From Sedimentisphaerales bacterium (GTDB lineage Bacteria; Planctomycetota; Phycisphaerae; Sedimentisphaerales; Anaerobacaceae), in contig OY970194.1 of NCBI GenBank assembly GCA_963708075.1, forward strand, positions 6,208,001 through 6,272,000: a DNA stretch of 64,000 nt, read 5' to 3'. The stretch's first letter is position 1, and every line of letters begins with the position of its first letter. The notes under the pieces were generated by a model. The model did no database searches, was not told the origin of the DNA, and saw only the letters and a list, made by a program, of their open reading frames with translations. Positions 1 to 64,000 of the stretch are shown piece after piece. A program made the position numbers and the translations under genes.

Positions 1-36
1 GGATCACGCGGGATAAGGCCTTCCCCACTGGGATAC

Positions 37-175
37 CTAAATCCAAAGCCTGACCCTGACCCCTCTGACCCCTTTCTCCCCCTCCCAAGGACTAGAGACG
101 TCCGGCGAAAAAATGTAGCACAGCCGCCCCCGGCTGTGGATCCCCTCAGCCTAAATCCAAAAGCCTGACCCCATT
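37..175. repeat. Repeated CCTAAATCCAAA(A)GCCTGACCC motif (about 37-57 and 150-172) plus a GTAG-type REP at 115-138
   Basis: Direct repeat read in the sequence; GTAGCACAGCCGCCCCCGGCTGTG hairpin. Confidence 0.6.
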
Positions 176-228
176 TACCCGCCATTTACCCGTTTGCCTT
201 TCTGTCAGTTTGTCCCTACAATACCACC

Positions 229-898
229 ATGGATCAGCAAGATGTTCACACGGATGAGACGCCGCGACGGCGTGAGCAGATCTGTGCCATCTGTGGCGTG
301 GCAGCGGCCACAACTCGCGATCATGTGCCACCCAAAGGTATTTTCGCTGAGCCTCGACCCTCTGACTTGGTGACGGTTCCTGCGTGTGTGGCATGCAATG
401 CCGATGGCTCGAAGTACGACGAGAGCTTTCGCGTCCACCTGAGCCTCGGTGTGGGCGCAGAGACTCCAGCTACACAACGATTGCGCAAATGGAGCAATGC
501 GGACAATGGCGAGCAATCGCAAGCTCACGAGACAAATCTTGGAATCCTTGGAGCCAACATATCTGACCACACGCGGAGGGATCATTATAGGCAAAGGTTA
601 TCGCGGAAAGTGGGATTCTGAGGCTCACAACAGAGTAGTCGAGCGAACAACACGAGGCCTATATTACCATCATTTCGGAGAAATCTTGGGTGCGAAGGTG
701 GATGTGACAGTTCGCTGGGTCACGAGCCTCACGCCAGAGATGCTTGAGGCCACCAGAGAGTGTTACCAGGCTTCCATGGGGGGCGATGCTCTCATCTACC
801 GATATGGGCGGGCCGTCGATGGGCCTTTGTATTCCATTTGGCTGTTCCAGTTCTATGGGCGTCACTGGGCAAGAGCGTCGACTCGTCCAAGCACGTAG
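229..898 (+). CDS. HNH-like Zn-finger endonuclease family protein, split by a frameshift near 482-487 (ORFs 229..621 and 449..898)
   Basis: CAIC...TRDHVPPKGIF...VPACVACN motif; protein-like sequence continues in the +1 frame (ANGAMRTMASNRK...RTTRGLYYHHFG). Confidence 0.65.
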
Positions 899-1036
899 GT
901 GTTGGGACGAACAGGGGGGGGTTAGGGGCCAGCCCTTAAGTTAAGCGTTAAGGTTGGCGAGGGCGGTGGCCATTGAGTTTGGCGGCGATGGAGGCCACTG
1001 GGGGAGGAACTGGGAGGAAGAAGGGTCACATCTTTA

Positions 1037-2849
1037 CGGGCTGTTGCCGGAAGCAGCCGTGAGGGAGCGGTCATGGGTAGCAGGGGCCGGAAGGCACAGG
1101 GGTCGCTCCGCGGCGATGAATCGACTGTAGAGGCTTCAGGAAGGTCCGGAGAAGTCCTGCCGGCGTGTCCAGAATGGTCCCGAGCGTGTGTGGGGCCGGG
1201 GCGCTGTGGCCTGGAGCCTGCGAGCAGGCCCCACGAGTGCGCCGACCCGTATGGCGCAGAAGGGTTCGCAAGTTCTGCACCGTCGCAATCAGCAGATCCT
1301 GAATCCGCTGACGCCAGAGCCGACGCCACCGGGCCCGCTTGAACCCATGGTGCGTCGCCGCATCCCCGAAGCTGCCCTCCATCCGCCATTTACGACGCCG
1401 GCGGTCGCGTGTGGCCGCCCGGCTGTGCGATTGCGCCCGGGCGGCGTCGATCGCGTCCTGGTCATAGTGCCGCTTGATCGTCCGGGCGGTCCCCTTGGCG
1501 CGGGTGCATTGCTGGCGCATCGAGCACTCCTGGCAGACCGCGGCGGCACAGGCGTATTCATAGGCCTGACGCTGCTTCTTGTGCTTGCGACGTGTGAGCG
1601 TCTGGCCTGCCGGACAGCGGTAGGTGTCGCTCGTGGAATCGTAGAGAAACTGCTCGATGCCGAAGATGCCCTGCATACAGGGTTTGTTCGCCTGCGACAA
1701 CGTCAGGTCCGCCATGTGGCTGTTGATCCCACGCTGCCGACAAGCCCGGAAGTTCTCCACCGTGCCGTACTGCATGTCGGCCACCACCGTCTCTGTCGTG
1801 CAGCCGGTGTTCTGCTCGTGCTGATCCGCCAGGTCCATCAACTTGGCGTTCTCTTCCACATCCCCGGCCGTGGTGGCCACCGCCGTGATGACGCCACACA
1901 GATCATCCACCACCCGATGATTCTTGTACCGCGCCCGGGGGCCATGGGGCCCTTTGCGAACGATGGCGGCATCCGGATCGCTCGTGCTGACCATGGAGCG
2001 GTTCTTGGGCTTATAGTACTTCTTGGTCCCGCTCGGGGGCGACTGGGTGGCAGGCACAGGAGCAGGCGTCTGGCCGCAGGGGCCCTCCCCTTCGTTGGAG
2101 GCCGCCGTGGCAGTCGCGGCAGCTGGCGAGGCAATCGCCTTCGGGACCGATGCACAGGCTTCACTCGTGGCCATAGAGCCGTCGGCGGCGGGCTTAGGCG
2201 GGGAAGGTTCAGGTTCCTGCAGTTTCGTCATCTCGCCTCGAAGCGCCTGTCGCAGACGCTCGATCCAGAGTTCCGGGCCCTTGCAGACGGAGTTGTTGGA
2301 GGCGTTGGCGTCCACCAGGCTGCCATCCATGTGTATCTTGCGTCCGTTGACCAGACCGGCCTGGACACACTGAGCGACTCCCCTGGCGAAAGCCGTCTCG
2401 AACACCTCGCTGCCCCAGCGGCGGCGGGCCTTGCTCAGCACGCTATGGTCGGGCACCTCGCTATCGAGGTCATAGCCCAGGAACCACAGCCAGTCCAAAC
2501 GGTACGGCAGGGTCCGCATCAACTCCCGCTCCGAGGCCACATCGTAGAGGAACAACAGCAGCATCAGCTTGAGGATCACCGGCGGCGGCACCGAGACGTT
2601 GCCCTTGACGCCGTAGCGCCTCTGGACCAAGCCGTAGGTGAACTCGAAATCCACCATCGCCCGGATCTTGCGAAGCAGATGGTCCTGTGGAATCCGCTGC
2701 TCCAGAGAGAAATCGTAGTAGAAGAGTTTGCCCGACGGCTGTGACTGTCTGCCCATCATAAGGAGTCCCTTCCTTACCACCAATTCATCAGGACTCCTAA
2801 AGTATACTCACATACTCCTGAAAAGCAAGCCTATTCCGGCAACAGCCCG
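1037..2849 (-). mobile_element. Complete IS1182-family insertion sequence
   Basis: Perfect 16-bp terminal IRs CGGGCTGTTGCCGGAA (1037-1052 and 2834-2849); 4-bp direct repeat TTTA at 1033-1036 and 2850-2853; encloses one transposase. Confidence 0.92.
1071..2759 (-). CDS. IS1182-family DDE transposase
   Basis: DUF772-like N-terminus (IPQDHLLRKI...VPPPVILKLMLL...PDHSVLSKARRR), IHMDGSLVDANAS, STSDPDA, VADMQY, YRCPAG, MEGSFGDA...HGFKRARWR; start likely MMGRQ at 2759. Confidence 0.93.
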   Translation of the reverse strand: MMGRQSQPSGKLFYYDFSLEQRIPQDHLLRKIRAMVDFEFTYGLVQRRYGVKGNVSVPPPVILKLMLLLFLYDVASERELMRTLPYRLDWLWFLGYDLDSEVPDHSVLSKARRRWGSEVFETAFARGVAQCVQAGLVNGRKIHMDGSLVDANASNNSVCKGPELWIERLRQALRGEMTKLQEPEPSPPKPAADGSMATSEACASVPKAIASPAAATATAASNEGEGPCGQTPAPVPATQSPPSGTKKYYKPKNRSMVSTSDPDAAIVRKGPHGPRARYKNHRVVDDLCGVITAVATTAGDVEENAKLMDLADQHEQNTGCTTETVVADMQYGTVENFRACRQRGINSHMADLTLSQANKPCMQGIFGIEQFLYDSTSDTYRCPAGQTLTRRKHKKQRQAYEYACAAAVCQECSMRQQCTRAKGTARTIKRHYDQDAIDAARAQSHSRAATRDRRRRKWRMEGSFGDAATHHGFKRARWRRLWRQRIQDLLIATVQNLRTLLRHTGRRTRGACSQAPGHSAPAPHTLGTILDTPAGLLRTFLKPLQSIHRRGATPVPSGPCYP

Positions 2850-3105
2850 TTTAATTAACGAATTATTGCGTCGGAGGAGGATAGGCGATGCTGCAAGGGG
2901 GAGGGGGGCAGGTCTGCAATTAGGAATTATTCATTATTCGGTTTTGCGTTCGGCGTCACAGGGCATCGGCGAACTCAGGGCGGAACTGGAACCAGGGACA
3001 AGACAAAGCCGGACAGGTTTCGGTGGGGCACTCTGGTGCCTTCGAAACCCATCCGGTTAGCGGTGATTCGGTCCTTTGACGCAGGGTTCCTGCTTTCGGA
3101 ACCCG

Positions 3106-3225
3106 TCAGACGCTTTTGACCTTGATCTTCTTATGTTTGGGCTTGGCCTGTTCGTTTTTGGGCAGCTTGACTTTCAAGACGCCCCGGCTGAATTCGGCCT
3201 CGGCCTTTTCTTCGTTCCACCTCCG
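3106..3225 (-). pseudogene. C-terminal remnant of an Hsp20/alpha-crystallin small heat-shock protein
   Basis: EEKAEAEFSRGVLKVKLPKNEQAKPKHKKIKVKS matches the Hsp20 C-terminus; the upstream part of ORF 3106..3393 is not Hsp20-like. Confidence 0.7.
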
Positions 3226-3452
3226 CCGGCAGGTCGATGATCCGATCGAAGGACCCACAGGAGATTTCGTGACGGTAATAGCCTCTCTCCTCTTCCTTCT
3301 CCTCATGGTGCTTCTGGCCGGCGATTCGCAGGGAGTCCCTAGTTTCCTAGTTTCCTGACGTAGATCAATGGAATTGCTTCTGCGGGTCGTCACTCATAAC
3401 CCCATGATTCCGGCCGCTGCATGAGGACCGAGACAGAGCAGGTCCATCCCCA

Positions 3453-4094
3453 TTATCCGCAAACTGTGAATCCCGTCTCCAGCAGCCACTCCTTGACGAA
3501 GTGGACATAGTCACGGTATGTCAATTTCGTCCGTTGTATTTTGGCGTGGCGACACATCTCGGGTAGCTTCTTCTGGAACTCCACATAAAGTTTATAGATC
3601 TGTCTCCCGCCGGGAAGGATGCGAGTCCCGTCTATGCCTGGGGCGGCTGCCAACCAGTCTCTTAACACGTTGATGATACGGGATATACGGTTGTTGTGTG
3701 AGACAACATCGTGCCCCGCAAAGTCTGAGATAAAATTACGATACCGGCGAGAATGGGAGTCGAGGACAATGCAGGTTTTGACTTTGTGCGACCTGCCACC
3801 GAACTCCCTGGCGCCGAGAAACAAGCCGAGCTCGAATGGCATGTTGAGACGCGGCAACTGATTCCTTTGTCCGGGCCCTGAACGGGACAAGTCGTGGATG
3901 CCCATGGGGCACTGCTTAACCAGTTCCACGATTCTTGCGAATCTCGTCTGCGCCGCGTTGCCGGTCGTCAACGCGCACCGCGGCACACACCCGCACGCGA
4001 TCACCGTAAACACAGTGGCATCGAAGAATGGTTTGTACGTCCCATCGAAGGGAACATTGATGAATACGCGCTGATGCATGATCGTTTCACGCAA
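3453..4094 (-). CDS. Conserved hypothetical protein, probable TIR-like or nucleoside 2-deoxyribosyltransferase-like fold
   Basis: VFINVPFD N-terminal strand, GIHDLSR, PRLNMPFELGLFLG (candidate catalytic Glu), FISDFAGHD. Confidence 0.7.
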   Translation of the reverse strand: MRETIMHQRVFINVPFDGTYKPFFDATVFTVIACGCVPRCALTTGNAAQTRFARIVELVKQCPMGIHDLSRSGPGQRNQLPRLNMPFELGLFLGAREFGGRSHKVKTCIVLDSHSRRYRNFISDFAGHDVVSHNNRISRIINVLRDWLAAAPGIDGTRILPGGRQIYKLYVEFQKKLPEMCRHAKIQRTKLTYRDYVHFVKEWLLETGFTVCG

Positions 4095-4106
4095 CGCATG
4101 CTGGCC

Positions 4107-4337
4107 TTAGCACCCCTTCTTGTATTCACGCGGTCCGCTCTGTGTGGCCGGCTTCTTGCCGGTCTTTTTATGTTGTTGGGGGCCGGCATCCTTCGATGAC
4201 GGCTTGCCATGTCCCTTGGCGCGAGGGCCCGATGACTTCGATCCCCGCCCTTTGACTGCCGCAATGATTCTCTCACGTGGAATTGTACTCTCAACCTCGA
4301 GATTCGCAACGACCTTCCAGTCCGCTTCGTTGGACAT
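4107..4337 (-). CDS. Small basic hypothetical protein
   Basis: 76 aa; GAGGT RBS before the ATG; ends 12 bp before the next co-directional ORF. Confidence 0.5.
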   Translation of the reverse strand: MSNEADWKVVANLEVESTIPRERIIAAVKGRGSKSSGPRAKGHGKPSSKDAGPQQHKKTGKKPATQSGPREYKKGC

Positions 4338-4740
4338 GTTCTACCTCATTCATTCTCTGAACAAACCGTTATTGCCAATGTAATCTCCGTTGAAAAGAAT
4401 GACCTTACCGCAGGGTGTCTCATGATTCAAGGGAAAAGAGAAATTTGATCAGGGCGAACGCAAAGGCCAGAGAACGGGCTCGTCAGGACTGCCGACGGTC
4501 TTTGAAGGCCGCGTTTTTGTGGTCGAGAACCCTATTTCGCCGGAGCAAGATGCATCTTCTGGGCCAAGAACGAGGGTAGAAAGGTCACGAGCAGGGCTTT
4601 TTCAGCGGAATCCACATTTCACAGACGAGGGAATTCCGGGGACATCTATGAGCAAGCCGTTGTCAAGACGGTCGCGGGATTCTTTTCGCGGGAATCCCAG
4701 ACATCTGTTCGGCGTCACATCGCATCATCGAACTCCCGGC

Positions 4741-4834
4741 GGGTGGCAGCGGCAAGCGGAGTCTTCGGAGCTTGCCGATGGTGTTGACGCATATCCGACG
4801 AGCCATCGGCAAGCTGCGCTTGCCGCTGCCACCC
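4741..4834. repeat. Nested-hairpin family A, copy 1
   Basis: GGGTGGCAGCGGCAAG...AGCTTGCCGATGG-loop-CCATCGGCAAGCT...CTTGCCGCTGCCACCC. Confidence 0.9.
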
Positions 4835-4877
4835 ATCATAAGTCTTGAATGCATAACGGTCAGCCAAGCGAAACGTC

Positions 4878-5072
4878 CTTGACGCGTGGGTTGAGAACCC
4901 ACCCTACATGCTGACGCGATGCTCTTTTTCGAAGGAGGCGGGAATCCAGCCACCTATCAAACGATCCTGGACCCCCGCCTGCGCGGGGGTGACATGATGG
5001 TCGTAGGGTGGGGCTTGGCCCACCATGAACTCCGTGCCACAGGAAGCGGTGGGGCAAGCCCCACCCTGCACG
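4878..5072. repeat. Cluster of REP-like palindromes (GTAG/CTAC-type and GGGAATCC-type)
   Basis: CGCGTGGGTTGAGAACCCACCCTAC, GTAGGGTGGGGCTTGGCCCACC, GGTGGGGCAAGCCCCACCCTGC, ACCCCCGCCTGCGCGGGGGT. Confidence 0.75.
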
Positions 5073-5124
5073 CTTTCGCAGGGGTGACAAGAGAGCCTTC
5101 ATGGTGGCCATCCTGTTAGAGGCT

Positions 5125-6207
5125 CTAAAGGGCGCTGTCTACAACGTACCGTGCGCCGAGGATGATGTCCACGCCGAGGGCGGCACTGAGGATCGCCCAG
5201 CGCAGCCAGTGGACTCGCATCTGCTGTCGAATCATCAGGTAGATGATTCCTGTCGCGACGGCGCCGAGCAGGTACATCTTTGCCGTTTCGACGAACAGCC
5301 GGGCGTAGCCGTCGGCCAGGCCGAAGAGGACCTGGAAATAATTGGCCGCGAGGAACAGATTGGTAATCGCCAGCGCGGACAGGATGGCGGCCACGGCCAG
5401 GATCCACTTCTGATCGGCGAAGCCGGCTTCGAGCAGGCCTTGCAGGCCGATGCCGCACAGGACGGCGCACCAGACGAGCGGGATGCTCAGCCACAGGATG
5501 GGGCTGACGCCGAGCCAGGCGATTTTGTCGACGCCGATGAACGACTTGGAGACGGCCAGCAGGAAGCCGGCGAGCATGATGAGAAGAATACTGTAGCGCC
5601 GGGCCTTCCACATCATCACGACCCCGAGCACGAGCGCGGCTACGGGGACATGGTAGAGTCCCATCGTCGCAGCGCCTCGTTTGGCCAGTACCAGCGGGGC
5701 GAGAAGGCCGGCCAGGTCCGGCAATCGCACGTCCGCTCCAAGAGGGGCGGCAAACAGGCGGTAATCGACGAGGACATTGGCCAGCAGATAGAAGAATAGC
5801 AGAATGACGACAAACGGCAGAAGAAGCAGTGCGGTTCCCAGCCACTTGCCTCGTGTCCTCTCCAGGAATACCGCCGGGAGGAACAACCACGGCACGGAGG
5901 CGGCGAGCAGTCCGGCCGACGGGTGAAATTTCGCCAAGCCAAGGATGAAGGGCGTGAAACCATAGACGGCGCCGGCCAATAGCGAGCCGGTGAATCCTGC
6001 CACCCAGCGCCGGCTCAGAAGATAGCCTCCAATCGCGGCAGCACAGGCATTCAGGGGCAATAGCCATTGCCAACCGGTGAAACCGGCGAAGTGAGGCTGG
6101 TAAAGGTAGACGGCGAACGCGCCGTACAAAGCCGCGGCTGTCACGAGCCATGGGAGTGCGGAATGCGGAGTGCGGAATGCGGAGTGTTTAGATGCTGGAT
6201 TGCCCAT
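5125..6207 (-). CDS. Multi-pass integral membrane protein (possibly GT-C/YfhO-like)
   Basis: About 10 hydrophobic segments, LAGAVYGFTPF motif; start placed at MGNP because the longer ORF begins inside a repeat. Confidence 0.7.
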   Translation of the reverse strand: MGNPASKHSAFRTPHSALPWLVTAAALYGAFAVYLYQPHFAGFTGWQWLLPLNACAAAIGGYLLSRRWVAGFTGSLLAGAVYGFTPFILGLAKFHPSAGLLAASVPWLFLPAVFLERTRGKWLGTALLLLPFVVILLFFYLLANVLVDYRLFAAPLGADVRLPDLAGLLAPLVLAKRGAATMGLYHVPVAALVLGVVMMWKARRYSILLIMLAGFLLAVSKSFIGVDKIAWLGVSPILWLSIPLVWCAVLCGIGLQGLLEAGFADQKWILAVAAILSALAITNLFLAANYFQVLFGLADGYARLFVETAKMYLLGAVATGIIYLMIRQQMRVHWLRWAILSAALGVDIILGARYVVDSAL

Positions 6208-6283
6208 TCTGCAAAGTCCGTTCTCACAAGTAGCGCAGGTGGCAGCGTGTAGTACGCTGACCATCCCAAAAACTGTGGGTTGC

Positions 6284-6362
6284 GGGTGCCATGTCCACGC
6301 TCGCGTGGACATGCTTCATTGACGGGCCAAGGCATGCTTACGCAAGCGTAAGCATGGCACCC
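6284..6362. repeat. Double-hairpin family B (GGGTGCCATG...CATGGCACCC), copy 1
   Basis: Homologous copies at 32078-32159 and 56501-56579. Confidence 0.85.
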
Positions 6363-6407
6363 AAACCAACAACCGAAAGCCACCCTCTGAATTGCGGTGG
6401 TCGAAGC

Positions 6408-6471
6408 AGTAGGGTGTGCAATGCACGCCATCAACTGAACCACATGGGAAGGTGTGCGATGCACACCCTAC
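6408..6471. repeat. GTAG REP doublet (REPIN-like)
   Basis: GTAGGGTGTGCAATGCACGCC ... GGTGTGCGATGCACACCCTAC in inverted orientation. Confidence 0.75.
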
Positions 6472-6504
6472 ATGCTAATCCGCAATCATCAATCCGCAAT
6501 CAAG

Positions 6505-7575
6505 TCAGTCTTTCAAAACGACCTGCCCGGTACCACGGGTGATGCGCCCGATGTTATTCACTTTCTCGCCCAACTGGATCAGTTTCGTGGCTACGGCGTC
6601 GGCGAAGTCCTCGGCCACGATGACCACGTAGCCGATGCCCATGTTGAACACGCGGAACATCTCCTCTTCCTCGACGGGCCCGGTCTTCTGCAGGAAGTCG
6701 AAGATTTTGGGCCGGGGCCAGGCCGATTTCTTGACGACCGCGTTACAGTCGCTCGGCAGGACACGGGGGATATTGCCGACGATCCCGTTGCCGGTGATGT
6801 GGGCCATGGCGTGAACGACGCGCTTGACCCTGTACTGGGTGAGCAGCTTGATGATCGGGCGGACGTAGATGCGTGTCGGCGCCAGCAGGGCGTCGCCCAG
6901 GGTGGTGCCGTCGAGCTCGTCGATCACATCGGTCAGCTTCAGCTTGTTTCTTTTGAAGCAGATATTCCGGGCGAGGGCGTAACCGTTGCTGTGCAGGCCG
7001 CTGGAGCGCAGGCCGAGGATGACATCGCCCGGCCGGACGTTTTTGCCGGTGATGATCTTGTCCCGCTCGACGACGCCGACTGCAAAGCCCGCCATGTCGA
7101 AATCGCCCCGGCGATAGGTGTCGGGCATCTCCGCTGTCTCGCCCCCGAGCAGGGCACAATCTGACTCCCGGCAGCCCGCAGCGACTCCCTTGACCATCTG
7201 CGCGACCAGCGCCGGTTCGAGCTTGTGCAGGGCAACGTAATCGAGAAAGAACAGCGGCTCGGCACCCATCACGAGCATGTCGTTGACGCTCATCGCCACC
7301 AAATCGATGCCCACGGTGTCGAACCGTTTGGCCTTGGCGGCCACCTGGACCTTGCTGCCTACGCCGTCCGTGCAGGCGACCAGCACGGGGTTGCGGTAAT
7401 TCTTCTTGAAGAGTTTCTCGTCGTAGTCCAGGCGAAACAGCCCGGCGAATCCCCAGGGCACGTTGATGACCCGGGGCCCGTACGTGCTGGCCAGGGAGGA
7501 TTGGATATTATCGACCATCACGTCGTTGGCCTCGATGTTCACGCCGGCCTGCTCGTAGGTGACGTATTTGCTCAT
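6505..7575 (-). CDS. purM: Phosphoribosylformylglycinamidine cyclo-ligase (AIR synthetase)
   Basis: TYEQAGVNI, TDGVGSK, GIDLVAMSVND, GGETAEMP, SSGLHSNGY, AHITGNG, EMFRVFNMGIG. Confidence 0.97.
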   Translation of the reverse strand: MSKYVTYEQAGVNIEANDVMVDNIQSSLASTYGPRVINVPWGFAGLFRLDYDEKLFKKNYRNPVLVACTDGVGSKVQVAAKAKRFDTVGIDLVAMSVNDMLVMGAEPLFFLDYVALHKLEPALVAQMVKGVAAGCRESDCALLGGETAEMPDTYRRGDFDMAGFAVGVVERDKIITGKNVRPGDVILGLRSSGLHSNGYALARNICFKRNKLKLTDVIDELDGTTLGDALLAPTRIYVRPIIKLLTQYRVKRVVHAMAHITGNGIVGNIPRVLPSDCNAVVKKSAWPRPKIFDFLQKTGPVEEEEMFRVFNMGIGYVVIVAEDFADAVATKLIQLGEKVNNIGRITRGTGQVVLKD

Positions 7576-7635
7576 AGGTGGTGGCGAACTCCTCGAAGGT
7601 GTCTGGTCTTGGCGAACCGCGATCGCAGATCAGGG

Positions 7636-9111
7636 TTAACGTTGCTCTTCGAACATGTAGAGTTGATAACGCTCCAGGGAGAACTTGTTCAGCACGATGT
7701 TGACAGGGATCGGGTACTTGCCGGTCCAGCAGGCCGTGCAGTAATGGTCCTCGGGCAACGCGGCGCCGGAGAGCATGCCCTTGAGCGAGAGATACCCTAT
7801 GCTATCCACCTGAAGGAACTCCTTGATCTGCTCGAGTGTGCGATTATTGGCCAGGAGCTCTTCCCGGGTCGGGAAATCGACACCGTAGTAACAGGGGCAT
7901 CGAATGGGCGGGCAGCTCACCCGCATGTGAATCTCTTTCGCTCCCGCCTCACGCAGGGCGAGGATTTTGCCTCGCGTCGTCGTGCCGCGCACGATGGAGT
8001 CATCGACGACAACAATCCGCTTGCCGGCTACGACCTCCTTGACGATGGCGAGTTTGAGATTGACCTCCATTTCCCGCATCTTCTGGTCCGGCGCGATGAA
8101 CGTTCGGCCGATATAATGGCTACGAACCAGGCCCATATCGAAGGGGATGCCGCTCTGCTCGGCAAAGCCGATAGCCGCCGGCGTGCCACTATCGGGGATA
8201 GGGATGACGACGTCGGCCTCGGCGGGGTACTCCTTGGCCAACTGCCGGCCGAGCCTCTTGCGGACCTCGTGCACGTTCTCGCCGAAGATCCGCGAGTTCT
8301 GCTTGGAAAAGTACACGTGCTCGAACGTGCAATGAGCCGGCGTGATCTCCCCTTTGCGTATGAAGAACCGGCTGTGCAACCCGTTCTTGTCCAGCCGCAC
8401 AATCTCGCCCGGCTCCACTTCGCGGATGAACCTGGCCCCGATCGCGTCGACGGCACAACTCTCGCTGGCCACGAGGAAGCATCCGTCGCGAGTCTGCCCG
8501 ATACACAGCGGGTGGATCCCATAGGGATCGCGGGCCGCCTCGATGTGGTCGACGAAGAGGAAGATGAGCGAGTAGGCGCCCTGGAGGTGATTGAGAACGT
8601 GGCCGAGCGGGTCGGGCTTGTTCTGATGGGTCGGCTTGGCGAGAAGGTGGACGATGATCTCGGTATCGCTGGTGGATTTGAAAATGCTGCCGTACGCCTC
8701 GTATTCGTCGCGCAGCAGCCCGGCGTTGATCAGATTGCCATTATGGGCGACAGCCACCTGCCCTCGCGAGTACTCCGCCAGGAGCGGCTGGCTGTTCTCC
8801 ACGTTCGACGAGCCCGACGTCGAATACCGAACGTGGCCGATGGCCACGGGATTCGCCAGTTTGTCGAGCGTATCCGTGCCGGTGCGGAAGACCCGCATTA
8901 CGGTGCCCATGCCCTTGTAGCATTGGATCAACTCGCCATTGCTGGAGGCGATTCCCGCCGACTCCTGCCCCCGGTGCTGAAGGGCGTGCAGCCCGATATA
9001 GGTCTTCTCGACGGCCTGCGGGTCGCCGAAAATCCCGAACAGCCCGCACTCCTCTTTCTTTTCCGAAAAGACCTCGTACCCATCATCCTGTTGCGAAATT
9101 GGCTTGGGCAT
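7636..9111 (-). CDS. purF: Amidophosphoribosyltransferase
   Basis: Propeptide then EECGLFG, LQHRGQESAG, GHVRYST, HNGNL, VVVDDSIVRGTT, Fe-S cysteines (PCYYG, YCTAC). Confidence 0.97.
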   Translation of the reverse strand: MPKPISQQDDGYEVFSEKKEECGLFGIFGDPQAVEKTYIGLHALQHRGQESAGIASSNGELIQCYKGMGTVMRVFRTGTDTLDKLANPVAIGHVRYSTSGSSNVENSQPLLAEYSRGQVAVAHNGNLINAGLLRDEYEAYGSIFKSTSDTEIIVHLLAKPTHQNKPDPLGHVLNHLQGAYSLIFLFVDHIEAARDPYGIHPLCIGQTRDGCFLVASESCAVDAIGARFIREVEPGEIVRLDKNGLHSRFFIRKGEITPAHCTFEHVYFSKQNSRIFGENVHEVRKRLGRQLAKEYPAEADVVIPIPDSGTPAAIGFAEQSGIPFDMGLVRSHYIGRTFIAPDQKMREMEVNLKLAIVKEVVAGKRIVVVDDSIVRGTTTRGKILALREAGAKEIHMRVSCPPIRCPCYYGVDFPTREELLANNRTLEQIKEFLQVDSIGYLSLKGMLSGAALPEDHYCTACWTGKYPIPVNIVLNKFSLERYQLYMFEEQR

Positions 9112-9502
9112 GGTTCTCACACTGACGCCAAATAAGATTACGTTCCTCACGGCACATCACCCACCGACCCGATAGTGTAGCCGCCAACCCGGGGCAAGTC
9201 AATCCCCGACTCGACATCACGGGCACAAAGACTCCTCCTTTCGCTCTCACCAGTCAGCCTTCCAACCGTAACTATCCGCCTCGCCTGCGCTTACGTAACG
9301 ACACCATTACTACTGGCCCCCGTCAGGTTTGTTCAGAACCGCCGATGTACGCCCGTGCTGGACGCGGTCTGGTTCAAAACGGGGCGTTCGGGGTGACCGC
9401 GGAGGGAGAGTGAGCGTGGCGTCCCAAGAGGATCGCTTCTGGGGTGCAAGGATGGGCCTCCTGACCCATGTCCTTTTGACATATAGACTTATGTCGAACG
9501 GA

Positions 9503-10386
9503 CAGAATCATCTGGAAAGGATTTTCAGTTGTTGCCGGTTTGCAGCTTTCTGCTAACGGCTGGGAACCAACCGCCGGCAAGCGGGCTGAAGGCAGCAAAA
9601 TTGGCTTTGTTTGGCAGTACCCTTCACGGCCGCTCGCGATGACCGTGTGCCCGACGCCCTGCGGCAGCAAAATTGGCTTTGTTTCGCATCATCAGATCCC
9701 TGGCCTTCGGCCACCGCCGGCCTTTGGCTTTGTTTTCCAAGACGGGTCCCCCAGCCGCGTCGTATCCGTCCGCGAAATTGGCTTTGTTTTTACGACGGTC
9801 CCCGTTCGTAGTGACGCCGTAAGGCGTTCCGGCAACTGACAACTGATCATCAACCGCCGATGAACGCTGAGGATGGGCCGGCACATAGCCACGGCGACTC
9901 GTAGGGGCGGGTTTCAAACCCGCCCATGCGCCTTCAGATTCTGAGTGCCCACCGCTCTTGTTTCTCACCACCGAGAACACGGAGACCATGGAGAGCAAGG
10001 CACTGAAGGAAAGAGGCAAGGAGAAGGAGCAAAGGCACAAGGGGACAAAGACACAGAGACCGCCGGTAAGAGCCGCTCTTCAATCCGCAATCCACAAGGC
10101 CCCGCCTGCCCCTTGATGCCTGCCTTCTTCATCCGCAGATTTCAAACCGCGAACCGTGAACTGTGAACTGACAACTGATCATCAACCGCCGATGAATGCG
10201 GATTAACCCAGCCCGGCCTTCGGCCGGAACCAATACTATCTCGCGCAGAGACGCGGAGACGCAGAGAAGAACGCAAAACGTACTCTTCTTACCCCAGCGT
10301 CCCTGCGTCTCCGCGCGAGATATAATTCCTTTTGTTCCAACGACTTGTAGTGTCGCTCCAGAATCATCTGGAAATGTTTTTCAGTT
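9503..10386. repeat. Mosaic of intergenic repeats
   Basis: 4x TTGGCTTTGTTT; 31-bp direct repeat 9834-9864/10166-10196; 28-bp direct repeat 9503-9530/10359-10386; REP GTAGGGGCGGGTTTCAAACCCGCCC at 9901. Confidence 0.75.
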
Positions 10387-10691
10387 CGTGCGAGTTAGCA
10401 ACGCAGATGTCGACCTGCGACAGCGTTTCCGTCATTGGGACTTGGTATTTGATATTTGTCTCGGATTTGGCGCTTCGTACTTCCGATTTTCGGTCTTGAT
10501 GGAGCTTCTTAAATCTCAGTCTTTCAGATTTCTACTCGGCTGATTTCTCCCAGCCACAAACTATTATACCCCTGGCTGTCGTGTCAACAATCGGAAAAAC
10601 AGAAGTGAAGGCGCGCATCTGACGGGCCACATCCCTCCCGCACCTGCTGAAGCTTAGAGCAAGGGTCAACCCGATCCCTCGCCCACGGCGA

Positions 10692-11378
10692 TCAGCTGTT
10701 CGGAGTCCTGCGTAAATCTGCCCAGAGATGATAAATGAGAAGGGGAGAGACTGGAAAAGACCTCTCGCATTTGTGCTCTAATCTACTGATACTGGCGAAC
10801 CGCCATCCCTCTCGGCTTAAGCCTAATGGGCTCACACCGTGCTTGCTCGCGGCATCATTCACTTCGCGCAGGATGTCATCGGCAGCCATATCCTGCCAGT
10901 AGCCAACCATCGCCGCCGACGCACAGCCCTTGGCATAGCCTGATTCCAATGCGATAAAACGCCAGATTCCCTCTTCTACATACTTGGTGTTGAGCACGCG
11001 GTCTGACCGAGGCGGGGAGCCGAGACGCTTGCATTCTACAACGAACTGTCTGCTACAGCGCCGGAGATCAGGCTCAAAACGATCCAGGTAGCTCCACTGG
11101 AAGTCAGGCCGCTTGTTCTCGCGTTTCGCACGCGTCTCATCATCGGGATCAGGCTGGTTGTTGCAGTCCAAGGCTGGCGAGATTTCATCACGAGGGTAGA
11201 GTTCACGTGTCGCTTGTACGAGGCAGAAATATAACCGTCGATTCAGGTCTACCTCAGCGGTAGGCAGATCAGTCTCCATTTGGAGTATTTCAAGAGCGCG
11301 ACTCAAGATGGCAAGGAACTTTGCTACGCGCTTGTTCCATGTGTTGAGGGAACGCAGACTCGGGCCTTTACCGTTCAT
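10692..11378 (-). CDS. Putative PD-(D/E)XK nuclease
   Basis: KRPDFQW...FVVECKRL motif and YVEEGIWRF; ATGA overlap with the upstream methyltransferase. Confidence 0.7.
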   Translation of the reverse strand: MNGKGPSLRSLNTWNKRVAKFLAILSRALEILQMETDLPTAEVDLNRRLYFCLVQATRELYPRDEISPALDCNNQPDPDDETRAKRENKRPDFQWSYLDRFEPDLRRCSRQFVVECKRLGSPPRSDRVLNTKYVEEGIWRFIALESGYAKGCASAAMVGYWQDMAADDILREVNDAASKHGVSPLGLSREGWRFASISRLEHKCERSFPVSPLLIYHLWADLRRTPNS

Positions 11379-14300
11379 TTGACTTTTCCAGCCAGAGACT
11401 CTTCTTCATGAGCAAGCTGAACGAGCGCGGCCTCAGCATCCTCTCGTGCAGCCGTCCGCGTCCAGAAACGGGCCTCATTTCGCTTAATGAAAAGCATTTC
11501 GCGCTCTCCAATCACACGGAAGAACGTATCGACAAAAATGGCGGACTTGCCAACCGGCACGCGCGTGTCCTTTTCCAATCTGTTCAACAGATCCCCCCAC
11601 GCTTGCACATCGCTGTTTGAAGGTTCGGTCGCTGGTTCTCTCTTGAACCGAGTAGTGAAACTAACAGCCAGCAAGGGTGCCCCCGATGGTGGCGAGAGAA
11701 CGCGCCAGGCCAATTCGCCATCTGGACATAGTTCTGAGTTCCAGAGCCGGAGAAATGTTTGCAGGTATGTACCCAAACCTGAATCAACTCTGGCGACATC
11801 AGCGTACGTGCCCCATGAGCGTGGAAATCGCGTGATGGGCGTGGCAGCAGCGCTTTCGCGATTTCGGTAGAGGAGGTCCAGACCAAGCGAGCACATTTCC
11901 CGAATGAGGTCGCGTTGTGAGTCGTCCAAATCATAGAGGTCAAAGATGGCCTCATCGAGTTGATGCTCCAGTTTACCTATGCGCTGCTGCGTCCCACTTT
12001 CAAAGAGTTCACCTGCTCCTGGGGTCACTGCCAGATACTGAAGTTCTTCAACCACATCCACGATGCGCTCTTGAAGCTTACGTGATGTCGGCAGGACTAT
12101 AGGTAACTCTCCAGCAGTTTCAAGCTGCACTTCGTCGTGCCACATTCCCCAGGAACCTAGTGTCATGAAGAAATAGTATTGTGACAGGGATGACCAATAA
12201 ATGCCGAGAATCACCTTCTCCTGCCACCTTTGAAAACCTTCAAGCCTAAACCCGAGGACAGAATGTCGGAAGCAGTAGGGGCGAGTCTCATGGCGGATGG
12301 TCAGTTTTCCACCCTTCGGCACGCCACGACGTAATAACAGGCGGGAACCCTCAAAGACCTCACGCTGACCCGTCCGTTCCACATGTGTCGGCACATCAAT
12401 CAGCCCTTCGAGAGATTGTGGCCCATACCTTTGAAGCGACTCGACCGGCAGTTCCTTAAAATCGGCCAACCAGCCACACGGGAATGCCCTGGTTCCCTCC
12501 AGAAAGCCACGTCCCAGCGTAACACCGGCCGTCGGCAGTCCGCTGGGTAGTTGGAGGAGCGACGGGTGCCTATCGAGTGATCTTATTAACGCTTCATCCC
12601 GGTGCCCACCCCACCAATAGATCTTCCACAACTTGTCGCACGAGCGACAGTCACGCTGCAATAACCAATGCATATCGCCTTTGTTCAAGATCACCGCTTG
12701 CGTACTGTCGACCATGGCAACGCGCTTTGCAGACCAGTATTCGAACCGGTTGTCTGGGTCGCTATATAGAGGAGCTTTCTGAAAGACGACAGAGATGAAT
12801 GGCGCAATACCTGTCACCTCACGTGCGGGACCCGTGAAATACGCGTGGCGGACGTGGGCGAAATTCACTACCTGCCTGAGAAGAGAGTTCGCGAGCCAAA
12901 CGCAACGGAACTGGCGGCTCTTCTCGTGATGTTTGAATAGCACACCCGACGATACAAGCAACCCTGCTCTTCCACCATCCCGCAACAGGCCAAGAGACAA
13001 ATGGATGAACGCTTGTGATAATTCTTGGTCCCCGATGGGTTTCCCCTGCTTGGGATCACACCACCGCAGGGTGACCCTTAGAGCCCGATGACCCTCTTTG
13101 TCATCTGCTTTTGGGTAGCCCCACGGCGGATTTCCTACGACAATATCTGCACAAGCGTCTCCAAACCGCTGGGCAACTTCTGTTGGACATTTGCCGGAGA
13201 TAGGCTTGAAGGCGTTATCTCGCAGGAGTATGTTATAAAACTCAGTGTTGGGGCGTCTTTTGAGTTCCTTTTTCCGTTCCTGTGCAGGTACCCACTTCAA
13301 ATGGGGTAGACGTCGCTCTTCGTTGATTTCGCGTGGTTTTTGGTAGTGGAGAAATGCTAGATACAGACTGAAAGCAGCTACACGCACAGCCTCTTTATTG
13401 ATGTCGATGCCCGCAATTTGCTGACGCAGAATCTTGCGCAATTGCGTGCGCGTGAGGCGTTTGCCGCCCTGCTCAGCTACCTTGTGTCGAACCATTCGGC
13501 GGAATGACTCGACAAGGAATATTCCTGAGCCGCACGATGGGTCCATCACACGTGGTTCCTGAGCGAGCACGTCGGGCGTGAGTGTTTGCGAAAGCACGAA
13601 CTCCACAAGAGGCGGCGGAGTGTAATGCGACGCCTGGGTCTGCTTTTTGCCCTTGCGCTCTCCATAGAACTCCTCATAGATGCTGCTGATCAGTTCGATG
13701 GGGATGATATCGAATCGGTATGCGAAGAAGAAGAGTAACTGCTGATTCGAAGGGTCGCCGAGCAGAAAGCCAAGGAGTCTCTGCAGATGGCCTCCGTGCA
13801 CGCGGGCACGCTCCTTCCCGTCAACCGGGAAGGTGTCACCATTGAAGTCCTCCGCCAGTTGATCGAATAATGCGTAGGTGAACTCCTTGTCACGCAAGAC
13901 GCGCAAAAACGAGAGCTTCTCCATTTCCGGTTCTATACAAGGCCGTGGAAGAGGCTCGTCGAGAAGCTTCACCCAGCTGCGCCGCGCGAGGCTACACCTT
14001 CAAAGTAGTCGCGTGTCAGTATCTCCCGGTCCTCCAGGTAGCGAATGAAGATGGTCCGTCCGATAAGCGAGTGAAGGTGCTGAAGAGAGGGCTTCTTTTG
14101 GCTCGGAGCAGACTCGATCTCCATGAGCGAATGACGTACAGCCTTCAGATCACGAATCAGCGCACGGTCGGCGCGACACAGGCTTTCGCCGAAATGCTTC
14201 TCGCCAAATAAGAGACCCGTCTCGATCTTTTCGCGGTGATAGCTGGCAAGTCGAGTCTGTACCTCCGCCACAGTCCTAGCCGTGTCGAGCAGCCTGTCAC

Positions 14301-14676
14301 CGCTTGTTGACCATTCGTTCGGTCTGACAGGTGGTTGAGCGAGATCGTACACCCCCAACTCGCCCGGACATGCCAGGAACAGCAACTGAGGACGCGCCAT
14401 ACACCAAATCTGGTTGTATAGACGGCGCAAAGTCTCGCTGTCTGAGCTTGTGACTCTCGCGAAGACAACAACTGGGTACTGTCCCACAAAGAAGACCTTC
14501 TCTGCACCGACTTCTTTGGCAAGCGAGAGCCAGTCGCCCTTTTCGATCCAGGTGTCAAGCGCACTGGTGTCGGGTCTCTCAGAGGCAGACAGCAGCGCAC
14601 CTTCAGCAAAGCCCAGCTCGTCGTAGGCGGCGTTAAGCAATGCTTCTGGATTTGCCTGTGCCATCTGATACACCAT
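11375..14676 (-). CDS. Large N6-adenine DNA methyltransferase (Eco57I/type IIG-like M-TRD), split by a frameshift near 13985 (ORFs 13969..14676 and 11375..13972)
   Basis: LIGRTIFIRYLEDR, FNGDTF, IPIELISSIYEEF, HYTPPPLV, motif I VMDPSCGSGIFL, motif IV IVVGNPPW, TaqI_C-like C-terminus. Confidence 0.88.
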
Positions 14677-14988
14677 CCTCTATTGAAAACGCCAACACCA
14701 TTCTATGGTCAATTGATTGTACAGTCAACCAGATTTATGCGAAACTATTCTGAACCATCCTGATGAGCCTGTCAACACCCACATTGGCACTCCTGGAGGA
14801 GCGAGCGGGTGTCAGGCACTCTTCTGGCGAGGGTGGGATTTGTCAAGTGTGGGCTTATGGGAAGACAGGGGCAACCATCTATCCCCACACTCTCTTATCC
14901 CATTTATCCGTCGGCCTTCGCACCTTCATGGCCAGAGAAGACATTTCGGCCTCACCACATCGCTCCGGCCCACGGCGGGCCACTCGAA

Positions 14989-15955
14989 ATGCGGAATTCG
15001 GAATGCGGAGTGCGGAATGACAAGCAGGGATCTGGGGTCAGGGGTCAGGGAATCAGGTGGGTTCTTACCTTCCTGCGTTCTTACCCTCTTACTTTCCATG
15101 CTTTATTCTCCGTGGTCTCCGTGACCTTCGTGGTGAAGAACAAGAATCGGTGGGCAGAGCCCACCCTACCGGCTCACGCCGCGTCCATGTCTCGGTCCTT
15201 CATCAGCGTTCATCGGCGGTTGCATGCCCTCTGCGTTCCTCTGCAATCTCTGCGGTTAGAAAAGAGCACTGTCATTTTTCGCACGTTCGTCAGGGGTGTG
15301 TCTCTGGGGACTATTATGCCGGATACGGGCGGAGCCCGCAAGCGAAAAGCAGGAAGGGATAGGTGACAAGTGACAAGCCGGAGGCACGGCGGGGCCGTGC
15401 GATTGCGGATTTCGGATTGCGGATTGCGGATTGAAGAGCAGGGAGCAGGCATCAGGCAGCAGGGGGGGGGCGGGGCGCTCGGAACGCGGAATGAAGGCTA
15501 TGCATGGCCATTCCCTGCATGGGTGTCAGGCACCCACCGGGTCGCATGACATCCACCGGGTGGTATTCCCACCTGCCGCCGTCCCCGACACGCGCTAGGT
15601 TGTACCGCAACCTAGCGCAGGTGTCACAGGGGTCTGCCGCGTGGTGCCTCATGTTCTTTCCTTCTTACCCCCTCCCGCTCCGCCTTGTCCCCTCTGCGCC
15701 TCAGCGTCTCCGCGTGAGACAATCAGAAGGAATCGGTGTGCGGTACACACCCTACAAAATCTGCGAGAATCTGCGTAATCTGCGGAAGATGATCCGTTGT
15801 CAGTTCCCAGTTGAAAATCCGTGTGAATCCGCGGAATCCGTGTCGAATGAACCTCCGTGGTCTCCGTGTCCTCCGTGGTGAAGAACAGGAATCGGTGGGC
15901 ATAGCCCACCCTACCGGCTCCCGCCGTTGCCATGTCCCGGCCCTTCATCGGCGTT
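14989..15955. repeat. Repeat-rich intergenic region
   Basis: 103-bp imperfect direct repeat 15108-15210/15853-15955, GCGGA(A/G)T and GCGGATT heptamer runs, CCCACCCTAC REPs. Confidence 0.75.
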
Positions 15956-16622
15956 GTTCGTCTTGCGCGGACAGGAGCTCATCGAGCAGGGGTCTCAGCT
16001 TGCGCAGGGCGTTGCCGCGATGGGAAATGGCATTCTTCTCGTCCTCGCCGAGCTGGGCGACGGTCTTGCCGAGATGAGGGACGTAGAAGATCGGGTCGTA
16101 TCCAAAGCCGCCCGTGCCGGCGGGCTTGTCGATGATGACGCCCTCGAGCGTCCCCTGTGTTTCGAGGAGGACTTGTGTCGGATTTGCCAGGCACAGGCAG
16201 CAGACGAACCGGGCCGTGCGCTTGTCGGCGGGCACCCCTTGCAGCAGGGAAAGGACCTTGTCCATATTCCGCCGGTCGAGGAGCTTTCGGTCGGCGCCCT
16301 TGGACCTTTCCCCGGAGAACCGTGCGGAATTGACGCCGGGCGCGCCGCCCAGGGCATCCACTACGAGGCCCGAGTCATCGGCCAGTGTCCAAAGGCCGGT
16401 TGCTTGGGCGTATCCCGTCGCCTTCTTGCGGGCGTTCGCGGCGAATGTGGCGCCGTCCTCCTTCACCTCCCCGACCCCCGGGAAGTCCGCCAGGCTCTTC
16501 CACTGAACATCGCCGCCCAGCATCGCTCGCAACTCCCGCACCTTCCCCGGATTCGTCGTCGCCACAAGGATCGTGTGTGCCGAGTCGGTTCGTGATGTCA
16601 CCAGGCAAGCCCTTTCAGTCAT
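15945..16622 (-). CDS. rdgB: Non-canonical purine NTP (XTP/dITP) pyrophosphatase, Ham1 family
   Basis: ATTNPGKVRE, LADDSGLVVDALGGAPGVNSARF, GFGYDPIF, KNAISHRG. Confidence 0.95.
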   Translation of the reverse strand: MTERACLVTSRTDSAHTILVATTNPGKVRELRAMLGGDVQWKSLADFPGVGEVKEDGATFAANARKKATGYAQATGLWTLADDSGLVVDALGGAPGVNSARFSGERSKGADRKLLDRRNMDKVLSLLQGVPADKRTARFVCCLCLANPTQVLLETQGTLEGVIIDKPAGTGGFGYDPIFYVPHLGKTVAQLGEDEKNAISHRGNALRKLRPLLDELLSAQDEQRR

Positions 16623-17604
16623 GTTCCTGTGTGACCACAGGATCTCTCTCTGCGCAAATCCGCGATCCGAATTGCAGCGCCCGCGGGTCGATCTTCTTAT
16701 CGAACTGGACGGGATCGCGAAACACGTAGGGCAATTGACTCACGCGCTGCCGGAAGTCGATGTCGGACTTGTCCCGTGTCACGAATTCGAAGCTCGCATC
16801 CGGAAACAAAAGCTCCTTGTCTGCCCCCAGTTTCCTGCGAATGATCCCGATGAACTCGGGGTTGACTTCATAACCGACGGAATTCCTGCCGAGGTTTCGT
16901 GCGGCAAGGCACGTTGTCCCGCTCCCCAGAAACGGATCGAGAACCGTATCGCCCACGAAGCTGAACATTCGGATCAGGCGGCGGGGGATCTCCTGCGGGA
17001 ACATGGCCAGGTGATCGTCCTGCTTTTCACCGGGGATGTTCCAGTGGCCGGCGAAGAAGGTGTTCCATTCCTCGGTCGTCAGCCGCGATTGCTCTTTGAT
17101 CTCCTTGCCGACCTTCGGTGCGGCACCGTACTTCTTGAAGATCAGGATGAACTCGTAATCGAGCTTGAGGATGCCGTTGCGGGGGTAGGGGAACGAGCCC
17201 ATGATCGTGGCGCCGCCGGTCGTGTTGCAGGTGGTGACTTTCTGCCAGATGACCGCGCCCATGTAGTCGAAGCCGATAGTCTCGCAGAACTTGATGATCT
17301 CGGTGCGTATGGGGATGACCTTATATCGCCCGTAGTACACGGAGCGAGCGAACTGGTCGCCGATGTTCACGCACAGCCGGCAGCCCTTGGCCAGGACCCT
17401 GTGGCACTCGGACCAGACGATGTTCAGATTGTTGATGTAGGTCTCGTAGCTGTCGTCGAAGCCGATCTGCTGCGCATTCCCGTAGTCCTTGAGTTGCCAA
17501 TAGGGCGGGGACGTGACGACGAGGTGCACGGATTCATCCGGCACCTCGGCCATATGCCGTGAATCACCTGTGATAATCTTGTGACGCGTCTGCACTGTAT
17601 ACAC
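16615..17604 (-). CDS. Site-specific DNA methyltransferase, beta class (N4-C/N6-A)
   Basis: LVVTSPPYW precedes HLAMFP and VLDPFLGSGTT. Confidence 0.92.
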   Translation of the reverse strand: MYTVQTRHKIITGDSRHMAEVPDESVHLVVTSPPYWQLKDYGNAQQIGFDDSYETYINNLNIVWSECHRVLAKGCRLCVNIGDQFARSVYYGRYKVIPIRTEIIKFCETIGFDYMGAVIWQKVTTCNTTGGATIMGSFPYPRNGILKLDYEFILIFKKYGAAPKVGKEIKEQSRLTTEEWNTFFAGHWNIPGEKQDDHLAMFPQEIPRRLIRMFSFVGDTVLDPFLGSGTTCLAARNLGRNSVGYEVNPEFIGIIRRKLGADKELLFPDASFEFVTRDKSDIDFRQRVSQLPYVFRDPVQFDKKIDPRALQFGSRICAERDPVVTQEHD

Positions 17605-17676
17605 CCTCGGACATCGTATTCAAGCAGCCTGGCACTGCGGCCACCCTGGAACGGTGCTTAGAGAATACCGGGTGAT

Positions 17677-17770
17677 GGGTGGCTGCGGCAAGCGCCGGCT
17701 TGCCGATGACTCGTATCTGCGCCTGAACGCCATCGGCAAGCTCCGAAGACTCCGCTTGCCGCTGCCACCC
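17677..17770. repeat. Nested-hairpin family A, copy 2
   Basis: Same arms as 4741-4834, opposite orientation. Confidence 0.9.
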
Positions 17771-17814
17771 GGCATCTACCTGACTGCCGTCCTCGGAATA
17801 CAGGGTTCGCGCGC

Positions 17815-19164
17815 TCATCGTTTTCGCAGCAGGGTCAGGGCGGCCTGGAGGACGGGGTCAGTGGTTTCCAGTGCCGCTGGTGTCACGGCGATGGGGATGT
17901 CCGGCGTGATGCCTTGGCCTTCCAGACAGGTGCCGTCGGGACGCAGGTTCTTCCACGAGGGCAGGTACACGGTGACTCCGTTGCCGAGGTCCGTGGGCTT
18001 GGGATTACCGGAACTGCCGTAGGAGGTCGAGCCGATCAGCTTGCAGCCGGGGACCTGCTTCATCATCAGCAGGAACGACTCGCAACTGCTCATATTCGCC
18101 TGACCCATCAGCACGGCGACTTTGCCCCGATACTTCGGCCGGGACTTGTTCGGCTCCAGGATGCGGTCGTGCGGCTCATCGAATCCGCCGGCCGCACCGG
18201 CGGAGCGGTACACGTGCTTGCTGTACACGACGGGCTTGTCGACGAAACAGCCGGCGAACTGCTGCGCCAGTGGCTCGGCGCCGCCGCCGTTGGGTCGAAC
18301 GTCTACGATGAGGCCCGGCGCATCCGGGCGCTCCCCGATCACGGTATAAGCTTGTTCGAGAGCTTCGGTGCGGTCCACGGACCAGCTATCGATGAGGATG
18401 TAGCCGATACCATCTTCAAATCGGCCGGTGTAAACGCCGTTGCTGAGCTTGCGGAATCCGGGCACGACCTTCCCCAGCACGGCGAGGTTGTAGTTCCGCG
18501 TGATGTCCCGCTTGTACGGATGGATTTGCCTGCCGCCGACCTCAAGCCAGATATGCATGTCCTTCGCTTGACCCAGTAATTTCGCCGCCGCCTGTGCGAA
18601 CAGGGCGGGGCTCTTGGCGTTCTCCATCTCCGGGCCGTACTTGCTGAACAGGGCAGGCCAGTCGAGCTTGCGGAGGTCGCGATAGGAGTACTGCTCGTCG
18701 ATGGCCTCGCGCAGATTCTTGACAGCCTCGGCATTACTCACGGCGCTTTGGGCCGCTGACTTGACGGCGCCTTCCCCCGCGGCGGTTGTGAATGTTATCG
18801 GATAGGGCGTCGCCGGCTCGCCCGCGGCGCTGCGGCAATTGGTGGCGGCGGGGCAGTTGATGCTCAACCGGTACTCGTGGTCTGGTTCGAGTATGACGCG
18901 GGCGGTCAGGGTGCGCTTATCCGCCCATCGCGGCCGGCCGATGATCTTCGGGTATTGCGGCCCGCCCCCGCAGATCGAGTATCCTCCCGACGCCATGTCC
19001 TGATCGAAGACAAACCGCATCTCCTTCAGGCCCGGGTCCACGTTCGGGTCGCCGTTTTTCGGCACAGTCTCGATCACCTTCGGAGACGCCGCCGGCAGAC
19101 TCGCGGCCGGCAATGTCACAAGAGCTGTCCACACCATGATGATGGTTCGCTTCGAGATTCCCAT
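17815..19164 (-). CDS. Exported S41-family peptidase with an N-terminal Ig-like (Big_5/SbsA-like) domain
   Basis: Signal peptide; PKVIETVPKNG...FVFDQDM; IVDVRPNGGG, NMSSCESF, SYGSSG, EGQGITPD. Confidence 0.88.
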   Translation of the reverse strand: MGISKRTIIMVWTALVTLPAASLPAASPKVIETVPKNGDPNVDPGLKEMRFVFDQDMASGGYSICGGGPQYPKIIGRPRWADKRTLTARVILEPDHEYRLSINCPAATNCRSAAGEPATPYPITFTTAAGEGAVKSAAQSAVSNAEAVKNLREAIDEQYSYRDLRKLDWPALFSKYGPEMENAKSPALFAQAAAKLLGQAKDMHIWLEVGGRQIHPYKRDITRNYNLAVLGKVVPGFRKLSNGVYTGRFEDGIGYILIDSWSVDRTEALEQAYTVIGERPDAPGLIVDVRPNGGGAEPLAQQFAGCFVDKPVVYSKHVYRSAGAAGGFDEPHDRILEPNKSRPKYRGKVAVLMGQANMSSCESFLLMMKQVPGCKLIGSTSYGSSGNPKPTDLGNGVTVYLPSWKNLRPDGTCLEGQGITPDIPIAVTPAALETTDPVLQAALTLLRKR

Positions 19165-19281
19165 GTCGTCACCTCGCTTTTTTAACCTTGTTGACGTGAG
19201 AGAACACCGCTGCCACCATTATGCGCGCGAGGCGTGCCAGGATCAAGTCCCGTGCTTGGTGCAAGCTCTGGGCACTGTGCC

Positions 19282-19374
19282 GGGTGGCAGCGGCAAGCGC
19301 CAGCTTGCCGATGGCTCCTCAGACGCATAGCACCATCGGCAAGCTCCGCTGCTCTCCGCTTGCCGCTGCCACCC
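19282..19374. repeat. Nested-hairpin family A, copy 3
   Basis: Same arms with a variant bulge. Confidence 0.9.
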
Positions 19375-19436
19375 AGACCCCTCATGCCACGGCTGTCAAA
19401 ATCTTGTCGTGCACGCATGTGTCGGGCGCAAGAGAA

Positions 19437-19460
19437 AGGCCGGGCTGGACGGCCCGGCCT
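19437..19460 (-). terminator. Putative intrinsic terminator
   Basis: AGGCCGGGC/GCCCGGCCT stem followed by a T-rich run on the minus strand, just after the 19482 stop. Confidence 0.55.
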
Positions 19461-19481
19461 GGATGGGATGCGGGAGTGGGC

Positions 19482-21230
19482 TTACTGGCGTTGCTGAATC
19501 ACAAGGGTGCAACGGCCGAACTGGGTGGCGGGCTTGTCGGTGACAGCCGACGTGAAGGGCTCGGCCCACGTGTCCTTCGGCGGAATGGTCAGCTCAAAAC
19601 CACTGTTCGGATCGACGCCGACTCTCAGCTTGTAGGAAATGACGGGGATCAGGGTTCGCAGGTCCGTCCAGTACTTGCCCTCCTTGAACTCGAATTCGCC
19701 AAGCGGTACGTGCCATTGGCAGATCATCATCGTCTGGCCCGCCGACAGCTTGTCCAATGGCAGCTCGATGTTGTATGTGCCGTCGCCCGTCTTGTGGAAG
19801 GGCAGCGAGGCGAAGTCCTGGGCCGGCTGGCCGGGCCCGCCGAGCAGCACCGCCTCCAGCGGAGCCTTGGGATAAGGCAGCCGAACCGGCATGAGCGATG
19901 TGTCTTTCGGTCCCTTCATGAGCGTCAGATATGCCTTGACCTGCACCCTGCCATCCGGCAGGACGTAGCAGAAGTCATCCTGGCTCCCGACGAAATCGGG
20001 CTTGGACCATTGCTGATAGCCGGCGCTGGGCTCGAAGACGTCATCGGCCGGCAGCGGCTCGGGCAGATTCTCCCGGGCCACGTCCTCGACGCGCAGGTCC
20101 CCGTAGATCACGCGGTAGGTTGTCGATCCTTTTGGCCGGTACCAGAAGATCGCCTTGTCCGCCTCGCCGAGTTTGACGCCCTTGCCGCGATAGTACCACT
20201 TGCCCTCGCCTTTGTAGAATCGGGTGAACAGCAGGTACTGCTGCAGCTTCATGCCAAGGGCCATTTCCTCCTCGCTGGACAACTTCATCGCCTCGGTCTT
20301 CTTGGTGATGCTCGGGACCTGCTTCAGGAAGTCGTCCACGGCCACGCCATCGGGGAAATCTCCGTCGTTGAACGTCTCCGCCAACAGGCGCAATCCCTCC
20401 ACAAAGTCCGCCTCGGTCGCACTGTTCAGATCGAGCTCCACCTGTTGGAGCTTGTAGCCTTCGGGGGCGTCCATGCTGAACAGGGAATCGTCGATGGGAA
20501 CGTCGAACTGCATGTTCCGGCAGATGACGTTCAATTGGCCTTCCTTGCTCTCGATGCGGACGGGCAGGCCGGTCTTGGAATCGGCCCAGACTGTGACCTC
20601 CACCTGCGGGTGTTTTGCCAGGAACCCGACCACCTCCCGGCCGTCGATTTCCCGCGTGCCGAGGTCCTCCACCACGAAGTGCGGGCTGTCCTGGAGTCGG
20701 ACAATGGTATTCTTCAGCAATTCCAGGTAATTCGGAATCTCGGGCAAACCCTTGAGGTCGATGTACGCTGCCTCTTTCTTCTCCTCCGTCAGGGTCAGGA
20801 TGCGTTTGCTCTCCAGATCGATGATGCTGACATTTCCGGGGATGTTCGATATCGTCCGCCGAATCCGTGAGCCCACGACCATGTCGCGGATGACCGGTGA
20901 GTTTGGCTCCTCCACGCCGACAATGATATCGAAGACCGCGGAACTGGCATTGAGGATGGGTTGAATGGCTTGTGCGAAAGTCACGCTTGACCCGCCGACG
21001 AATTGCAGTCCGATCAGGACCGCCACAATGATGGCCGCCGCAACGGCCAATTTGCTCCATCTACTGTTCATGAGTATTCTCCCCAAGCTCTTGCGAGCTT
21101 GTTGTCCTTCAGTTTCCAGGATGGTCCGCCGGACGCGATCCATCGCCCGGCTTGTGGCCTCGGGCGACGGCTGCACGCCGGCGAGCAGTTCCAACCGGCG
21201 GTGGAGTTCCGCATCATTGATCTTCGACAT
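19482..21230 (-). CDS. Single-pass anti-sigma-like protein with a LolA-like periplasmic domain (pair 1)
   Basis: AAGGAGG RBS before MSKIND; overlaps the sigma stop; KLAVAAAII TM; VWADSKTGLPVRIE...FDVPIDDSLFSMDAPEGY. Confidence 0.8.
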   Translation of the reverse strand: MSKINDAELHRRLELLAGVQPSPEATSRAMDRVRRTILETEGQQARKSLGRILMNSRWSKLAVAAAIIVAVLIGLQFVGGSSVTFAQAIQPILNASSAVFDIIVGVEEPNSPVIRDMVVGSRIRRTISNIPGNVSIIDLESKRILTLTEEKKEAAYIDLKGLPEIPNYLELLKNTIVRLQDSPHFVVEDLGTREIDGREVVGFLAKHPQVEVTVWADSKTGLPVRIESKEGQLNVICRNMQFDVPIDDSLFSMDAPEGYKLQQVELDLNSATEADFVEGLRLLAETFNDGDFPDGVAVDDFLKQVPSITKKTEAMKLSSEEEMALGMKLQQYLLFTRFYKGEGKWYYRGKGVKLGEADKAIFWYRPKGSTTYRVIYGDLRVEDVARENLPEPLPADDVFEPSAGYQQWSKPDFVGSQDDFCYVLPDGRVQVKAYLTLMKGPKDTSLMPVRLPYPKAPLEAVLLGGPGQPAQDFASLPFHKTGDGTYNIELPLDKLSAGQTMMICQWHVPLGEFEFKEGKYWTDLRTLIPVISYKLRVGVDPNSGFELTIPPKDTWAEPFTSAVTDKPATQFGRCTLVIQQRQ

Positions 21231-21759
21231 GCTGAACCTCCTTTCCACCGGCCGGCGAATGATCGCATCCGAGCACGTCACGCAATGCACTCATCGCCTT
21301 GAAACACAGGGCACGAGCCTGGTGAACCGTCTTGCCGAGCTGCCCGGCGATCTCTTCGTACGAGTCCTGCTGGATATACAGCATAATGAGAACCTCGCGC
21401 GAGGCGCCGTTGAGCTGATCGATCGCAGCGAGGACCTGCTCGAGCTCCTCGGACTCCATGAGCCTGCTCAACGGTGCCGCTTCGTTTGAGGCACGTTCCG
21501 CCGCCGCATCGAGCGAGCAAGCCCGGCGGGTCGCCTGCCGGCGACGCCAGTCGAAGGCCAGATTGATGGCCGTCCGGCGGGCATAGGCATACCAGCATTC
21601 GATTCCGCCCTGGTCCCTGGCGCCATGGAGCTTGATGAACAAGTCCTGCATGAGCTCCTCGGCCACGTCCTCGCGCAAGGTGAGCCTGGCCAGCAGGGCG
21701 TGAAGTCTCGCCCCGGATGTTTCCAGCAGCTCGAGCAGTTCTGTTTGTCGTTGACTCAA
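21214..21759 (-). CDS. ECF RNA polymerase sigma factor (pair 1)
   Basis: AEELMQDLF, RRTAINLAFD, SYEEIAGQLG; AGGAG RBS before a TTG start. Confidence 0.88.
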   Translation of the reverse strand: MSQRQTELLELLETSGARLHALLARLTLREDVAEELMQDLFIKLHGARDQGGIECWYAYARRTAINLAFDWRRRQATRRACSLDAAAERASNEAAPLSRLMESEELEQVLAAIDQLNGASREVLIMLYIQQDSYEEIAGQLGKTVHQARALCFKAMSALRDVLGCDHSPAGGKEVQHVEDQ

Positions 21760-21904
21760 TCCAGGCTCCTGTTTCGACTCGTGCCTCAGCACTTCACCAT
21801 TATAGACGAGCGAGCCCCTCCCGCGCAACCGGTCCATGGGGTAGAATGATATTTTCGCCCCTACCAAGGTAGGCGTAAGCCGTTTGGCTTGAAAGGTTAA
21901 TGAT

Positions 21905-21997
21905 GGGTGGCAGCGGCAAGCGCAGCTTGCCGATGGCTCGCGGGGTGTCCCTAACACCATCGGCAAGCTCCGAAGACTCCGCTTGCCGCTGCCACCC
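21905..21997. repeat. Nested-hairpin family A, copy 4
   Basis: Lies between two divergent sigma genes. Confidence 0.9.
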
Positions 21998-22098
21998 GTC
22001 GCTCTGGGCGACAGGGCAATATTTCCGACAGGTGCAAGAGGCGTTCTCGTTCGTCTCAAGAGTGGATACGGTATCCGGGATTTGGCGACAGGACGGCA

Positions 22099-22639
22099 AT
22101 GCTGGACGATCCGATACTCCTGTGGAGATCGAAGCGGGGCGACCGCAAGGCGTTCGACCTGCTTTATGAGAGGCACCTCGACACGCTGTTGACGGTGGCG
22201 ATGAGTCTGCTGGGCAACGCCAGTGATGCGGAGGACGCCGTGCAGGCGGTGTTTGCGTGGTTCATCGAATCGCTCGACACGATCACGCTTCGCAGCAATC
22301 TCCGCAACTTCCTGGCCGTCTGCGTGGCCAACAAGAGCCGGGATATGCTCCGCAGGCGAAACAGGCCCCTCGCGAACCCCCGCGGTCCGGTCACACCTGC
22401 TGATGCTCCGGAGACGCTTGATCTGGTGGTCCACAGCGAACAAATCCATCGTCTTGTGGATGCGTTGGCCAAGCTGCCTTACGAGCAGCGGGAAGTGATC
22501 ACGCTGCACATCCACGCGGGACTGACGTTCCGGGCTATGGCGCGCGCCCTGAAGGTCTCCGCTGGGGACGGTGCAGAGCCGATATCGTTACGGCCTCAAC
22601 AATCTGAAAACGGCACTCAATGGAGAGGGCCAGACATGA
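22099..22639 (+). CDS. ECF RNA polymerase sigma factor (pair 2), frameshift near 22560
   Basis: GDRKAFDLLY, DAEDAVQ, LPYEQREVI; the region-4 end LGTVQSRYRYGL...EGQT* lies in the +1 frame and overlaps the next ATG (ATGA). Confidence 0.85.
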
Positions 22640-23865
22640 AACGAGATAAGAAGATAGAGAGTCTTGCCGCCGAGGTGCGATACAGGAGCAGCGACTGCGT
22701 CCGGACAAGGATACGTTCGCGCCTGGATGGAGTGTGGCAGCGTCACCTCTGCGAACGAGGCGGCGGGCTCGTGCGAGTTGTCTTCGGAGGACGCACAATA
22801 GCCAATCTGTCGAAAGTAACAGTCATCACTCTGTTGCTGATTGCTGCCGGCGTATGGATCATCCAGATCAACAGGTCCACAGGCCCTGCCTACGCTTTGG
22901 AGCAGACGGCCGATGCCGTCAGGGAGATCCGATACTTTCATTTCCAGTTTATCCTGCGTCCAAAGAAGCCGGCGCGGGAGGCCTGGGTTGAGTATGATGC
23001 GAACGACTCCATACGCAATGTCCGGGTCAACTTCTATGACCAGAACTCCGTCATGGTCTGGGGCGAGGACGTGACGCAGTACTGGGACCAGGACAAACGC
23101 GAGATACGGGTATTCAAGGACGATGAATATACTGAGAAAATCCTGTATTTCGTCCAGCGGCACGACCCGCGGCAGGCCATTGCGTATCTTCAGCAGCGGG
23201 CAGAGCAGAGCGGTATCCAGATCGATATCGACCAGCCACAGGCGAGCACAGACCCTGTCACGGTCACCGTCACCTACGATCCCAATACATATCTGATCGG
23301 CAAAGCGCAGCCTCACATGCGCGAGTTCTACCACATCGATCCTCTGACGAAACTGATCACCAGCGTGGATGTGGAGACATTTTCCGACGGCCGCTACATG
23401 AGCAAAGGGGCGTGGGAGTACATCGACTATAATTGGCCCTTCGATCCCAACACCTTCAATCTCAAGGCCGAGGCGGGCGCGGACGTGAACGTGTCCGACA
23501 CGACGGGCATTGCCATGGGCGTCGAGCAAGACCAACTCTCCGACGAGGAGGTCGCGATCAAGCTCGTGCGCGAGTTCCTCGATGCGTGGGCGGCAAAAGA
23601 CTACGACAAGGCCGCACAGATCCACGGTTACATGGCGATGGGTCAGGTAGAGAAGCTTGCGGAGATACTGAGCAGGAAGAGCATCCTGCAAGTGGTCTCT
23701 ATCGGGCCGCCGGTTCGTGCGGAACAACCTCTGCGTGGCCTGTTCGTGCCGTGCGAGGTGGAGTACGAAGAGAATGGACAGAAGGCCGCCATGCACCTCA
23801 GGACACACGTGAGCCGGTACTCCAAAGGCCGCTGGCTTATTCGCAATATTGGCATGGGGCCGTGA
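22636..23865 (+). CDS. Single-pass anti-sigma-like protein (pair 2), paralogous to 54967..56331
   Basis: MKRDKK start, TM, AYALEQT..A...RY.H motif, C-terminal VREFLDAWAAKDYDKA...VSIGPP...VPCEVE. Confidence 0.8.
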   Translation: MKRDKKIESLAAEVRYRSSDCVRTRIRSRLDGVWQRHLCERGGGLVRVVFGGRTIANLSKVTVITLLLIAAGVWIIQINRSTGPAYALEQTADAVREIRYFHFQFILRPKKPAREAWVEYDANDSIRNVRVNFYDQNSVMVWGEDVTQYWDQDKREIRVFKDDEYTEKILYFVQRHDPRQAIAYLQQRAEQSGIQIDIDQPQASTDPVTVTVTYDPNTYLIGKAQPHMREFYHIDPLTKLITSVDVETFSDGRYMSKGAWEYIDYNWPFDPNTFNLKAEAGADVNVSDTTGIAMGVEQDQLSDEEVAIKLVREFLDAWAAKDYDKAAQIHGYMAMGQVEKLAEILSRKSILQVVSIGPPVRAEQPLRGLFVPCEVEYEENGQKAAMHLRTHVSRYSKGRWLIRNIGMGP

Positions 23866-23877
23866 GGGAACGGAATG

Positions 23878-24339
23878 CTATAACCACCGACGGACGCGGG
23901 ACTTGTAGCGCAGGTATGGCTCGCCGAATCTCGCTTCCAGATGTCGTTCCTCTCTTCGCACTACGCTCCGGTCCATGATGAGCAGGACCGGGACCACCAA
24001 TAGCAGGACCCAGGCATTGTTGAGGAGAAATCCCGCGCCGAGGTACCAGAGTGTCAGAGCGATGTACGCCGGATTGCGCGAGAAGCGGTAGGGGCCGTCC
24101 GTAATCAGTGCCGAGGCCGGCCTATGAGGGTTGAATGGCGTGTCGGCCCGTCGAAACCGCAGGAGGACCGGTGGCATGATCGCTACACCCACCGCAATCA
24201 AGGCCGCGCCGACAACGCCGCCCCATGGCCCCGGCAAAAGCCGGATCGGCCACCAGTGATTCAGTCCAACCCCAACCAACAGCGCCGCCACGTATATCAC
24301 CGGCGGATGAATACGTATACCCGGTCCTTCACGCTTCAT
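23878..24339 (-). CDS. Isoprenylcysteine carboxyl methyltransferase/PEMT family membrane protein
   Basis: LITDGPYRFSRNPAY, REERHLEARFGEPYLRYKSRVRRWL. Confidence 0.92.
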   Translation of the reverse strand: MKREGPGIRIHPPVIYVAALLVGVGLNHWWPIRLLPGPWGGVVGAALIAVGVAIMPPVLLRFRRADTPFNPHRPASALITDGPYRFSRNPAYIALTLWYLGAGFLLNNAWVLLLVVPVLLIMDRSVVRREERHLEARFGEPYLRYKSRVRRWL

Positions 24340-24445
24340 GTGTCGCTCTCATGAGCTAATCCTGCCACCTTCTCCTTACTGATCGTACACAGGGTCGATT
24401 GTAGCGACGTTCCAACTGGAGTGCTATTGAGAAGGCGCATAGAAG

Positions 24446-24471
24446 AGCCGGGCGCGAGGGGGGGCCCGGCT
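24446..24471 (-). terminator. Putative intrinsic terminator
   Basis: AGCCGGGC/GCCCGGCT stem downstream of the 24501 stop. Confidence 0.5.
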
Positions 24472-24500
24472 TTGCGTTGTTGCTTGACAGGAATCGTGGT

Positions 24501-25824
24501 CTACTTCGGCAGGTCCTCCGACCTGGCATCCGCGACGTGCAGGTCCGCGTAGATGACCCGCCAGGTGGCCGAGCCTTGGGGCTGGTACCAGAAGATCGGC
24601 GTGGCTGGATCGCCGAAGGGGACGTTCTGGCCCGCGTAGCGCCAGGTGCCTGCCGGCAGGACGGTGATGAAAGCCAGCCCGCGGTACATCACCTGCTGGG
24701 AACCGAAGTCCCAGCCGGGCTTGAACTTGCCTCCCTGAGCCATCTGCACGACTACCTTGGCGATCTCCGGTCCAGCCACCATTGGCGGAAATGTCCCATC
24801 CACCGTCCACTGTGACCAGGCGCAGGAACTCGGTGAAGTCCCGCTCGCCGATATCGGCGGCGTCTGCCCGGATCTCGATAGGGACATACCCCGCCGGCGG
24901 TTCGAGGCTGAAGAACGAATCCTCCAAATCGACGTCAAGCTGAAAGTCGCTCATGATCACATTCATCCCCGGCGCGCTGGGAACCTCCAGCTCCACTCGT
25001 ACCGGCCGGCCGCTCCCCGGGTCGATCCATACCGTCGTCACGGTATCCGCCTCACGGACGCGGAAGCCGTCGAGCATCCGCCCGTCCACCTCTCTGCTCC
25101 CCAGTTCCTCATCGGCTTGCGCCGGCAGGGCCCGAAGCGTCTCGATCATCGCCCACGGGTCCTTGGCGGGGTCGTCCGGCACATTCTCCATGTCGAACTT
25201 TGCGTAGTTCTTCGCTACCGGAACAATGCCGATCCCTTTGACCTTGTTGCCGATGGCCTGTGCCACGGTGATGTAGCCGTCGGCAGTGGCCGTTCGGATG
25301 AAGCGCGTGCCCCCCATCTCCTTGAAGGCGACGTCCATGCGTACCGTGGGCATGTTCTCCATGCCTGTCTTTGTGACCATGCTGTAGGTCAGAGTCTGCG
25401 CCTTGTGCAACTGGCTGACCGCGCGGGCGTAGACCTTGCCGGCGCTGTCGCCTGGGAAGAGGTTGAGGCCTACAGTCGCGGCTAGAACCACCCCGGCCGC
25501 GACAGCTAATTTCGTCATTTGACTGCTCATGATCGTTCTCCAAAATATCGCCGCAGAGGATTCGAGCCCGCGGCGCGATTGATCTTCACCTTGCGATTTC
25601 GCAGCCAGCAGAACCTTGCGGTTCGCCGACTCCACGGTGTGCTTCTCATCCGGGACGGCGCTCATGCGATCGGCACAGTCGAGCAGCGACTGGAGCCGCT
25701 TGACGGCTTGCCTGCATGACTCGCACTCCCGGATGTGTGCTTCTATCTCACCAGCCTTCTCGGAAGGCAACTCAGCGAGCACGAACTGAACAAGCTGTTC
25801 ATTGGTCACATTGTGAGGACTCAT
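24501..25824 (-). CDS. zf-HC2 anti-sigma factor with a LolA-like domain (pair 3), frameshift near 24820
   Basis: HIRECESC, KLAVAAGVV TM, VWIDPGSGRPVRVE; C-terminus WRYAGQNV...WRVIYADL in ORF 24501..24938. Confidence 0.82.
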
Positions 25825-25836
25825 CGCTTACCTTCT

Positions 25837-26331
25837 TCATTGGTCCAGGTACTCGTGCAACTCGCGGGCCAGCCTGGCCAGTGCCCGGTGCAGATGAACG
25901 CGAACGGTGGACTCGGTACAGCCCATGATCCTGGCGACTTCGGACGTCTCCAGCCGTTCCAGCCGCAACAGGATAAATGCATCTGCCTCCCGTCGGGGCA
26001 GCCGGTCGAGGGCGGCAGCCAATCGCTGCTGCAACTCGTCAGCCACCAACGCATCCTCAGGCCCGTTCGTAGTGACGCCGTCAGGCGTTTGTTCCGGACC
26101 ACGGACGATCCGCCGACGAGCCAACTCAAGGGCCTTGCGAACAGTGGCCCGGTACAGGTACGCCGGCCAGTTCACCTGTCCGTTGTACTTGTGCCAGCGA
26201 CGCCAGATGGACAGGAAGACCTCCTGATGCACATCGTGTGCCAGATTCGCGTCGCGCAGGACGCGAGTCGCTGTGCGGAGGACCGATCCGCCGTGCTCGT
26301 TCACCAGGTTTTCAAAGCTCTGATCCGACAC
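25837..26331 (-). CDS. ECF RNA polymerase sigma factor (pair 3), close paralog of 56900..57397
   Basis: DVHQEVFLSIWRRW, LPRREADAF, STVRVHLHRA; GTG start inferred by alignment with the paralog. Confidence 0.9.
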   Translation of the reverse strand: MSDQSFENLVNEHGGSVLRTATRVLRDANLAHDVHQEVFLSIWRRWHKYNGQVNWPAYLYRATVRKALELARRRIVRGPEQTPDGVTTNGPEDALVADELQQRLAAALDRLPRREADAFILLRLERLETSEVARIMGCTESTVRVHLHRALARLARELHEYLDQ

Positions 26332-26440
26332 TGTCATACTTTCCGGCAACAAAAACGTTTCCAGGCCAAGGCCCGGCTGCATGCAGCTTGAGATCTCTGC
26401 CCTTATAGAGGGCCTCGCCCACCCCCGCGTTTACAGGAAA
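26331..26440 (-). promoter_or_regulatory. Conserved promoter/leader shared with 56796-56902
   Basis: GTAAAC-N17-CCTCTATA...CAGAGATCTC...TGCAGCCGGGCCTTG...GGAAAG. Confidence 0.65.
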
Positions 26441-26502
26441 TCCCGGCCCGCGAAATTGGCTTTGTTTCGCAGGATCGGCCAAAGGATTGCCGGTCGTCTG
26501 GA

Positions 26503-27498
26503 TCATTCGGGCTTCAGATCTGTCGGTTTCTCAGCCAACGTGTCCTGCAGCTTCTTGAGGATCTCGGGCGAGGGAACGTTGCGGTCCTGCATCACCAGGT
26601 CGGCAAAATTGTCGGCGAGGATTTCTTCGGGATGAATGATATATTGCGTGTTTCTACCCACCTGCTCGAAGAAGCCGGTCACTCCCTGGACATCGACAAG
26701 TCGGGGCTGCTGCCCCACGTACAGAGGCTTTGTGTTGGGCGAATCGCTCCGGTGGTCCACCAGCAGTAGCTGGAACTGCATATAGCGGAAGAACTCGCCG
26801 CCGCGGCTGACGTCATATTTCTCCGCTCGTGAGAAGAGGATGGGGACGGCCCAGACATCTGCTTCGGCCTCCCGCACGCGGATGCAATGATCGTTCGCGG
26901 GGGCGTCGGGATTGGTCAGCTTGCGGCTCCGGAGCGTCTCGGGGAACTCGATTTCGGCGCACCTCGCGAAGCCGATCGCCTGGTACAGCCGGTCCCGCAA
27001 ACCGGGATTGCTTCGGGAGAGAATGTGAAAAAGCTCGTGGGAAATGAGCTTGGGATCCAATGCCCGGCTCTGCGTCAGTTCACGTTTCGGCAAGATCAGG
27101 GCATGGCCGCGCGTGTACGGCACGTTGCCTTCTTCCTTGCCTGTGGTCTTGACCACATAGATCACCTTGGGCCATGGCAGGGCCAGCCGGTCCAGGGGCG
27201 CTTTGAGCCGGTCGAGGGCCGGGGCGAGGGATGCTTTGTCCGCGTCGGTCCAGTCGAGCACATTCTGCCCGACGAACTCCAGGAACGCTTCTTCGGAAAC
27301 GTCAGCATCGGTCTTCATACGGGCGGCACGATCGAAGGGGCTGAGCGCCCGGATGAAGTCGTCGCGGGTGGTCAGGATCTTCCTGCCCTCGTCCGCTGTT
27401 GCGAAGGTGACGATGGTGCCACCGCTGAGCCTGGTCTGAGCCTGGCAGGCTCCAACCGCCGTCAAGGCAAGCCCGCACATCATGAGTGACCTGTTCAT
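26503..27498 (-). CDS. Exported protein with an HExxH zincin-like motif
   Basis: Signal peptide; LISHELFHILSR; distal HPEEILADNF. Confidence 0.75.
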   Translation of the reverse strand: MNRSLMMCGLALTAVGACQAQTRLSGGTIVTFATADEGRKILTTRDDFIRALSPFDRAARMKTDADVSEEAFLEFVGQNVLDWTDADKASLAPALDRLKAPLDRLALPWPKVIYVVKTTGKEEGNVPYTRGHALILPKRELTQSRALDPKLISHELFHILSRSNPGLRDRLYQAIGFARCAEIEFPETLRSRKLTNPDAPANDHCIRVREAEADVWAVPILFSRAEKYDVSRGGEFFRYMQFQLLLVDHRSDSPNTKPLYVGQQPRLVDVQGVTGFFEQVGRNTQYIIHPEEILADNFADLVMQDRNVPSPEILKKLQDTLAEKPTDLKPE

Positions 27499-27677
27499 AT
27501 GTTTACCCCGACAGAATTCCCTCTGCCGGCGAAGGCATGACCGTACCGTTCCCTTCGCGGCTCAGCACGTTACAGACATAACCCCTATCAAAGAAAGACC
27601 TTCGCGTCAAGGCTATTGGGAGACAGCCTACCTGATGGGTGCACGACAGGATTGTGGCAGAGCAAACATGAGGCTGT

Positions 27678-27766
27678 GGGTGGCAGCGTCAAGCGCAGCT
27701 TGGCGATGGCGTTCCTGGAATGCGGCGCAACCATCGCCCAGGCCATCGGCCTTGACGCTGCCACCC
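27678..27766. repeat. Nested-hairpin family A, copy 5 (covariant subtype)
   Basis: GCAGCGTCAAG...CTTGACGCTGC. Confidence 0.85.
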
Positions 27767-27912
27767 GGCTCTCAGGCTATTTTCGCAGACACTATCGGAC
27801 CTGAACGGTAACAAGCAGGATATCAGCGGAAGTTGCACTCGATACGTAACGAGGGTGCCTCTCTCCGCTGGTGATGAGAAAAACTTGAAATAATCGAAGT
27901 GCACGCCCGACT

Positions 27913-27933
27913 AATAGTACGAATCGTACTATT
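27913..27933. promoter_or_regulatory. Perfect inverted repeat, probable PadR operator
   Basis: AATAGTACGA-A-TCGTACTATT, 12 bp upstream of the PadR start. Confidence 0.7.
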
Positions 27934-27945
27934 GGAGATCGCGAA

Positions 27946-28497
27946 ATGAAGCAGGAAACCGGGTTATCGACGTTGTCGCTGGCGATTCTGGGGCTGGTTT
28001 CCCAGAGGCCGCTGACGGGGTATGACATCCGCAAGGTGTTCGCGACCACGCCGATGGGCCACTTCAGCAGCAGCCCCGGGGCCATCTATCCGGCGTTGAA
28101 GCGGATCGAGGATGCCGGCTGGGTTCACGGCAGGGCGGGGCAGGGCAAAACCCATCGACAGCGAATGCTCTATGAGGTCACCCCGCGCGGGCTCGAAGCC
28201 CTCAGGCAACATCTCTCGCAGTCGGTCACAAGGGACGATGTCATCTGGCACATGGACGACCTGATGATGCGGTTCGCGTTCATGGACGGCGTCATTGGCC
28301 CCGAGAGGACCGTGCGGTTCCTGCAGGACTTCGCATCCCAGATCGACGCCTATGTTGCGGTCCTGCGGGCTTATCTCAGCAGCGTCAAAGACATCATGCC
28401 GCCGTGCGGCAGGCTGGCCATGGAAAACGGCATCCAAGGCTACGAGATGAACGCCCAATGGGCCAGACGGGCGATTGAGGAACTGAAACGCAATTGA
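27946..28497 (+). CDS. PadR-family transcriptional regulator
   Basis: AILGLVSQRPLTGYDI, SPGAIYPALKRIE, YEVTPRG. Confidence 0.92.
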   Translation: MKQETGLSTLSLAILGLVSQRPLTGYDIRKVFATTPMGHFSSSPGAIYPALKRIEDAGWVHGRAGQGKTHRQRMLYEVTPRGLEALRQHLSQSVTRDDVIWHMDDLMMRFAFMDGVIGPERTVRFLQDFASQIDAYVAVLRAYLSSVKDIMPPCGRLAMENGIQGYEMNAQWARRAIEELKRN

Positions 28498-28511
28498 AGG
28501 CAGTGGATTTT

Positions 28512-28586
28512 GTAGGATGGGCTTCAGCCCATGCTGTGTTTGTCCCTCATAACAGAATTGTCCGCATGGGCTAACGCCCATCCTAC
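28512..28586. repeat. GTAG REP doublet
   Basis: GTAGGATGGGCTTCAGCCCATGC ... GCATGGGCTAACGCCCATCCTAC. Confidence 0.8.
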
Positions 28587-28610
28587 GAGTCACAGAGCGA
28601 AGGAGTAACC

Positions 28611-29537
28611 ATGAGTACAGTGCGAGTGTTCAGAAAAACGATTGGATATTCGTGGCGAGTCCCGTCGTGTGCGGCGGCATACGTGGCCGGGGCGGTGGCC
28701 GGCGGAGTGGCGGCTTCCGCACTCGGTCTGCCGCTGCCACAACTGCCCGAGCAGGCAGATGAAGGGACAACGGGCCTGCTCCTGCTCATCGCCAGCCTTG
28801 CCCTGGCGGCGGGGTTGGCGCCTCTGGCCCGGCGGCTCCAAGGGCCATACTGGCTGCGGTGGTTGATACTTGCAGACCTGTGCTACATCTGCATCGGCGT
28901 GACCTCGCCGCTCGAGGGCGCCATCTTCACCACCATGGACATGGCCTCTGTTCCGATCCTTTCCCTCCTCCCGTGCCTTCTCTTTGGTGCCGTCATGGCG
29001 CTGCTGTTCAAGCCTGCGGGTGGGGACGACTCGCTTGCCGTACGCGTGAGACAATTCTTCTGCGGGCGCAGCGCAGGGCAATGGATGTGGCGGCTCGCGG
29101 CGGCGGTCTGTGCCTTTCCGATCGTCTATTGGACGTTCGGGCTGATGGTCGCCCCGTTCGTCATGGAATACTACAAGCAGGGCCAGTTCGCCCTGGCCGT
29201 GCCCAATCCGGCCGTGATCCTCGCGACTCAATTCGCCAGGAGTGCGCTCTTTCTGCTGGCGGCAATGCCGATCCTCGTCATGTGGTCGGGATCGAGACGC
29301 CAGCTCATTTTGGCGCTGGGCCTCGCGTTCTATGTGCTGGTGGGCCTGTTCGGCATGATCCAGTCTTACTGGCTCGCCCCCACGCTTCAGGCCCTGCACA
29401 ATACCGAGATGCTCATCGATTCGATGGTGTATGCCTGGGCTCTCACCGCTTTGCTTGTCCGCAAAGAGGAAACGAAAGACGACGAGTTGTTCGCGCGATA
29501 CCTGCTGTGCATGGCGCAGACGCCCGTCACGAACTGA
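28611..29537 (+). CDS. Multi-pass membrane protein of unknown function
   Basis: About 8 TM segments; AAGGAG RBS. Confidence 0.8.
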   Translation: MSTVRVFRKTIGYSWRVPSCAAAYVAGAVAGGVAASALGLPLPQLPEQADEGTTGLLLLIASLALAAGLAPLARRLQGPYWLRWLILADLCYICIGVTSPLEGAIFTTMDMASVPILSLLPCLLFGAVMALLFKPAGGDDSLAVRVRQFFCGRSAGQWMWRLAAAVCAFPIVYWTFGLMVAPFVMEYYKQGQFALAVPNPAVILATQFARSALFLLAAMPILVMWSGSRRQLILALGLAFYVLVGLFGMIQSYWLAPTLQALHNTEMLIDSMVYAWALTALLVRKEETKDDELFARYLLCMAQTPVTN

Positions 29538-29560
29538 AGAACCACTTTTGATTTGGAGGT

Positions 29561-30535
29561 ATGAGAACCATGAGAACGCACAGAATCACAACAGCATTGG
29601 CGATCGCAATGATTTGCAGTTCGATCTCTCTTGCGGCGGGGGAGTCGAAACGCATGGATGATTCGATCCTGCGGCAGACGTTTGACTTCGCCGGCGCTCG
29701 CTCACCACAGCCGCAGTTGTTCGACATGGAAACGGTCGTGATTACGTACGCGCCGGACGGCAAGCGCGTGAACACGGACGTGCTGAGGCTTCAACTCAAG
29801 TGCGCGCCCGCCCGCGCAACGGGCAAGGACGCGGATGAGTACACGTGCATCCGATTCGCGGTGAAGTTCGGGGACTCGCCCGAGGTCACCGTGCCGGCCA
29901 TGGCGAACTGGACACACCCGTTCACGACCACGGCCTCCGGCATGGACGAGAAAGGCCAGGTGTTCGGCATCGACCACGCGAAGTTCGAGAAGCTCGTCGA
30001 CTCGAACGGTCAGCCGCTGCCCGTCGACAAGGCCTACTATGTGTACAACGCGTTCATCGATTTCCACGGCTTCTGCAATGCCTTCGCCGAGCCGACGACC
30101 GGGGGCAAGGGCATCCAGGACCTCAAAAGCATCGGAGACAAGATCGTCCACGCCGCCGCGTTCACCGAGCCGCCGGTCAATCTCGGCAGTAATATCAAGG
30201 AGGGCTCCACATTCAAGAACGGCGAAGTCACCCTCGAACTGAAGGGACTCAGCATCGTGGATGGGGCGGCGTGTGCCATCGTGACCTACGACTCCGGCCA
30301 GAGCTCTTTTCAGATGCTCATGAATCCCATGCCAAACATGGAGGTCCGCGCCGTCGGCGCCTCGCACTACAAGGGTGACATCCACATCGACCTGGCGACC
30401 CGCTGGCCCCGCAAGGTGACGATGGACGAGCTGGTCGTCGCCGAGAGCACCGTGCCGGCGCTGTCCAACAAGATCAGCGCCGTCATCGAACGCAGCACCG
30501 TCATCCGCAACGTCGGCAATAAGACCCGGGACTAA
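29561..30535 (+). CDS. Exported hypothetical protein
   Basis: GGAGG RBS, signal peptide, host-like codon usage. Confidence 0.8.
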   Translation: MRTMRTHRITTALAIAMICSSISLAAGESKRMDDSILRQTFDFAGARSPQPQLFDMETVVITYAPDGKRVNTDVLRLQLKCAPARATGKDADEYTCIRFAVKFGDSPEVTVPAMANWTHPFTTTASGMDEKGQVFGIDHAKFEKLVDSNGQPLPVDKAYYVYNAFIDFHGFCNAFAEPTTGGKGIQDLKSIGDKIVHAAAFTEPPVNLGSNIKEGSTFKNGEVTLELKGLSIVDGAACAIVTYDSGQSSFQMLMNPMPNMEVRAVGASHYKGDIHIDLATRWPRKVTMDELVVAESTVPALSNKISAVIERSTVIRNVGNKTRD

Positions 30536-30541
30536 ACGTCC

Positions 30542-30582
30542 GGGCGGCAGCGGCAAGTCCTTCGACCTTGCCGCTGCCACTC
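30542..30582. repeat. Family A, short form (outer arms only)
   Basis: GGCAGCGGCAAG-TCCTTCGAC-CTTGCCGCTGCC between convergent genes. Confidence 0.75.
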
Positions 30583-30596
30583 GGAGTCAGATAGTC

Positions 30597-33056
30597 CTAT
30601 CCCCGATCTGTGAGTCTTCCATAGACCTCGACTTCGATGTAATGATTGAGATCGTTGGCGGTGTTGCCGCGGCTGTAGAGGCGGACGTACCGGCCGCGAA
30701 TGCCCTTGGCATCGAAGATTTCTCCGAAGTTCGTATCGACGTAGTTCATGTCCGTGCCGACGCCCAACCCGGCGGAGTTGTCGATGTCATTGTTGAAGAT
30801 CGTTTTGACGCCTGTAGTGAAATCAGGATCGTTCGAGATCCAGACGATCACGTCGAAGTACACACGAGGCACGTTATGGTAGTGCCAGGCTCGAATGCCG
30901 TAGATTTCGTGCTGGCCCCGGAGGTCGATGGTGATGTGCTGGAGGAGAGGCGCCAGTTCTACATAACTGCCGTCGGCGGCCTCCTTGTCGCCATCTGTGA
31001 TCATCGCTATCTCGCCGAGGATCGGATCGGGGTCGCTGGCAGAAACAGGTTTGCCCAGCGCGACGTTTTTGGTTCCCACCGGAGCCAGGAAGGGTGGTCC
31101 GGCCTCTGTCTGGACAGGCTTGGTATTTGGGGCTCGGAAGTCCTCCTCTGTCCCGCGAAAGGCCGGTGTTGGGAGTTTCGTCTCGACCGGCACTATTGCG
31201 GCTGATTTCTGGCCCGCAGGAGCCGAGGCGTCGTGGCGCTGGGAATTGTCGGATAGTTGTGGCTTATCCGTTGGCTTGCTCGTGTCTTTGGGGCCGCGCA
31301 CGAGGCGAAAGCCGTTGTTGTAGTGACTGCAGTCGAGAAAGCTGCCCATCCGGATGGCGGAGCCGAGCCAGCCGGGGGGATTGGCGAAGGATCCGCCGCG
31401 GGAGACCACGTCGCTGGCGGGAGACAAGTCCCACCGGGGGCTGCCGTCGATCGGGGCGCCCTCATAACTCGTAGTGAAGAAATCGAGGCACCACTCCCAG
31501 ACGTTGCCGTGCATGTCGTAGAGGCCCAGGGTGTTTGGCTGCTTCTGCGCGACCGGGTGCGGGCGGCCGCCGGAATTGTACCGGTACCATCCCATGGCAC
31601 TCACCTCGCCGGCATAGGCCCCGGTTGTGCCGGCCCGGCAGGCATGCTCCCATTCCGACTCGCTGGGCAGACGGATCTCCTGCCCGGTCTCGGCCGACAG
31701 CCAGTGACAGAAGGCCATCGCATCGTACCAGCTTATGAAGGTCACCGGGTGCTCGTCCGATTGGGGAAAGGTCGTGTTCTGCCAATCCACGTCAGGCTCC
31801 GCCTGCCAGTCCTGGCCTCCGAAGCGCGCGCCGCCCATGCCCGCCTTTTCCCCGTCGGTCACGTAGCCCGTCGCCTCGACGAACGCGCGGAATTGTGCGA
31901 CCGTGACCTCTGTCCGGCCCATTTCAAAGTCATAGCCGATGCGGACCCTGTGCACGGGCTTTTCGATACTGCCCTCTTCTGTTCCCATCAGGAATTCGCC
32001 CGCCGGGACCCGCACGAATTCAAATGGCACGCCATGCGTCGTGAGGACGGTTTTCCCGGTTTGACTATCGGTAGACAGGGTGCCATGCCCACGCTCAGGT
32101 GGGCATGTGGCGCCTGCCTCTGCAACGGGCATGCTTACGCGAGCGTAAGCATGGCGCTCGGCCGGATCATCCGCTTCGCTCAGGGTGACGGAGGAGCGTG
32201 AGGGCGAGGACAAGGCGATTCGGAATCCGGTCATCGGGTTGGCGAACGACGCGGCGCCGCGGTACCGGCGGCCATATCGGAGGTGATCTATCGGACTGGC
32301 CCAACCGCCGCCGCGCATCACGTACCGCCATACCACCGGGGGGATCGTGGGGTCAGTCATCCGGGCGCCGCCGTCGAGCGCCGCACCGCGGTAATCCGGC
32401 TGCCAGACGTCGAGGCACCACTCCCAGGCGTTGCCCTGCATGTCGTACAGACCCCAGGGGTTTGCCACCCTGGTCGCAACGGTATGAGGGCTATCCGACG
32501 TGTTGTCCTCGTGCCACGCCACATCCTTCAAGCCTCCGGCGGAATCATCCTGCCGGTCTGCACGGGCGGCGTATTCCCACTCCGCCTCGGTCGGCAGCCG
32601 GCAGGTCCGGCCGGTTTGTTCGCTCAACCAGCGGCAGAAGGCCGCCGCATCGTTGCGGCTGAGAACCACGGCTGGATAGTCGTCGCTTGGTTCGAAGCCG
32701 GGCCGGCGCCAGTCGAGACCCCGTTGGTGCGGGTGCACGCCGGGCAGCGGACACGCATTGGCCCAGCCCAACCGTTCGGCGTCCGTCTTGTACCCGGTGG
32801 CTTCCGTGAACGCCCGGAACTGCCGGACCGTCACCTCGGTCTTGCCCACGTAGAGCCCGTCCGCGATTGTGACCTCGTGCGCCGGCCTCTCGTCCCGACT
32901 ACCCGACGACGAGCCCATCAGGAATCGTCCTGCCGGAATACGCACCAGCTCGAACGCCACGTTGCCGACTCTCAACGTCTGCGTATCTGCCGCTGCGGCT
33001 GCCAGGCTTGCGCTTGCGAGAACGAATGCGACTGTAAGAACCCGGAATCTGCGCAC
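30597..33056 (-). CDS. Exported protein with two FGE-sulfatase (SUMF1-like) domains and a C-terminal discoidin/F5-8C-like domain
   Basis: Two copies of RLP(T/S)E.EWE.A.RA...N..GLYDM.GN.WEWC.D...RGG; C-terminal NVALGKPV...TIDL...GRYVRLYS. Confidence 0.88.
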   Translation of the reverse strand: MRRFRVLTVAFVLASASLAAAAADTQTLRVGNVAFELVRIPAGRFLMGSSSGSRDERPAHEVTIADGLYVGKTEVTVRQFRAFTEATGYKTDAERLGWANACPLPGVHPHQRGLDWRRPGFEPSDDYPAVVLSRNDAAAFCRWLSEQTGRTCRLPTEAEWEYAARADRQDDSAGGLKDVAWHEDNTSDSPHTVATRVANPWGLYDMQGNAWEWCLDVWQPDYRGAALDGGARMTDPTIPPVVWRYVMRGGGWASPIDHLRYGRRYRGAASFANPMTGFRIALSSPSRSSVTLSEADDPAERHAYARVSMPVAEAGATCPPERGHGTLSTDSQTGKTVLTTHGVPFEFVRVPAGEFLMGTEEGSIEKPVHRVRIGYDFEMGRTEVTVAQFRAFVEATGYVTDGEKAGMGGARFGGQDWQAEPDVDWQNTTFPQSDEHPVTFISWYDAMAFCHWLSAETGQEIRLPSESEWEHACRAGTTGAYAGEVSAMGWYRYNSGGRPHPVAQKQPNTLGLYDMHGNVWEWCLDFFTTSYEGAPIDGSPRWDLSPASDVVSRGGSFANPPGWLGSAIRMGSFLDCSHYNNGFRLVRGPKDTSKPTDKPQLSDNSQRHDASAPAGQKSAAIVPVETKLPTPAFRGTEEDFRAPNTKPVQTEAGPPFLAPVGTKNVALGKPVSASDPDPILGEIAMITDGDKEAADGSYVELAPLLQHITIDLRGQHEIYGIRAWHYHNVPRVYFDVIVWISNDPDFTTGVKTIFNNDIDNSAGLGVGTDMNYVDTNFGEIFDAKGIRGRYVRLYSRGNTANDLNHYIEVEVYGRLTDRG

Positions 33057-33129
33057 TGCGTGTGTGTCTCATAATTTGATTCTCCGCAAATGAGTGGTTT
33101 GGACCCGCGACCGGGTCAATAATCAATTA

Positions 33130-34668
33130 TCAATTATCCCTAATCGATCTGAGGGTCCGGCCATAGACTTCCACCTCGATGTAGTGATTCAGATCGTCGC
33201 TCGTGTTGCCGTTGCTGTAGAGCCTGACGTAGCGGCCCTGCACGCCCTTGCAGTCGATGAGCTTGCCCTCGTTCGTTTCCGTATAGTGCAGGTCCGTGCC
33301 GGCGCCGAGGCCGAGGGAGTTGTCACGATCGTTGTTGAAGACGGTCTCCACGCCGGCCCGGAAGCTCTTATCGTCGGAAATCTGGGCGACCACGTCGAAG
33401 TACACGCGCGGCAGCTCGTGGTAGTGCCAGGCGATGATCGCGTAGATCTCGCATCGTTCGCGCAGATCGATCGTGACGTATTGCGGCTTTGGGCCAAGCT
33501 CGATGAGGCTGCCGTCATCGGCCTCCTTGTCGCCATCGGTGATCATGTCCGGGCTGCCGTAGAGCGGATCGCGGTCGCTGGCGGAGACGGGCTTGCCGGC
33601 CGCGACATTCGTGGTTCCAGGCGGGGCCAGGAACGGCGGTCGAGGCCGGCCGCGGGGCCGCTCCAGGTTCGGCGTCCGCGCATCCTGCGGCGTGCCGACG
33701 AATTGCGGCTTGGGCAGCTTGATCTGCAGCGGAACCAGCTTCGGGTCGCTCGCAGGCGTCGGCGCGGGCGTGGGGATTGCCGCTGGCTCGTCGCTTGGCG
33801 TGCCCACAGGCTGCTGCCTGCGGTCGATCACGCGGGCCGTGGTGGGTACGCCGAGATCGAACATGCTGGCGGGCCCCGATTGCGGATAATCGATTGCCCA
33901 TTCCTCGCGACCCAGCGTGCTGCCATCCTGGCCTCGATACTCGACACTCGCCGCGATGACCCGCTTCGTTGCCGGATCGGCCATCATGGCGATCTTGACG
34001 CGAGCGGCCGGACGGCCGCTCAGATTGAGACCCGCAGCGGTGGTTTCGATCTCATACGCCCGCACGGACTTGCCCTCCTGCTCGGCGGTCCACGTGGTCA
34101 TCTCCACATCGTCCTTCGCCGCGAACACGGCGAATGCATCGATGAGGTTGTACGTCGACTCGGGCCCGAAAGGAGACACAGACGCCAGCTCCGAAACCAA
34201 TACGGTCTTGACGCGGGGGCTGTAGACGAATTGCTCGCGTCCCGCTCCGTAGTCCCAGCCGAGCATGCTGCCGTCATCCATCACCACATAGGTCTTCTGT
34301 GCTGCAAAGTTGTACCAGTGCTGCGTGGTACGCCCATCGGTGTTCTGGTAACCCCTGACGGCGGCGTGCATCCACGGCATTTTCGTGGTGGCCAGCCGAA
34401 CCTGGTCGAAGGTCATCGGACCGCCGTCGCTGAGCAACGCCCAAGCTCCTATTGTTGCTGCGATGAGAACCGTCGCTGCGACAGCGAGCTTCTTCAAATT
34501 CGAAATCTGAAATCTGAAATTTGAAATTCCGCCCCGGGCGGTTCGGGCAGTCTGTTCGTAGGTCTGAAGCATCTGCCGTCGCAGCCGCTCGCGATGGGCG
34601 GGGTCCGGCTCGGCGTCGATCTTCAAGCCGGACACAAGTTTTCGAAAATTGTGCTCATTCTGAACCAT
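33130..34668 (-). CDS. Anti-sigma-like single-pass protein with a C-terminal discoidin-like domain (pair 4)
   Basis: PDPAHRERLRRQML N-terminus, KLAVAA TM, TAATG coupling to the sigma gene. Confidence 0.82.
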   Translation of the reverse strand: MVQNEHNFRKLVSGLKIDAEPDPAHRERLRRQMLQTYEQTARTARGGISNFRFQISNLKKLAVAATVLIAATIGAWALLSDGGPMTFDQVRLATTKMPWMHAAVRGYQNTDGRTTQHWYNFAAQKTYVVMDDGSMLGWDYGAGREQFVYSPRVKTVLVSELASVSPFGPESTYNLIDAFAVFAAKDDVEMTTWTAEQEGKSVRAYEIETTAAGLNLSGRPAARVKIAMMADPATKRVIAASVEYRGQDGSTLGREEWAIDYPQSGPASMFDLGVPTTARVIDRRQQPVGTPSDEPAAIPTPAPTPASDPKLVPLQIKLPKPQFVGTPQDARTPNLERPRGRPRPPFLAPPGTTNVAAGKPVSASDRDPLYGSPDMITDGDKEADDGSLIELGPKPQYVTIDLRERCEIYAIIAWHYHELPRVYFDVVAQISDDKSFRAGVETVFNNDRDNSLGLGAGTDLHYTETNEGKLIDCKGVQGRYVRLYSNGNTSDDLNHYIEVEVYGRTLRSIRDN

Positions 34669-35246
34669 TATTCATCTCCACCCAAGTCGACGCGCAGCTC
34701 TTCCTGCAGGCGTCGAAGGACTCGGTGCAGTGTCACACGGACCGTGGCGGGCCGAGCCTCCACGACCCGCCCGATCTCGTCATAATCCAGATTCTCAAAG
34801 AACCGCAGTGTCAGTATCGTCTGGTGCTCGGGCTTGAGCTGCTGAATCGCCGCGTAGAGCGTCGGCCAGTCCAGGCTCGACCATTCGCCCGATTCCTCCT
34901 CATCCAGCCGGCGGTAAGCCACGACATTTTCCATCAGCCGTCTTCGCCGGAAGCTCTTACGGATATAGGCGTTGGCCTGGTTAGCCGCGATGGTGTAAAT
35001 CCAGGCCCGAAAGTCCTGCTCCGTCTGACCCTTGAACCCCCGCATCATGCGGGCGACCGTCAGGAAGACCGTCGAGGTCACATCCTCGGCCGTGGCCCGA
35101 TTGAACAGCCGGTGCACGCAGAACCGAAAGATCCGGTCGTAATACAGCTCGTAGAGCCTGCCCATCGCACCGGCCTGCGTCTTCGCCAGTTCCACCAGAT
35201 CGTCGTAACCTGTTTGCTCAACGGGTTTTGCCATAATCATGACCAT
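34668..35246 (-). CDS. ECF RNA polymerase sigma factor (pair 4)
   Basis: AEDVTSTVF, FRAWIYTIAAN, LRFFENLDYDEI, ATVRVTLHR. Confidence 0.92.
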   Translation of the reverse strand: MVMIMAKPVEQTGYDDLVELAKTQAGAMGRLYELYYDRIFRFCVHRLFNRATAEDVTSTVFLTVARMMRGFKGQTEQDFRAWIYTIAANQANAYIRKSFRRRRLMENVVAYRRLDEEESGEWSSLDWPTLYAAIQQLKPEHQTILTLRFFENLDYDEIGRVVEARPATVRVTLHRVLRRLQEELRVDLGGDE

Positions 35247-35398
35247 TGCATAACTTCAATTGCGCCACCGGCCCCCATGTTACACCGCCGCCCCCGGAAA
35301 AGCAAAAAACAGCCCTTATGCATCCGGTTGACAGGCCCGGGCTTCGCGGGAACAATGTGCAAGCCTCAAGAAGGTCTATTTCCCGAAAGGAAGGTATC

Positions 35399-35728
35399 AT
35401 GGCTCGATCCGCAAAGAGTGTCGGACTCATCGTCTTGATTGCAGCGATCACAGCGGTCCTCGCATCGGTCGTCATCCCCGGCTGCACGCAGAACCAGGAC
35501 AATTCGCCCATCAGCATCTCGAACTCGCAGGGCCGCCTCGCCCTGAGCGTCGCCTGCAGCAACGATGGCTCGGTCGCCTACGTCACCGACGGACGAAATG
35601 TCTATCGCTATGCGAGCAGTTCCGCCGACCAGGCTCAATCCTGGCAATGCATCCTCTCCCAGAGCGAGCGTCTGGAGATGGCCGTCCAACACGATCCCAA
35701 CGAGCAACAGCCAATCGCGACCCGCTGA
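35399..35728 (+). CDS. Small putative lipoprotein
   Basis: AAGGAAGG RBS, hydrophobic leader, VIPGC lipobox-like motif. Confidence 0.7.
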   Translation: MARSAKSVGLIVLIAAITAVLASVVIPGCTQNQDNSPISISNSQGRLALSVACSNDGSVAYVTDGRNVYRYASSSADQAQSWQCILSQSERLEMAVQHDPNEQQPIATR

Positions 35729-35854
35729 GCACACCCATAGTCTGCCGGGTCAGGATTCCCCTTGCGTTCCGGGTACCGTCATAGACAATTGGGCTGATGT
35801 GTGGGCTCGCACGCCCACGGGCAGTGGGGGATCGGTGCGATTGGGAGCAGTGCC

Positions 35855-36301
35855 ATGAATTCCCGTGCACAATTGAATGGTTGGCGTTTGGCCGTCGGTT
35901 TCCTTGCGGCACCGGCTATAGTGCCCATCACCTCGATTGTGATAGCATTCTTAATCGCAGAGGAGCACAAGGGGGATTGCCCCTTCAACTGGCTTCTGTG
36001 GGGCATGCTCTTCATTGGGTTTCCGGCATCGTATGGCTGGGCGACAATCATCGGAATGCCCTATGTTTACATCATGCACAAAGAGGGACATCTGGACTTC
36101 CGGACAATCATGGCCGGGACTGTCGGCCTGTGGGTTGGGTTTTTCGGCCTTTTGGGCATAGCCGGTTTGTGTGCGACAGGTCAGTTTCGCGATCCGTCTT
36201 TGCTGGGCGTCTTGGCGATCCTCTGCCTGCCGGGCGTGCTCCTGGCAGGTGCGGCCTTCTACGGCATCGCGATCCGACGACGTAGCCGGTTGCCTTCATA
36301 G
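35855..36301 (+). CDS. Small membrane protein (about 4 TM)
   Basis: Hydrophobic segments; GGAG before the ATG. Confidence 0.65.
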   Translation: MNSRAQLNGWRLAVGFLAAPAIVPITSIVIAFLIAEEHKGDCPFNWLLWGMLFIGFPASYGWATIIGMPYVYIMHKEGHLDFRTIMAGTVGLWVGFFGLLGIAGLCATGQFRDPSLLGVLAILCLPGVLLAGAAFYGIAIRRRSRLPS

Positions 36302-36372
36302 CAGTAGTGTGGCTCGTCACTCGCTCGTGGTATGATGTTGGCCGGCAAAGGTTGTTGGCATGGAGAATAGAG

Positions 36373-36831
36373 ATGGAATACACGGTTGGTAGTGTCGGTC
36401 GGGTGGTGGTGGCGAGGTTGTTCGAGGGGGAGGATTTGCATGAGAGCATCGGGCTGATCGCTCGCAAGGAGGAGATTCGCTGCGCGGCGGTGCTGATCAC
36501 GGGCGGGTTCCGTGAGTCCCACATCGTGGTCGGGCCCCGGCAGGAGGAGCCGAAGATCGAGCCGCGGTTCCAGGTGTTTGCCGGACCCGGCGAAGTGCTC
36601 GGCGTCGGGACGCTTTTCTGGAACGACATTGAGCCGAAGCTGCACATCCACACGGCCATCGGCAAAGACGGCGAAAGCCTCGTCGGCTGCCCGCGCCACG
36701 ACACCCGCACGTTCCTGATCCTGGAAGTGACCATCATCGAGATCGCCGGCATCGACGCAGTACGCCAATTCGACCCCAAGGCAGGCATGAACCTCCTGCG
36801 CCTCGGATCCGCAGAACGTCCAACTCAGTGA
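36373..36831 (+). CDS. PPC/DUF296 domain protein
   Basis: VARLFEGEDL, EVLGVGTL, PKLHIHTAIG, LEVTIIE. Confidence 0.88.
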   Translation: MEYTVGSVGRVVVARLFEGEDLHESIGLIARKEEIRCAAVLITGGFRESHIVVGPRQEEPKIEPRFQVFAGPGEVLGVGTLFWNDIEPKLHIHTAIGKDGESLVGCPRHDTRTFLILEVTIIEIAGIDAVRQFDPKAGMNLLRLGSAERPTQ

Positions 36832-37385
36832 GAGGGCCACGGAACGCCTTATTCATGTCATTCCCGCGCAGGCGGGAATTCACAAACCCATCGGACGGTC
36901 ACCGATTTATGACCGGAGCAGGCTTCGCGGTGCGCACAATTACCACGCACTGGGTGGATCGAGGCCGACCCGACCCGGATTATGAGGCTGTCAGCAGGTG
37001 ACTCGCCGACGATCTGTCGGCGTCAACTACTTGGGCGGGGCGTTGGTCCGCCTGTCGCTGGAGCCGTGCAGTTCCTGCGCCGCTCGCGTTTCGTTGGACT
37101 CATCCAAAGAACAAAACCGTGGCGGCCGGCGACGGCACTGGTCCTTCTGTTCGTCCAGCCACGGGCAATTTGCACATTGCTCTCTCATTCCCAACCTCTT
37201 TCTGCCTATCTGTCTCCCGACCTGCGGTCGGTACTATGTAATCCAGGGGCGCAAACCTGCGTACGGGAAGCCCCCCACATCCATTCAAAGGAATGCAAAA
37301 GCGTAATGATAGCGTTTGCTGGGATGCCTGTCAAGGCCCAGCACACAGAAAATACTACACGGCGAAAGCCCCTCAGACGCTGCAA

Positions 37386-37919
37386 CTATTGCGGGCGGGC
37401 GCCGGCGATGACTCTCAGGAACTGGTGACGGTCCATGACGTTGTGCAGCAGCTTGAACAGAATCCGGTCGATTCCCACATAGCTGCTGTTGAACGTTACG
37501 GCGATGACGACGAGGGCGGCCATCTCGACCAGGTTCTTGTTGACGATCAGATAGTTGCCTTCCATGGGAATCGAATAGTAGTATCCCACGAGCAGCGGGT
37601 TGCAGGCGTAGTAGAGCAGGATCAGGAAGATGCCTGCAGCACTCGCCAATCGCGTGAAACAGCCGAGGATCAATCCGAGGCCAATGGCCATCAGACCCGA
37701 GATATTCATCTGGTTCACAATCGTCAGAATGCTCGGCGTATCAGCCATCCAGTGAAATAGCGGGGCAAACCATCCCCTGGACTGCATCAGGTACCCCGCC
37801 GCGGACCAGTGGGGCTTCAGAAATTTGGCGACCCCTTCGTACAGGAAATGCCACCCGATCATCACCCGCAGAAACACCAGAGCGATCATCTGCACGCGAT
37901 AGTATCTTTGCTCTTCCAT
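37386..37919 (-). CDS. DoxX-family membrane protein
   Basis: LRVMIGWHFLYEG, GLGLILGCFTRLA, YLIVNKNLVE. Confidence 0.88.
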   Translation of the reverse strand: MEEQRYYRVQMIALVFLRVMIGWHFLYEGVAKFLKPHWSAAGYLMQSRGWFAPLFHWMADTPSILTIVNQMNISGLMAIGLGLILGCFTRLASAAGIFLILLYYACNPLLVGYYYSIPMEGNYLIVNKNLVEMAALVVIAVTFNSSYVGIDRILFKLLHNVMDRHQFLRVIAGARPQ

Positions 37920-37971
37920 AATCTTGTCTCCTTTGCGAGAGATAGGCGCGGATCACGACTATCCGGGCGAC

Positions 37972-39406
37972 TTAGACCTTGAACTCATCTTCTTGGAAAT
38001 ACAGGCGTTTTCCAGCCTCGATGGCCTCATTGACCTTGAGCACGGAGACCGCCGTTTCATAGCCGACTTCCGCCGGACAGTTCAGGGCCTCTGTGCCTCG
38101 AACGGCATTGAAGAAGTTTTCCAGGTGCGGCTTGTGGTACGGGTCATGGAACTCGATCGGGATCTGGTGCTCATCGGGCGATACCGACTCCCGCACATCC
38201 AGCAAGGCGTTGATTTCGATCTCTTTCTTCGCCATCTGGACCCTGGGGGCGCTGACATAGCCCAGGCGGACCCATTCATCCCACGGCGGGGCTTCCGGCT
38301 GGCGGTAGATCGATCCGCGATAGCCCGCCTCGGATTCCGAGAGCACCAGGGTGCCCTGATCGCCCATGAAGTTCTCGAAATAGCCCTGGCTGCCGTTGGT
38401 GGTCTGAGTCTGGTAATATGCTCGCACGGGTCCTTTGCCGGTTCTCATACTCATAGATCGCCATCACGGTGTCGTACCACTCGTGCGATTCTTTGCTGTA
38501 GTAGTCGATGCCGCCGCTGGCCATGACTGCTTTGGGCTTGGCATCCAGGAACCAGTTGTAAATGTCGATCTGGTGCGATCCCAAATCGACAATCGGGCCT
38601 CCGCCCAGCCCTTTGCACCACCGCCAATTGCGGAACTGCTGCATGGATTTGAATCCGTATTTCTCGAGCCGGTCCTGTGAAATCAGGTAGCGGTTGGGCC
38701 AGCCGAGGTCCTGCTGAACGGATCGGTTCCACTGCCCGTTGATCGTGACGATCCGCCCGATCATATTCGCCTTGAGGAGCTTCTCATAGCAGTGAAGATA
38801 CCGGGGATGGCTTCGACGCTGGTGTCCGATCTGCAGGAGCTTGCCCGTTTCGCGGGCCGCGAGCACCATGTGCCGGGCGCCTTCCAGCGTGTTGGACATC
38901 TCTTTTTCGCAGTAGACATGCAGCCCGGCCCTCAGACAGTCCACGGTCTGCCGGCTGTGCCAGAAGTCGGGCGTTGCGATGACGACGGCGTCGAGGCCCT
39001 TTTCCTTCTCCAGCATCTCGCGGTAGTCTTCGTAGCCGTTGGCCTCGAATTTGTATTTGCTCAAGAGATTGATCGTCCGCTTGAGGCTGTAGTCGGTCCA
39101 GATGTCGCAGACGGCACGCAATCGTATGTTCGGTATTTTCAGCATGGCGTCGAGCAGCACGGAGCCCTGTGCTCCCGCGCCAATCAAGGCCACATTCAAC
39201 TCGGGGAGGTTCCCTGCGGGGGCGGTGGCTCCAAGCTTGGCCGCGGTTTGCGCCCTCTGGAAGACTCTCTCCTTATGTACGGCGTACCCGAACAGGCCGA
39301 GGACCGGCACGGCGGCCACGCCATGAAGAAAATCCCGTCGGTCCAGGCCGTTCGCCGGCCCGCTGTTTGGATTGTCCTTTTGAAGATGGCATTTGTCTTC
39401 GTTCAT
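37972..39406 (-). CDS. Tat-exported Gfo/Idh/MocA oxidoreductase, frameshift near 38443
   Basis: DRRDFL, VALIGAGAQG, ATPDFWH, VYCEK, DLGSHQID; C-terminus HLENFFNAVRG in ORF 37972..38454. Confidence 0.88.
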
Positions 39407-39875
39407 GGCTGTTTCTCCTTATTGCGATCTTTGGATCACCGCAATTTCTATTGCGCATCAAGAGCTCGTGTTACATTGTGCGCGGCAAAATCCGGCCCGG
39501 CGCGATCACAACAACGTCACCATCAACCTGTGAGCGGAAATATTTTATTTTGCATTGATACGCTGGGGAGCGAGAAGCGTCTTTCGTGTGGGGTGCTGTC
39601 GGGAAACCCTCGCGAGAGGGAACGTGCGCTAACCCACCACAGCGCCCCTTCTTCATGCTTCCATGAAGAACCATCCTCGCAATCACACGCATATCCGTTC
39701 ATGGGGGACAATTATCGGACAACGGGCGTGTCGCCGAGTTGAGACATATCGCTTAAAGTAACTGATTGCGGTCGGAATGGGGATCGGGTATGAATGTCGC
39801 AGGGTAGGACCGTGATTGTACCGTTCGTTTGATGTGAGGGTGCATTGATGAACAGCACTTTGTTGGAGAACAACT

Positions 39876-41435
39876 ATGAAGACGGGTGACTGGGTTTCGG
39901 GCTGTGCATGTTGCGGGATGAGCCGTCGGCGGTTCCTGGCGGGCTGCGGCGCTTGTGTCGGTGCGGCGGGACTTTTGACCGTTCCCTCGCAGGTCGCCAC
40001 GGCCGGCACCGGCAAGGTGCGGATTCGGATTGTCTACTCGTTGCATGCGGTCAAGCAGCCGGGACCCGATTGGCCGAATGTCGGGTTCGATTTCGCCCCC
40101 GTGATGGATCGCATCAATAAGGAGTTGGCAAAGCGCCGCCCGGGATTCGAGTTCGTCTCGTCCATGGCCGCCGGACCCGAGCAGGCCAAGAAGATCCTCG
40201 ACGAGGACAAGACCGCCGGCATCGACGGCTATCTGGTCTATCAAATGAACGCGTGGAACCAGGTCGTGCAGACGATCGCGACGTCGGGCAAGCCGGTGCT
40301 GTATGCCGATTTCCAGTACGGCGGCAGCGGCGGGTTCCTCGTGTACACGGCCGGCTTCCTTCGCGGCAACGCTCCGAACGTTGGTTTCGTCTCGTCCTCG
40401 CGGATCGAGGACCTGGCCGAGGCGGTCAAGTGCTTCGACGTGGTGAAGAAGGCCGGCTCTATGGCCAACTTCGTCGCGGCCACCGCGAAAGCACGCACGA
40501 GCCAGACGCCCAAGCCTGGCGATATGCAATGCCTGCCCGATCCTCTGACGACGATCTCACCCGATGAGTGCATCCGCAAGATGAAAGCATCGAAAATCCT
40601 GGCCGTGCGCGGCCAGGAATCCGGGTCCGCCGACGCTATCATGGGCATTCCCATCGAGCTGGTGCCTTATGCAGAGGTCAACGATGCGTGGAAAGCGGCG
40701 GACAAAGCGCAGTCCGCGGCCGTCGCCGACCGATGGCAGAAGAACGCCACCGAGGTCATCGGCGTCTCCCGCGAGACACTCGAAACCTCTGCGGCCATGT
40801 ACCTGGGCATGAAGGACGTCCTGAAGAAGCACAACGCCAATGCGATCACGATGAACTGCCTGGGCGGCTTCTACGGCGGGCACATCCACGCCTACCCGTG
40901 TCTCGGCTTCCACGAGTTGAATAACGAGAGCCTGGTCGGGGCGTGCGAGTGCGACACGCGCTCGACGGCCGCGATGCTCATGATCAACATCTTGACGCAG
41001 GGCCGGCCCAGCTTCATCTCCGACCCCGTCATCGACACCGCCAAGCGCCAGATCATTTACGCCCATTGCGTCGCCCCGAACAAGATGTTCGGTTCGCAAG
41101 GCAAGACCAACCCCTTCACGATCCTGACCCATTCTGAGGACCGCCAGGGCGCCTCCATCCGCTCCGTCCTGCCCGTGGGTTACATGACCACTACGCTCGA
41201 GGTGGACCAGGGCTACAAGGAGATCCTGTTCCACCAGGGCAAGGCGGTCGCCAACGACCCCGACGATCGTGCCTGTCGGACAAAACTCGGGGCCGAGCCG
41301 GTCGGCGACATCGAGAAGCTTTTCACGATGTGGGACCGGTGGGGCTGGCACCGCGTCACCGCCTATGGCGACCTGAAGAAGCCGGTTTTCGCCCTGGCCG
41401 ACGCCATGGGCTGGAAGGTGATCGAGGAGGCATAG
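39876..41435 (+). CDS. Tat-exported protein with an L-fucose/L-arabinose isomerase-like fold
   Basis: SRRRFL; AITMNCL...YPCLGF...GACECD, FISDP, YAHC, CRTK, GWHRV. Confidence 0.72.
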   Translation: MKTGDWVSGCACCGMSRRRFLAGCGACVGAAGLLTVPSQVATAGTGKVRIRIVYSLHAVKQPGPDWPNVGFDFAPVMDRINKELAKRRPGFEFVSSMAAGPEQAKKILDEDKTAGIDGYLVYQMNAWNQVVQTIATSGKPVLYADFQYGGSGGFLVYTAGFLRGNAPNVGFVSSSRIEDLAEAVKCFDVVKKAGSMANFVAATAKARTSQTPKPGDMQCLPDPLTTISPDECIRKMKASKILAVRGQESGSADAIMGIPIELVPYAEVNDAWKAADKAQSAAVADRWQKNATEVIGVSRETLETSAAMYLGMKDVLKKHNANAITMNCLGGFYGGHIHAYPCLGFHELNNESLVGACECDTRSTAAMLMINILTQGRPSFISDPVIDTAKRQIIYAHCVAPNKMFGSQGKTNPFTILTHSEDRQGASIRSVLPVGYMTTTLEVDQGYKEILFHQGKAVANDPDDRACRTKLGAEPVGDIEKLFTMWDRWGWHRVTAYGDLKKPVFALADAMGWKVIEEA

Positions 41436-41717
41436 GCAGATCGTTTCGTTCGGCTTTGAATCCAGCGGGCCTGCGCGTGCCGTCGCCATGCAGGCGCATG
41501 GCCCGTTGTTCACAAGAATCGGTACATCGGAGGCCTGCCAATCCAGCCGCAAAAGCAGCATTTTGGGCGAACAAAGGTAGCTCGCAAGCCGTGATATACG
41601 TGGTAATCGGTCTTACGCCTGGTGTCCAAGATGATAGGAGTGCGTCGCGCGAGCACGAGCATACCGCCGTGTTGAGTGATATTCTCCGCACCGTTGGAGC
41701 TTGCCCATAGGATACGC

Positions 41718-44209
41718 ATGAGAAACATTTCCAAACGCAGTCCGGAAGAGCTGACCCGGGAGACGATGCGAGGCGTGGCACTGCTTCCGGGGTGGTTTCG
41801 CCGCCTGGGATATTATGGGTTGGCCCTGCTCTTCGTTGCAGCCGCGGCGACTCTGCGATGGGCGCTGCCGGACGTCCTGGGTCCGACGCCGTTTCTGGCG
41901 TTCTATCTGGCGTGGGTGGGCGCCGCCGCGTTCGGCGGGCTGGGGCCGGGACTGCTGGCGGTGGTGGCCTCATGGCTGTGCATTGACCTTCTATTCGACC
42001 CTACTGCAAGTCTGATCAATTTCGGCGACCCGACTACCCTGGGCAGGCTGGTCGTTCTCCTGGCCGGCGGACTGGCCGTCAGTGTTGTTGCGGAGAGGAT
42101 GCGGCGGGGGCGAATCCACGAGCGCAAGCAGAGTCGGGAACTCGCCCAAGCCAAGCAGGAGTGGGAGCGGACCTTTGACGCCGTTCCGGACCTCATCGCC
42201 ATTATCGACCCACAACACCGGATCCTGCGGGCCAACCGCACGATGGCCGAGCACCTGGGTGTCAACCCCGAAGGGTGCATGGGATTGACGTGCTACCAAT
42301 GTGTTCACAACCTCGATACACCACTGGCCCTCTGCCCGCACGACCAGAGCCTCGCCGACGGCCGCGAGCATAGCGTTGAGATCTATGAGGAGCGGCTCGG
42401 CGGCTACTTCCTGGTCACCTGCACCCCACTCCGCGACCGGTACGGACGTACGATCGGCACCGTCCATGTCGCCCGCGACATCACGGAGCGAAGACAAGCC
42501 GAGCAAGTCCTGCGCGATAGCGAGGAGCGGTTCCGCGCCGCCTATGAGCAGGCGGCTATCGGAATCGAAATGCAGGACCTCGAAGGGCGCCTGTTGCGCG
42601 GCAATGGCTGGCTTGGCCGGATGCTCGGCTATGACGAAGAAGAACTGCGGCAACGTACCTTCGCCGAGATCACCCACCCCGATGATCTGCGGGAGGAGCT
42701 GCCGCTGTTTCACAGGCTTCTGGCCGGAGAGATTCCCAGCTATAGTCTCGAGAAACGATATCTTCACAAAGACGGTCATCCCGTATGGGTGCGCCTCACC
42801 TCCTCACTCGCGCCACATCCAATCCCTATCGCATCTCCATCATCGAGGACATCACCGAGCGCAAGCAGGCGGAGAAGGCGATGCGGGAGGCGAACGAACG
42901 TCTCCAGGAGCAGGCGGAGGAACTACAGACCCAGGCCGAAGAACTGCAGGCGCAGGCGGAGGAGTTGATGACCGCCAATGAAGAGCTGCGCGAAGCGGAG
43001 CAGGCCTTGCGAGAGTTGAACATGACGCTGGAGAGCAAGGTCGTCCAGCGTACGGCGGAACTGGAGCATCGGGCGAGACAGCTTCAGAAACTTACGATGG
43101 AGGTGTCGCAGGCGGAGGACCGCGAGCGCAAGCGCCTTGCGGAAATCCTGCACGATGATCTGCAGCAAGTGCTGGCGGCGGCGAAGTTCCATCTGGGTCT
43201 TCTGAAGAACCGGGCCAAGTCTGATTCCTCGCTGCAGGCCACCGTCGCTCAAATCGATCATATGCTCAAAGATGCCATCGATGAATCCCGCAGCCTGTCC
43301 CACGAGCTCAGCCCGGCTGTGCTGCATCACGGCGATTTCGCCGAGATCTTCGGATGGCTGGCCGGCCAGGTGCAAACCAAGCACGGCCTGGTGGTGCACG
43401 TGGATGCGCACGGCCAGGTCGGCTCGGAATCGGATGCGCTCAAAACGTTCCTGTACAAGGCGGCCCAGGAACTGCTGTTCAACGTCGTCAAGCACGCCCG
43501 GGTCAATGAGGCCAGAATCCGGGTCCGGCGATTGGGCCGGTGGATTTGCCTGTCGGTCTCCGACCATGGGCGGGGCTTTGATCCGCAGCGGCTCAAGGAA
43601 GCGGCCGGTTTCGGCCTGCTGAGCATTCGCGAGCGTGTGGAGCTGCTCGGCGGCCGCATGAAGATCAAGAGCCGCAAAGACAAAGGAACCAGGTTCCTCA
43701 TCATGGTGCCTGATGGCGAGTTGGTTGCCGCGGTCCCGTCGTGGCGAGAGCGTCCCGCCCTTGCGCCGCAAGGCCACGACGAGGCCGGAACGACGAGGGA
43801 CGAGCGGCGGGAGAGCACCGCCCTCCAGACCCCAGGCCGCGCCCTGCGTGTCCTCCTGGCGGACGATCACGAGATTGTGCGGGAGGGTCTGATCTCCCTG
43901 CTCGGCGAAGAGTGCATGATCGAGGTCGTGGGTGAGGCGGCTAACGGCCGTGAGGCGATCAATCTCGCCAGCAAGCTTCAGCCCGATGTGATCATCATGG
44001 ATGTGTCCATGCCGTTGATCGATGGCGACGAGGCCACACGCCAGATCAAAAGGCTTCTGCCGAGTACGCGTGTAGTCGCGCTTTCCATGTTTGAGGACGC
44101 CGAGACCATCGAGAGGATGCATGCGGCCGGCGCCGAGGCCTACGTCCTCAAGACCGCGCCCACGGAAGACCTCCTCGCCGCCATCCGCGGCAAAGCGTCA
44201 GATTCATAG
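41718..44209 (+). CDS. Hybrid sensor histidine kinase (DUF4118 TM, two PAS, HisKA_3, HATPase, REC), frameshift near 42810
   Basis: EWERTFDAVPD, HVARDITER, THPDD, ERKRLAEILHDDLQQ, NVVKHA, DHGRGFD, GFGL, VLLADDH...MDVSMP. Confidence 0.9.
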
Positions 44210-44317
44210 ACCCCGCGCCCTTCTGTCGCCCCAGCGTGGCATCTCCTCTTGACCTGATCTCTGCACCTCTGTAGGGTGGTTGCGGCCGATTCGATTGCCC
44301 TTATTGGAGGTCTGGAG

Positions 44318-46165
44318 ATGAACGTCCAGCGAACGCAACAGCGCGAGAGTGGGAGGAATCTCTTAGCCTGGTTCAACGGAGTGGTGACTACCGCGCTGCT
44401 GCCGTTGGCCGCCCTGCTGGGGACAGAGGCGGGAGCGGCAGATGTGCTCCAGCCGGCCTCGCCGCCGATCCGGATGGCCACGAGTCTGTGGGGGCCGTGG
44501 CAGGCAACGCTCGATCCCCAGGACATGGGCGAACGGGAGGGATACTTCAAGCCGGACTTCACGGCACAGGGCTGGAAGGATGTCAATGTCCCCGCCAGCT
44601 TCGCGAATGTCGCCCCCGAGATTGACCGCTATGAGGGTGTCGGCTGGTTCCGCAAATCGTTCCGTCTGCAAACCCCGTGGAAAGGCCGGCGCGTTGTCCT
44701 GGCGTTCAAGGGTGTCAATAATCACGCGAAAGTCTGGCTCAACGGAACCCTTGTAGGCGAAAACCCGGATGCATTCCTGCCGTTCGAAGTCCCGATCGAC
44801 GGCGTCCTGCGGTTCGACGGAGAGAACGTGCTGGCGATTCGTGTGGACAACACGCGCCGGCGCGACGAGATTCCCGGCGGACGCCAGGGCTGGCACCCTT
44901 ATGGCGGCATTCTCCGCGAGGTCGAGCTGCTGGCGACCAACCCGTTCCGCGTGGACCGCGTGGGTGTCTGCGGCGTGCCGCAGGGCGACGGCGGCCGGTT
45001 CACGCTCTGGGCGAAGGTTGTCAATGGCCGGGACAAACCCGCCGACGGCCGACTCAGAATCCACTGGCCGACGCCCGGCATCGGGATGGACCAATACGTG
45101 GATACAGGCGTGCTGGAGCCGGGGCAGGAGAAGACCCTGGAGGCCTCCGGGACGATTCCACGAATCCAGGTGTGGTCGCCCGAGCAGCCCAAATGCTATG
45201 GCATCGAGGTAGACCTCATGTCGGGCGAGCAGACGATTGATTCGCAGGGCGCCCTGTTTGGCTTTCGAGAAATTGAGGCCCGCGGCGAGATGCTGTACCT
45301 CAACGGCAAGCCGATCTTTCTGACCGGCTTCAATCGCCACGAGGACTCGCCCAGGACGGATATGTGTCCCGATCCCGAGCTGACACGGAAAGAGCTGATG
45401 CAGATGAAGGAGATGGGCTGCAACTTCATCCGCCTTTGTCACTATCCCCAGCATCCATGGACGCTCCACCTGTGCGATGAGATCGGGTTGCTGGCGATGT
45501 GCGAGATTCCGCTCTACATGTGGCCGGGCTTGCAGGAGGGGCTGGAGAACTACCGCGGCACCGTGGAGTCCGCCAGGCGGCAACTTGCGAAGATGGTCGA
45601 GTGCTACTACAACCACCCGTCGGTCATCTTCTGGTCGGTCAGCAACGAGATCCACACACAGCACCCGGAGGTACGCGGCACGAACGTCATGCTCATCCAG
45701 CAGGCCAAGCGGCTCGACCCGACGCGCCTGGCGGTGCACGTCTCCGACCACTGGCAGCAGGGGGACCCCCGCGCCGACAGCTTCGGCGAGGACGACGTCA
45801 TCTGTCTCAACGGTTACCCCCACCTCAAAGAAGGACCCGCCTGGTGGACCCGGCGATTGGAGGAACTGCATCGGGAGTATCCGGGCAAGCCGATCCTCAT
45901 TAGTGAGTTCGGAGGCGAAGCGGACCGTGAGATGGAACTGCAGATCGGCCGGCTCAAGGCAGGCTTCGAGGGGACCACCGCACCGTACGTCTGCGGGACC
46001 ACAATCTGGTGCTGGGCCGACCACCCGTGGGACAAGACCTGGCTCGAGCCGCCCCTGAGCCCCTATGGCGTATTCTCCCGCGACCGCCAGCCCCGCGCCT
46101 CCGTGGAAGTCGCCAAACAAGGCTTCCTCGACCGCCAGCGTCAATTCCAGTCACGGGTCAAGTGA
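44318..46165 (+). CDS. Glycoside hydrolase family 2 (beta-glucuronidase/beta-galactosidase-like)
   Basis: YGGILREV, FGFREI, GFNRHED, NFIRLCHYP, CDEIGLL, NHPSVIFWSVSNE, PILISEFG. Confidence 0.93.
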   Translation: MNVQRTQQRESGRNLLAWFNGVVTTALLPLAALLGTEAGAADVLQPASPPIRMATSLWGPWQATLDPQDMGEREGYFKPDFTAQGWKDVNVPASFANVAPEIDRYEGVGWFRKSFRLQTPWKGRRVVLAFKGVNNHAKVWLNGTLVGENPDAFLPFEVPIDGVLRFDGENVLAIRVDNTRRRDEIPGGRQGWHPYGGILREVELLATNPFRVDRVGVCGVPQGDGGRFTLWAKVVNGRDKPADGRLRIHWPTPGIGMDQYVDTGVLEPGQEKTLEASGTIPRIQVWSPEQPKCYGIEVDLMSGEQTIDSQGALFGFREIEARGEMLYLNGKPIFLTGFNRHEDSPRTDMCPDPELTRKELMQMKEMGCNFIRLCHYPQHPWTLHLCDEIGLLAMCEIPLYMWPGLQEGLENYRGTVESARRQLAKMVECYYNHPSVIFWSVSNEIHTQHPEVRGTNVMLIQQAKRLDPTRLAVHVSDHWQQGDPRADSFGEDDVICLNGYPHLKEGPAWWTRRLEELHREYPGKPILISEFGGEADREMELQIGRLKAGFEGTTAPYVCGTTIWCWADHPWDKTWLEPPLSPYGVFSRDRQPRASVEVAKQGFLDRQRQFQSRVK

Positions 46166-46582
46166 CGTTGATGAGTTTCTCAAACGGCCCGGTGTTGTCC
46201 AGAGGTTCAGTGCACGGGGCGGTGAACCCGGAGTCCGCACTGCCGAGGATTCGCCACTGGTGGTACCGGCGAAGTTGCTGGCCGCGCTTCTGGACCCGCT
46301 GAAGAGTCCTGAAAAGCCGGCATTGGTGGCTTCGACAGTCGGTTCTGCGCCACCGGCTCCGGCTGTCCGGCCTGCGGCTCCTTCGGTGCGGCTCAGGCTG
46401 TGCGTGACGAGTTGACGATCAACCGGCGAAAGCTCAATATCTTCCACCAGCCTGGGGCGACATGGTACACGAGCGTCTATCTCCGGTGGGCCTGTTCGCG
46501 GCTATCATCGTCGCGTTGATTCTTGTATTTTCAGGGTGGGTCTGGTAGGGTTGAAAGGGTTTACTGTCACAGGAGATCAGTT

Positions 46583-47849
46583 ATGACTATCTCGAATTCT
46601 GCGGGTTCCAAACGGAGCATTCCGTCCGGCGGCTGGTCGCGGCGGGAGTTCCTTAAGTGTGGGGCGGCGATGGCGGGGGCTGCGATGCCGCTGTATTCGA
46701 CTCTGGCCGCCAATACCGCGCCGAAGAAGGTGCGGATCGGCGTCGTCGGCGGCGGGTTCGGCACGAGCTTCCAGTGGCATGAGCATCCGGACTGTACCGT
46801 CGAGGCGGTCAGCGATCTGCGGCCGGAACGTCGCAGCGGACTGATGCGCACCTACAAATGCGAGAAGTCGTACAACTCGCTGGAAGAGCTGGTGCTGGAC
46901 AAGAATATCGATGCGGTGGCGATCTTCACGGAAGGGCCGAACCACGTTACGCACGTGGTCGAGGTGATGAAACACGGCAAGCACGCCATCTCCGCCGTGC
47001 CCGCCTGCCTGGGCGGCGGCGTCGAGGAGGCGCAACTGCTGCTCGACACCGTCAAAAAGTACGGCCTGACCTACATGATGGCCGAGACCAGCTACTACCA
47101 GCAGCCGACGATCTCCGTCCGCAAGTTCCACGAGCAGGGCAAGTTCGGCGAGATCTACTATTGCGAGGCGGAGTACCAGCACCCCGGGTTGGAGTCGCTC
47201 TACTTTGAGAACGGCAAGCGGACCTGGCGTTACGGCCTGGCCCCCATGCATTATCCGACGCATTGCACCGCTTTCCTCGTCGGCATCACCGGCGAGCGGC
47301 TGACCGGCGTGGCCTGTTGCGGGTGGGGCGACGACAGCCCCATCTGCAAGGACAACGTGTACAAGAACCCGTTCTGGAACGAGTCGGCGATGTTCAAGAC
47401 CAATCGCGGCCATGCGTTCCGCGTCAACGTGTGGTGGAAGGGGGCGCATCGCGGGACCGAGCGGGCCCAGTGGATCGGCAACAAGATGAGCTTCTATGCC
47501 GACCACCCGAACGGCCTGGGGCCCGTGATTGTTCGCTCCGCCGAGGGACGCAAGGAGAAGGACGATGCGGGCTTCGTGCGCGATCTGCCTGAGTTGGAGA
47601 AATACCAGCAGCCGGCGTGGTGGAAGACCGATATGTTGCCCGAGCCCCTGCGGCACGACACCGGGCATTACGGCTCACACTCGTTCCTGACTCATGAGTT
47701 CATCAGCGCCCTGACGCAGGGCCGCCGGCCGACCGTCGATGTCTACGAGGCCTTGGCGTACACCGTGCCGGGGATCATCGCCCACGAGTCCTGCGCTTCG
47801 CGACTGCGAGCCCATGATGGTGCCGCAATTTGACAGGCCACAGGCCTGA
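46583..47849 (+). CDS. Tat-exported Gfo/Idh/MocA oxidoreductase; C-terminal frameshift near 47790
   Basis: SRREFLK, IGVVGGGFG, YMMAETS, YPTH, GHYGSH; ending ESALRDCEPMMVPQFD in the shifted frame. Confidence 0.88.
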
Positions 47850-47871
47850 GTGTCTGCACAGGAGTTCAGGT

Positions 47872-48900
47872 ATGATGATAAAGCATTTCGTTTTTGTGCT
47901 TGGCCTGCTCGCCGCTTCCGTCACGTGGGGTGCGCAGGATGAGAAAGTGGCCCAGCTCGCAAAGGAGGTGGGTAACAAGGGGTGGATCGTCTATGCGGCC
48001 CGCGATGCCAACAGCCCGTGGGACCTGTTCCTCATGCGGCCGGACGGCTCGCAGCGGCGAAACATCACGAACACGCCGGACTTCGAGGAGGGCGGCCCGC
48101 TATTCTCGCATGATGGCAAGAAGCTGCTTTACCGCCGCTTCGCCAAGGGCACCGAGATCAACCACGACCTCTGGGGCTTCCAGGGCAACTTGATGATCGC
48201 CGGCAGTGACGGCTCGAATGCCGTCCAGATTGGCGGAGATAGGGAATATCCCTGGGCGTCATGGTCGCCGGATGGCAGGCAGGTCGCGTGCCTGACCATC
48301 GCGGGGATACAGATCGTCGATCTGGAGACGAAGAAGATTATCCGGGAGCTGCCGCGAAGAGGCATCTATCAGCAGCTTTACTGGTCGCCGGACGGCAAGT
48401 GGTTCTGCGGCGTGGCCAACACCAGCATGATGTGGACGATTGTCCGCATGAATGCGGAGACGGGCGAGATGAATATCGTGCACGAGTTCCAAAGCTGTAC
48501 GCCCGACTGGTTCCCGGATTCCAATCGCGTCATTTACCCGTCCCGGCCGGCCGGCCAGCCGGGCAATAACGGCTGGGGCTTCACGCAGCTCTGGTACAGC
48601 GACGGCGAGGGCAAAGAAGCCAGGATGATCTACGGCGAAGACGATTATCACATCTATGGTGGCGCGCTGTCCCCGGACGGCAAGTATGTGCTCTTCACCC
48701 GCTGCCCCCAGGATGGCGGCGGCTCGGAGAAATCGGGAGCGCCAATCTGCATTCTGCGGATGGACGACGCCCCGGCGGTGGCCGGGCCGAGCGTGGAGCT
48801 GCGAAAGGTGCATCCGGAGGCGAAGGAGGCCCCGGTGCTGCAACTCGTCGATGGTTGGGAACCCTGCTGGACTTATGCTGAGGTTGGAGTGCAGAAATGA
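47872..48900 (+). CDS. TolB-like (PD40) beta-propeller exported protein
   Basis: Repeated WSPDG/FSHDG/LSPDG motifs; signal peptide. Confidence 0.85.
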   Translation: MMIKHFVFVLGLLAASVTWGAQDEKVAQLAKEVGNKGWIVYAARDANSPWDLFLMRPDGSQRRNITNTPDFEEGGPLFSHDGKKLLYRRFAKGTEINHDLWGFQGNLMIAGSDGSNAVQIGGDREYPWASWSPDGRQVACLTIAGIQIVDLETKKIIRELPRRGIYQQLYWSPDGKWFCGVANTSMMWTIVRMNAETGEMNIVHEFQSCTPDWFPDSNRVIYPSRPAGQPGNNGWGFTQLWYSDGEGKEARMIYGEDDYHIYGGALSPDGKYVLFTRCPQDGGGSEKSGAPICILRMDDAPAVAGPSVELRKVHPEAKEAPVLQLVDGWEPCWTYAEVGVQK

Positions 48901-49355
48901 GAATACTGGCCTTATTTGTCTTTCTACCTGTGTTGTTCAGTGTCTCCTGTGCGAAGAAGGTGGAGACAGGCGAAGACCCGAAGGTCACGACGCTCGGCAG
49001 TATCGAAGTGACGGCCCGACTGGAAGAGATTCGAGGCGAGCTGCGCAACGACCCCCTGTACGACTACGCCCACGTGATGAAGTACACGCTACTTGAGGTG
49101 CACCGCGGCGAGGTCAACAAGGAGACCATGTATATCGGCCACTACAACCCCGCCAAGCCGCGGGACAAGGTCGCCGACGCCCGCGTCCAGGAGATCGGCG
49201 GCAACGTGAAGCAGTTCCGCGTCGGCGACATCCATCGCATGGCTCTGGAGGTCCCGATCGACGACCATTTCATGGGCGGGATCATCAACAAGTATTTTGG
49301 CGAGGTCAATGAGCCGGTCTACTGGGCTATCTGGACCAATCGGGTCGTGAAGTAG
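48897..49355 (+). CDS. Putative lipoprotein
   Basis: SVSC lipobox-like motif; ATGA coupling. Confidence 0.78.
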   Translation: MRILALFVFLPVLFSVSCAKKVETGEDPKVTTLGSIEVTARLEEIRGELRNDPLYDYAHVMKYTLLEVHRGEVNKETMYIGHYNPAKPRDKVADARVQEIGGNVKQFRVGDIHRMALEVPIDDHFMGGIINKYFGEVNEPVYWAIWTNRVVK

Positions 49356-49358
49356 CCC

Positions 49359-50858
49359 ATGGCGTTCACCTCGCACATATTCCTCTTCTACTTTCTGCCG
49401 GTCCTGCTGGTGCTCTATTACGTTCTGCCGGGGCGGTTTCCCCTCGTCCGCAACGTCCTTTTGCTGGCGGCAAGCTACGTGTTCTACGCGTGGCTGGACC
49501 CGCGATTCGCCGCGCTGCTTTTCGCCATGACGGTGATCAACTACGCGCTGTCTCGCTGGATTGGAGTTTGTAGGGTGGGTTCTCAACCCACGCGTTATCT
49601 TTCGATGGGTCTTTACGCGTGGGTCAAGGACCCACCCTACATGCTGCGGCTGCTTCTGACCGTCCTGGCTGTGGCCATTGACCTGGCCGTGCTGGGGTTC
49701 TTCAAGTACACCATCTTTGTCGAGAACAATCTCAACAGCCTGTTGCTGCTCGTCGGCCGTGACGTGCTGCCCGTGCTGAAAGTGGTTCTGCCGGTCGGGA
49801 TCTCGTTCTACACATTCAAGCTCATCAGCTACATCGTGGATGTGTATCGGGGCCAGTCACCGCCGGCCCGGTCCCTGCTGGATTTCGCCTGCTATGTCGC
49901 GTTCTTTCCGCAGCTTCTCTCGGGCCCGATTCAGCGGTACGGCACGATCGATCGCAAGTCCGAGCCCGTGCCTACTTTCGCGGATCAGCTTGCTGCCCGC
50001 GCGCACACGCTGGACAAATTCTCCTGGGGCGTGGCCTTGTTCATGCTGGGCTTCGCCAAGAAGATCCTTCTGGCGAATGCCGTGGCGCAGGTGGCGGACG
50101 CCGTCTTTGCCGCCGAATCGCCGGGCACACTCGATGCCTGGTTCGGCGCGCTGGCGTACTCGTTCCAGTTGTACTTCGATTTCTCCGCTTATTCAGAGAT
50201 GGCCATCGGGCTTGGGCTGATGCTGGGATTCGAGTGTCCTCGCAATTTCGACGCCCCATACCGGGCCGCCGGCTTCGGCGATTTCTGGCGGCGGTGGCAC
50301 ATCTCCCTGTCGAGCTGGCTGCGCGATTACCTCTACATCCCGCTGGGCGGCAGTCATTATGGTTCGGGGTGGACCTACGCCAATCTGATGATCGTGTTTC
50401 TACTGTGCGGCTTGTGGCATGGGGCCGGTTGGACGTTCATCGTCTGGGGCGCGTGGCACGGCCTGTGGCTGGTCGTCGAGCGAGCCCTCGGCAGAAGACC
50501 GCTCTACGTCGCTTTCCCCTCGTGGATCCAGGTGCTGCTGACCTTCCTTCTGGTCACCATCGGCTGGGTCGTCTTCCGCGCGGAGACCCTTGCACAAGCT
50601 TGGAGAATGCTCGCGACGATGTTCACGCTTGCCTCGCCGCAGGGCGGCTCGACGCTGCTCAGCGCCGTGATCTACACCCGCGGCCACCTGATCCTCATGG
50701 CCCTGTGTGCCGTGCTCGTATTCCAGGGCGTACAGGGCTTCGACTGGACACGGAAACTGAGTTGGCCGAGAGCCCTTTTGCTGATCGTTCTGTTTGCCTT
50801 GGCATTGATGACCATGTTCGCGCAGTCGTTCCGATCGTTCCTGTACTTTCAGTTTTAG
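49359..50858 (+). CDS. MBOAT-family O-acyltransferase (AlgI/PatA-like)
   Basis: LPVGISFYTF, FFPQLLSGPI, YFDFSAYS, FWRRWHISLSSWLRDYLYIPLGG, GLWHGA. Confidence 0.95.
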   Translation: MAFTSHIFLFYFLPVLLVLYYVLPGRFPLVRNVLLLAASYVFYAWLDPRFAALLFAMTVINYALSRWIGVCRVGSQPTRYLSMGLYAWVKDPPYMLRLLLTVLAVAIDLAVLGFFKYTIFVENNLNSLLLLVGRDVLPVLKVVLPVGISFYTFKLISYIVDVYRGQSPPARSLLDFACYVAFFPQLLSGPIQRYGTIDRKSEPVPTFADQLAARAHTLDKFSWGVALFMLGFAKKILLANAVAQVADAVFAAESPGTLDAWFGALAYSFQLYFDFSAYSEMAIGLGLMLGFECPRNFDAPYRAAGFGDFWRRWHISLSSWLRDYLYIPLGGSHYGSGWTYANLMIVFLLCGLWHGAGWTFIVWGAWHGLWLVVERALGRRPLYVAFPSWIQVLLTFLLVTIGWVVFRAETLAQAWRMLATMFTLASPQGGSTLLSAVIYTRGHLILMALCAVLVFQGVQGFDWTRKLSWPRALLLIVLFALALMTMFAQSFRSFLYFQF

Positions 50859-50869
50859 GAGACACGCCG

Positions 50870-51988
50870 GTGCCGGCGAGCCGCAGACTGCATATGAGTT
50901 TCACCGCTGCCTTCCTGCTCCTGATCGGCATTGTAGCGCCGAGCCAGATCCTCTGGGAACTGCGCGACGGAGAGCAGCCGCAGATCGCGGACCTTTTCCG
51001 TCAGACGCCGACCCGGGCGAGTCTCCGCCAGCTTGAAAGCGGGCTGGAGAGCAACTGCCGGCTGGCCCGGATGATTCGTCCGTGGATGCAGTATGCTCGC
51101 TTTGTCCTCCTGGAGGATGCGGGAGACAAGGCTGTGATTGGACGCGGTGCTTGGCTCTTCTACAGGCCCGCTGTGCAGTACCTCACCGAGCCCTGGTCAT
51201 CTTCGGATGATATCTTTGCCGCGATCCTTTCGTTTCGAGACGATCTGGCCAAGCGCGGCATCGAGCTGCTCGTGATGCCTGCGCCGAACAAAGCCAGTAT
51301 CTATCCGGAGATGCTCGCCGCCAGAGCGGCCGGTGTGTCCGAGCCGGTGAATGCGAAGACCAAAGATGTCCTGGCGAGGCTGAAGGAGTCCGGCATTGAG
51401 ATCGTTGATCTGTTCGAGGTCTATGGGAAAGCACGACAGACGGTCGGGAGTCCTGACTATTATCTTGCGCAGGATAGCCACTGGTCGCCGGAGGGAATGC
51501 GGCTGGCGGCCGACGCCGTCGTGCGCAGGCTGCTTGATTCAGGCTGGGTGGAGAAAGGACCGGTCAAGTACGAAACCAGGCCTGTGACTGTCGAGCAATA
51601 CGGCGACGTGCTCCGGATGATGCGCGTGCCGCAGGTCGAGAAGCTCTATGAGCCCGAGCAACTGAGTTGCACGCAAGTGGTCGATCCGGCGACCGGACAG
51701 CCGTACAGGGACGACTCGAACTCCCCGGTGCTCGTCCTTGGGGACAGTTTCCTGCGGATTTTCGAGCGGGACGAGCCCGGCAGCGGCGGCTTCATTGCCC
51801 ACCTGGCCCACAATCTCGGCTTCGGCGTGACCTCCGTCGTCAATGACGGCGGCGCCTCGACCCTCGTCCGCCAGCAGTTGGCGAGCCGGCCCGCTCTGCT
51901 CAAGGGCAAGAAAGTCGTCGTCTGGGAATTCGTCGAGAGGGACATCCGTTTCGGCACCGAAGGCTGGCAGGTCATCCGAGTGCCGTGA
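50870..51988 (+). CDS. AlgJ/AlgX-like SGNH O-acetyltransferase
   Basis: GRGAWLFY, PNKASIYPE, DSHWSPEG, VLVLGDSF, VVVWEFVER; AGGAG before a GTG start. Confidence 0.88.
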   Translation: MPASRRLHMSFTAAFLLLIGIVAPSQILWELRDGEQPQIADLFRQTPTRASLRQLESGLESNCRLARMIRPWMQYARFVLLEDAGDKAVIGRGAWLFYRPAVQYLTEPWSSSDDIFAAILSFRDDLAKRGIELLVMPAPNKASIYPEMLAARAAGVSEPVNAKTKDVLARLKESGIEIVDLFEVYGKARQTVGSPDYYLAQDSHWSPEGMRLAADAVVRRLLDSGWVEKGPVKYETRPVTVEQYGDVLRMMRVPQVEKLYEPEQLSCTQVVDPATGQPYRDDSNSPVLVLGDSFLRIFERDEPGSGGFIAHLAHNLGFGVTSVVNDGGASTLVRQQLASRPALLKGKKVVVWEFVERDIRFGTEGWQVIRVP

Positions 51989-52026
51989 GAACCGCACGGG
52001 ACCACCCCTGTCAAGGTGACAAACTT

Positions 52027-52120
52027 GGGTGGCAGCGGCAAGCGGAGTCTTCGGAGCTTGCCGATGGCATTGATGCAGATCCCACGAGCCATCGGCAAGC
52101 TGCGCTTGCCGCTGCCACCC
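52027..52120. repeat. Nested-hairpin family A, copy 7
   Basis: Arms and 3' flank ATCATAAGTCTTGAATGCATAA shared with copy 1. Confidence 0.9.
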
Positions 52121-52181
52121 ATCATAAGTCTTGAATGCATAATAGCTTACACCCACCTTGACAGCGGTGGACGCATGGGAC

Positions 52182-53378
52182 CTATGTCTGTACGCGGAGC
52201 GAGTGGTACTGTGCGATTACCTGCTGTCCGAAGTCACTGGCTGGGTCAATGCCTGATACTTGTCTAAGCGTCTCCTCCACGCCTGTCTGCCGGATCATGG
52301 TTTGCAGACGCACGGCATGGGGATCGTCGGGGCATTCATAGCACAGGGCGGCGGCGCAGATCGTGGCGATGTGGTCGGGCGCGACACCCTGGGACCGGCA
52401 TAGCTCTGCGGCCCCGATGATGCGATCATCCCGGCCGAGCTTTCGGATCGGGTCCCTGGCGACCCTCGTGATGGCGTCCTTCAGGAGCGGGTTGCCGAAA
52501 CGCACGCGGACGTCCTTGCGAATCACCATGTGCTCGCGCCGATCGAGATCGGCCGGGTAGCGCCGCAGCAGTGCCTCTGTTGTCTTATCGAGGGCCCCAT
52601 CGAAGACCGACCGCACGAAATCATCGTCGAATGTCTCGTGGATATAGGTATGGCCTCTCAGATACCCGAGATAGGCCAGGCCGGCATGAGCGACGTTGTG
52701 TGTGAAGATTTTGCGTTCCACCTCGGCCTTGAAATTGCTCACCGGATGGAAGCCCTGGACGGCGGGTCTGCCGGCACGAGTGGCTTTGCCGTCGTAAGGG
52801 ACATCGCGATGCGTGTCCGCGACAACCAGGAGCGGATCATCCTCCGGCGACCGCACCCCGGAACCACCCACGATTCCTGCGAAGCTCGTGCCCACGAAGC
52901 CGACATTGTCCTGTGCCCATGTCCTCGCGGGACCGTCAAGCAGGCTGATCACCTTTTGTGAGAGCATCGCCGCGGCGCCGAGCATGTTCTCGCAGAGGTA
53001 TACGTCGAGCGGTCCCGCCTTGCGTTCGAATCGGCAACGGATGCCCATCGCCAGCAACGGTGAAACGGCGTGCAGATTGACCATGCCCACAGCGGTGGCG
53101 ACAATCCGGGCATTTGCGATTGCCTCTGCGATCGCTGCTTCCTGGCTCGTGTGCAGAGTCTTGAAACCGCTGACGATCAGTTCGCGGACACTCCTGGAGT
53201 ACGGGTCCAGCAGGCGCAGCGGATAGCTGCCACGCCTGTTGAGCTGTTCCACGAGGAACGTGTTGGCGCGGATGAAGACGGTATCAAAACCGTTTTCTTG
53301 AAAGAGTTGGCCCATGAGCCCGCGGCCGATATTGCCCGCCCCAAATTGAACTGCCAAGTTGCCGTTATTGCTCTTCAT
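52182..53378 (-). CDS. mtlD: Mannitol-1-phosphate 5-dehydrogenase family protein
   Basis: AVQFGAGNIGRG, TAVG, LCEN, ERKIFTHN, RFGNPLLKD...RVARDPIRKL. Confidence 0.85.
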   Translation of the reverse strand: MKSNNGNLAVQFGAGNIGRGLMGQLFQENGFDTVFIRANTFLVEQLNRRGSYPLRLLDPYSRSVRELIVSGFKTLHTSQEAAIAEAIANARIVATAVGMVNLHAVSPLLAMGIRCRFERKAGPLDVYLCENMLGAAAMLSQKVISLLDGPARTWAQDNVGFVGTSFAGIVGGSGVRSPEDDPLLVVADTHRDVPYDGKATRAGRPAVQGFHPVSNFKAEVERKIFTHNVAHAGLAYLGYLRGHTYIHETFDDDFVRSVFDGALDKTTEALLRRYPADLDRREHMVIRKDVRVRFGNPLLKDAITRVARDPIRKLGRDDRIIGAAELCRSQGVAPDHIATICAAALCYECPDDPHAVRLQTMIRQTGVEETLRQVSGIDPASDFGQQVIAQYHSLRVQT

Positions 53379-53472
53379 TGAAGGCGCGATTATATCACGG
53401 CCTGCTCATATCACCAGCCTCAGCCGCAATCCGTATGAGAGATGGTTGACGGAAGATGAACGGGCCGGGAGA

Positions 53473-53970
53473 ATGTCGCGGCAGATGCAGGATCAGAAGA
53501 AGAATGTCAGCATATACACGGATGGCGGCTGCCTGGGCAACCCCGGACCGGGGGGCTATGGCGTTGTGCTGCGCTATGGCGAGCATGAGAAACGCCTCAG
53601 CGGCGGGTTTCGGCAGACTACGAATAACCGTATGGAGATCATGGGGGCCATCGCGGGCCTGGAGGCCCTCAAGAGTCCCTGCTCGGTCACGTTGTACAGC
53701 GACTCCAAGTACCTGGTCGATGCGATGCGCCTCGGCTGGGTGCAGCGGTGGAAGGCGAACGGGTGGCGCCGGAACAAGAAGGACAAGGCCGTCAACGTGG
53801 ACCTGTGGGAGCGGCTATTGGAGGCATGCGAACGTCACGCCGTGTCCTTCGTCTGGATTGAGGGCCACGCCGGCCATCAGTGGAACGAAGTATGCGATGT
53901 CCTGTCGAAACAAGCCGCCGCCGGCCGGGACTTGCCAATCGACGAAGGCTACGAACATCTCCTGCCCTGA
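53473..53970 (+). CDS. rnhA: Ribonuclease HI
   Basis: IYTDGGCLGNPGPGG, TTNNRME, SDSKY, NVDLW, GHAGHQWNEVCD. Confidence 0.96.
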   Translation: MSRQMQDQKKNVSIYTDGGCLGNPGPGGYGVVLRYGEHEKRLSGGFRQTTNNRMEIMGAIAGLEALKSPCSVTLYSDSKYLVDAMRLGWVQRWKANGWRRNKKDKAVNVDLWERLLEACERHAVSFVWIEGHAGHQWNEVCDVLSKQAAAGRDLPIDEGYEHLLP

Positions 53971-54089
53971 CGGCCTCGTACGTGTTTCGCGTGGGGCCTC
54001 CCATTCGCGGCGTTCATTGCCGACAGTCCAATCTCAAGGACTTGAGACGTTGCCAAACTCGTTGGGTTCGTCCCAAGTTGTTGAGTTTT

Positions 54090-54170
54090 GGGTGGCAGCG
54101 TCAAGCGCAGCTTGGCGATGGTCTTGCCCATTCGCCATCGCCAAGGCCTTCGGCCTTGACGATGCCACCC
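54090..54170. repeat. Family A, copy 8 (covariant subtype), bracketed by a direct repeat
   Basis: ATCTCAAGGA.TTG.GACG..GCCAAACTCGTT near 54031 and 54196. Confidence 0.8.
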
Positions 54171-54433
54171 GACTGCGCAGCTTGCACAGGCTCGATCTCA
54201 AGGATTTGGGACGAAGCCAAACTCGTTTGACGATGCTGTCTCGATGGGCCGTGCCAGCCAAGATCATGCCTTCCTGGGCGAAACACGTATACTGTCTCTG
54301 ATAGTCAGGGCATCCGCATCACCACTCGCCCTTGCGCAAATTCTTCTTCCTCCTCTCATTTTTTGTCGCAAGATAGCTCGTGGCGGCACTATATAACGAG
54401 AACGGTAATCTTGAGAGTATGGTGAGGTGTCGA

Positions 54434-54970
54434 ATGGAAAATGATGCTTACTATGTGGAGCGCTGCCTGGATGGCCACCCGGATGATTTCCGCCACCTTG
54501 TCCGGCGGTATCAGCCGGTCCTGCTGGCCCATCTGGCGGGCAAGCTGGGCAGCCGGGACAGTGCCGAAGAGGCCGCCCAGGAAACCCTCGTGCGAGCCTA
54601 CTTCAAAATGAGCAATCTGAAGAAGCCCGAGTCCTTCTTCGCCTGGCTGCTCGGGATCGCCGATCACGTGGCGATGGAGCAGCGACGAAAAGAGCTGATC
54701 CGCCGCAAGCGCGAGTCCGTCCGCGCATTCTGTGAAGAGGCGCCGACACCGGAACTCTCCCAGGATTACGCTCTCGAAGCGGCGGTGGCTGGCCTGCCCG
54801 AGGCGTATCGGACTGTGGTCCTGTTGCGGTATTACGGCGGACTATCGTGCAACGGGATCGCCGAACAGCTCGATATGCCTCTGGGCACGGTCACGAAGAC
54901 GCTATCACGGGCCTACACCTTGCTGCGTGAAAACCTGCAGCAGGGACAGACAGTAAACGAGGTGCAATGA
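54434..54970 (+). CDS. ECF RNA polymerase sigma factor (pair 5)
   Basis: AEEAAQETLVRAY, FFAWLLGIA, LPEAYR, PLGTVTKTLSRA. Confidence 0.92.
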   Translation: MENDAYYVERCLDGHPDDFRHLVRRYQPVLLAHLAGKLGSRDSAEEAAQETLVRAYFKMSNLKKPESFFAWLLGIADHVAMEQRRKELIRRKRESVRAFCEEAPTPELSQDYALEAAVAGLPEAYRTVVLLRYYGGLSCNGIAEQLDMPLGTVTKTLSRAYTLLRENLQQGQTVNEVQ

Positions 54971-56331
54971 TGAACTGCGCAGAATGCAAAGAACTGTTGG
55001 TGGTGCACCTGGAAGGATTGCTCGAAGAATCTCAGGAGCAGGCGGTCCTGGAGCACCTGGGCAAGTGTGAGATGTGCCGGGCGGAGTTGGCGGGGCTGCA
55101 GACCCTACAACAGCGTCTGGTCAACAACGGCAAGGCGCTGGCCCAAAGCGACCTTGAAGACAATGTCATGAACCGAATCATTCGCGAACAGAATGCCAGG
55201 CTCAAGGCGGCCGATCAGGCCTCGGCGGGCCTTCGCATCAGGAGATTGATTATGAAAAGTCCAATCACGAAGTTAGCCATAGCCGCGGCGGTCATCGTTG
55301 TCGCCGCTGTATCCCTTCAATTCCTCGGGGGCGGGCCCGCGGCCTACGCTCTCGAGCAGACAATCAACGCCAATCACAGCGTCCGTTACCTTCACATCAA
55401 GATCCCCAACGCGCAGCCTGAGAACGAGCCGAAAGAACTTTGGATCGCATGCGATGAGAACGGGCAGGTCCAGAGTGTCCGGTTCCAGTCGCCGGAATGG
55501 GCCAGCCCGGAGGACGGCGCCAAGTGGGTGGTGTGGAATCAAGGCATCGCCAAGATCTGGTTCAAACGCAAGAACAGCTTCCTGATCTGCCGGGATGAGA
55601 CGGTACAGAAGTGGATCCTGGATCTGGTGCGCAGCAGCGATCCCCGATACGCCGTCGAGCGTCTCAGCGAGCAGGAGAAGCAGGGCAAGCTGACGCTGGA
55701 TATCCAGCAGCCGAGCGATAAGAGCCAGCCGATCATTATCACGGCGACCTATGTCTCGGACGGCAAGTCGTCCGGCCGGCAAGCGGTCTTTCATGTAGAC
55801 CAGGCCACCAAGCTTGTCACCATCATCGAGTACTACCGCCAGGGGTCCGACGGCCAGTTGACCTTCACCGCCCGGCAGGAGAATTACGACTACAATGTCC
55901 CGATTGCCTCCGAGATGTTCGTCCTCGACGATGAGGTGCCTGCCGGTGCGACGCGCGTCGATCAAGTCAGCCAGGATGTGGGCTTGGCGCAGGGGACTAT
56001 GACGGACGAGCAGGCGGTCGTGGAGACTGTCCGGCAGTTCTTCGAGGCGCTGAAGGCCCGTGATTACGACAAAGCCGGCATGCTGTTGGGAGGGATGCCG
56101 GCCCCGAAGATGGAGGAGTTGTTTGGCGGCATGAAGATCGTAGGAATCGTGTCGATCGGCGAGCCGAAGCCGCAGCCGATTCCCGGTGTCGGCGGGTTTG
56201 TCGTCCCGTGCAAGGTTGAGGTGGAGAATGCCGATGGCAGCAAATCGACCAGGGAATTCCCCGCGGTTGCTGTCCGGCCGGTGGACCGGAACCTGCAGGC
56301 CGACCGGTGGAACATCCACGGCGGCATCTAA
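54967..56331 (+). CDS. zf-HC2 anti-sigma factor with a large periplasmic region (pair 5)
   Basis: MNCAEC...HLGKCEMC, KLAIAAAV TM, AYALEQT; ATGA coupling. Confidence 0.88.
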   Translation: MMNCAECKELLVVHLEGLLEESQEQAVLEHLGKCEMCRAELAGLQTLQQRLVNNGKALAQSDLEDNVMNRIIREQNARLKAADQASAGLRIRRLIMKSPITKLAIAAAVIVVAAVSLQFLGGGPAAYALEQTINANHSVRYLHIKIPNAQPENEPKELWIACDENGQVQSVRFQSPEWASPEDGAKWVVWNQGIAKIWFKRKNSFLICRDETVQKWILDLVRSSDPRYAVERLSEQEKQGKLTLDIQQPSDKSQPIIITATYVSDGKSSGRQAVFHVDQATKLVTIIEYYRQGSDGQLTFTARQENYDYNVPIASEMFVLDDEVPAGATRVDQVSQDVGLAQGTMTDEQAVVETVRQFFEALKARDYDKAGMLLGGMPAPKMEELFGGMKIVGIVSIGEPKPQPIPGVGGFVVPCKVEVENADGSKSTREFPAVAVRPVDRNLQADRWNIHGGI

Positions 56332-56365
56332 CCCAGCACGAATTCTTCACCAATCTGGAAACGAA

Positions 56366-56397
56366 CAAAGGCCAGGCGAGCGGATGCCTGGCCTTTG
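56366..56397 (+). terminator. Putative intrinsic terminator
   Basis: CAAAGGCCAGGC/GCCTGGCCTTTG 12-bp stem. Confidence 0.6.
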
Positions 56398-56500
56398 CCA
56401 TGCGCCCCGTGTTTGACTGATTCTCGTGGGCCGATTTCATTTGCCATGCCGAGTCGCCGCGTCGCTGCCCGGCTGGTGTCGGGAAGAAACGGGGCGGTTT

Positions 56501-56579
56501 GGGTGCCATGCTTACGCTCGCGTAAGCATGCCTTGCCCATCGGGTGGAACATGTCTACGCAAGCGTAGACATGGCACCC
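56501..56579. repeat. Double-hairpin family B, copy 3
   Basis: GGGTGCCATG...CATGGCACCC. Confidence 0.85.
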
Positions 56580-56899
56580 GCCAGTTGGTTTCTTAGGAGC
56601 GAAGCGCAGCGTAATCGAGACATCTGATACCGCAAACGGCGCATTATTCAATCTCAGCCAGATCCCTCGACCGCGCTCGAGACGGCGGATAAAGGCCTGC
56701 TTCGCTGCAAGGTGTAGTCGCACGCCGGGTGGCGGAGCCCGGTCTTTTTGCTGCGCGGGGAGGGTTGCCATGGGTAGAATGCAAAAAAATCGGTTTTTCC
56801 GTTAATGGGGGCGAAATGCAGCCCTCTATAGCCTCAGAGATCTCTGCGGCTGCAGCCGAGCCTTGATTCAAGGAATCGTGTTCGTAAGGAAAGCAACGA

Positions 56900-57397
56900 G
56901 TGTCTGATGCGCGGTTTGAAGAGCTGGTGAATGCTCACGGCCGGGACGTGCTGAACGTCGCCCTGCGGGTCCTCGGCGACCCGGAGACGGCAAAGGACGT
57001 CTACCAGGAGGTCTTTCTGGCCATCTGGCGGCGGTGGCACACCTACAATGGCGCAGTGAATTGGGGTCCGTATCTCTATCGCGTGACCGTCCGCAAGGCG
57101 CTGGAATTGGCCAGGGCACGTGGGCCGGTGGCCGAGGCCCCGGAGGGCTGTGAGCCTGAAAGCCCGGCCTCGGACCCCGATACGAGCCTGAGACTCCAGG
57201 ACCTTCAAACCAAGCTGACGGCGTCTTTGGCGAAGCTGCCGAAGCGACAGGCCAACGTGTTTGTCCTTTCGAGGATCGAAGGCCTGGACCATTCGGCGAT
57301 AGCGGAAACCCTGAGCTGCTCGCAGGACAGCGTTCGCGTGTTGTTGCACCGGGCGGTGAAGCAGTTGGCGCATGAGATGAGCGAGTACCTGAGATAA
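56900..57397 (+). CDS. ECF RNA polymerase sigma factor (pair 6)
   Basis: DVYQEVFLAIWRRW, LPKRQANVF, SVRVLLHRA. Confidence 0.92.
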   Translation: MSDARFEELVNAHGRDVLNVALRVLGDPETAKDVYQEVFLAIWRRWHTYNGAVNWGPYLYRVTVRKALELARARGPVAEAPEGCEPESPASDPDTSLRLQDLQTKLTASLAKLPKRQANVFVLSRIEGLDHSAIAETLSCSQDSVRVLLHRAVKQLAHEMSEYLR

Positions 57398-57412
57398 CTA
57401 CGGCGGTGACTT

Positions 57413-59059
57413 ATGGCTAACCATGAGCATATGAAAGATCAACTCGTGAGCTTCGTGCTCGGTGAACTATCTGAGCAGCAGCGGTCGCAGGTGACCGCAC
57501 ACGTAGCCGAGTGCGGCGAATGTCGCGCGGAGCTGAAGCAGCTTGAGCAGTTGCTGCAATGTGCCGGGCGGCGAAAAGACCTCTCGGCGGACGAATCGCT
57601 GCTGGAGTCGGCCAGGAATGACCTTATGGCGGCGGCGAGCAGCGAACAATCAAGGATCATCGCTCGGCCGGACTTGGGCCGGGCTTTTGAATGGAGAAGA
57701 ATCATGGCAAGCCCAATCATGAAAATGGCCGTGGCGGCGGTTGTTGCCGTTGCGGCGGGACTCTTTGGCGTATCGAAACTCGGCGATCATAAGCTCCCCG
57801 TACGCTTGCGGCTTCTGGCGATAGCCGTTGCGAACGAGGAAAATCTCTTCAAAGGAACAGAGATCATCCACATCCAGAACGAGATCATCGTGGAGCCCGC
57901 TGGTGTTGCGCCGAGTCTCCCCTACGCCTGGCTGCCGATGATGTCGGTGAAACCCGATGGCAGCCTGCGGTTCAACCAACTGAAAATGAACCTTGCGCCG
58001 GAATCGTACGTCGTGACGGATCACTCCTGGTATGACCCGGTGACGGGCCGATTCACCAGGGTGATGAAAGCGGGGGACAGTGTGGTTTTCGCCAACTCCT
58101 ATGACGGCCGCTTCATCTACGATGCGAATGTGACGCCCGATGGTATAACCCAGGTCGGCAAGCAGGCTCTGGCCGCCGGTTTCAAGCCGCCGCAGAGCCC
58201 CACCGAGTACCTCGGGCTGGCCGCCGGCCTGAAAACCGATCTGGCGAAGGATAACTCCATGGTGCAGAAGGTGGAGGAAAGCACTCTCGCCGACGGCGAG
58301 CCGGCTCATGTCTTCACCGTGGGCATGCCCGATCCGAATGGGCAACTGCAAGGCTATTTCCTGTTCAAGGTTCGTGACAAAGATTCGACGATTGCCGAGA
58401 AAGAGTTCGTGCTCCTGGGACGGACGATGTTAGTCATCCGCCGGGTTCTGACCGAGCCGGTGGAGGCGCCGGGAGTCTCCTGGAATCTCGCGGAGATCGA
58501 AGGAACCGCTACGACGAGCGAGAAGGTATCGGTAACGCGGGACATGATCGTGCAGAACGTCTCGATCCAGCACATGGTGGACCGTGCCAAGTTCGAGACC
58601 TACGTCTTCTCGGTCAAGCCCGCGTGGACCGGCGCGATCGAGATCACCGATTGCATCGACCCTGCGAGCATGGGCGGGCGAATGTTCATCATGACCGCTC
58701 GCGCCGATGATGGCCGGCACCTGGTCCTGGTCCAGTCTCCGACGTACAACATGATGATGGGTCGGGTCGTCAAGGCCGGCCAGGTGGTCTATACCTCCGC
58801 GAACGGCTTCAAGGTCTGGGGCGGCGGGCCGCAGAAGTGGTTCTCACAGATTCTGCTCCAAAGCGCCCAGGCCAGCATCAAGGACCCGCCGTCCGAGGAT
58901 CGCATCGGCTATATCCTGGAGTCACCCGCAGGGACATTCCCCGCGTTGGCAATCAACGGTCCGGTCAGCGATGAGGAACTCCACACGCTGGTCGATAGCC
59001 TCATGCCTGCGAAGGACTACCTCAAGGCCGGCCAGGCGACGGATTCGAGCAAGAAGTAA
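57413..59059 (+). CDS. zf-HC2 anti-sigma factor (pair 6)
   Basis: HVAECGEC, KMAVAAVV TM, large periplasmic region. Confidence 0.87.
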   Translation: MANHEHMKDQLVSFVLGELSEQQRSQVTAHVAECGECRAELKQLEQLLQCAGRRKDLSADESLLESARNDLMAAASSEQSRIIARPDLGRAFEWRRIMASPIMKMAVAAVVAVAAGLFGVSKLGDHKLPVRLRLLAIAVANEENLFKGTEIIHIQNEIIVEPAGVAPSLPYAWLPMMSVKPDGSLRFNQLKMNLAPESYVVTDHSWYDPVTGRFTRVMKAGDSVVFANSYDGRFIYDANVTPDGITQVGKQALAAGFKPPQSPTEYLGLAAGLKTDLAKDNSMVQKVEESTLADGEPAHVFTVGMPDPNGQLQGYFLFKVRDKDSTIAEKEFVLLGRTMLVIRRVLTEPVEAPGVSWNLAEIEGTATTSEKVSVTRDMIVQNVSIQHMVDRAKFETYVFSVKPAWTGAIEITDCIDPASMGGRMFIMTARADDGRHLVLVQSPTYNMMMGRVVKAGQVVYTSANGFKVWGGGPQKWFSQILLQSAQASIKDPPSEDRIGYILESPAGTFPALAINGPVSDEELHTLVDSLMPAKDYLKAGQATDSSKK

Positions 59060-59119
59060 CTTCAGAAGCCATGCTCCGCGGCCCAAGTGGACAAGGCTAT
59101 ATTCGAGAAGGAGAAAATC

Positions 59120-59500
59120 ATGAGCGCTGAAAGAGCAAACAACGGCCGCTTCCTCGGGGCGCTTGGATTCCTCGGTTTCCTGGGTTCCCTGGCCTTCACG
59201 GGGACAAGCCATAGCGAGCTGACGCGGCTCGCCTGGGCGTCGCTCCTTTCCCTAATATCACTCGGAGTGTTCATCCCCTTTGATAAGGCCAGGGTGAAAG
59301 TCGCGATCGATCCCGGGAAGAAGAAGTATCTGGGCTTCCTGGGTTTCCTCGGCTTTCTCGGTTTCCTTGGCAATTCCAATCCCGACCTTGCCATCAACGC
59401 TGTGTTCGCAGTCGTGGCGGCAACGGCCGTTCAGTCATGCAAGCCGGCGGCTGGACAGGTTCCTGCTATTGATGCTCATGCAACGGGTCAATCGTTGTAG
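59120..59500 (+). CDS. Small membrane protein with GFL repeats (DUF3796-like)
   Basis: FLGALGFLGFLG and YLGFLGFLGFLGFLG; AGGAG RBS. Confidence 0.65.
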   Translation: MSAERANNGRFLGALGFLGFLGSLAFTGTSHSELTRLAWASLLSLISLGVFIPFDKARVKVAIDPGKKKYLGFLGFLGFLGFLGNSNPDLAINAVFAVVAATAVQSCKPAAGQVPAIDAHATGQSL

Positions 59501-59620
59501 GGTGGGGCTTGCCCCACCATGAACGCCTTATGATGGGTGGCAGCGGCAAGCTCCAAAGACTCCGCTTGCCGCCGCCACCCGTGTCTCTCGCCTTGACAGG
59601 GGTGACAAGCCCCACGCTAC
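59497..59620. repeat. Short family-A hairpin (59535-59580) nested within a GTAG REP doublet
   Basis: GTAGGGTGGGGCTTGCCCCACC ... GGGTGACAAGCCCCACGCTAC flanks. Confidence 0.75.
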
Positions 59621-59643
59621 ATGCTGCGAATCCGGAGGCTTTT

Positions 59644-60204
59644 ATGAAGACTATAATGATCGCATTTGGTGTTATACTTGTGGGAATAGCCGCGGTTATC
59701 ATCGGCTGCCGATCCCACGCGGCCTCGAAACAACCGGACGAAGTCGATCAGGCTATCGATCAGGCCATAGTCATGGGCGCTGATATCCCTCCTGCCAAGA
59801 GGGGCATCATCGGCCGGATGCTTCGCCTCAACGAGAAAGACCTTCTCCTGGGTCTGCGCACGTATGCCGACCTGTCCGGCGGGCGGTACCCGACCAGCCT
59901 CGAGACCGAGATCACGCTGAAGGAGATCGAGACGAACCGGCTCGGCTCGAATCTGGCGGACACCCCCAAGAGTCAGAAGGACCAGATGGTCATGGATATC
60001 TTCTTCGCCACTGCCTTCTACGACAAGCTCAAACGGGAGAAGCGTGCCGCGCAGTACCATGGTGACACCGTCAGCCGGCAGGATGCCGACAAAGTGCTCA
60101 TCTCCTGGACGGAACCGAAGCAGCGATATAGAGTCGTCTTCGGCGACCTCACGGCAAAGACCCTCTCCTCCGACCAGTTCGCACGCCTTGCGCAATCACC
60201 GTGA
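59644..60204 (+). CDS. Putative lipoprotein homologous to a periplasmic domain of anti-sigmas 1 and 3
   Basis: IIGC lipobox-like motif; EKDLLLGLR...YHGDTV...RYRVVFGDL. Confidence 0.8.
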   Translation: MKTIMIAFGVILVGIAAVIIGCRSHAASKQPDEVDQAIDQAIVMGADIPPAKRGIIGRMLRLNEKDLLLGLRTYADLSGGRYPTSLETEITLKEIETNRLGSNLADTPKSQKDQMVMDIFFATAFYDKLKREKRAAQYHGDTVSRQDADKVLISWTEPKQRYRVVFGDLTAKTLSSDQFARLAQSP

Positions 60205-60241
60205 CCCGTAACCGGTCCTGCGACAGCCAATCCGTATCATT

Positions 60242-60329
60242 GGGTGGCAGCGGCAAGGCCGAAGGGCTTGTCGATGGCTCTATCGCACACGGATAACCAT
60301 CGGCAAGCTGGCGCTTGCCGCTGCCACCC
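60242..60329. repeat. Nested-hairpin family A, copy 10
   Basis: Same arms. Confidence 0.88.
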
Positions 60330-60456
60330 GGCACATTGCCTGGAAGTCTGCATAGATACTCCGCGCTGAATGCATCTGTTGTGATCGCAAGGCAGACCCC
60401 TTACAATCTCTGCATTCTGTGCCTCGGTCATTAAATTCTCTGGAAAGGGTCAGATC

Positions 60457-62442
60457 ATGCAGCCAGCGCGAAAGACAACCCTGCTGTCCATCATGATGTG
60501 CGCAATCACCTCGCCTGGATTGAGCCAGGAGTACGGCAAGCCCGACCGGGAGCAGCCCGGCGACGAGATGATCCAGCAGTATCTCAAGCAAGAGGCTGAG
60601 CGAATCCATGAGAAGTTCGCACAGGATATCGAGTCCCTGGAGAAATGGGAGAAGCTCCGTCCGACGTATAAGCAGGAATATCTTTACATGCTGGGCCTGT
60701 GGCCGATGCCGGAGAAGACGCCGCTTCAAGCGACCATCACCGGGACCCTGGAGGGCGACGGTTATGTCGTCGATATGGTGCACTACGAGAGCGTGCCGAG
60801 GCTGTATGTCACGGGCAATCTCTACCGGCCGTCGCGCGTGGAGGCGGGCCAGCGGCTGCCCGCGGTGGTCTATGTCTGCGGCCACACCTTCTGCGGGCGC
60901 AACGGCAACAAGACGGCCTACCAGGCCCACGGCATCTGGTTCGCACGCCACGGCTACATCTGCCTGGTCCTCGACACACTGCAGTTGGGCGAGATCGCGG
61001 CGATCCATCACGGCACGTATCGCGAGGGTCGCTGGTGGTGGCATTCGCGCGGCTACACGCCGGCGGGCGTCGAGTGCCTCAACGGCATCCGCGGCATCGA
61101 TTACCTGATCTCCCGGCCGGACGTGGACCCGCAGCGAATCGCCGTCACCGGCATCAGCGGCGGCGGGGCGGCGACGTTCTGGATTGCGGCCGCCGACGAG
61201 CGGGCCAAGGTCGCTGTGCCTGTCAGCGGCATGGCGGACCTGCCGTCCTACGTCTCCAACCGCGTCATCAACGGCCACTGCGATTGCATGTTCCTCTACA
61301 ATACGTTCCAATGGCCGTGGACCCGCATCGCGAGCCTCATCGCGCCTCGGCCGATGCTGTTCACCAACAGCGATCAGGACTCGATCTTCCCCATGGACGC
61401 GAATCAGCGGGTGATCAACAACCTCGAGCGTCTCTATAGTCTCTACGGGGCAGGCGACTTCGTGGATAGCTTCGTCAGCATCGGTGGCCACGCCTATCGC
61501 AAGGACATTCGTCAGGCCGCCTATCGCTTCATCAACATGCACCTGAAGAACGACCCGCGCGTCGTCGAGGACAGTGAAGTCAATCTCGCGACCGGGCCCG
61601 AGAACAATCGCACGTACCCCATCGCCGCGGAGAAACTCCGCGTCTTCCCCGAGGACTCGGACATCCCCAAGGATCAACTCAACACGACAATCGATCAGCA
61701 TTTCGTGCCGATGGCCAAAGTCGAGCCGCCGAGGCAGGGCGAGTACGAAAGCTGGCGAGCGTCGCTCCTGACCGAGCTTCGCCGGGTCGCATTCGGCTGT
61801 CTCCCCGCGCGAGCCTCACCTGCCCAGCCGGGGAACAGAGGGTTCATCTCCGAGCCGGGTATCGAGATGGGTTTGCTCAGGATACCCGAGGAGAAGCCGG
61901 AACGTGTCCTGCTACTCGTGAAGTATGACGAGTTGGCCAACCAAACGCTGAATCGCGCACGAGAACCGCACGATCAAATATACATATGTGAGCCTCGCGG
62001 CGTGCATCGGACTCGCTGGACGCAGAAGAATCCGCCGAACTATGTGGAGCGGTCGCACGCCCTGCTCGGACGGACCGTGGATACCGGGCGAGTCTGGGAT
62101 ATCATCGCGATGGCTCGCTACCTGCATGCCGAACACGCGGACATCCCCCTTTACGTCGGCGGGGAAGGACCCGGGGCAGTGCTAGCCGCTTATGCCGCCC
62201 TGTTGGAGCCGGACATTGCCGGCGTGATCGCGATCAATCCGCCTTCATCACACATGGACCCCAACGCGCCTCAATTCCTGAACGTGCTGCGGGTGTGCGA
62301 CATTCCGGATGCATTCGGCATGCTCGCGCCGCGGCCCTTGATTTTGCAGGGCTACAGCGGCGAGGCGTTGAAGAAAGTGACGCAGATCTACGCCTCCGCC
62401 GGCGCCGCGGAGAAACTCGTCGTCAAACCGGACGCAGAATAG
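60457..62442 (+). CDS. Exported alpha/beta hydrolase (acetyl xylan esterase-like), two-domain
   Basis: VTGNLYRP, YVCGH, IDYLISRPDVDPQRIAVTGISGGG, LIAPRP. Confidence 0.88.
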   Translation: MQPARKTTLLSIMMCAITSPGLSQEYGKPDREQPGDEMIQQYLKQEAERIHEKFAQDIESLEKWEKLRPTYKQEYLYMLGLWPMPEKTPLQATITGTLEGDGYVVDMVHYESVPRLYVTGNLYRPSRVEAGQRLPAVVYVCGHTFCGRNGNKTAYQAHGIWFARHGYICLVLDTLQLGEIAAIHHGTYREGRWWWHSRGYTPAGVECLNGIRGIDYLISRPDVDPQRIAVTGISGGGAATFWIAAADERAKVAVPVSGMADLPSYVSNRVINGHCDCMFLYNTFQWPWTRIASLIAPRPMLFTNSDQDSIFPMDANQRVINNLERLYSLYGAGDFVDSFVSIGGHAYRKDIRQAAYRFINMHLKNDPRVVEDSEVNLATGPENNRTYPIAAEKLRVFPEDSDIPKDQLNTTIDQHFVPMAKVEPPRQGEYESWRASLLTELRRVAFGCLPARASPAQPGNRGFISEPGIEMGLLRIPEEKPERVLLLVKYDELANQTLNRAREPHDQIYICEPRGVHRTRWTQKNPPNYVERSHALLGRTVDTGRVWDIIAMARYLHAEHADIPLYVGGEGPGAVLAAYAALLEPDIAGVIAINPPSSHMDPNAPQFLNVLRVCDIPDAFGMLAPRPLILQGYSGEALKKVTQIYASAGAAEKLVVKPDAE

Positions 62443-62482
62443 GGGAGTGGGAACGCTGAGTCATTCGATCATATCGCTCTGC

Positions 62483-62719
62483 ATGTCATTGCGAGCGAAG
62501 CCATTCATGGGCCTTCAGCCCACCACAAGAAGATGAGAATGGTCTTGGGCTGCTCGTAGGGTGGGTCCTTGACCCACGCGGTTTTTGAACGACGCATTCC
62601 TTGACGCGTGGGTTGAGAACCCACCCTACACGTCAACGCCACACTTTTTCAGAGGAGCGAGACAATCCTCTATGCTGGAAGTCGAGATTGCTTCGCCGCT
62701 GCGCTGCTCGCAATGACAT
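62483..62719. repeat. Nested repeat: GTCATTGCGAG...CTCGCAATGAC element containing a GTAG REP doublet (62556-62629)
   Basis: 14-bp terminal IR ATGTCATTGCGAGC/GCTCGCAATGACAT. Confidence 0.78.
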
Positions 62720-62974
62720 AACCGTCGTCTGTCAAGCGGCTTTGCGTTTGCCCCGGGAGCAAAGGGAAGCCCCCGCGATTTGATGAGGGAGAGGAAGCGA
62801 GACTACGCGGGGGCTTGAAGGCTTTATCATTGATCTCACACAATCGCTCAACGGCCGCCAGCCACGGCTGGGTCTCAGCGAAGATGCTACCGCGCATCCG
62901 GAGGCTTGTCACCACGAAAACAAGGAATTTTTTCCATGCAGCGCACGACAAGATTGTGAGAGATCGCGCACTCC

Positions 62975-63079
62975 GAGTGGCAGCGGCAGGCGGAGAAAAG
63001 CGGAGCTGGCCGATGGTGTTCCGAAGCATCTGGTAGCCATCGGCAATTCTTCAATATGCTCGGAGGGTTGCTGCCATCC
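62975..63079. repeat. Family A, degenerate copy 11
   Basis: GTGGCAGCGGCAGG...GCCGATGG-loop-CCATCGGCAA...GCTGCCATCC. Confidence 0.7.
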
Positions 63080-63263
63080 ATCCTGAATGCCCTGGAATCT
63101 TCGCAGATATGATTGAGCCAATTTCGAGAGAGATTTTTGCGGGAACGCGGCCTTGGGGGTATGATAATAGCCTTTTGAAGAGCGTTGCGTTCTTTCCATG
63201 GAAGAGCCCCGGCCAATGGGGCGATTCGGATGCAGGTTCCGTTCGTAACCTGGGAGACTTGGC

Positions 63264-64000
63264 ATGAAAGCCCTTGTAAAGAGCAGATCGGAGCCCGGCC
63301 TGTGGCTGGCGGACGTTCCGGAGCCGCAAATCGGCATCAACGATGTCCTGATCCAGGTGGCAAAGACCTCGATCTGTGGCACGGATGTTCACATCTACAA
63401 CTGGGACGCCTGGGCACAGAAGACGATCCATGTGCCCATGGTCATCGGCCACGAGTTCGTCGGCCGCATCGTCGAGATCGGTGGAAATGTTCATGACTTC
63501 CAGGTCGGCGACCTGGTCAGTGCCGAGGGGCACGTCGTGTGCGGCCACTGCCGCAATTGCCTGGCCGGCCGGCGGCACCTGTGCAACTCGCCGCGCGGTA
63601 TCGGCGTGAATCGCGACGGCGCGTTCGCGGAGTACATCTCCGTGCCCGTGACGAATATCTGGTATTGTGATACCTCTATCCCGACGGATGTCCTGAGCTG
63701 CTTCGATCCGCTGGGCAACGCCGCCCACACGGCCCTGAGCTTCAATCTGGTGGGAGAGGACGTGCTGATCACAGGGGCCGGCCCCATCGGCTGCATGGCC
63801 GCGGGGATCGCCAAGCGGGTGGGCGCCCGCCACGTCGTCGTTACCGACGTCAACCCGTACCGCCTGCAACTTGCCAAGCGGATGGGAGCCACGCTGGCCG
63901 TCGATGTTCGGACCACCCGTATCAAGGAGGTGCAGGAGCAGCTCGGCATGAAGGAGGGGTTCGATGTCGGCATGGAGATGTCCGGCAATCCCGATGCCCT
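63264..64000 (+). CDS. tdh: L-threonine 3-dehydrogenase (partial, runs off the window)
   Basis: My translation: [15 protein letters not shown]...[19 protein letters not shown]...GHEFVG...[15 protein letters not shown]...[13 protein letters not shown]. Confidence 0.95.

Follow-up and report, generated by a model that had tools for sequence, protein, structure and literature searches.

In the usual view, each ECF anti-sigma gene makes a single protein, and helpers such as RseB have genes of their own. Here we asked whether four anti-sigma genes in a 64,000-nucleotide stretch of the genome of a Sedimentisphaerales bacterium (hereafter the window) each encode two proteins, a full-length anti-sigma factor in the membrane plus a shorter product started internally. 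A sequence-only reading of the window had described an in-frame Met just before the membrane helix of each gene. All four internal ATG codons were found in frame as described, each exactly 7 nt downstream of a GGAG and six codons before the K of the K(L/M)A(V/I)AA motif. The GGAG was always written by an NGG codon followed by AGA (Table 1), and AGA was indeed rare in the four genes (8 of 106 Arg codons, with gene 2 counted to 24800). The claim that the Shine-Dalgarno (SD) sequence depends on the AGA codon was correct for the four sites, but AGA is not obligatory since AGG also yields GGAG; what is needed is NGG at codon -4 followed by AGN at codon -3.

Each of the four genes encodes one membrane helix and immediately follows an ECF sigma factor gene, to which it is coupled. 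The long form of gene 1 has a strong SD of its own and overlaps with the sigma stop, and an SD-led ATG at the sigma stop was present in most of the 23 genes of this genome that bear the internal site. The zf-HC2 domain was detected above the cut-off in two of the four heads, under the cut-off in gene 3 and not at all in gene 1. NCBIfam anti-sigma matches were obtained for all four genes, every one under the cut-off, the weak match of gene 1 (E 0.004) being far below it. The type of head followed the clade of the sigma factor at all four loci. Among sigma-adjacent relatives (see below), at least 55 open codons preceded the site in 96 of 96. The tail of gene 2 is frameshifted near 24800. Judged from these gene layouts, the upstream start and the head are intact and the long form is kept.

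Table 1. Positions of the genes, internal sites and predicted products within the window.
Feature	Position	Strand	Remarks
Gene 1, long form, 582 aa	19482..21230	-	53-aa head, membrane helix, periplasmic part
Gene 1, predicted short form, 529 aa	19482..21071	-	begins MNSRWSKLAV
Gene 1, predicted LolA/LprG/RseB-like domain	20433..20990	-	short-form residues 28-213
Gene 1, candidate signal peptidase I site T-F-A	20973..20981	-	short-form residues 31-33
Gene 1, internal SD core GGAG	21079..21082	-	G-R, GGG AGA; ATG at 21071
ECF sigma factor of pair 1	21214..21759	-	
Anti-sigma-like gene of pair 2	22636..23865	+	no internal ATG; possible decayed site 22786-22800
Gene 2, long form	24424..25824	-	zinc-finger anti-sigma head (zf-HC2 above cut-off), helix, DUF2092
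Gene 2, internal GGAG	25538..25541	-	W-R, TGG AGA; ATG at 25530
ECF sigma factor ahead of gene 2	25837..26382	-	
Anti-sigma-like gene of pair 4	33130..34668	-	7-nt tandem repeat (34496-34528) sits on site
ECF sigma factor ahead of gene 3	54380..54970	+	
Gene 3, long form, 453 aa	54970..56331	+	zinc-finger-like head, under cut-off
Gene 3, internal GGAG	55241..55244	+	R-R, AGG AGA; ATG at 55252
Gene 3, predicted short form, 359 aa	55252-56331	+	predicted RseB/LolA-like fold
Gene 3, candidate A-Y-A site	55342-55350	+	
ECF sigma factor ahead of gene 4	56900..57397	+	
Gene 4, long form, 548 aa	57413..59059	+	zf-HC2 head
Gene 4, internal GGAG	57693..57696	+	W-R, TGG AGA; ATG at 57704
Gene 4, predicted short form, 451 aa	57704-59059	+	

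Two further anti-sigma-like genes had been described as having no intact site. In pair 2 the sequence GGAGGACGCACAATA is present, with no ATG, an Arg written as CGC and a register that is off by one base; that it decayed from a working site is plausible. In pair 4 the expected place of the site is covered by 4.7 copies of the repeat, as had been reported. Similar 7-nt repeats are frequent across the window.

To see how common the site is we counted it in this genome, in relatives and in more distant homologues. GGAG-N7-ATG/GTG before the membrane helix was found in 23 of the 61 sigma-adjacent membrane genes of this genome vs 3 of 1,467 control helices, and GGAG-N7 preceded 98 of 30,544 internal Met codons genome-wide (0.3%, family members counted in). 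The remaining 38 genes, two of them in the window, do not carry it, so that the site is either dispensable or specific to a family. With a protein-only profile, 17 of 19 non-seed members had the site. Relatives were collected by a search pattern without the site, giving 129 loci; one near a contig end was dropped, and 32 of the other 128 had no sigma gene within the flank (unrelated matches, short flanks or truncated contigs). In the 96 sigma-adjacent relatives GGAG-N7 was found in 72 and absent from 24, GGAG at 4-11 nt was found in 80, and ATG in 85, with 11 lacking it. The losses of ATG and GGAG tended to be coupled (75/10/5/6 for both present, ATG only, GGAG only and neither; p 0.0024, with kin not independent). 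Fifty-eight unselected members less than 40% identical in the periplasmic part still had ATG in 51 cases, GGAG-N7 in 43 and AGA/AGG in 40 of 41.

Beyond the order, an SD-like motif and an ATG before the helix were detected in six of nine sigma-adjacent homologues with different residues, three of the six having the exact GGAG-N7. The strict DNA motif was not detected in 294 genomes outside the order, for which the profile search is more sensitive. The family profile matched 5,233 clusters (50% identity) at E up to 1e-10, the site being readable only in clusters with DNA; in a protein sample of 150, 52 had no motif match. For the short form of gene 1, ten of 120 database homologues were gene-called from the internal Met. 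As regards possible split or stand-alone short genes, one non-adjacent match among 73 (40 stretches) was preceded by only 23 open codons.

The constraint at the site acts on nucleotides. The residue pairs W-R, R-R, G-R, G-S, R-S and W-S all encode GGAG at 7 nt, while L-E, W-E, G-E and G-G encode it at 6 or 8 nt. An Arg at codon -3 was written AGA or AGG in 20 of 21 genes of this genome (18 of 18 in-register members bearing the site), vs 83 of 419 Arg codons elsewhere in the same genes; the relatives gave 71 of 74 vs 470 of 1,290. For W-R pairs genome-wide, AGA/AGG was used in only 241 of 1,964. The sequence-only reading had named CGN at background rate for this Arg, or an unconserved Met, as findings against its proposal. 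Neither was seen: CGN occurred in 0 of 74 order-wide matches with a pattern that permitted it, and the AGA/AGG and ATG counts given above come from the site-blind set. Synonymous resampling of the same peptides gave 1.8 of 20 sites expected vs 20 of 20 observed, the 20 having been preselected for the site. By these comparisons the site is conserved at the nucleotide level beyond the need of the protein. A protein-level preference for W-R was rejected since codon -4 encodes W, R or G, nearly always as NGG, and an AT-rich genome background was rejected by the within-gene controls. A conserved RNA hairpin was also rejected, as the consensus fold of 70 representatives from -30 to +63 gave no pairs; no Rfam matches were found in the window. 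A weak GCCGC-N-GCGGC palindrome lies in the alanine codons. In the relatives the synonymous bias extends to codon +13, and thus part of the conservation could be due to shared ancestry.

The internal site was then compared with real gene starts. Among 374 confident starts the spacer after GGAG had its mode at 7 nt, a weak mode (22 vs 18, 17 and 16). Mean folding energies were -5.1 (site), -5.8 (real starts) and -9.3 (internal Met codons), and the corresponding fractions of A/T-ending codons from +1 to +6 were 0.58, 0.46 and 0.22. The internal SD is modest (-6.4 in most). An intact longer reading frame thus contains an in-frame start codon preceded by a normally spaced SD, and we infer that ribosomes very probably initiate at the internal ATG.

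What would the short protein be? The sequence-only reading had likened its N-terminus to a Sec signal or anchor, and this agreed with the predicted layout of a Sec preprotein: a basic N-region, the hydrophobic helix and then a signal-peptidase-type motif, [AVTSCIL]-[FWYL]-A, in 71 of 85 members vs 86 of 1,165 control windows. The A-x-A lies approx. 10 residues beyond the helix, giving a long signal of 32-39 residues. Predicted models of two short forms (pLDDT 89.9 and 86.2) had their best matches in LolA, LprG and RseB. Among these, 4mxt gave Z 12.4 (rmsd 4.8, 172 aligned) and LprG Z 12.2; RseB was the top Foldseek match for gene 3 and gave Z 7.7 for gene 1. The matches are limited to one domain with a TM-score by query of at most 0.35 and say nothing of the ligand, and whole-length alignments with RseB had an rmsd of approx. 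16. Both short forms are thus predicted to have a LolA/RseB-like fold starting at the A-x-A signal-peptidase-type site. The lipid and lipoprotein carriers LolA, LprG and LppX are the closest structures, and the short form appears to be laid out as a LolA preprotein, but the identity is 9-16%, and an extra C-terminal domain and the fused anti-sigma head set the family apart. A PDB sequence search gave nothing significant. The periplasmic part of gene 4 is dissimilar to the others by BLAST and has no clear A-x-A at the usual position.

We consider it reasonably likely that each gene gives a membrane anti-sigma factor with a fused RseB-like sensor and, from a start of its own, an exported copy of this sensor. 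The full-length product would be a membrane protein whose head presumably holds the ECF sigma factor, with the helix as anchor. In the short form the same helix would serve as a normal signal peptide, and cleavage by signal peptidase I would free a soluble periplasmic protein; given initiation, this release is probable. The long form would be cut at or near the A-x-A and then inside the membrane, freeing the sigma factor as in RsiV. The shorter product, an exported LolA/RseB-like lipid-binding protein, would buffer the signal: free and tethered copies would bind the same envelope lipid or lipoprotein, the free copy setting a threshold and damping the response without trapping extra sigma factor. 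This buffer role is the least certain part.

In the E. coli RseA-RseB system, and likewise in MucA-MucB, one operon supplies both the membrane anti-sigma factor and its periplasmic partner of LolA-like fold (PMC8103513; 2p4b, 2v42, 6jau). RseB, however, has its own gene, whereas here the anti-sigma factor itself includes the LolA-like domain, and one gene would also furnish a free copy. The family may work like RseB, but is not classed with RseB/MucB, being fused and giving no match to Pfam MucB/RseB in 56 members. RsiV of Bacillus subtilis has a layout like the one predicted here, an anti-sigma factor whose membrane helix precedes a signal-peptidase-type site and then an amphipathic helix; it senses lysozyme, unlike the predicted LolA-like sensor here, and the paper on it does not contain the term "start codon" (PMC6066255). 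The RsiV-type domain DUF4179 gave a match in only one of 56 members here, a weak one (E 0.008).

The initiation evidence as a whole would fit equally well if the short form stayed anchored in the membrane, as a headless partner or protease decoy pairing with or shielding the full-length anti-sigma factor, like RseB tethered beside RseA. Amphipathy is seen in the helix that follows the A-x-A (moment 0.41 vs 0.27), and helices of this type hold off signal peptidase in RsiV (PMC6066255). Moreover, the long form must withstand constitutive cleavage at the same sequence, and the motif is missing in 14 of 85 members. On the other hand, the motif is located where LolA preproteins are cut, and mature LolA chains, when aligned with the gene 1 model, begin at its residue approx. 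30. The fold accounts for the amphipathy, since in the alignment this helix falls on the first one of mature LolA chains. We regard an anchored short form as unlikely.

The site could also be a relic of a small anti-sigma gene having fused to a secreted LolA-like gene that lay downstream, with shared ancestry or recombination among paralogues preserving it and any short product being incidental. The short form does resemble a complete stand-alone gene, many third positions around the site are biased in the relatives, and the cassette accompanies sigma factors from at least five separate clades, suggesting shuffling, in a quick tree that does not separate one origin from several. Homogenisation among paralogues was unsupported in this genome, however, since the synonymous positions of the helix are saturated (290 identical among 907 pairs vs 337 expected by chance), and yet the Arg at -3 stays AGA/AGG. 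SD and ATG also occur in homologues of other orders with different DNA, and no split or stand-alone full short gene was found among the 23 genes of this genome or the 96 relatives. A relic is therefore improbable.

Still somewhat less probable is a GGAG that serves as an elongation pause for membrane targeting or co-translational sigma binding, with the Met as a protein-level preference. In E. coli, genes for membrane proteins are enriched in SD-like pauses in their early part, and GGAG was kept without ATG in 5 of the 96 relatives. The pauses described in the available portion of that study lie at codons 16-36, compared with codon 47-98 for the site here, and none were enriched in proteins in which 80 residues or more precede the first helix (PMC4359368). 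A pause also needs neither an ATG at a fixed 7 nt nor A/T-rich unstructured codons downstream, and the motif is almost never found in control helices. It is very improbable that the short form has its own transcript, from an internal promoter or a processed mRNA, with a nested gene that has the site as its primary start: a rise in A/T-ending codons spans approx. 20 codons upstream of the site, but the base profile from -22 to +14 showed no promoter-like motif by eye within that span, and this variant would still give two proteins per gene.

In-frame internal initiation is already known; no description of a two-product anti-sigma design was found in the literature searched. E. coli ArcB-C resembles the case here: within arcB, a signalling gene, a start codon preceded by an SD-like motif sits at a domain boundary, is conserved across species and gives a second protein truncated at its N-terminus (bioRxiv 10.1101/520783), and CheA-S, SpaO-S and CcmM35 are other in-frame internal starts (PMC13515050). 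ArcB-C is an experimentally shown cytosolic output domain, whereas the product here is predicted to be an input domain that carries a signal sequence of its own for export, and its site is repeated in more than 20 paralogues of one genome.

Tentatively, the family may be a one-gene RseA/RseB, an anti-sigma factor with a built-in LolA-like lipid sensor and a free periplasmic sensor from an internal ribosome binding site, in which the ratio of the two starts would set the threshold of each of at least 20 ECF circuits per genome, across Planctomycetota and perhaps other phyla. The proposal is unusually testable, as a single synonymous AGA-to-CGC change abolishes the site and leaves the long protein unaltered. 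If true, annotation overlooks a second product in a very large family, and the second start, by giving a sensor without the sigma-binding head, would be a translational dial on a major class of bacterial signalling.

Each of genes 1-4, four membrane anti-sigma genes located behind ECF sigma genes, carried GGAG 7 nt ahead of an in-frame ATG, as claimed in the sequence-only reading, and this ATG lies six codons ahead of the Lys opening the hydrophobic helix. The GGAG spans two codons, its GG closing codon -4 and its AG opening codon -3 (numbered from the internal ATG). Six ECF sigma genes occur in the window, and behind each comes a single-pass membrane gene. In pair 4 the tandem repeat described at the expected site was confirmed; short 7- and 9-nt tandem repeats were abundant, mostly intergenic, and one had landed within this gene. 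The "decayed" site of pair 2 was only plausible, as it has no ATG and its register is off. The seeming sigma/anti-sigma fusion of pair 2 was found to be a one-base frameshift, either an assembly error or a recent mutation; the sigma C-terminus lies in another frame and its end overlaps the ATG at 22636. The frame of gene 2 was lost as well, its conserved C-terminal domain running on in another frame. The same break in a paralogue elsewhere in the genome suggests that long-read indel errors are the cause. Immediately downstream of gene 1 is a gene for an S41 (tail-specific-type) peptidase that also carries an Ig-like domain; its product is a candidate for the periplasmic protease of the gene 1 circuit. 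More arrays of sigma/anti-sigma pairs of this family were present in the same genome.

Coordinates of the features (window positions unless another source is named).
Feature	Position	Strand
Gene 1, internal ATG	21071	-
Gene 2, internal ATG	25530	-
Gene 3, internal ATG	55252	+
Gene 4, internal ATG	57704	+
Gene 2, frame lost	~24800	-
Gene 2, C-terminal domain in another frame, end	~24500	-
Pair 2, seeming fusion	22099-23865	+
Pair 2, one-base frameshift	near 22550-22560	+
S41 peptidase	17815-19164	-
Short tandem repeats	6153-6502, 9969-10267, 14984-15879, 33116-33138, 34496-34528	
Further pair arrays, source genome contig G000:C1	~1,883,000-1,898,000, 5,686,000-5,709,000, 6,363,000-6,375,000	
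Family member L035	9660-10773 (minus-strand count)	-

The source genome is a single contig of 7.5 Mb with 60% GC and a standard anti-SD at the 16S rRNA end. Among its 3,124 long ORFs, GGAG-N7 preceded 98 of 30,544 internal Met codons, and AGA/AGG was used for Arg in 241 of 1,964 W-R pairs. Ahead of the helix, GGAG-N7-ATG/GTG was detected in 23/61 sigma-adjacent membrane genes, compared to 3/1,467 control helices located at least 200 codons into their gene. A family profile made solely from residues downstream of the internal Met recovered 23 members, all 23 adjoining a sigma gene; 21 carried the site (17/19 once the four seeds were removed).

Close homologues of gene 1 had source labels of Sedimentisphaerales, Phycisphaerae or Planctomycetes. 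A DNA pattern of Trp followed by any MGN codon, CGN permitted, gave 74 matches, spread over 49 of 151 genomes from the order, and the codon after Trp, counted from the matches listed, was AGA in 70, AGG in 3 and AGT in 1. The AGA/AGG enrichment at codon -3 holds in homologues, with CGN in 0/74 and not at background frequency. In 40 stretches around such matches, neighbours not chosen by the pattern had ATG in 25/27 and GGAG-N7 in 20/27. A second scan, of a species collection and with neither SD nor Met in the pattern, yielded at least 129 loci. Among the matches listed, 96 were sigma-adjacent; the internal Met was kept as ATG in 85/96, with GGAG-N7 in 72/96 and GGAG at 4-11 nt in 80/96. Arg at -3 was AGA/AGG in 71/74, versus 470/1,290 elsewhere in the same genes (among the matches listed), and the sets of relatives overlap in genomes and kin, so that p-values are overstated. 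After thinning of unselected members to <40% identity (n=58), 51 had ATG, 43 GGAG-N7 and 40/41 AGA/AGG. At the protein level, Met stood 3-9 residues ahead of Lys in 83/91 motif-bearing long representatives; 52/150 proteins of this set lacked a motif match, and for 7 the gene call began at the internal Met. One family member, L035, has GGAG-N7-ATG but an upstream open frame of only 23 codons, and it did not count as sigma-adjacent; it is either a frameshifted head or a genuine head-less gene. Outside the order, the strict DNA motif had 0 matches in 294 genomes, and a profile search found homologues in 11 of 250 genomes searched. Nine homologues adjoin a sigma gene, six with an SD-like motif and ATG ahead of the helix (exact GGAG-N7, with different residues, in three) and three with none.

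Codon -4 encodes W, R or G, chemically dissimilar residues, and is almost always spelled NGG; at -3, Ser (AGT/AGC) is also allowed, and L-E, W-E, G-E and G-G variants restore GGAG in shifted registers. ATG and GGAG tended to be lost jointly among relatives. AGA makes up 6% of Arg codons genome-wide, yet persists at -3 among source-genome paralogues, whose helix codons are saturated (290/907 identical, 337 expected). By these comparisons the constraint acts on the RNA. The third-position bias in relatives extends to codon +13, which could reflect shared ancestry and counts against this view. The alanine run at codons +8 to +11 of short forms, the predicted products from the internal Met (e.g. 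loci L001-L030), is often a palindromic GCCGC-N-GCGGC, ~25-35 nt past the ATG and just outside an initiating ribosome; no consensus structure around it was recovered in short-form loci.

The short form opens with M-K/N-S-x-x-x-K and continues into a hydrophobic helix of 18 residues, then a linker of Gly/Ser/Thr; the motif [AVTSCIL]-[FWYL]-A was present at residues 32-39 in 71/85 members, versus 86/1,165 control windows. Structure models of the gene 1 and gene 3 short forms were confident except for the signal region, and both match LolA, LprG/LppX and RseB/MucB; profile comparison shows the two subfamilies to be homologous (probability 99%). The periplasmic part of gene 4 may differ. The mature LolA chain start aligns with model residue ~30, adjoining A-x-A. 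With these fold matches, the short form has a LolA-family preprotein layout, and the long form is the same protein preceded by an anti-sigma head. Export would be expected because the Sec signal features are established ones. The main rival is that the short form stays anchored, as partner or decoy.

Among GGAG spacers at 374 confident gene starts, 7 nt was again the most frequent length, though only narrowly. Over -20..+20 the site had a folding energy of -5.1, close to that of real starts (-5.8) and weaker than that of internal Met codons (-9.3), and 16/20 sites folded more weakly than their own synonymous versions. The fraction of A/T-ending codons over +1..+6 was 0.58, higher than for real starts (0.46) or control Met codons (0.22). 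Across all comparisons, internal initiation at the site is very probable. The long form is retained too. In most members its ATG is SD-led and lies close to, or at, the stop of the sigma gene; heads span 53-98 residues in the window genes, at least 55 open codons lie upstream in 96/96 relatives among the matches listed, and head type tracks sigma clade in 4/4 loci compared. Heads were of two kinds, a zinc-finger anti-sigma domain (zf-HC2 above cut-off in 2/4 window genes) or a ~50-residue head with only weak anti-sigma matches. Readings of the site as a relic or a pause fit poorly.

The comparisons argue that the site is real and under selection at the nucleotide level. In-frame internal starts are already established (bioRxiv 10.1101/520783, PMC13515050), and the sigma factor sigma-R is known to have an isoform that begins at an earlier start (PMC7826278). 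A full-text literature search, with most subscription journals outside its reach, did not turn up any anti-sigma factor that has a second start; within that literature, what is new here is this second start, not in-frame internal initiation as such. By analogy with RseB (PMC8103513) and RsiV (PMC6066255), we infer the release, ligand and role of the short form. Internal initiation would yield an exported LolA/RseB-like protein sharing its binding target, an envelope lipid or lipoprotein, with the tethered copy, and this shared binding would set both the threshold at which sigma is released and the feedback on that release.
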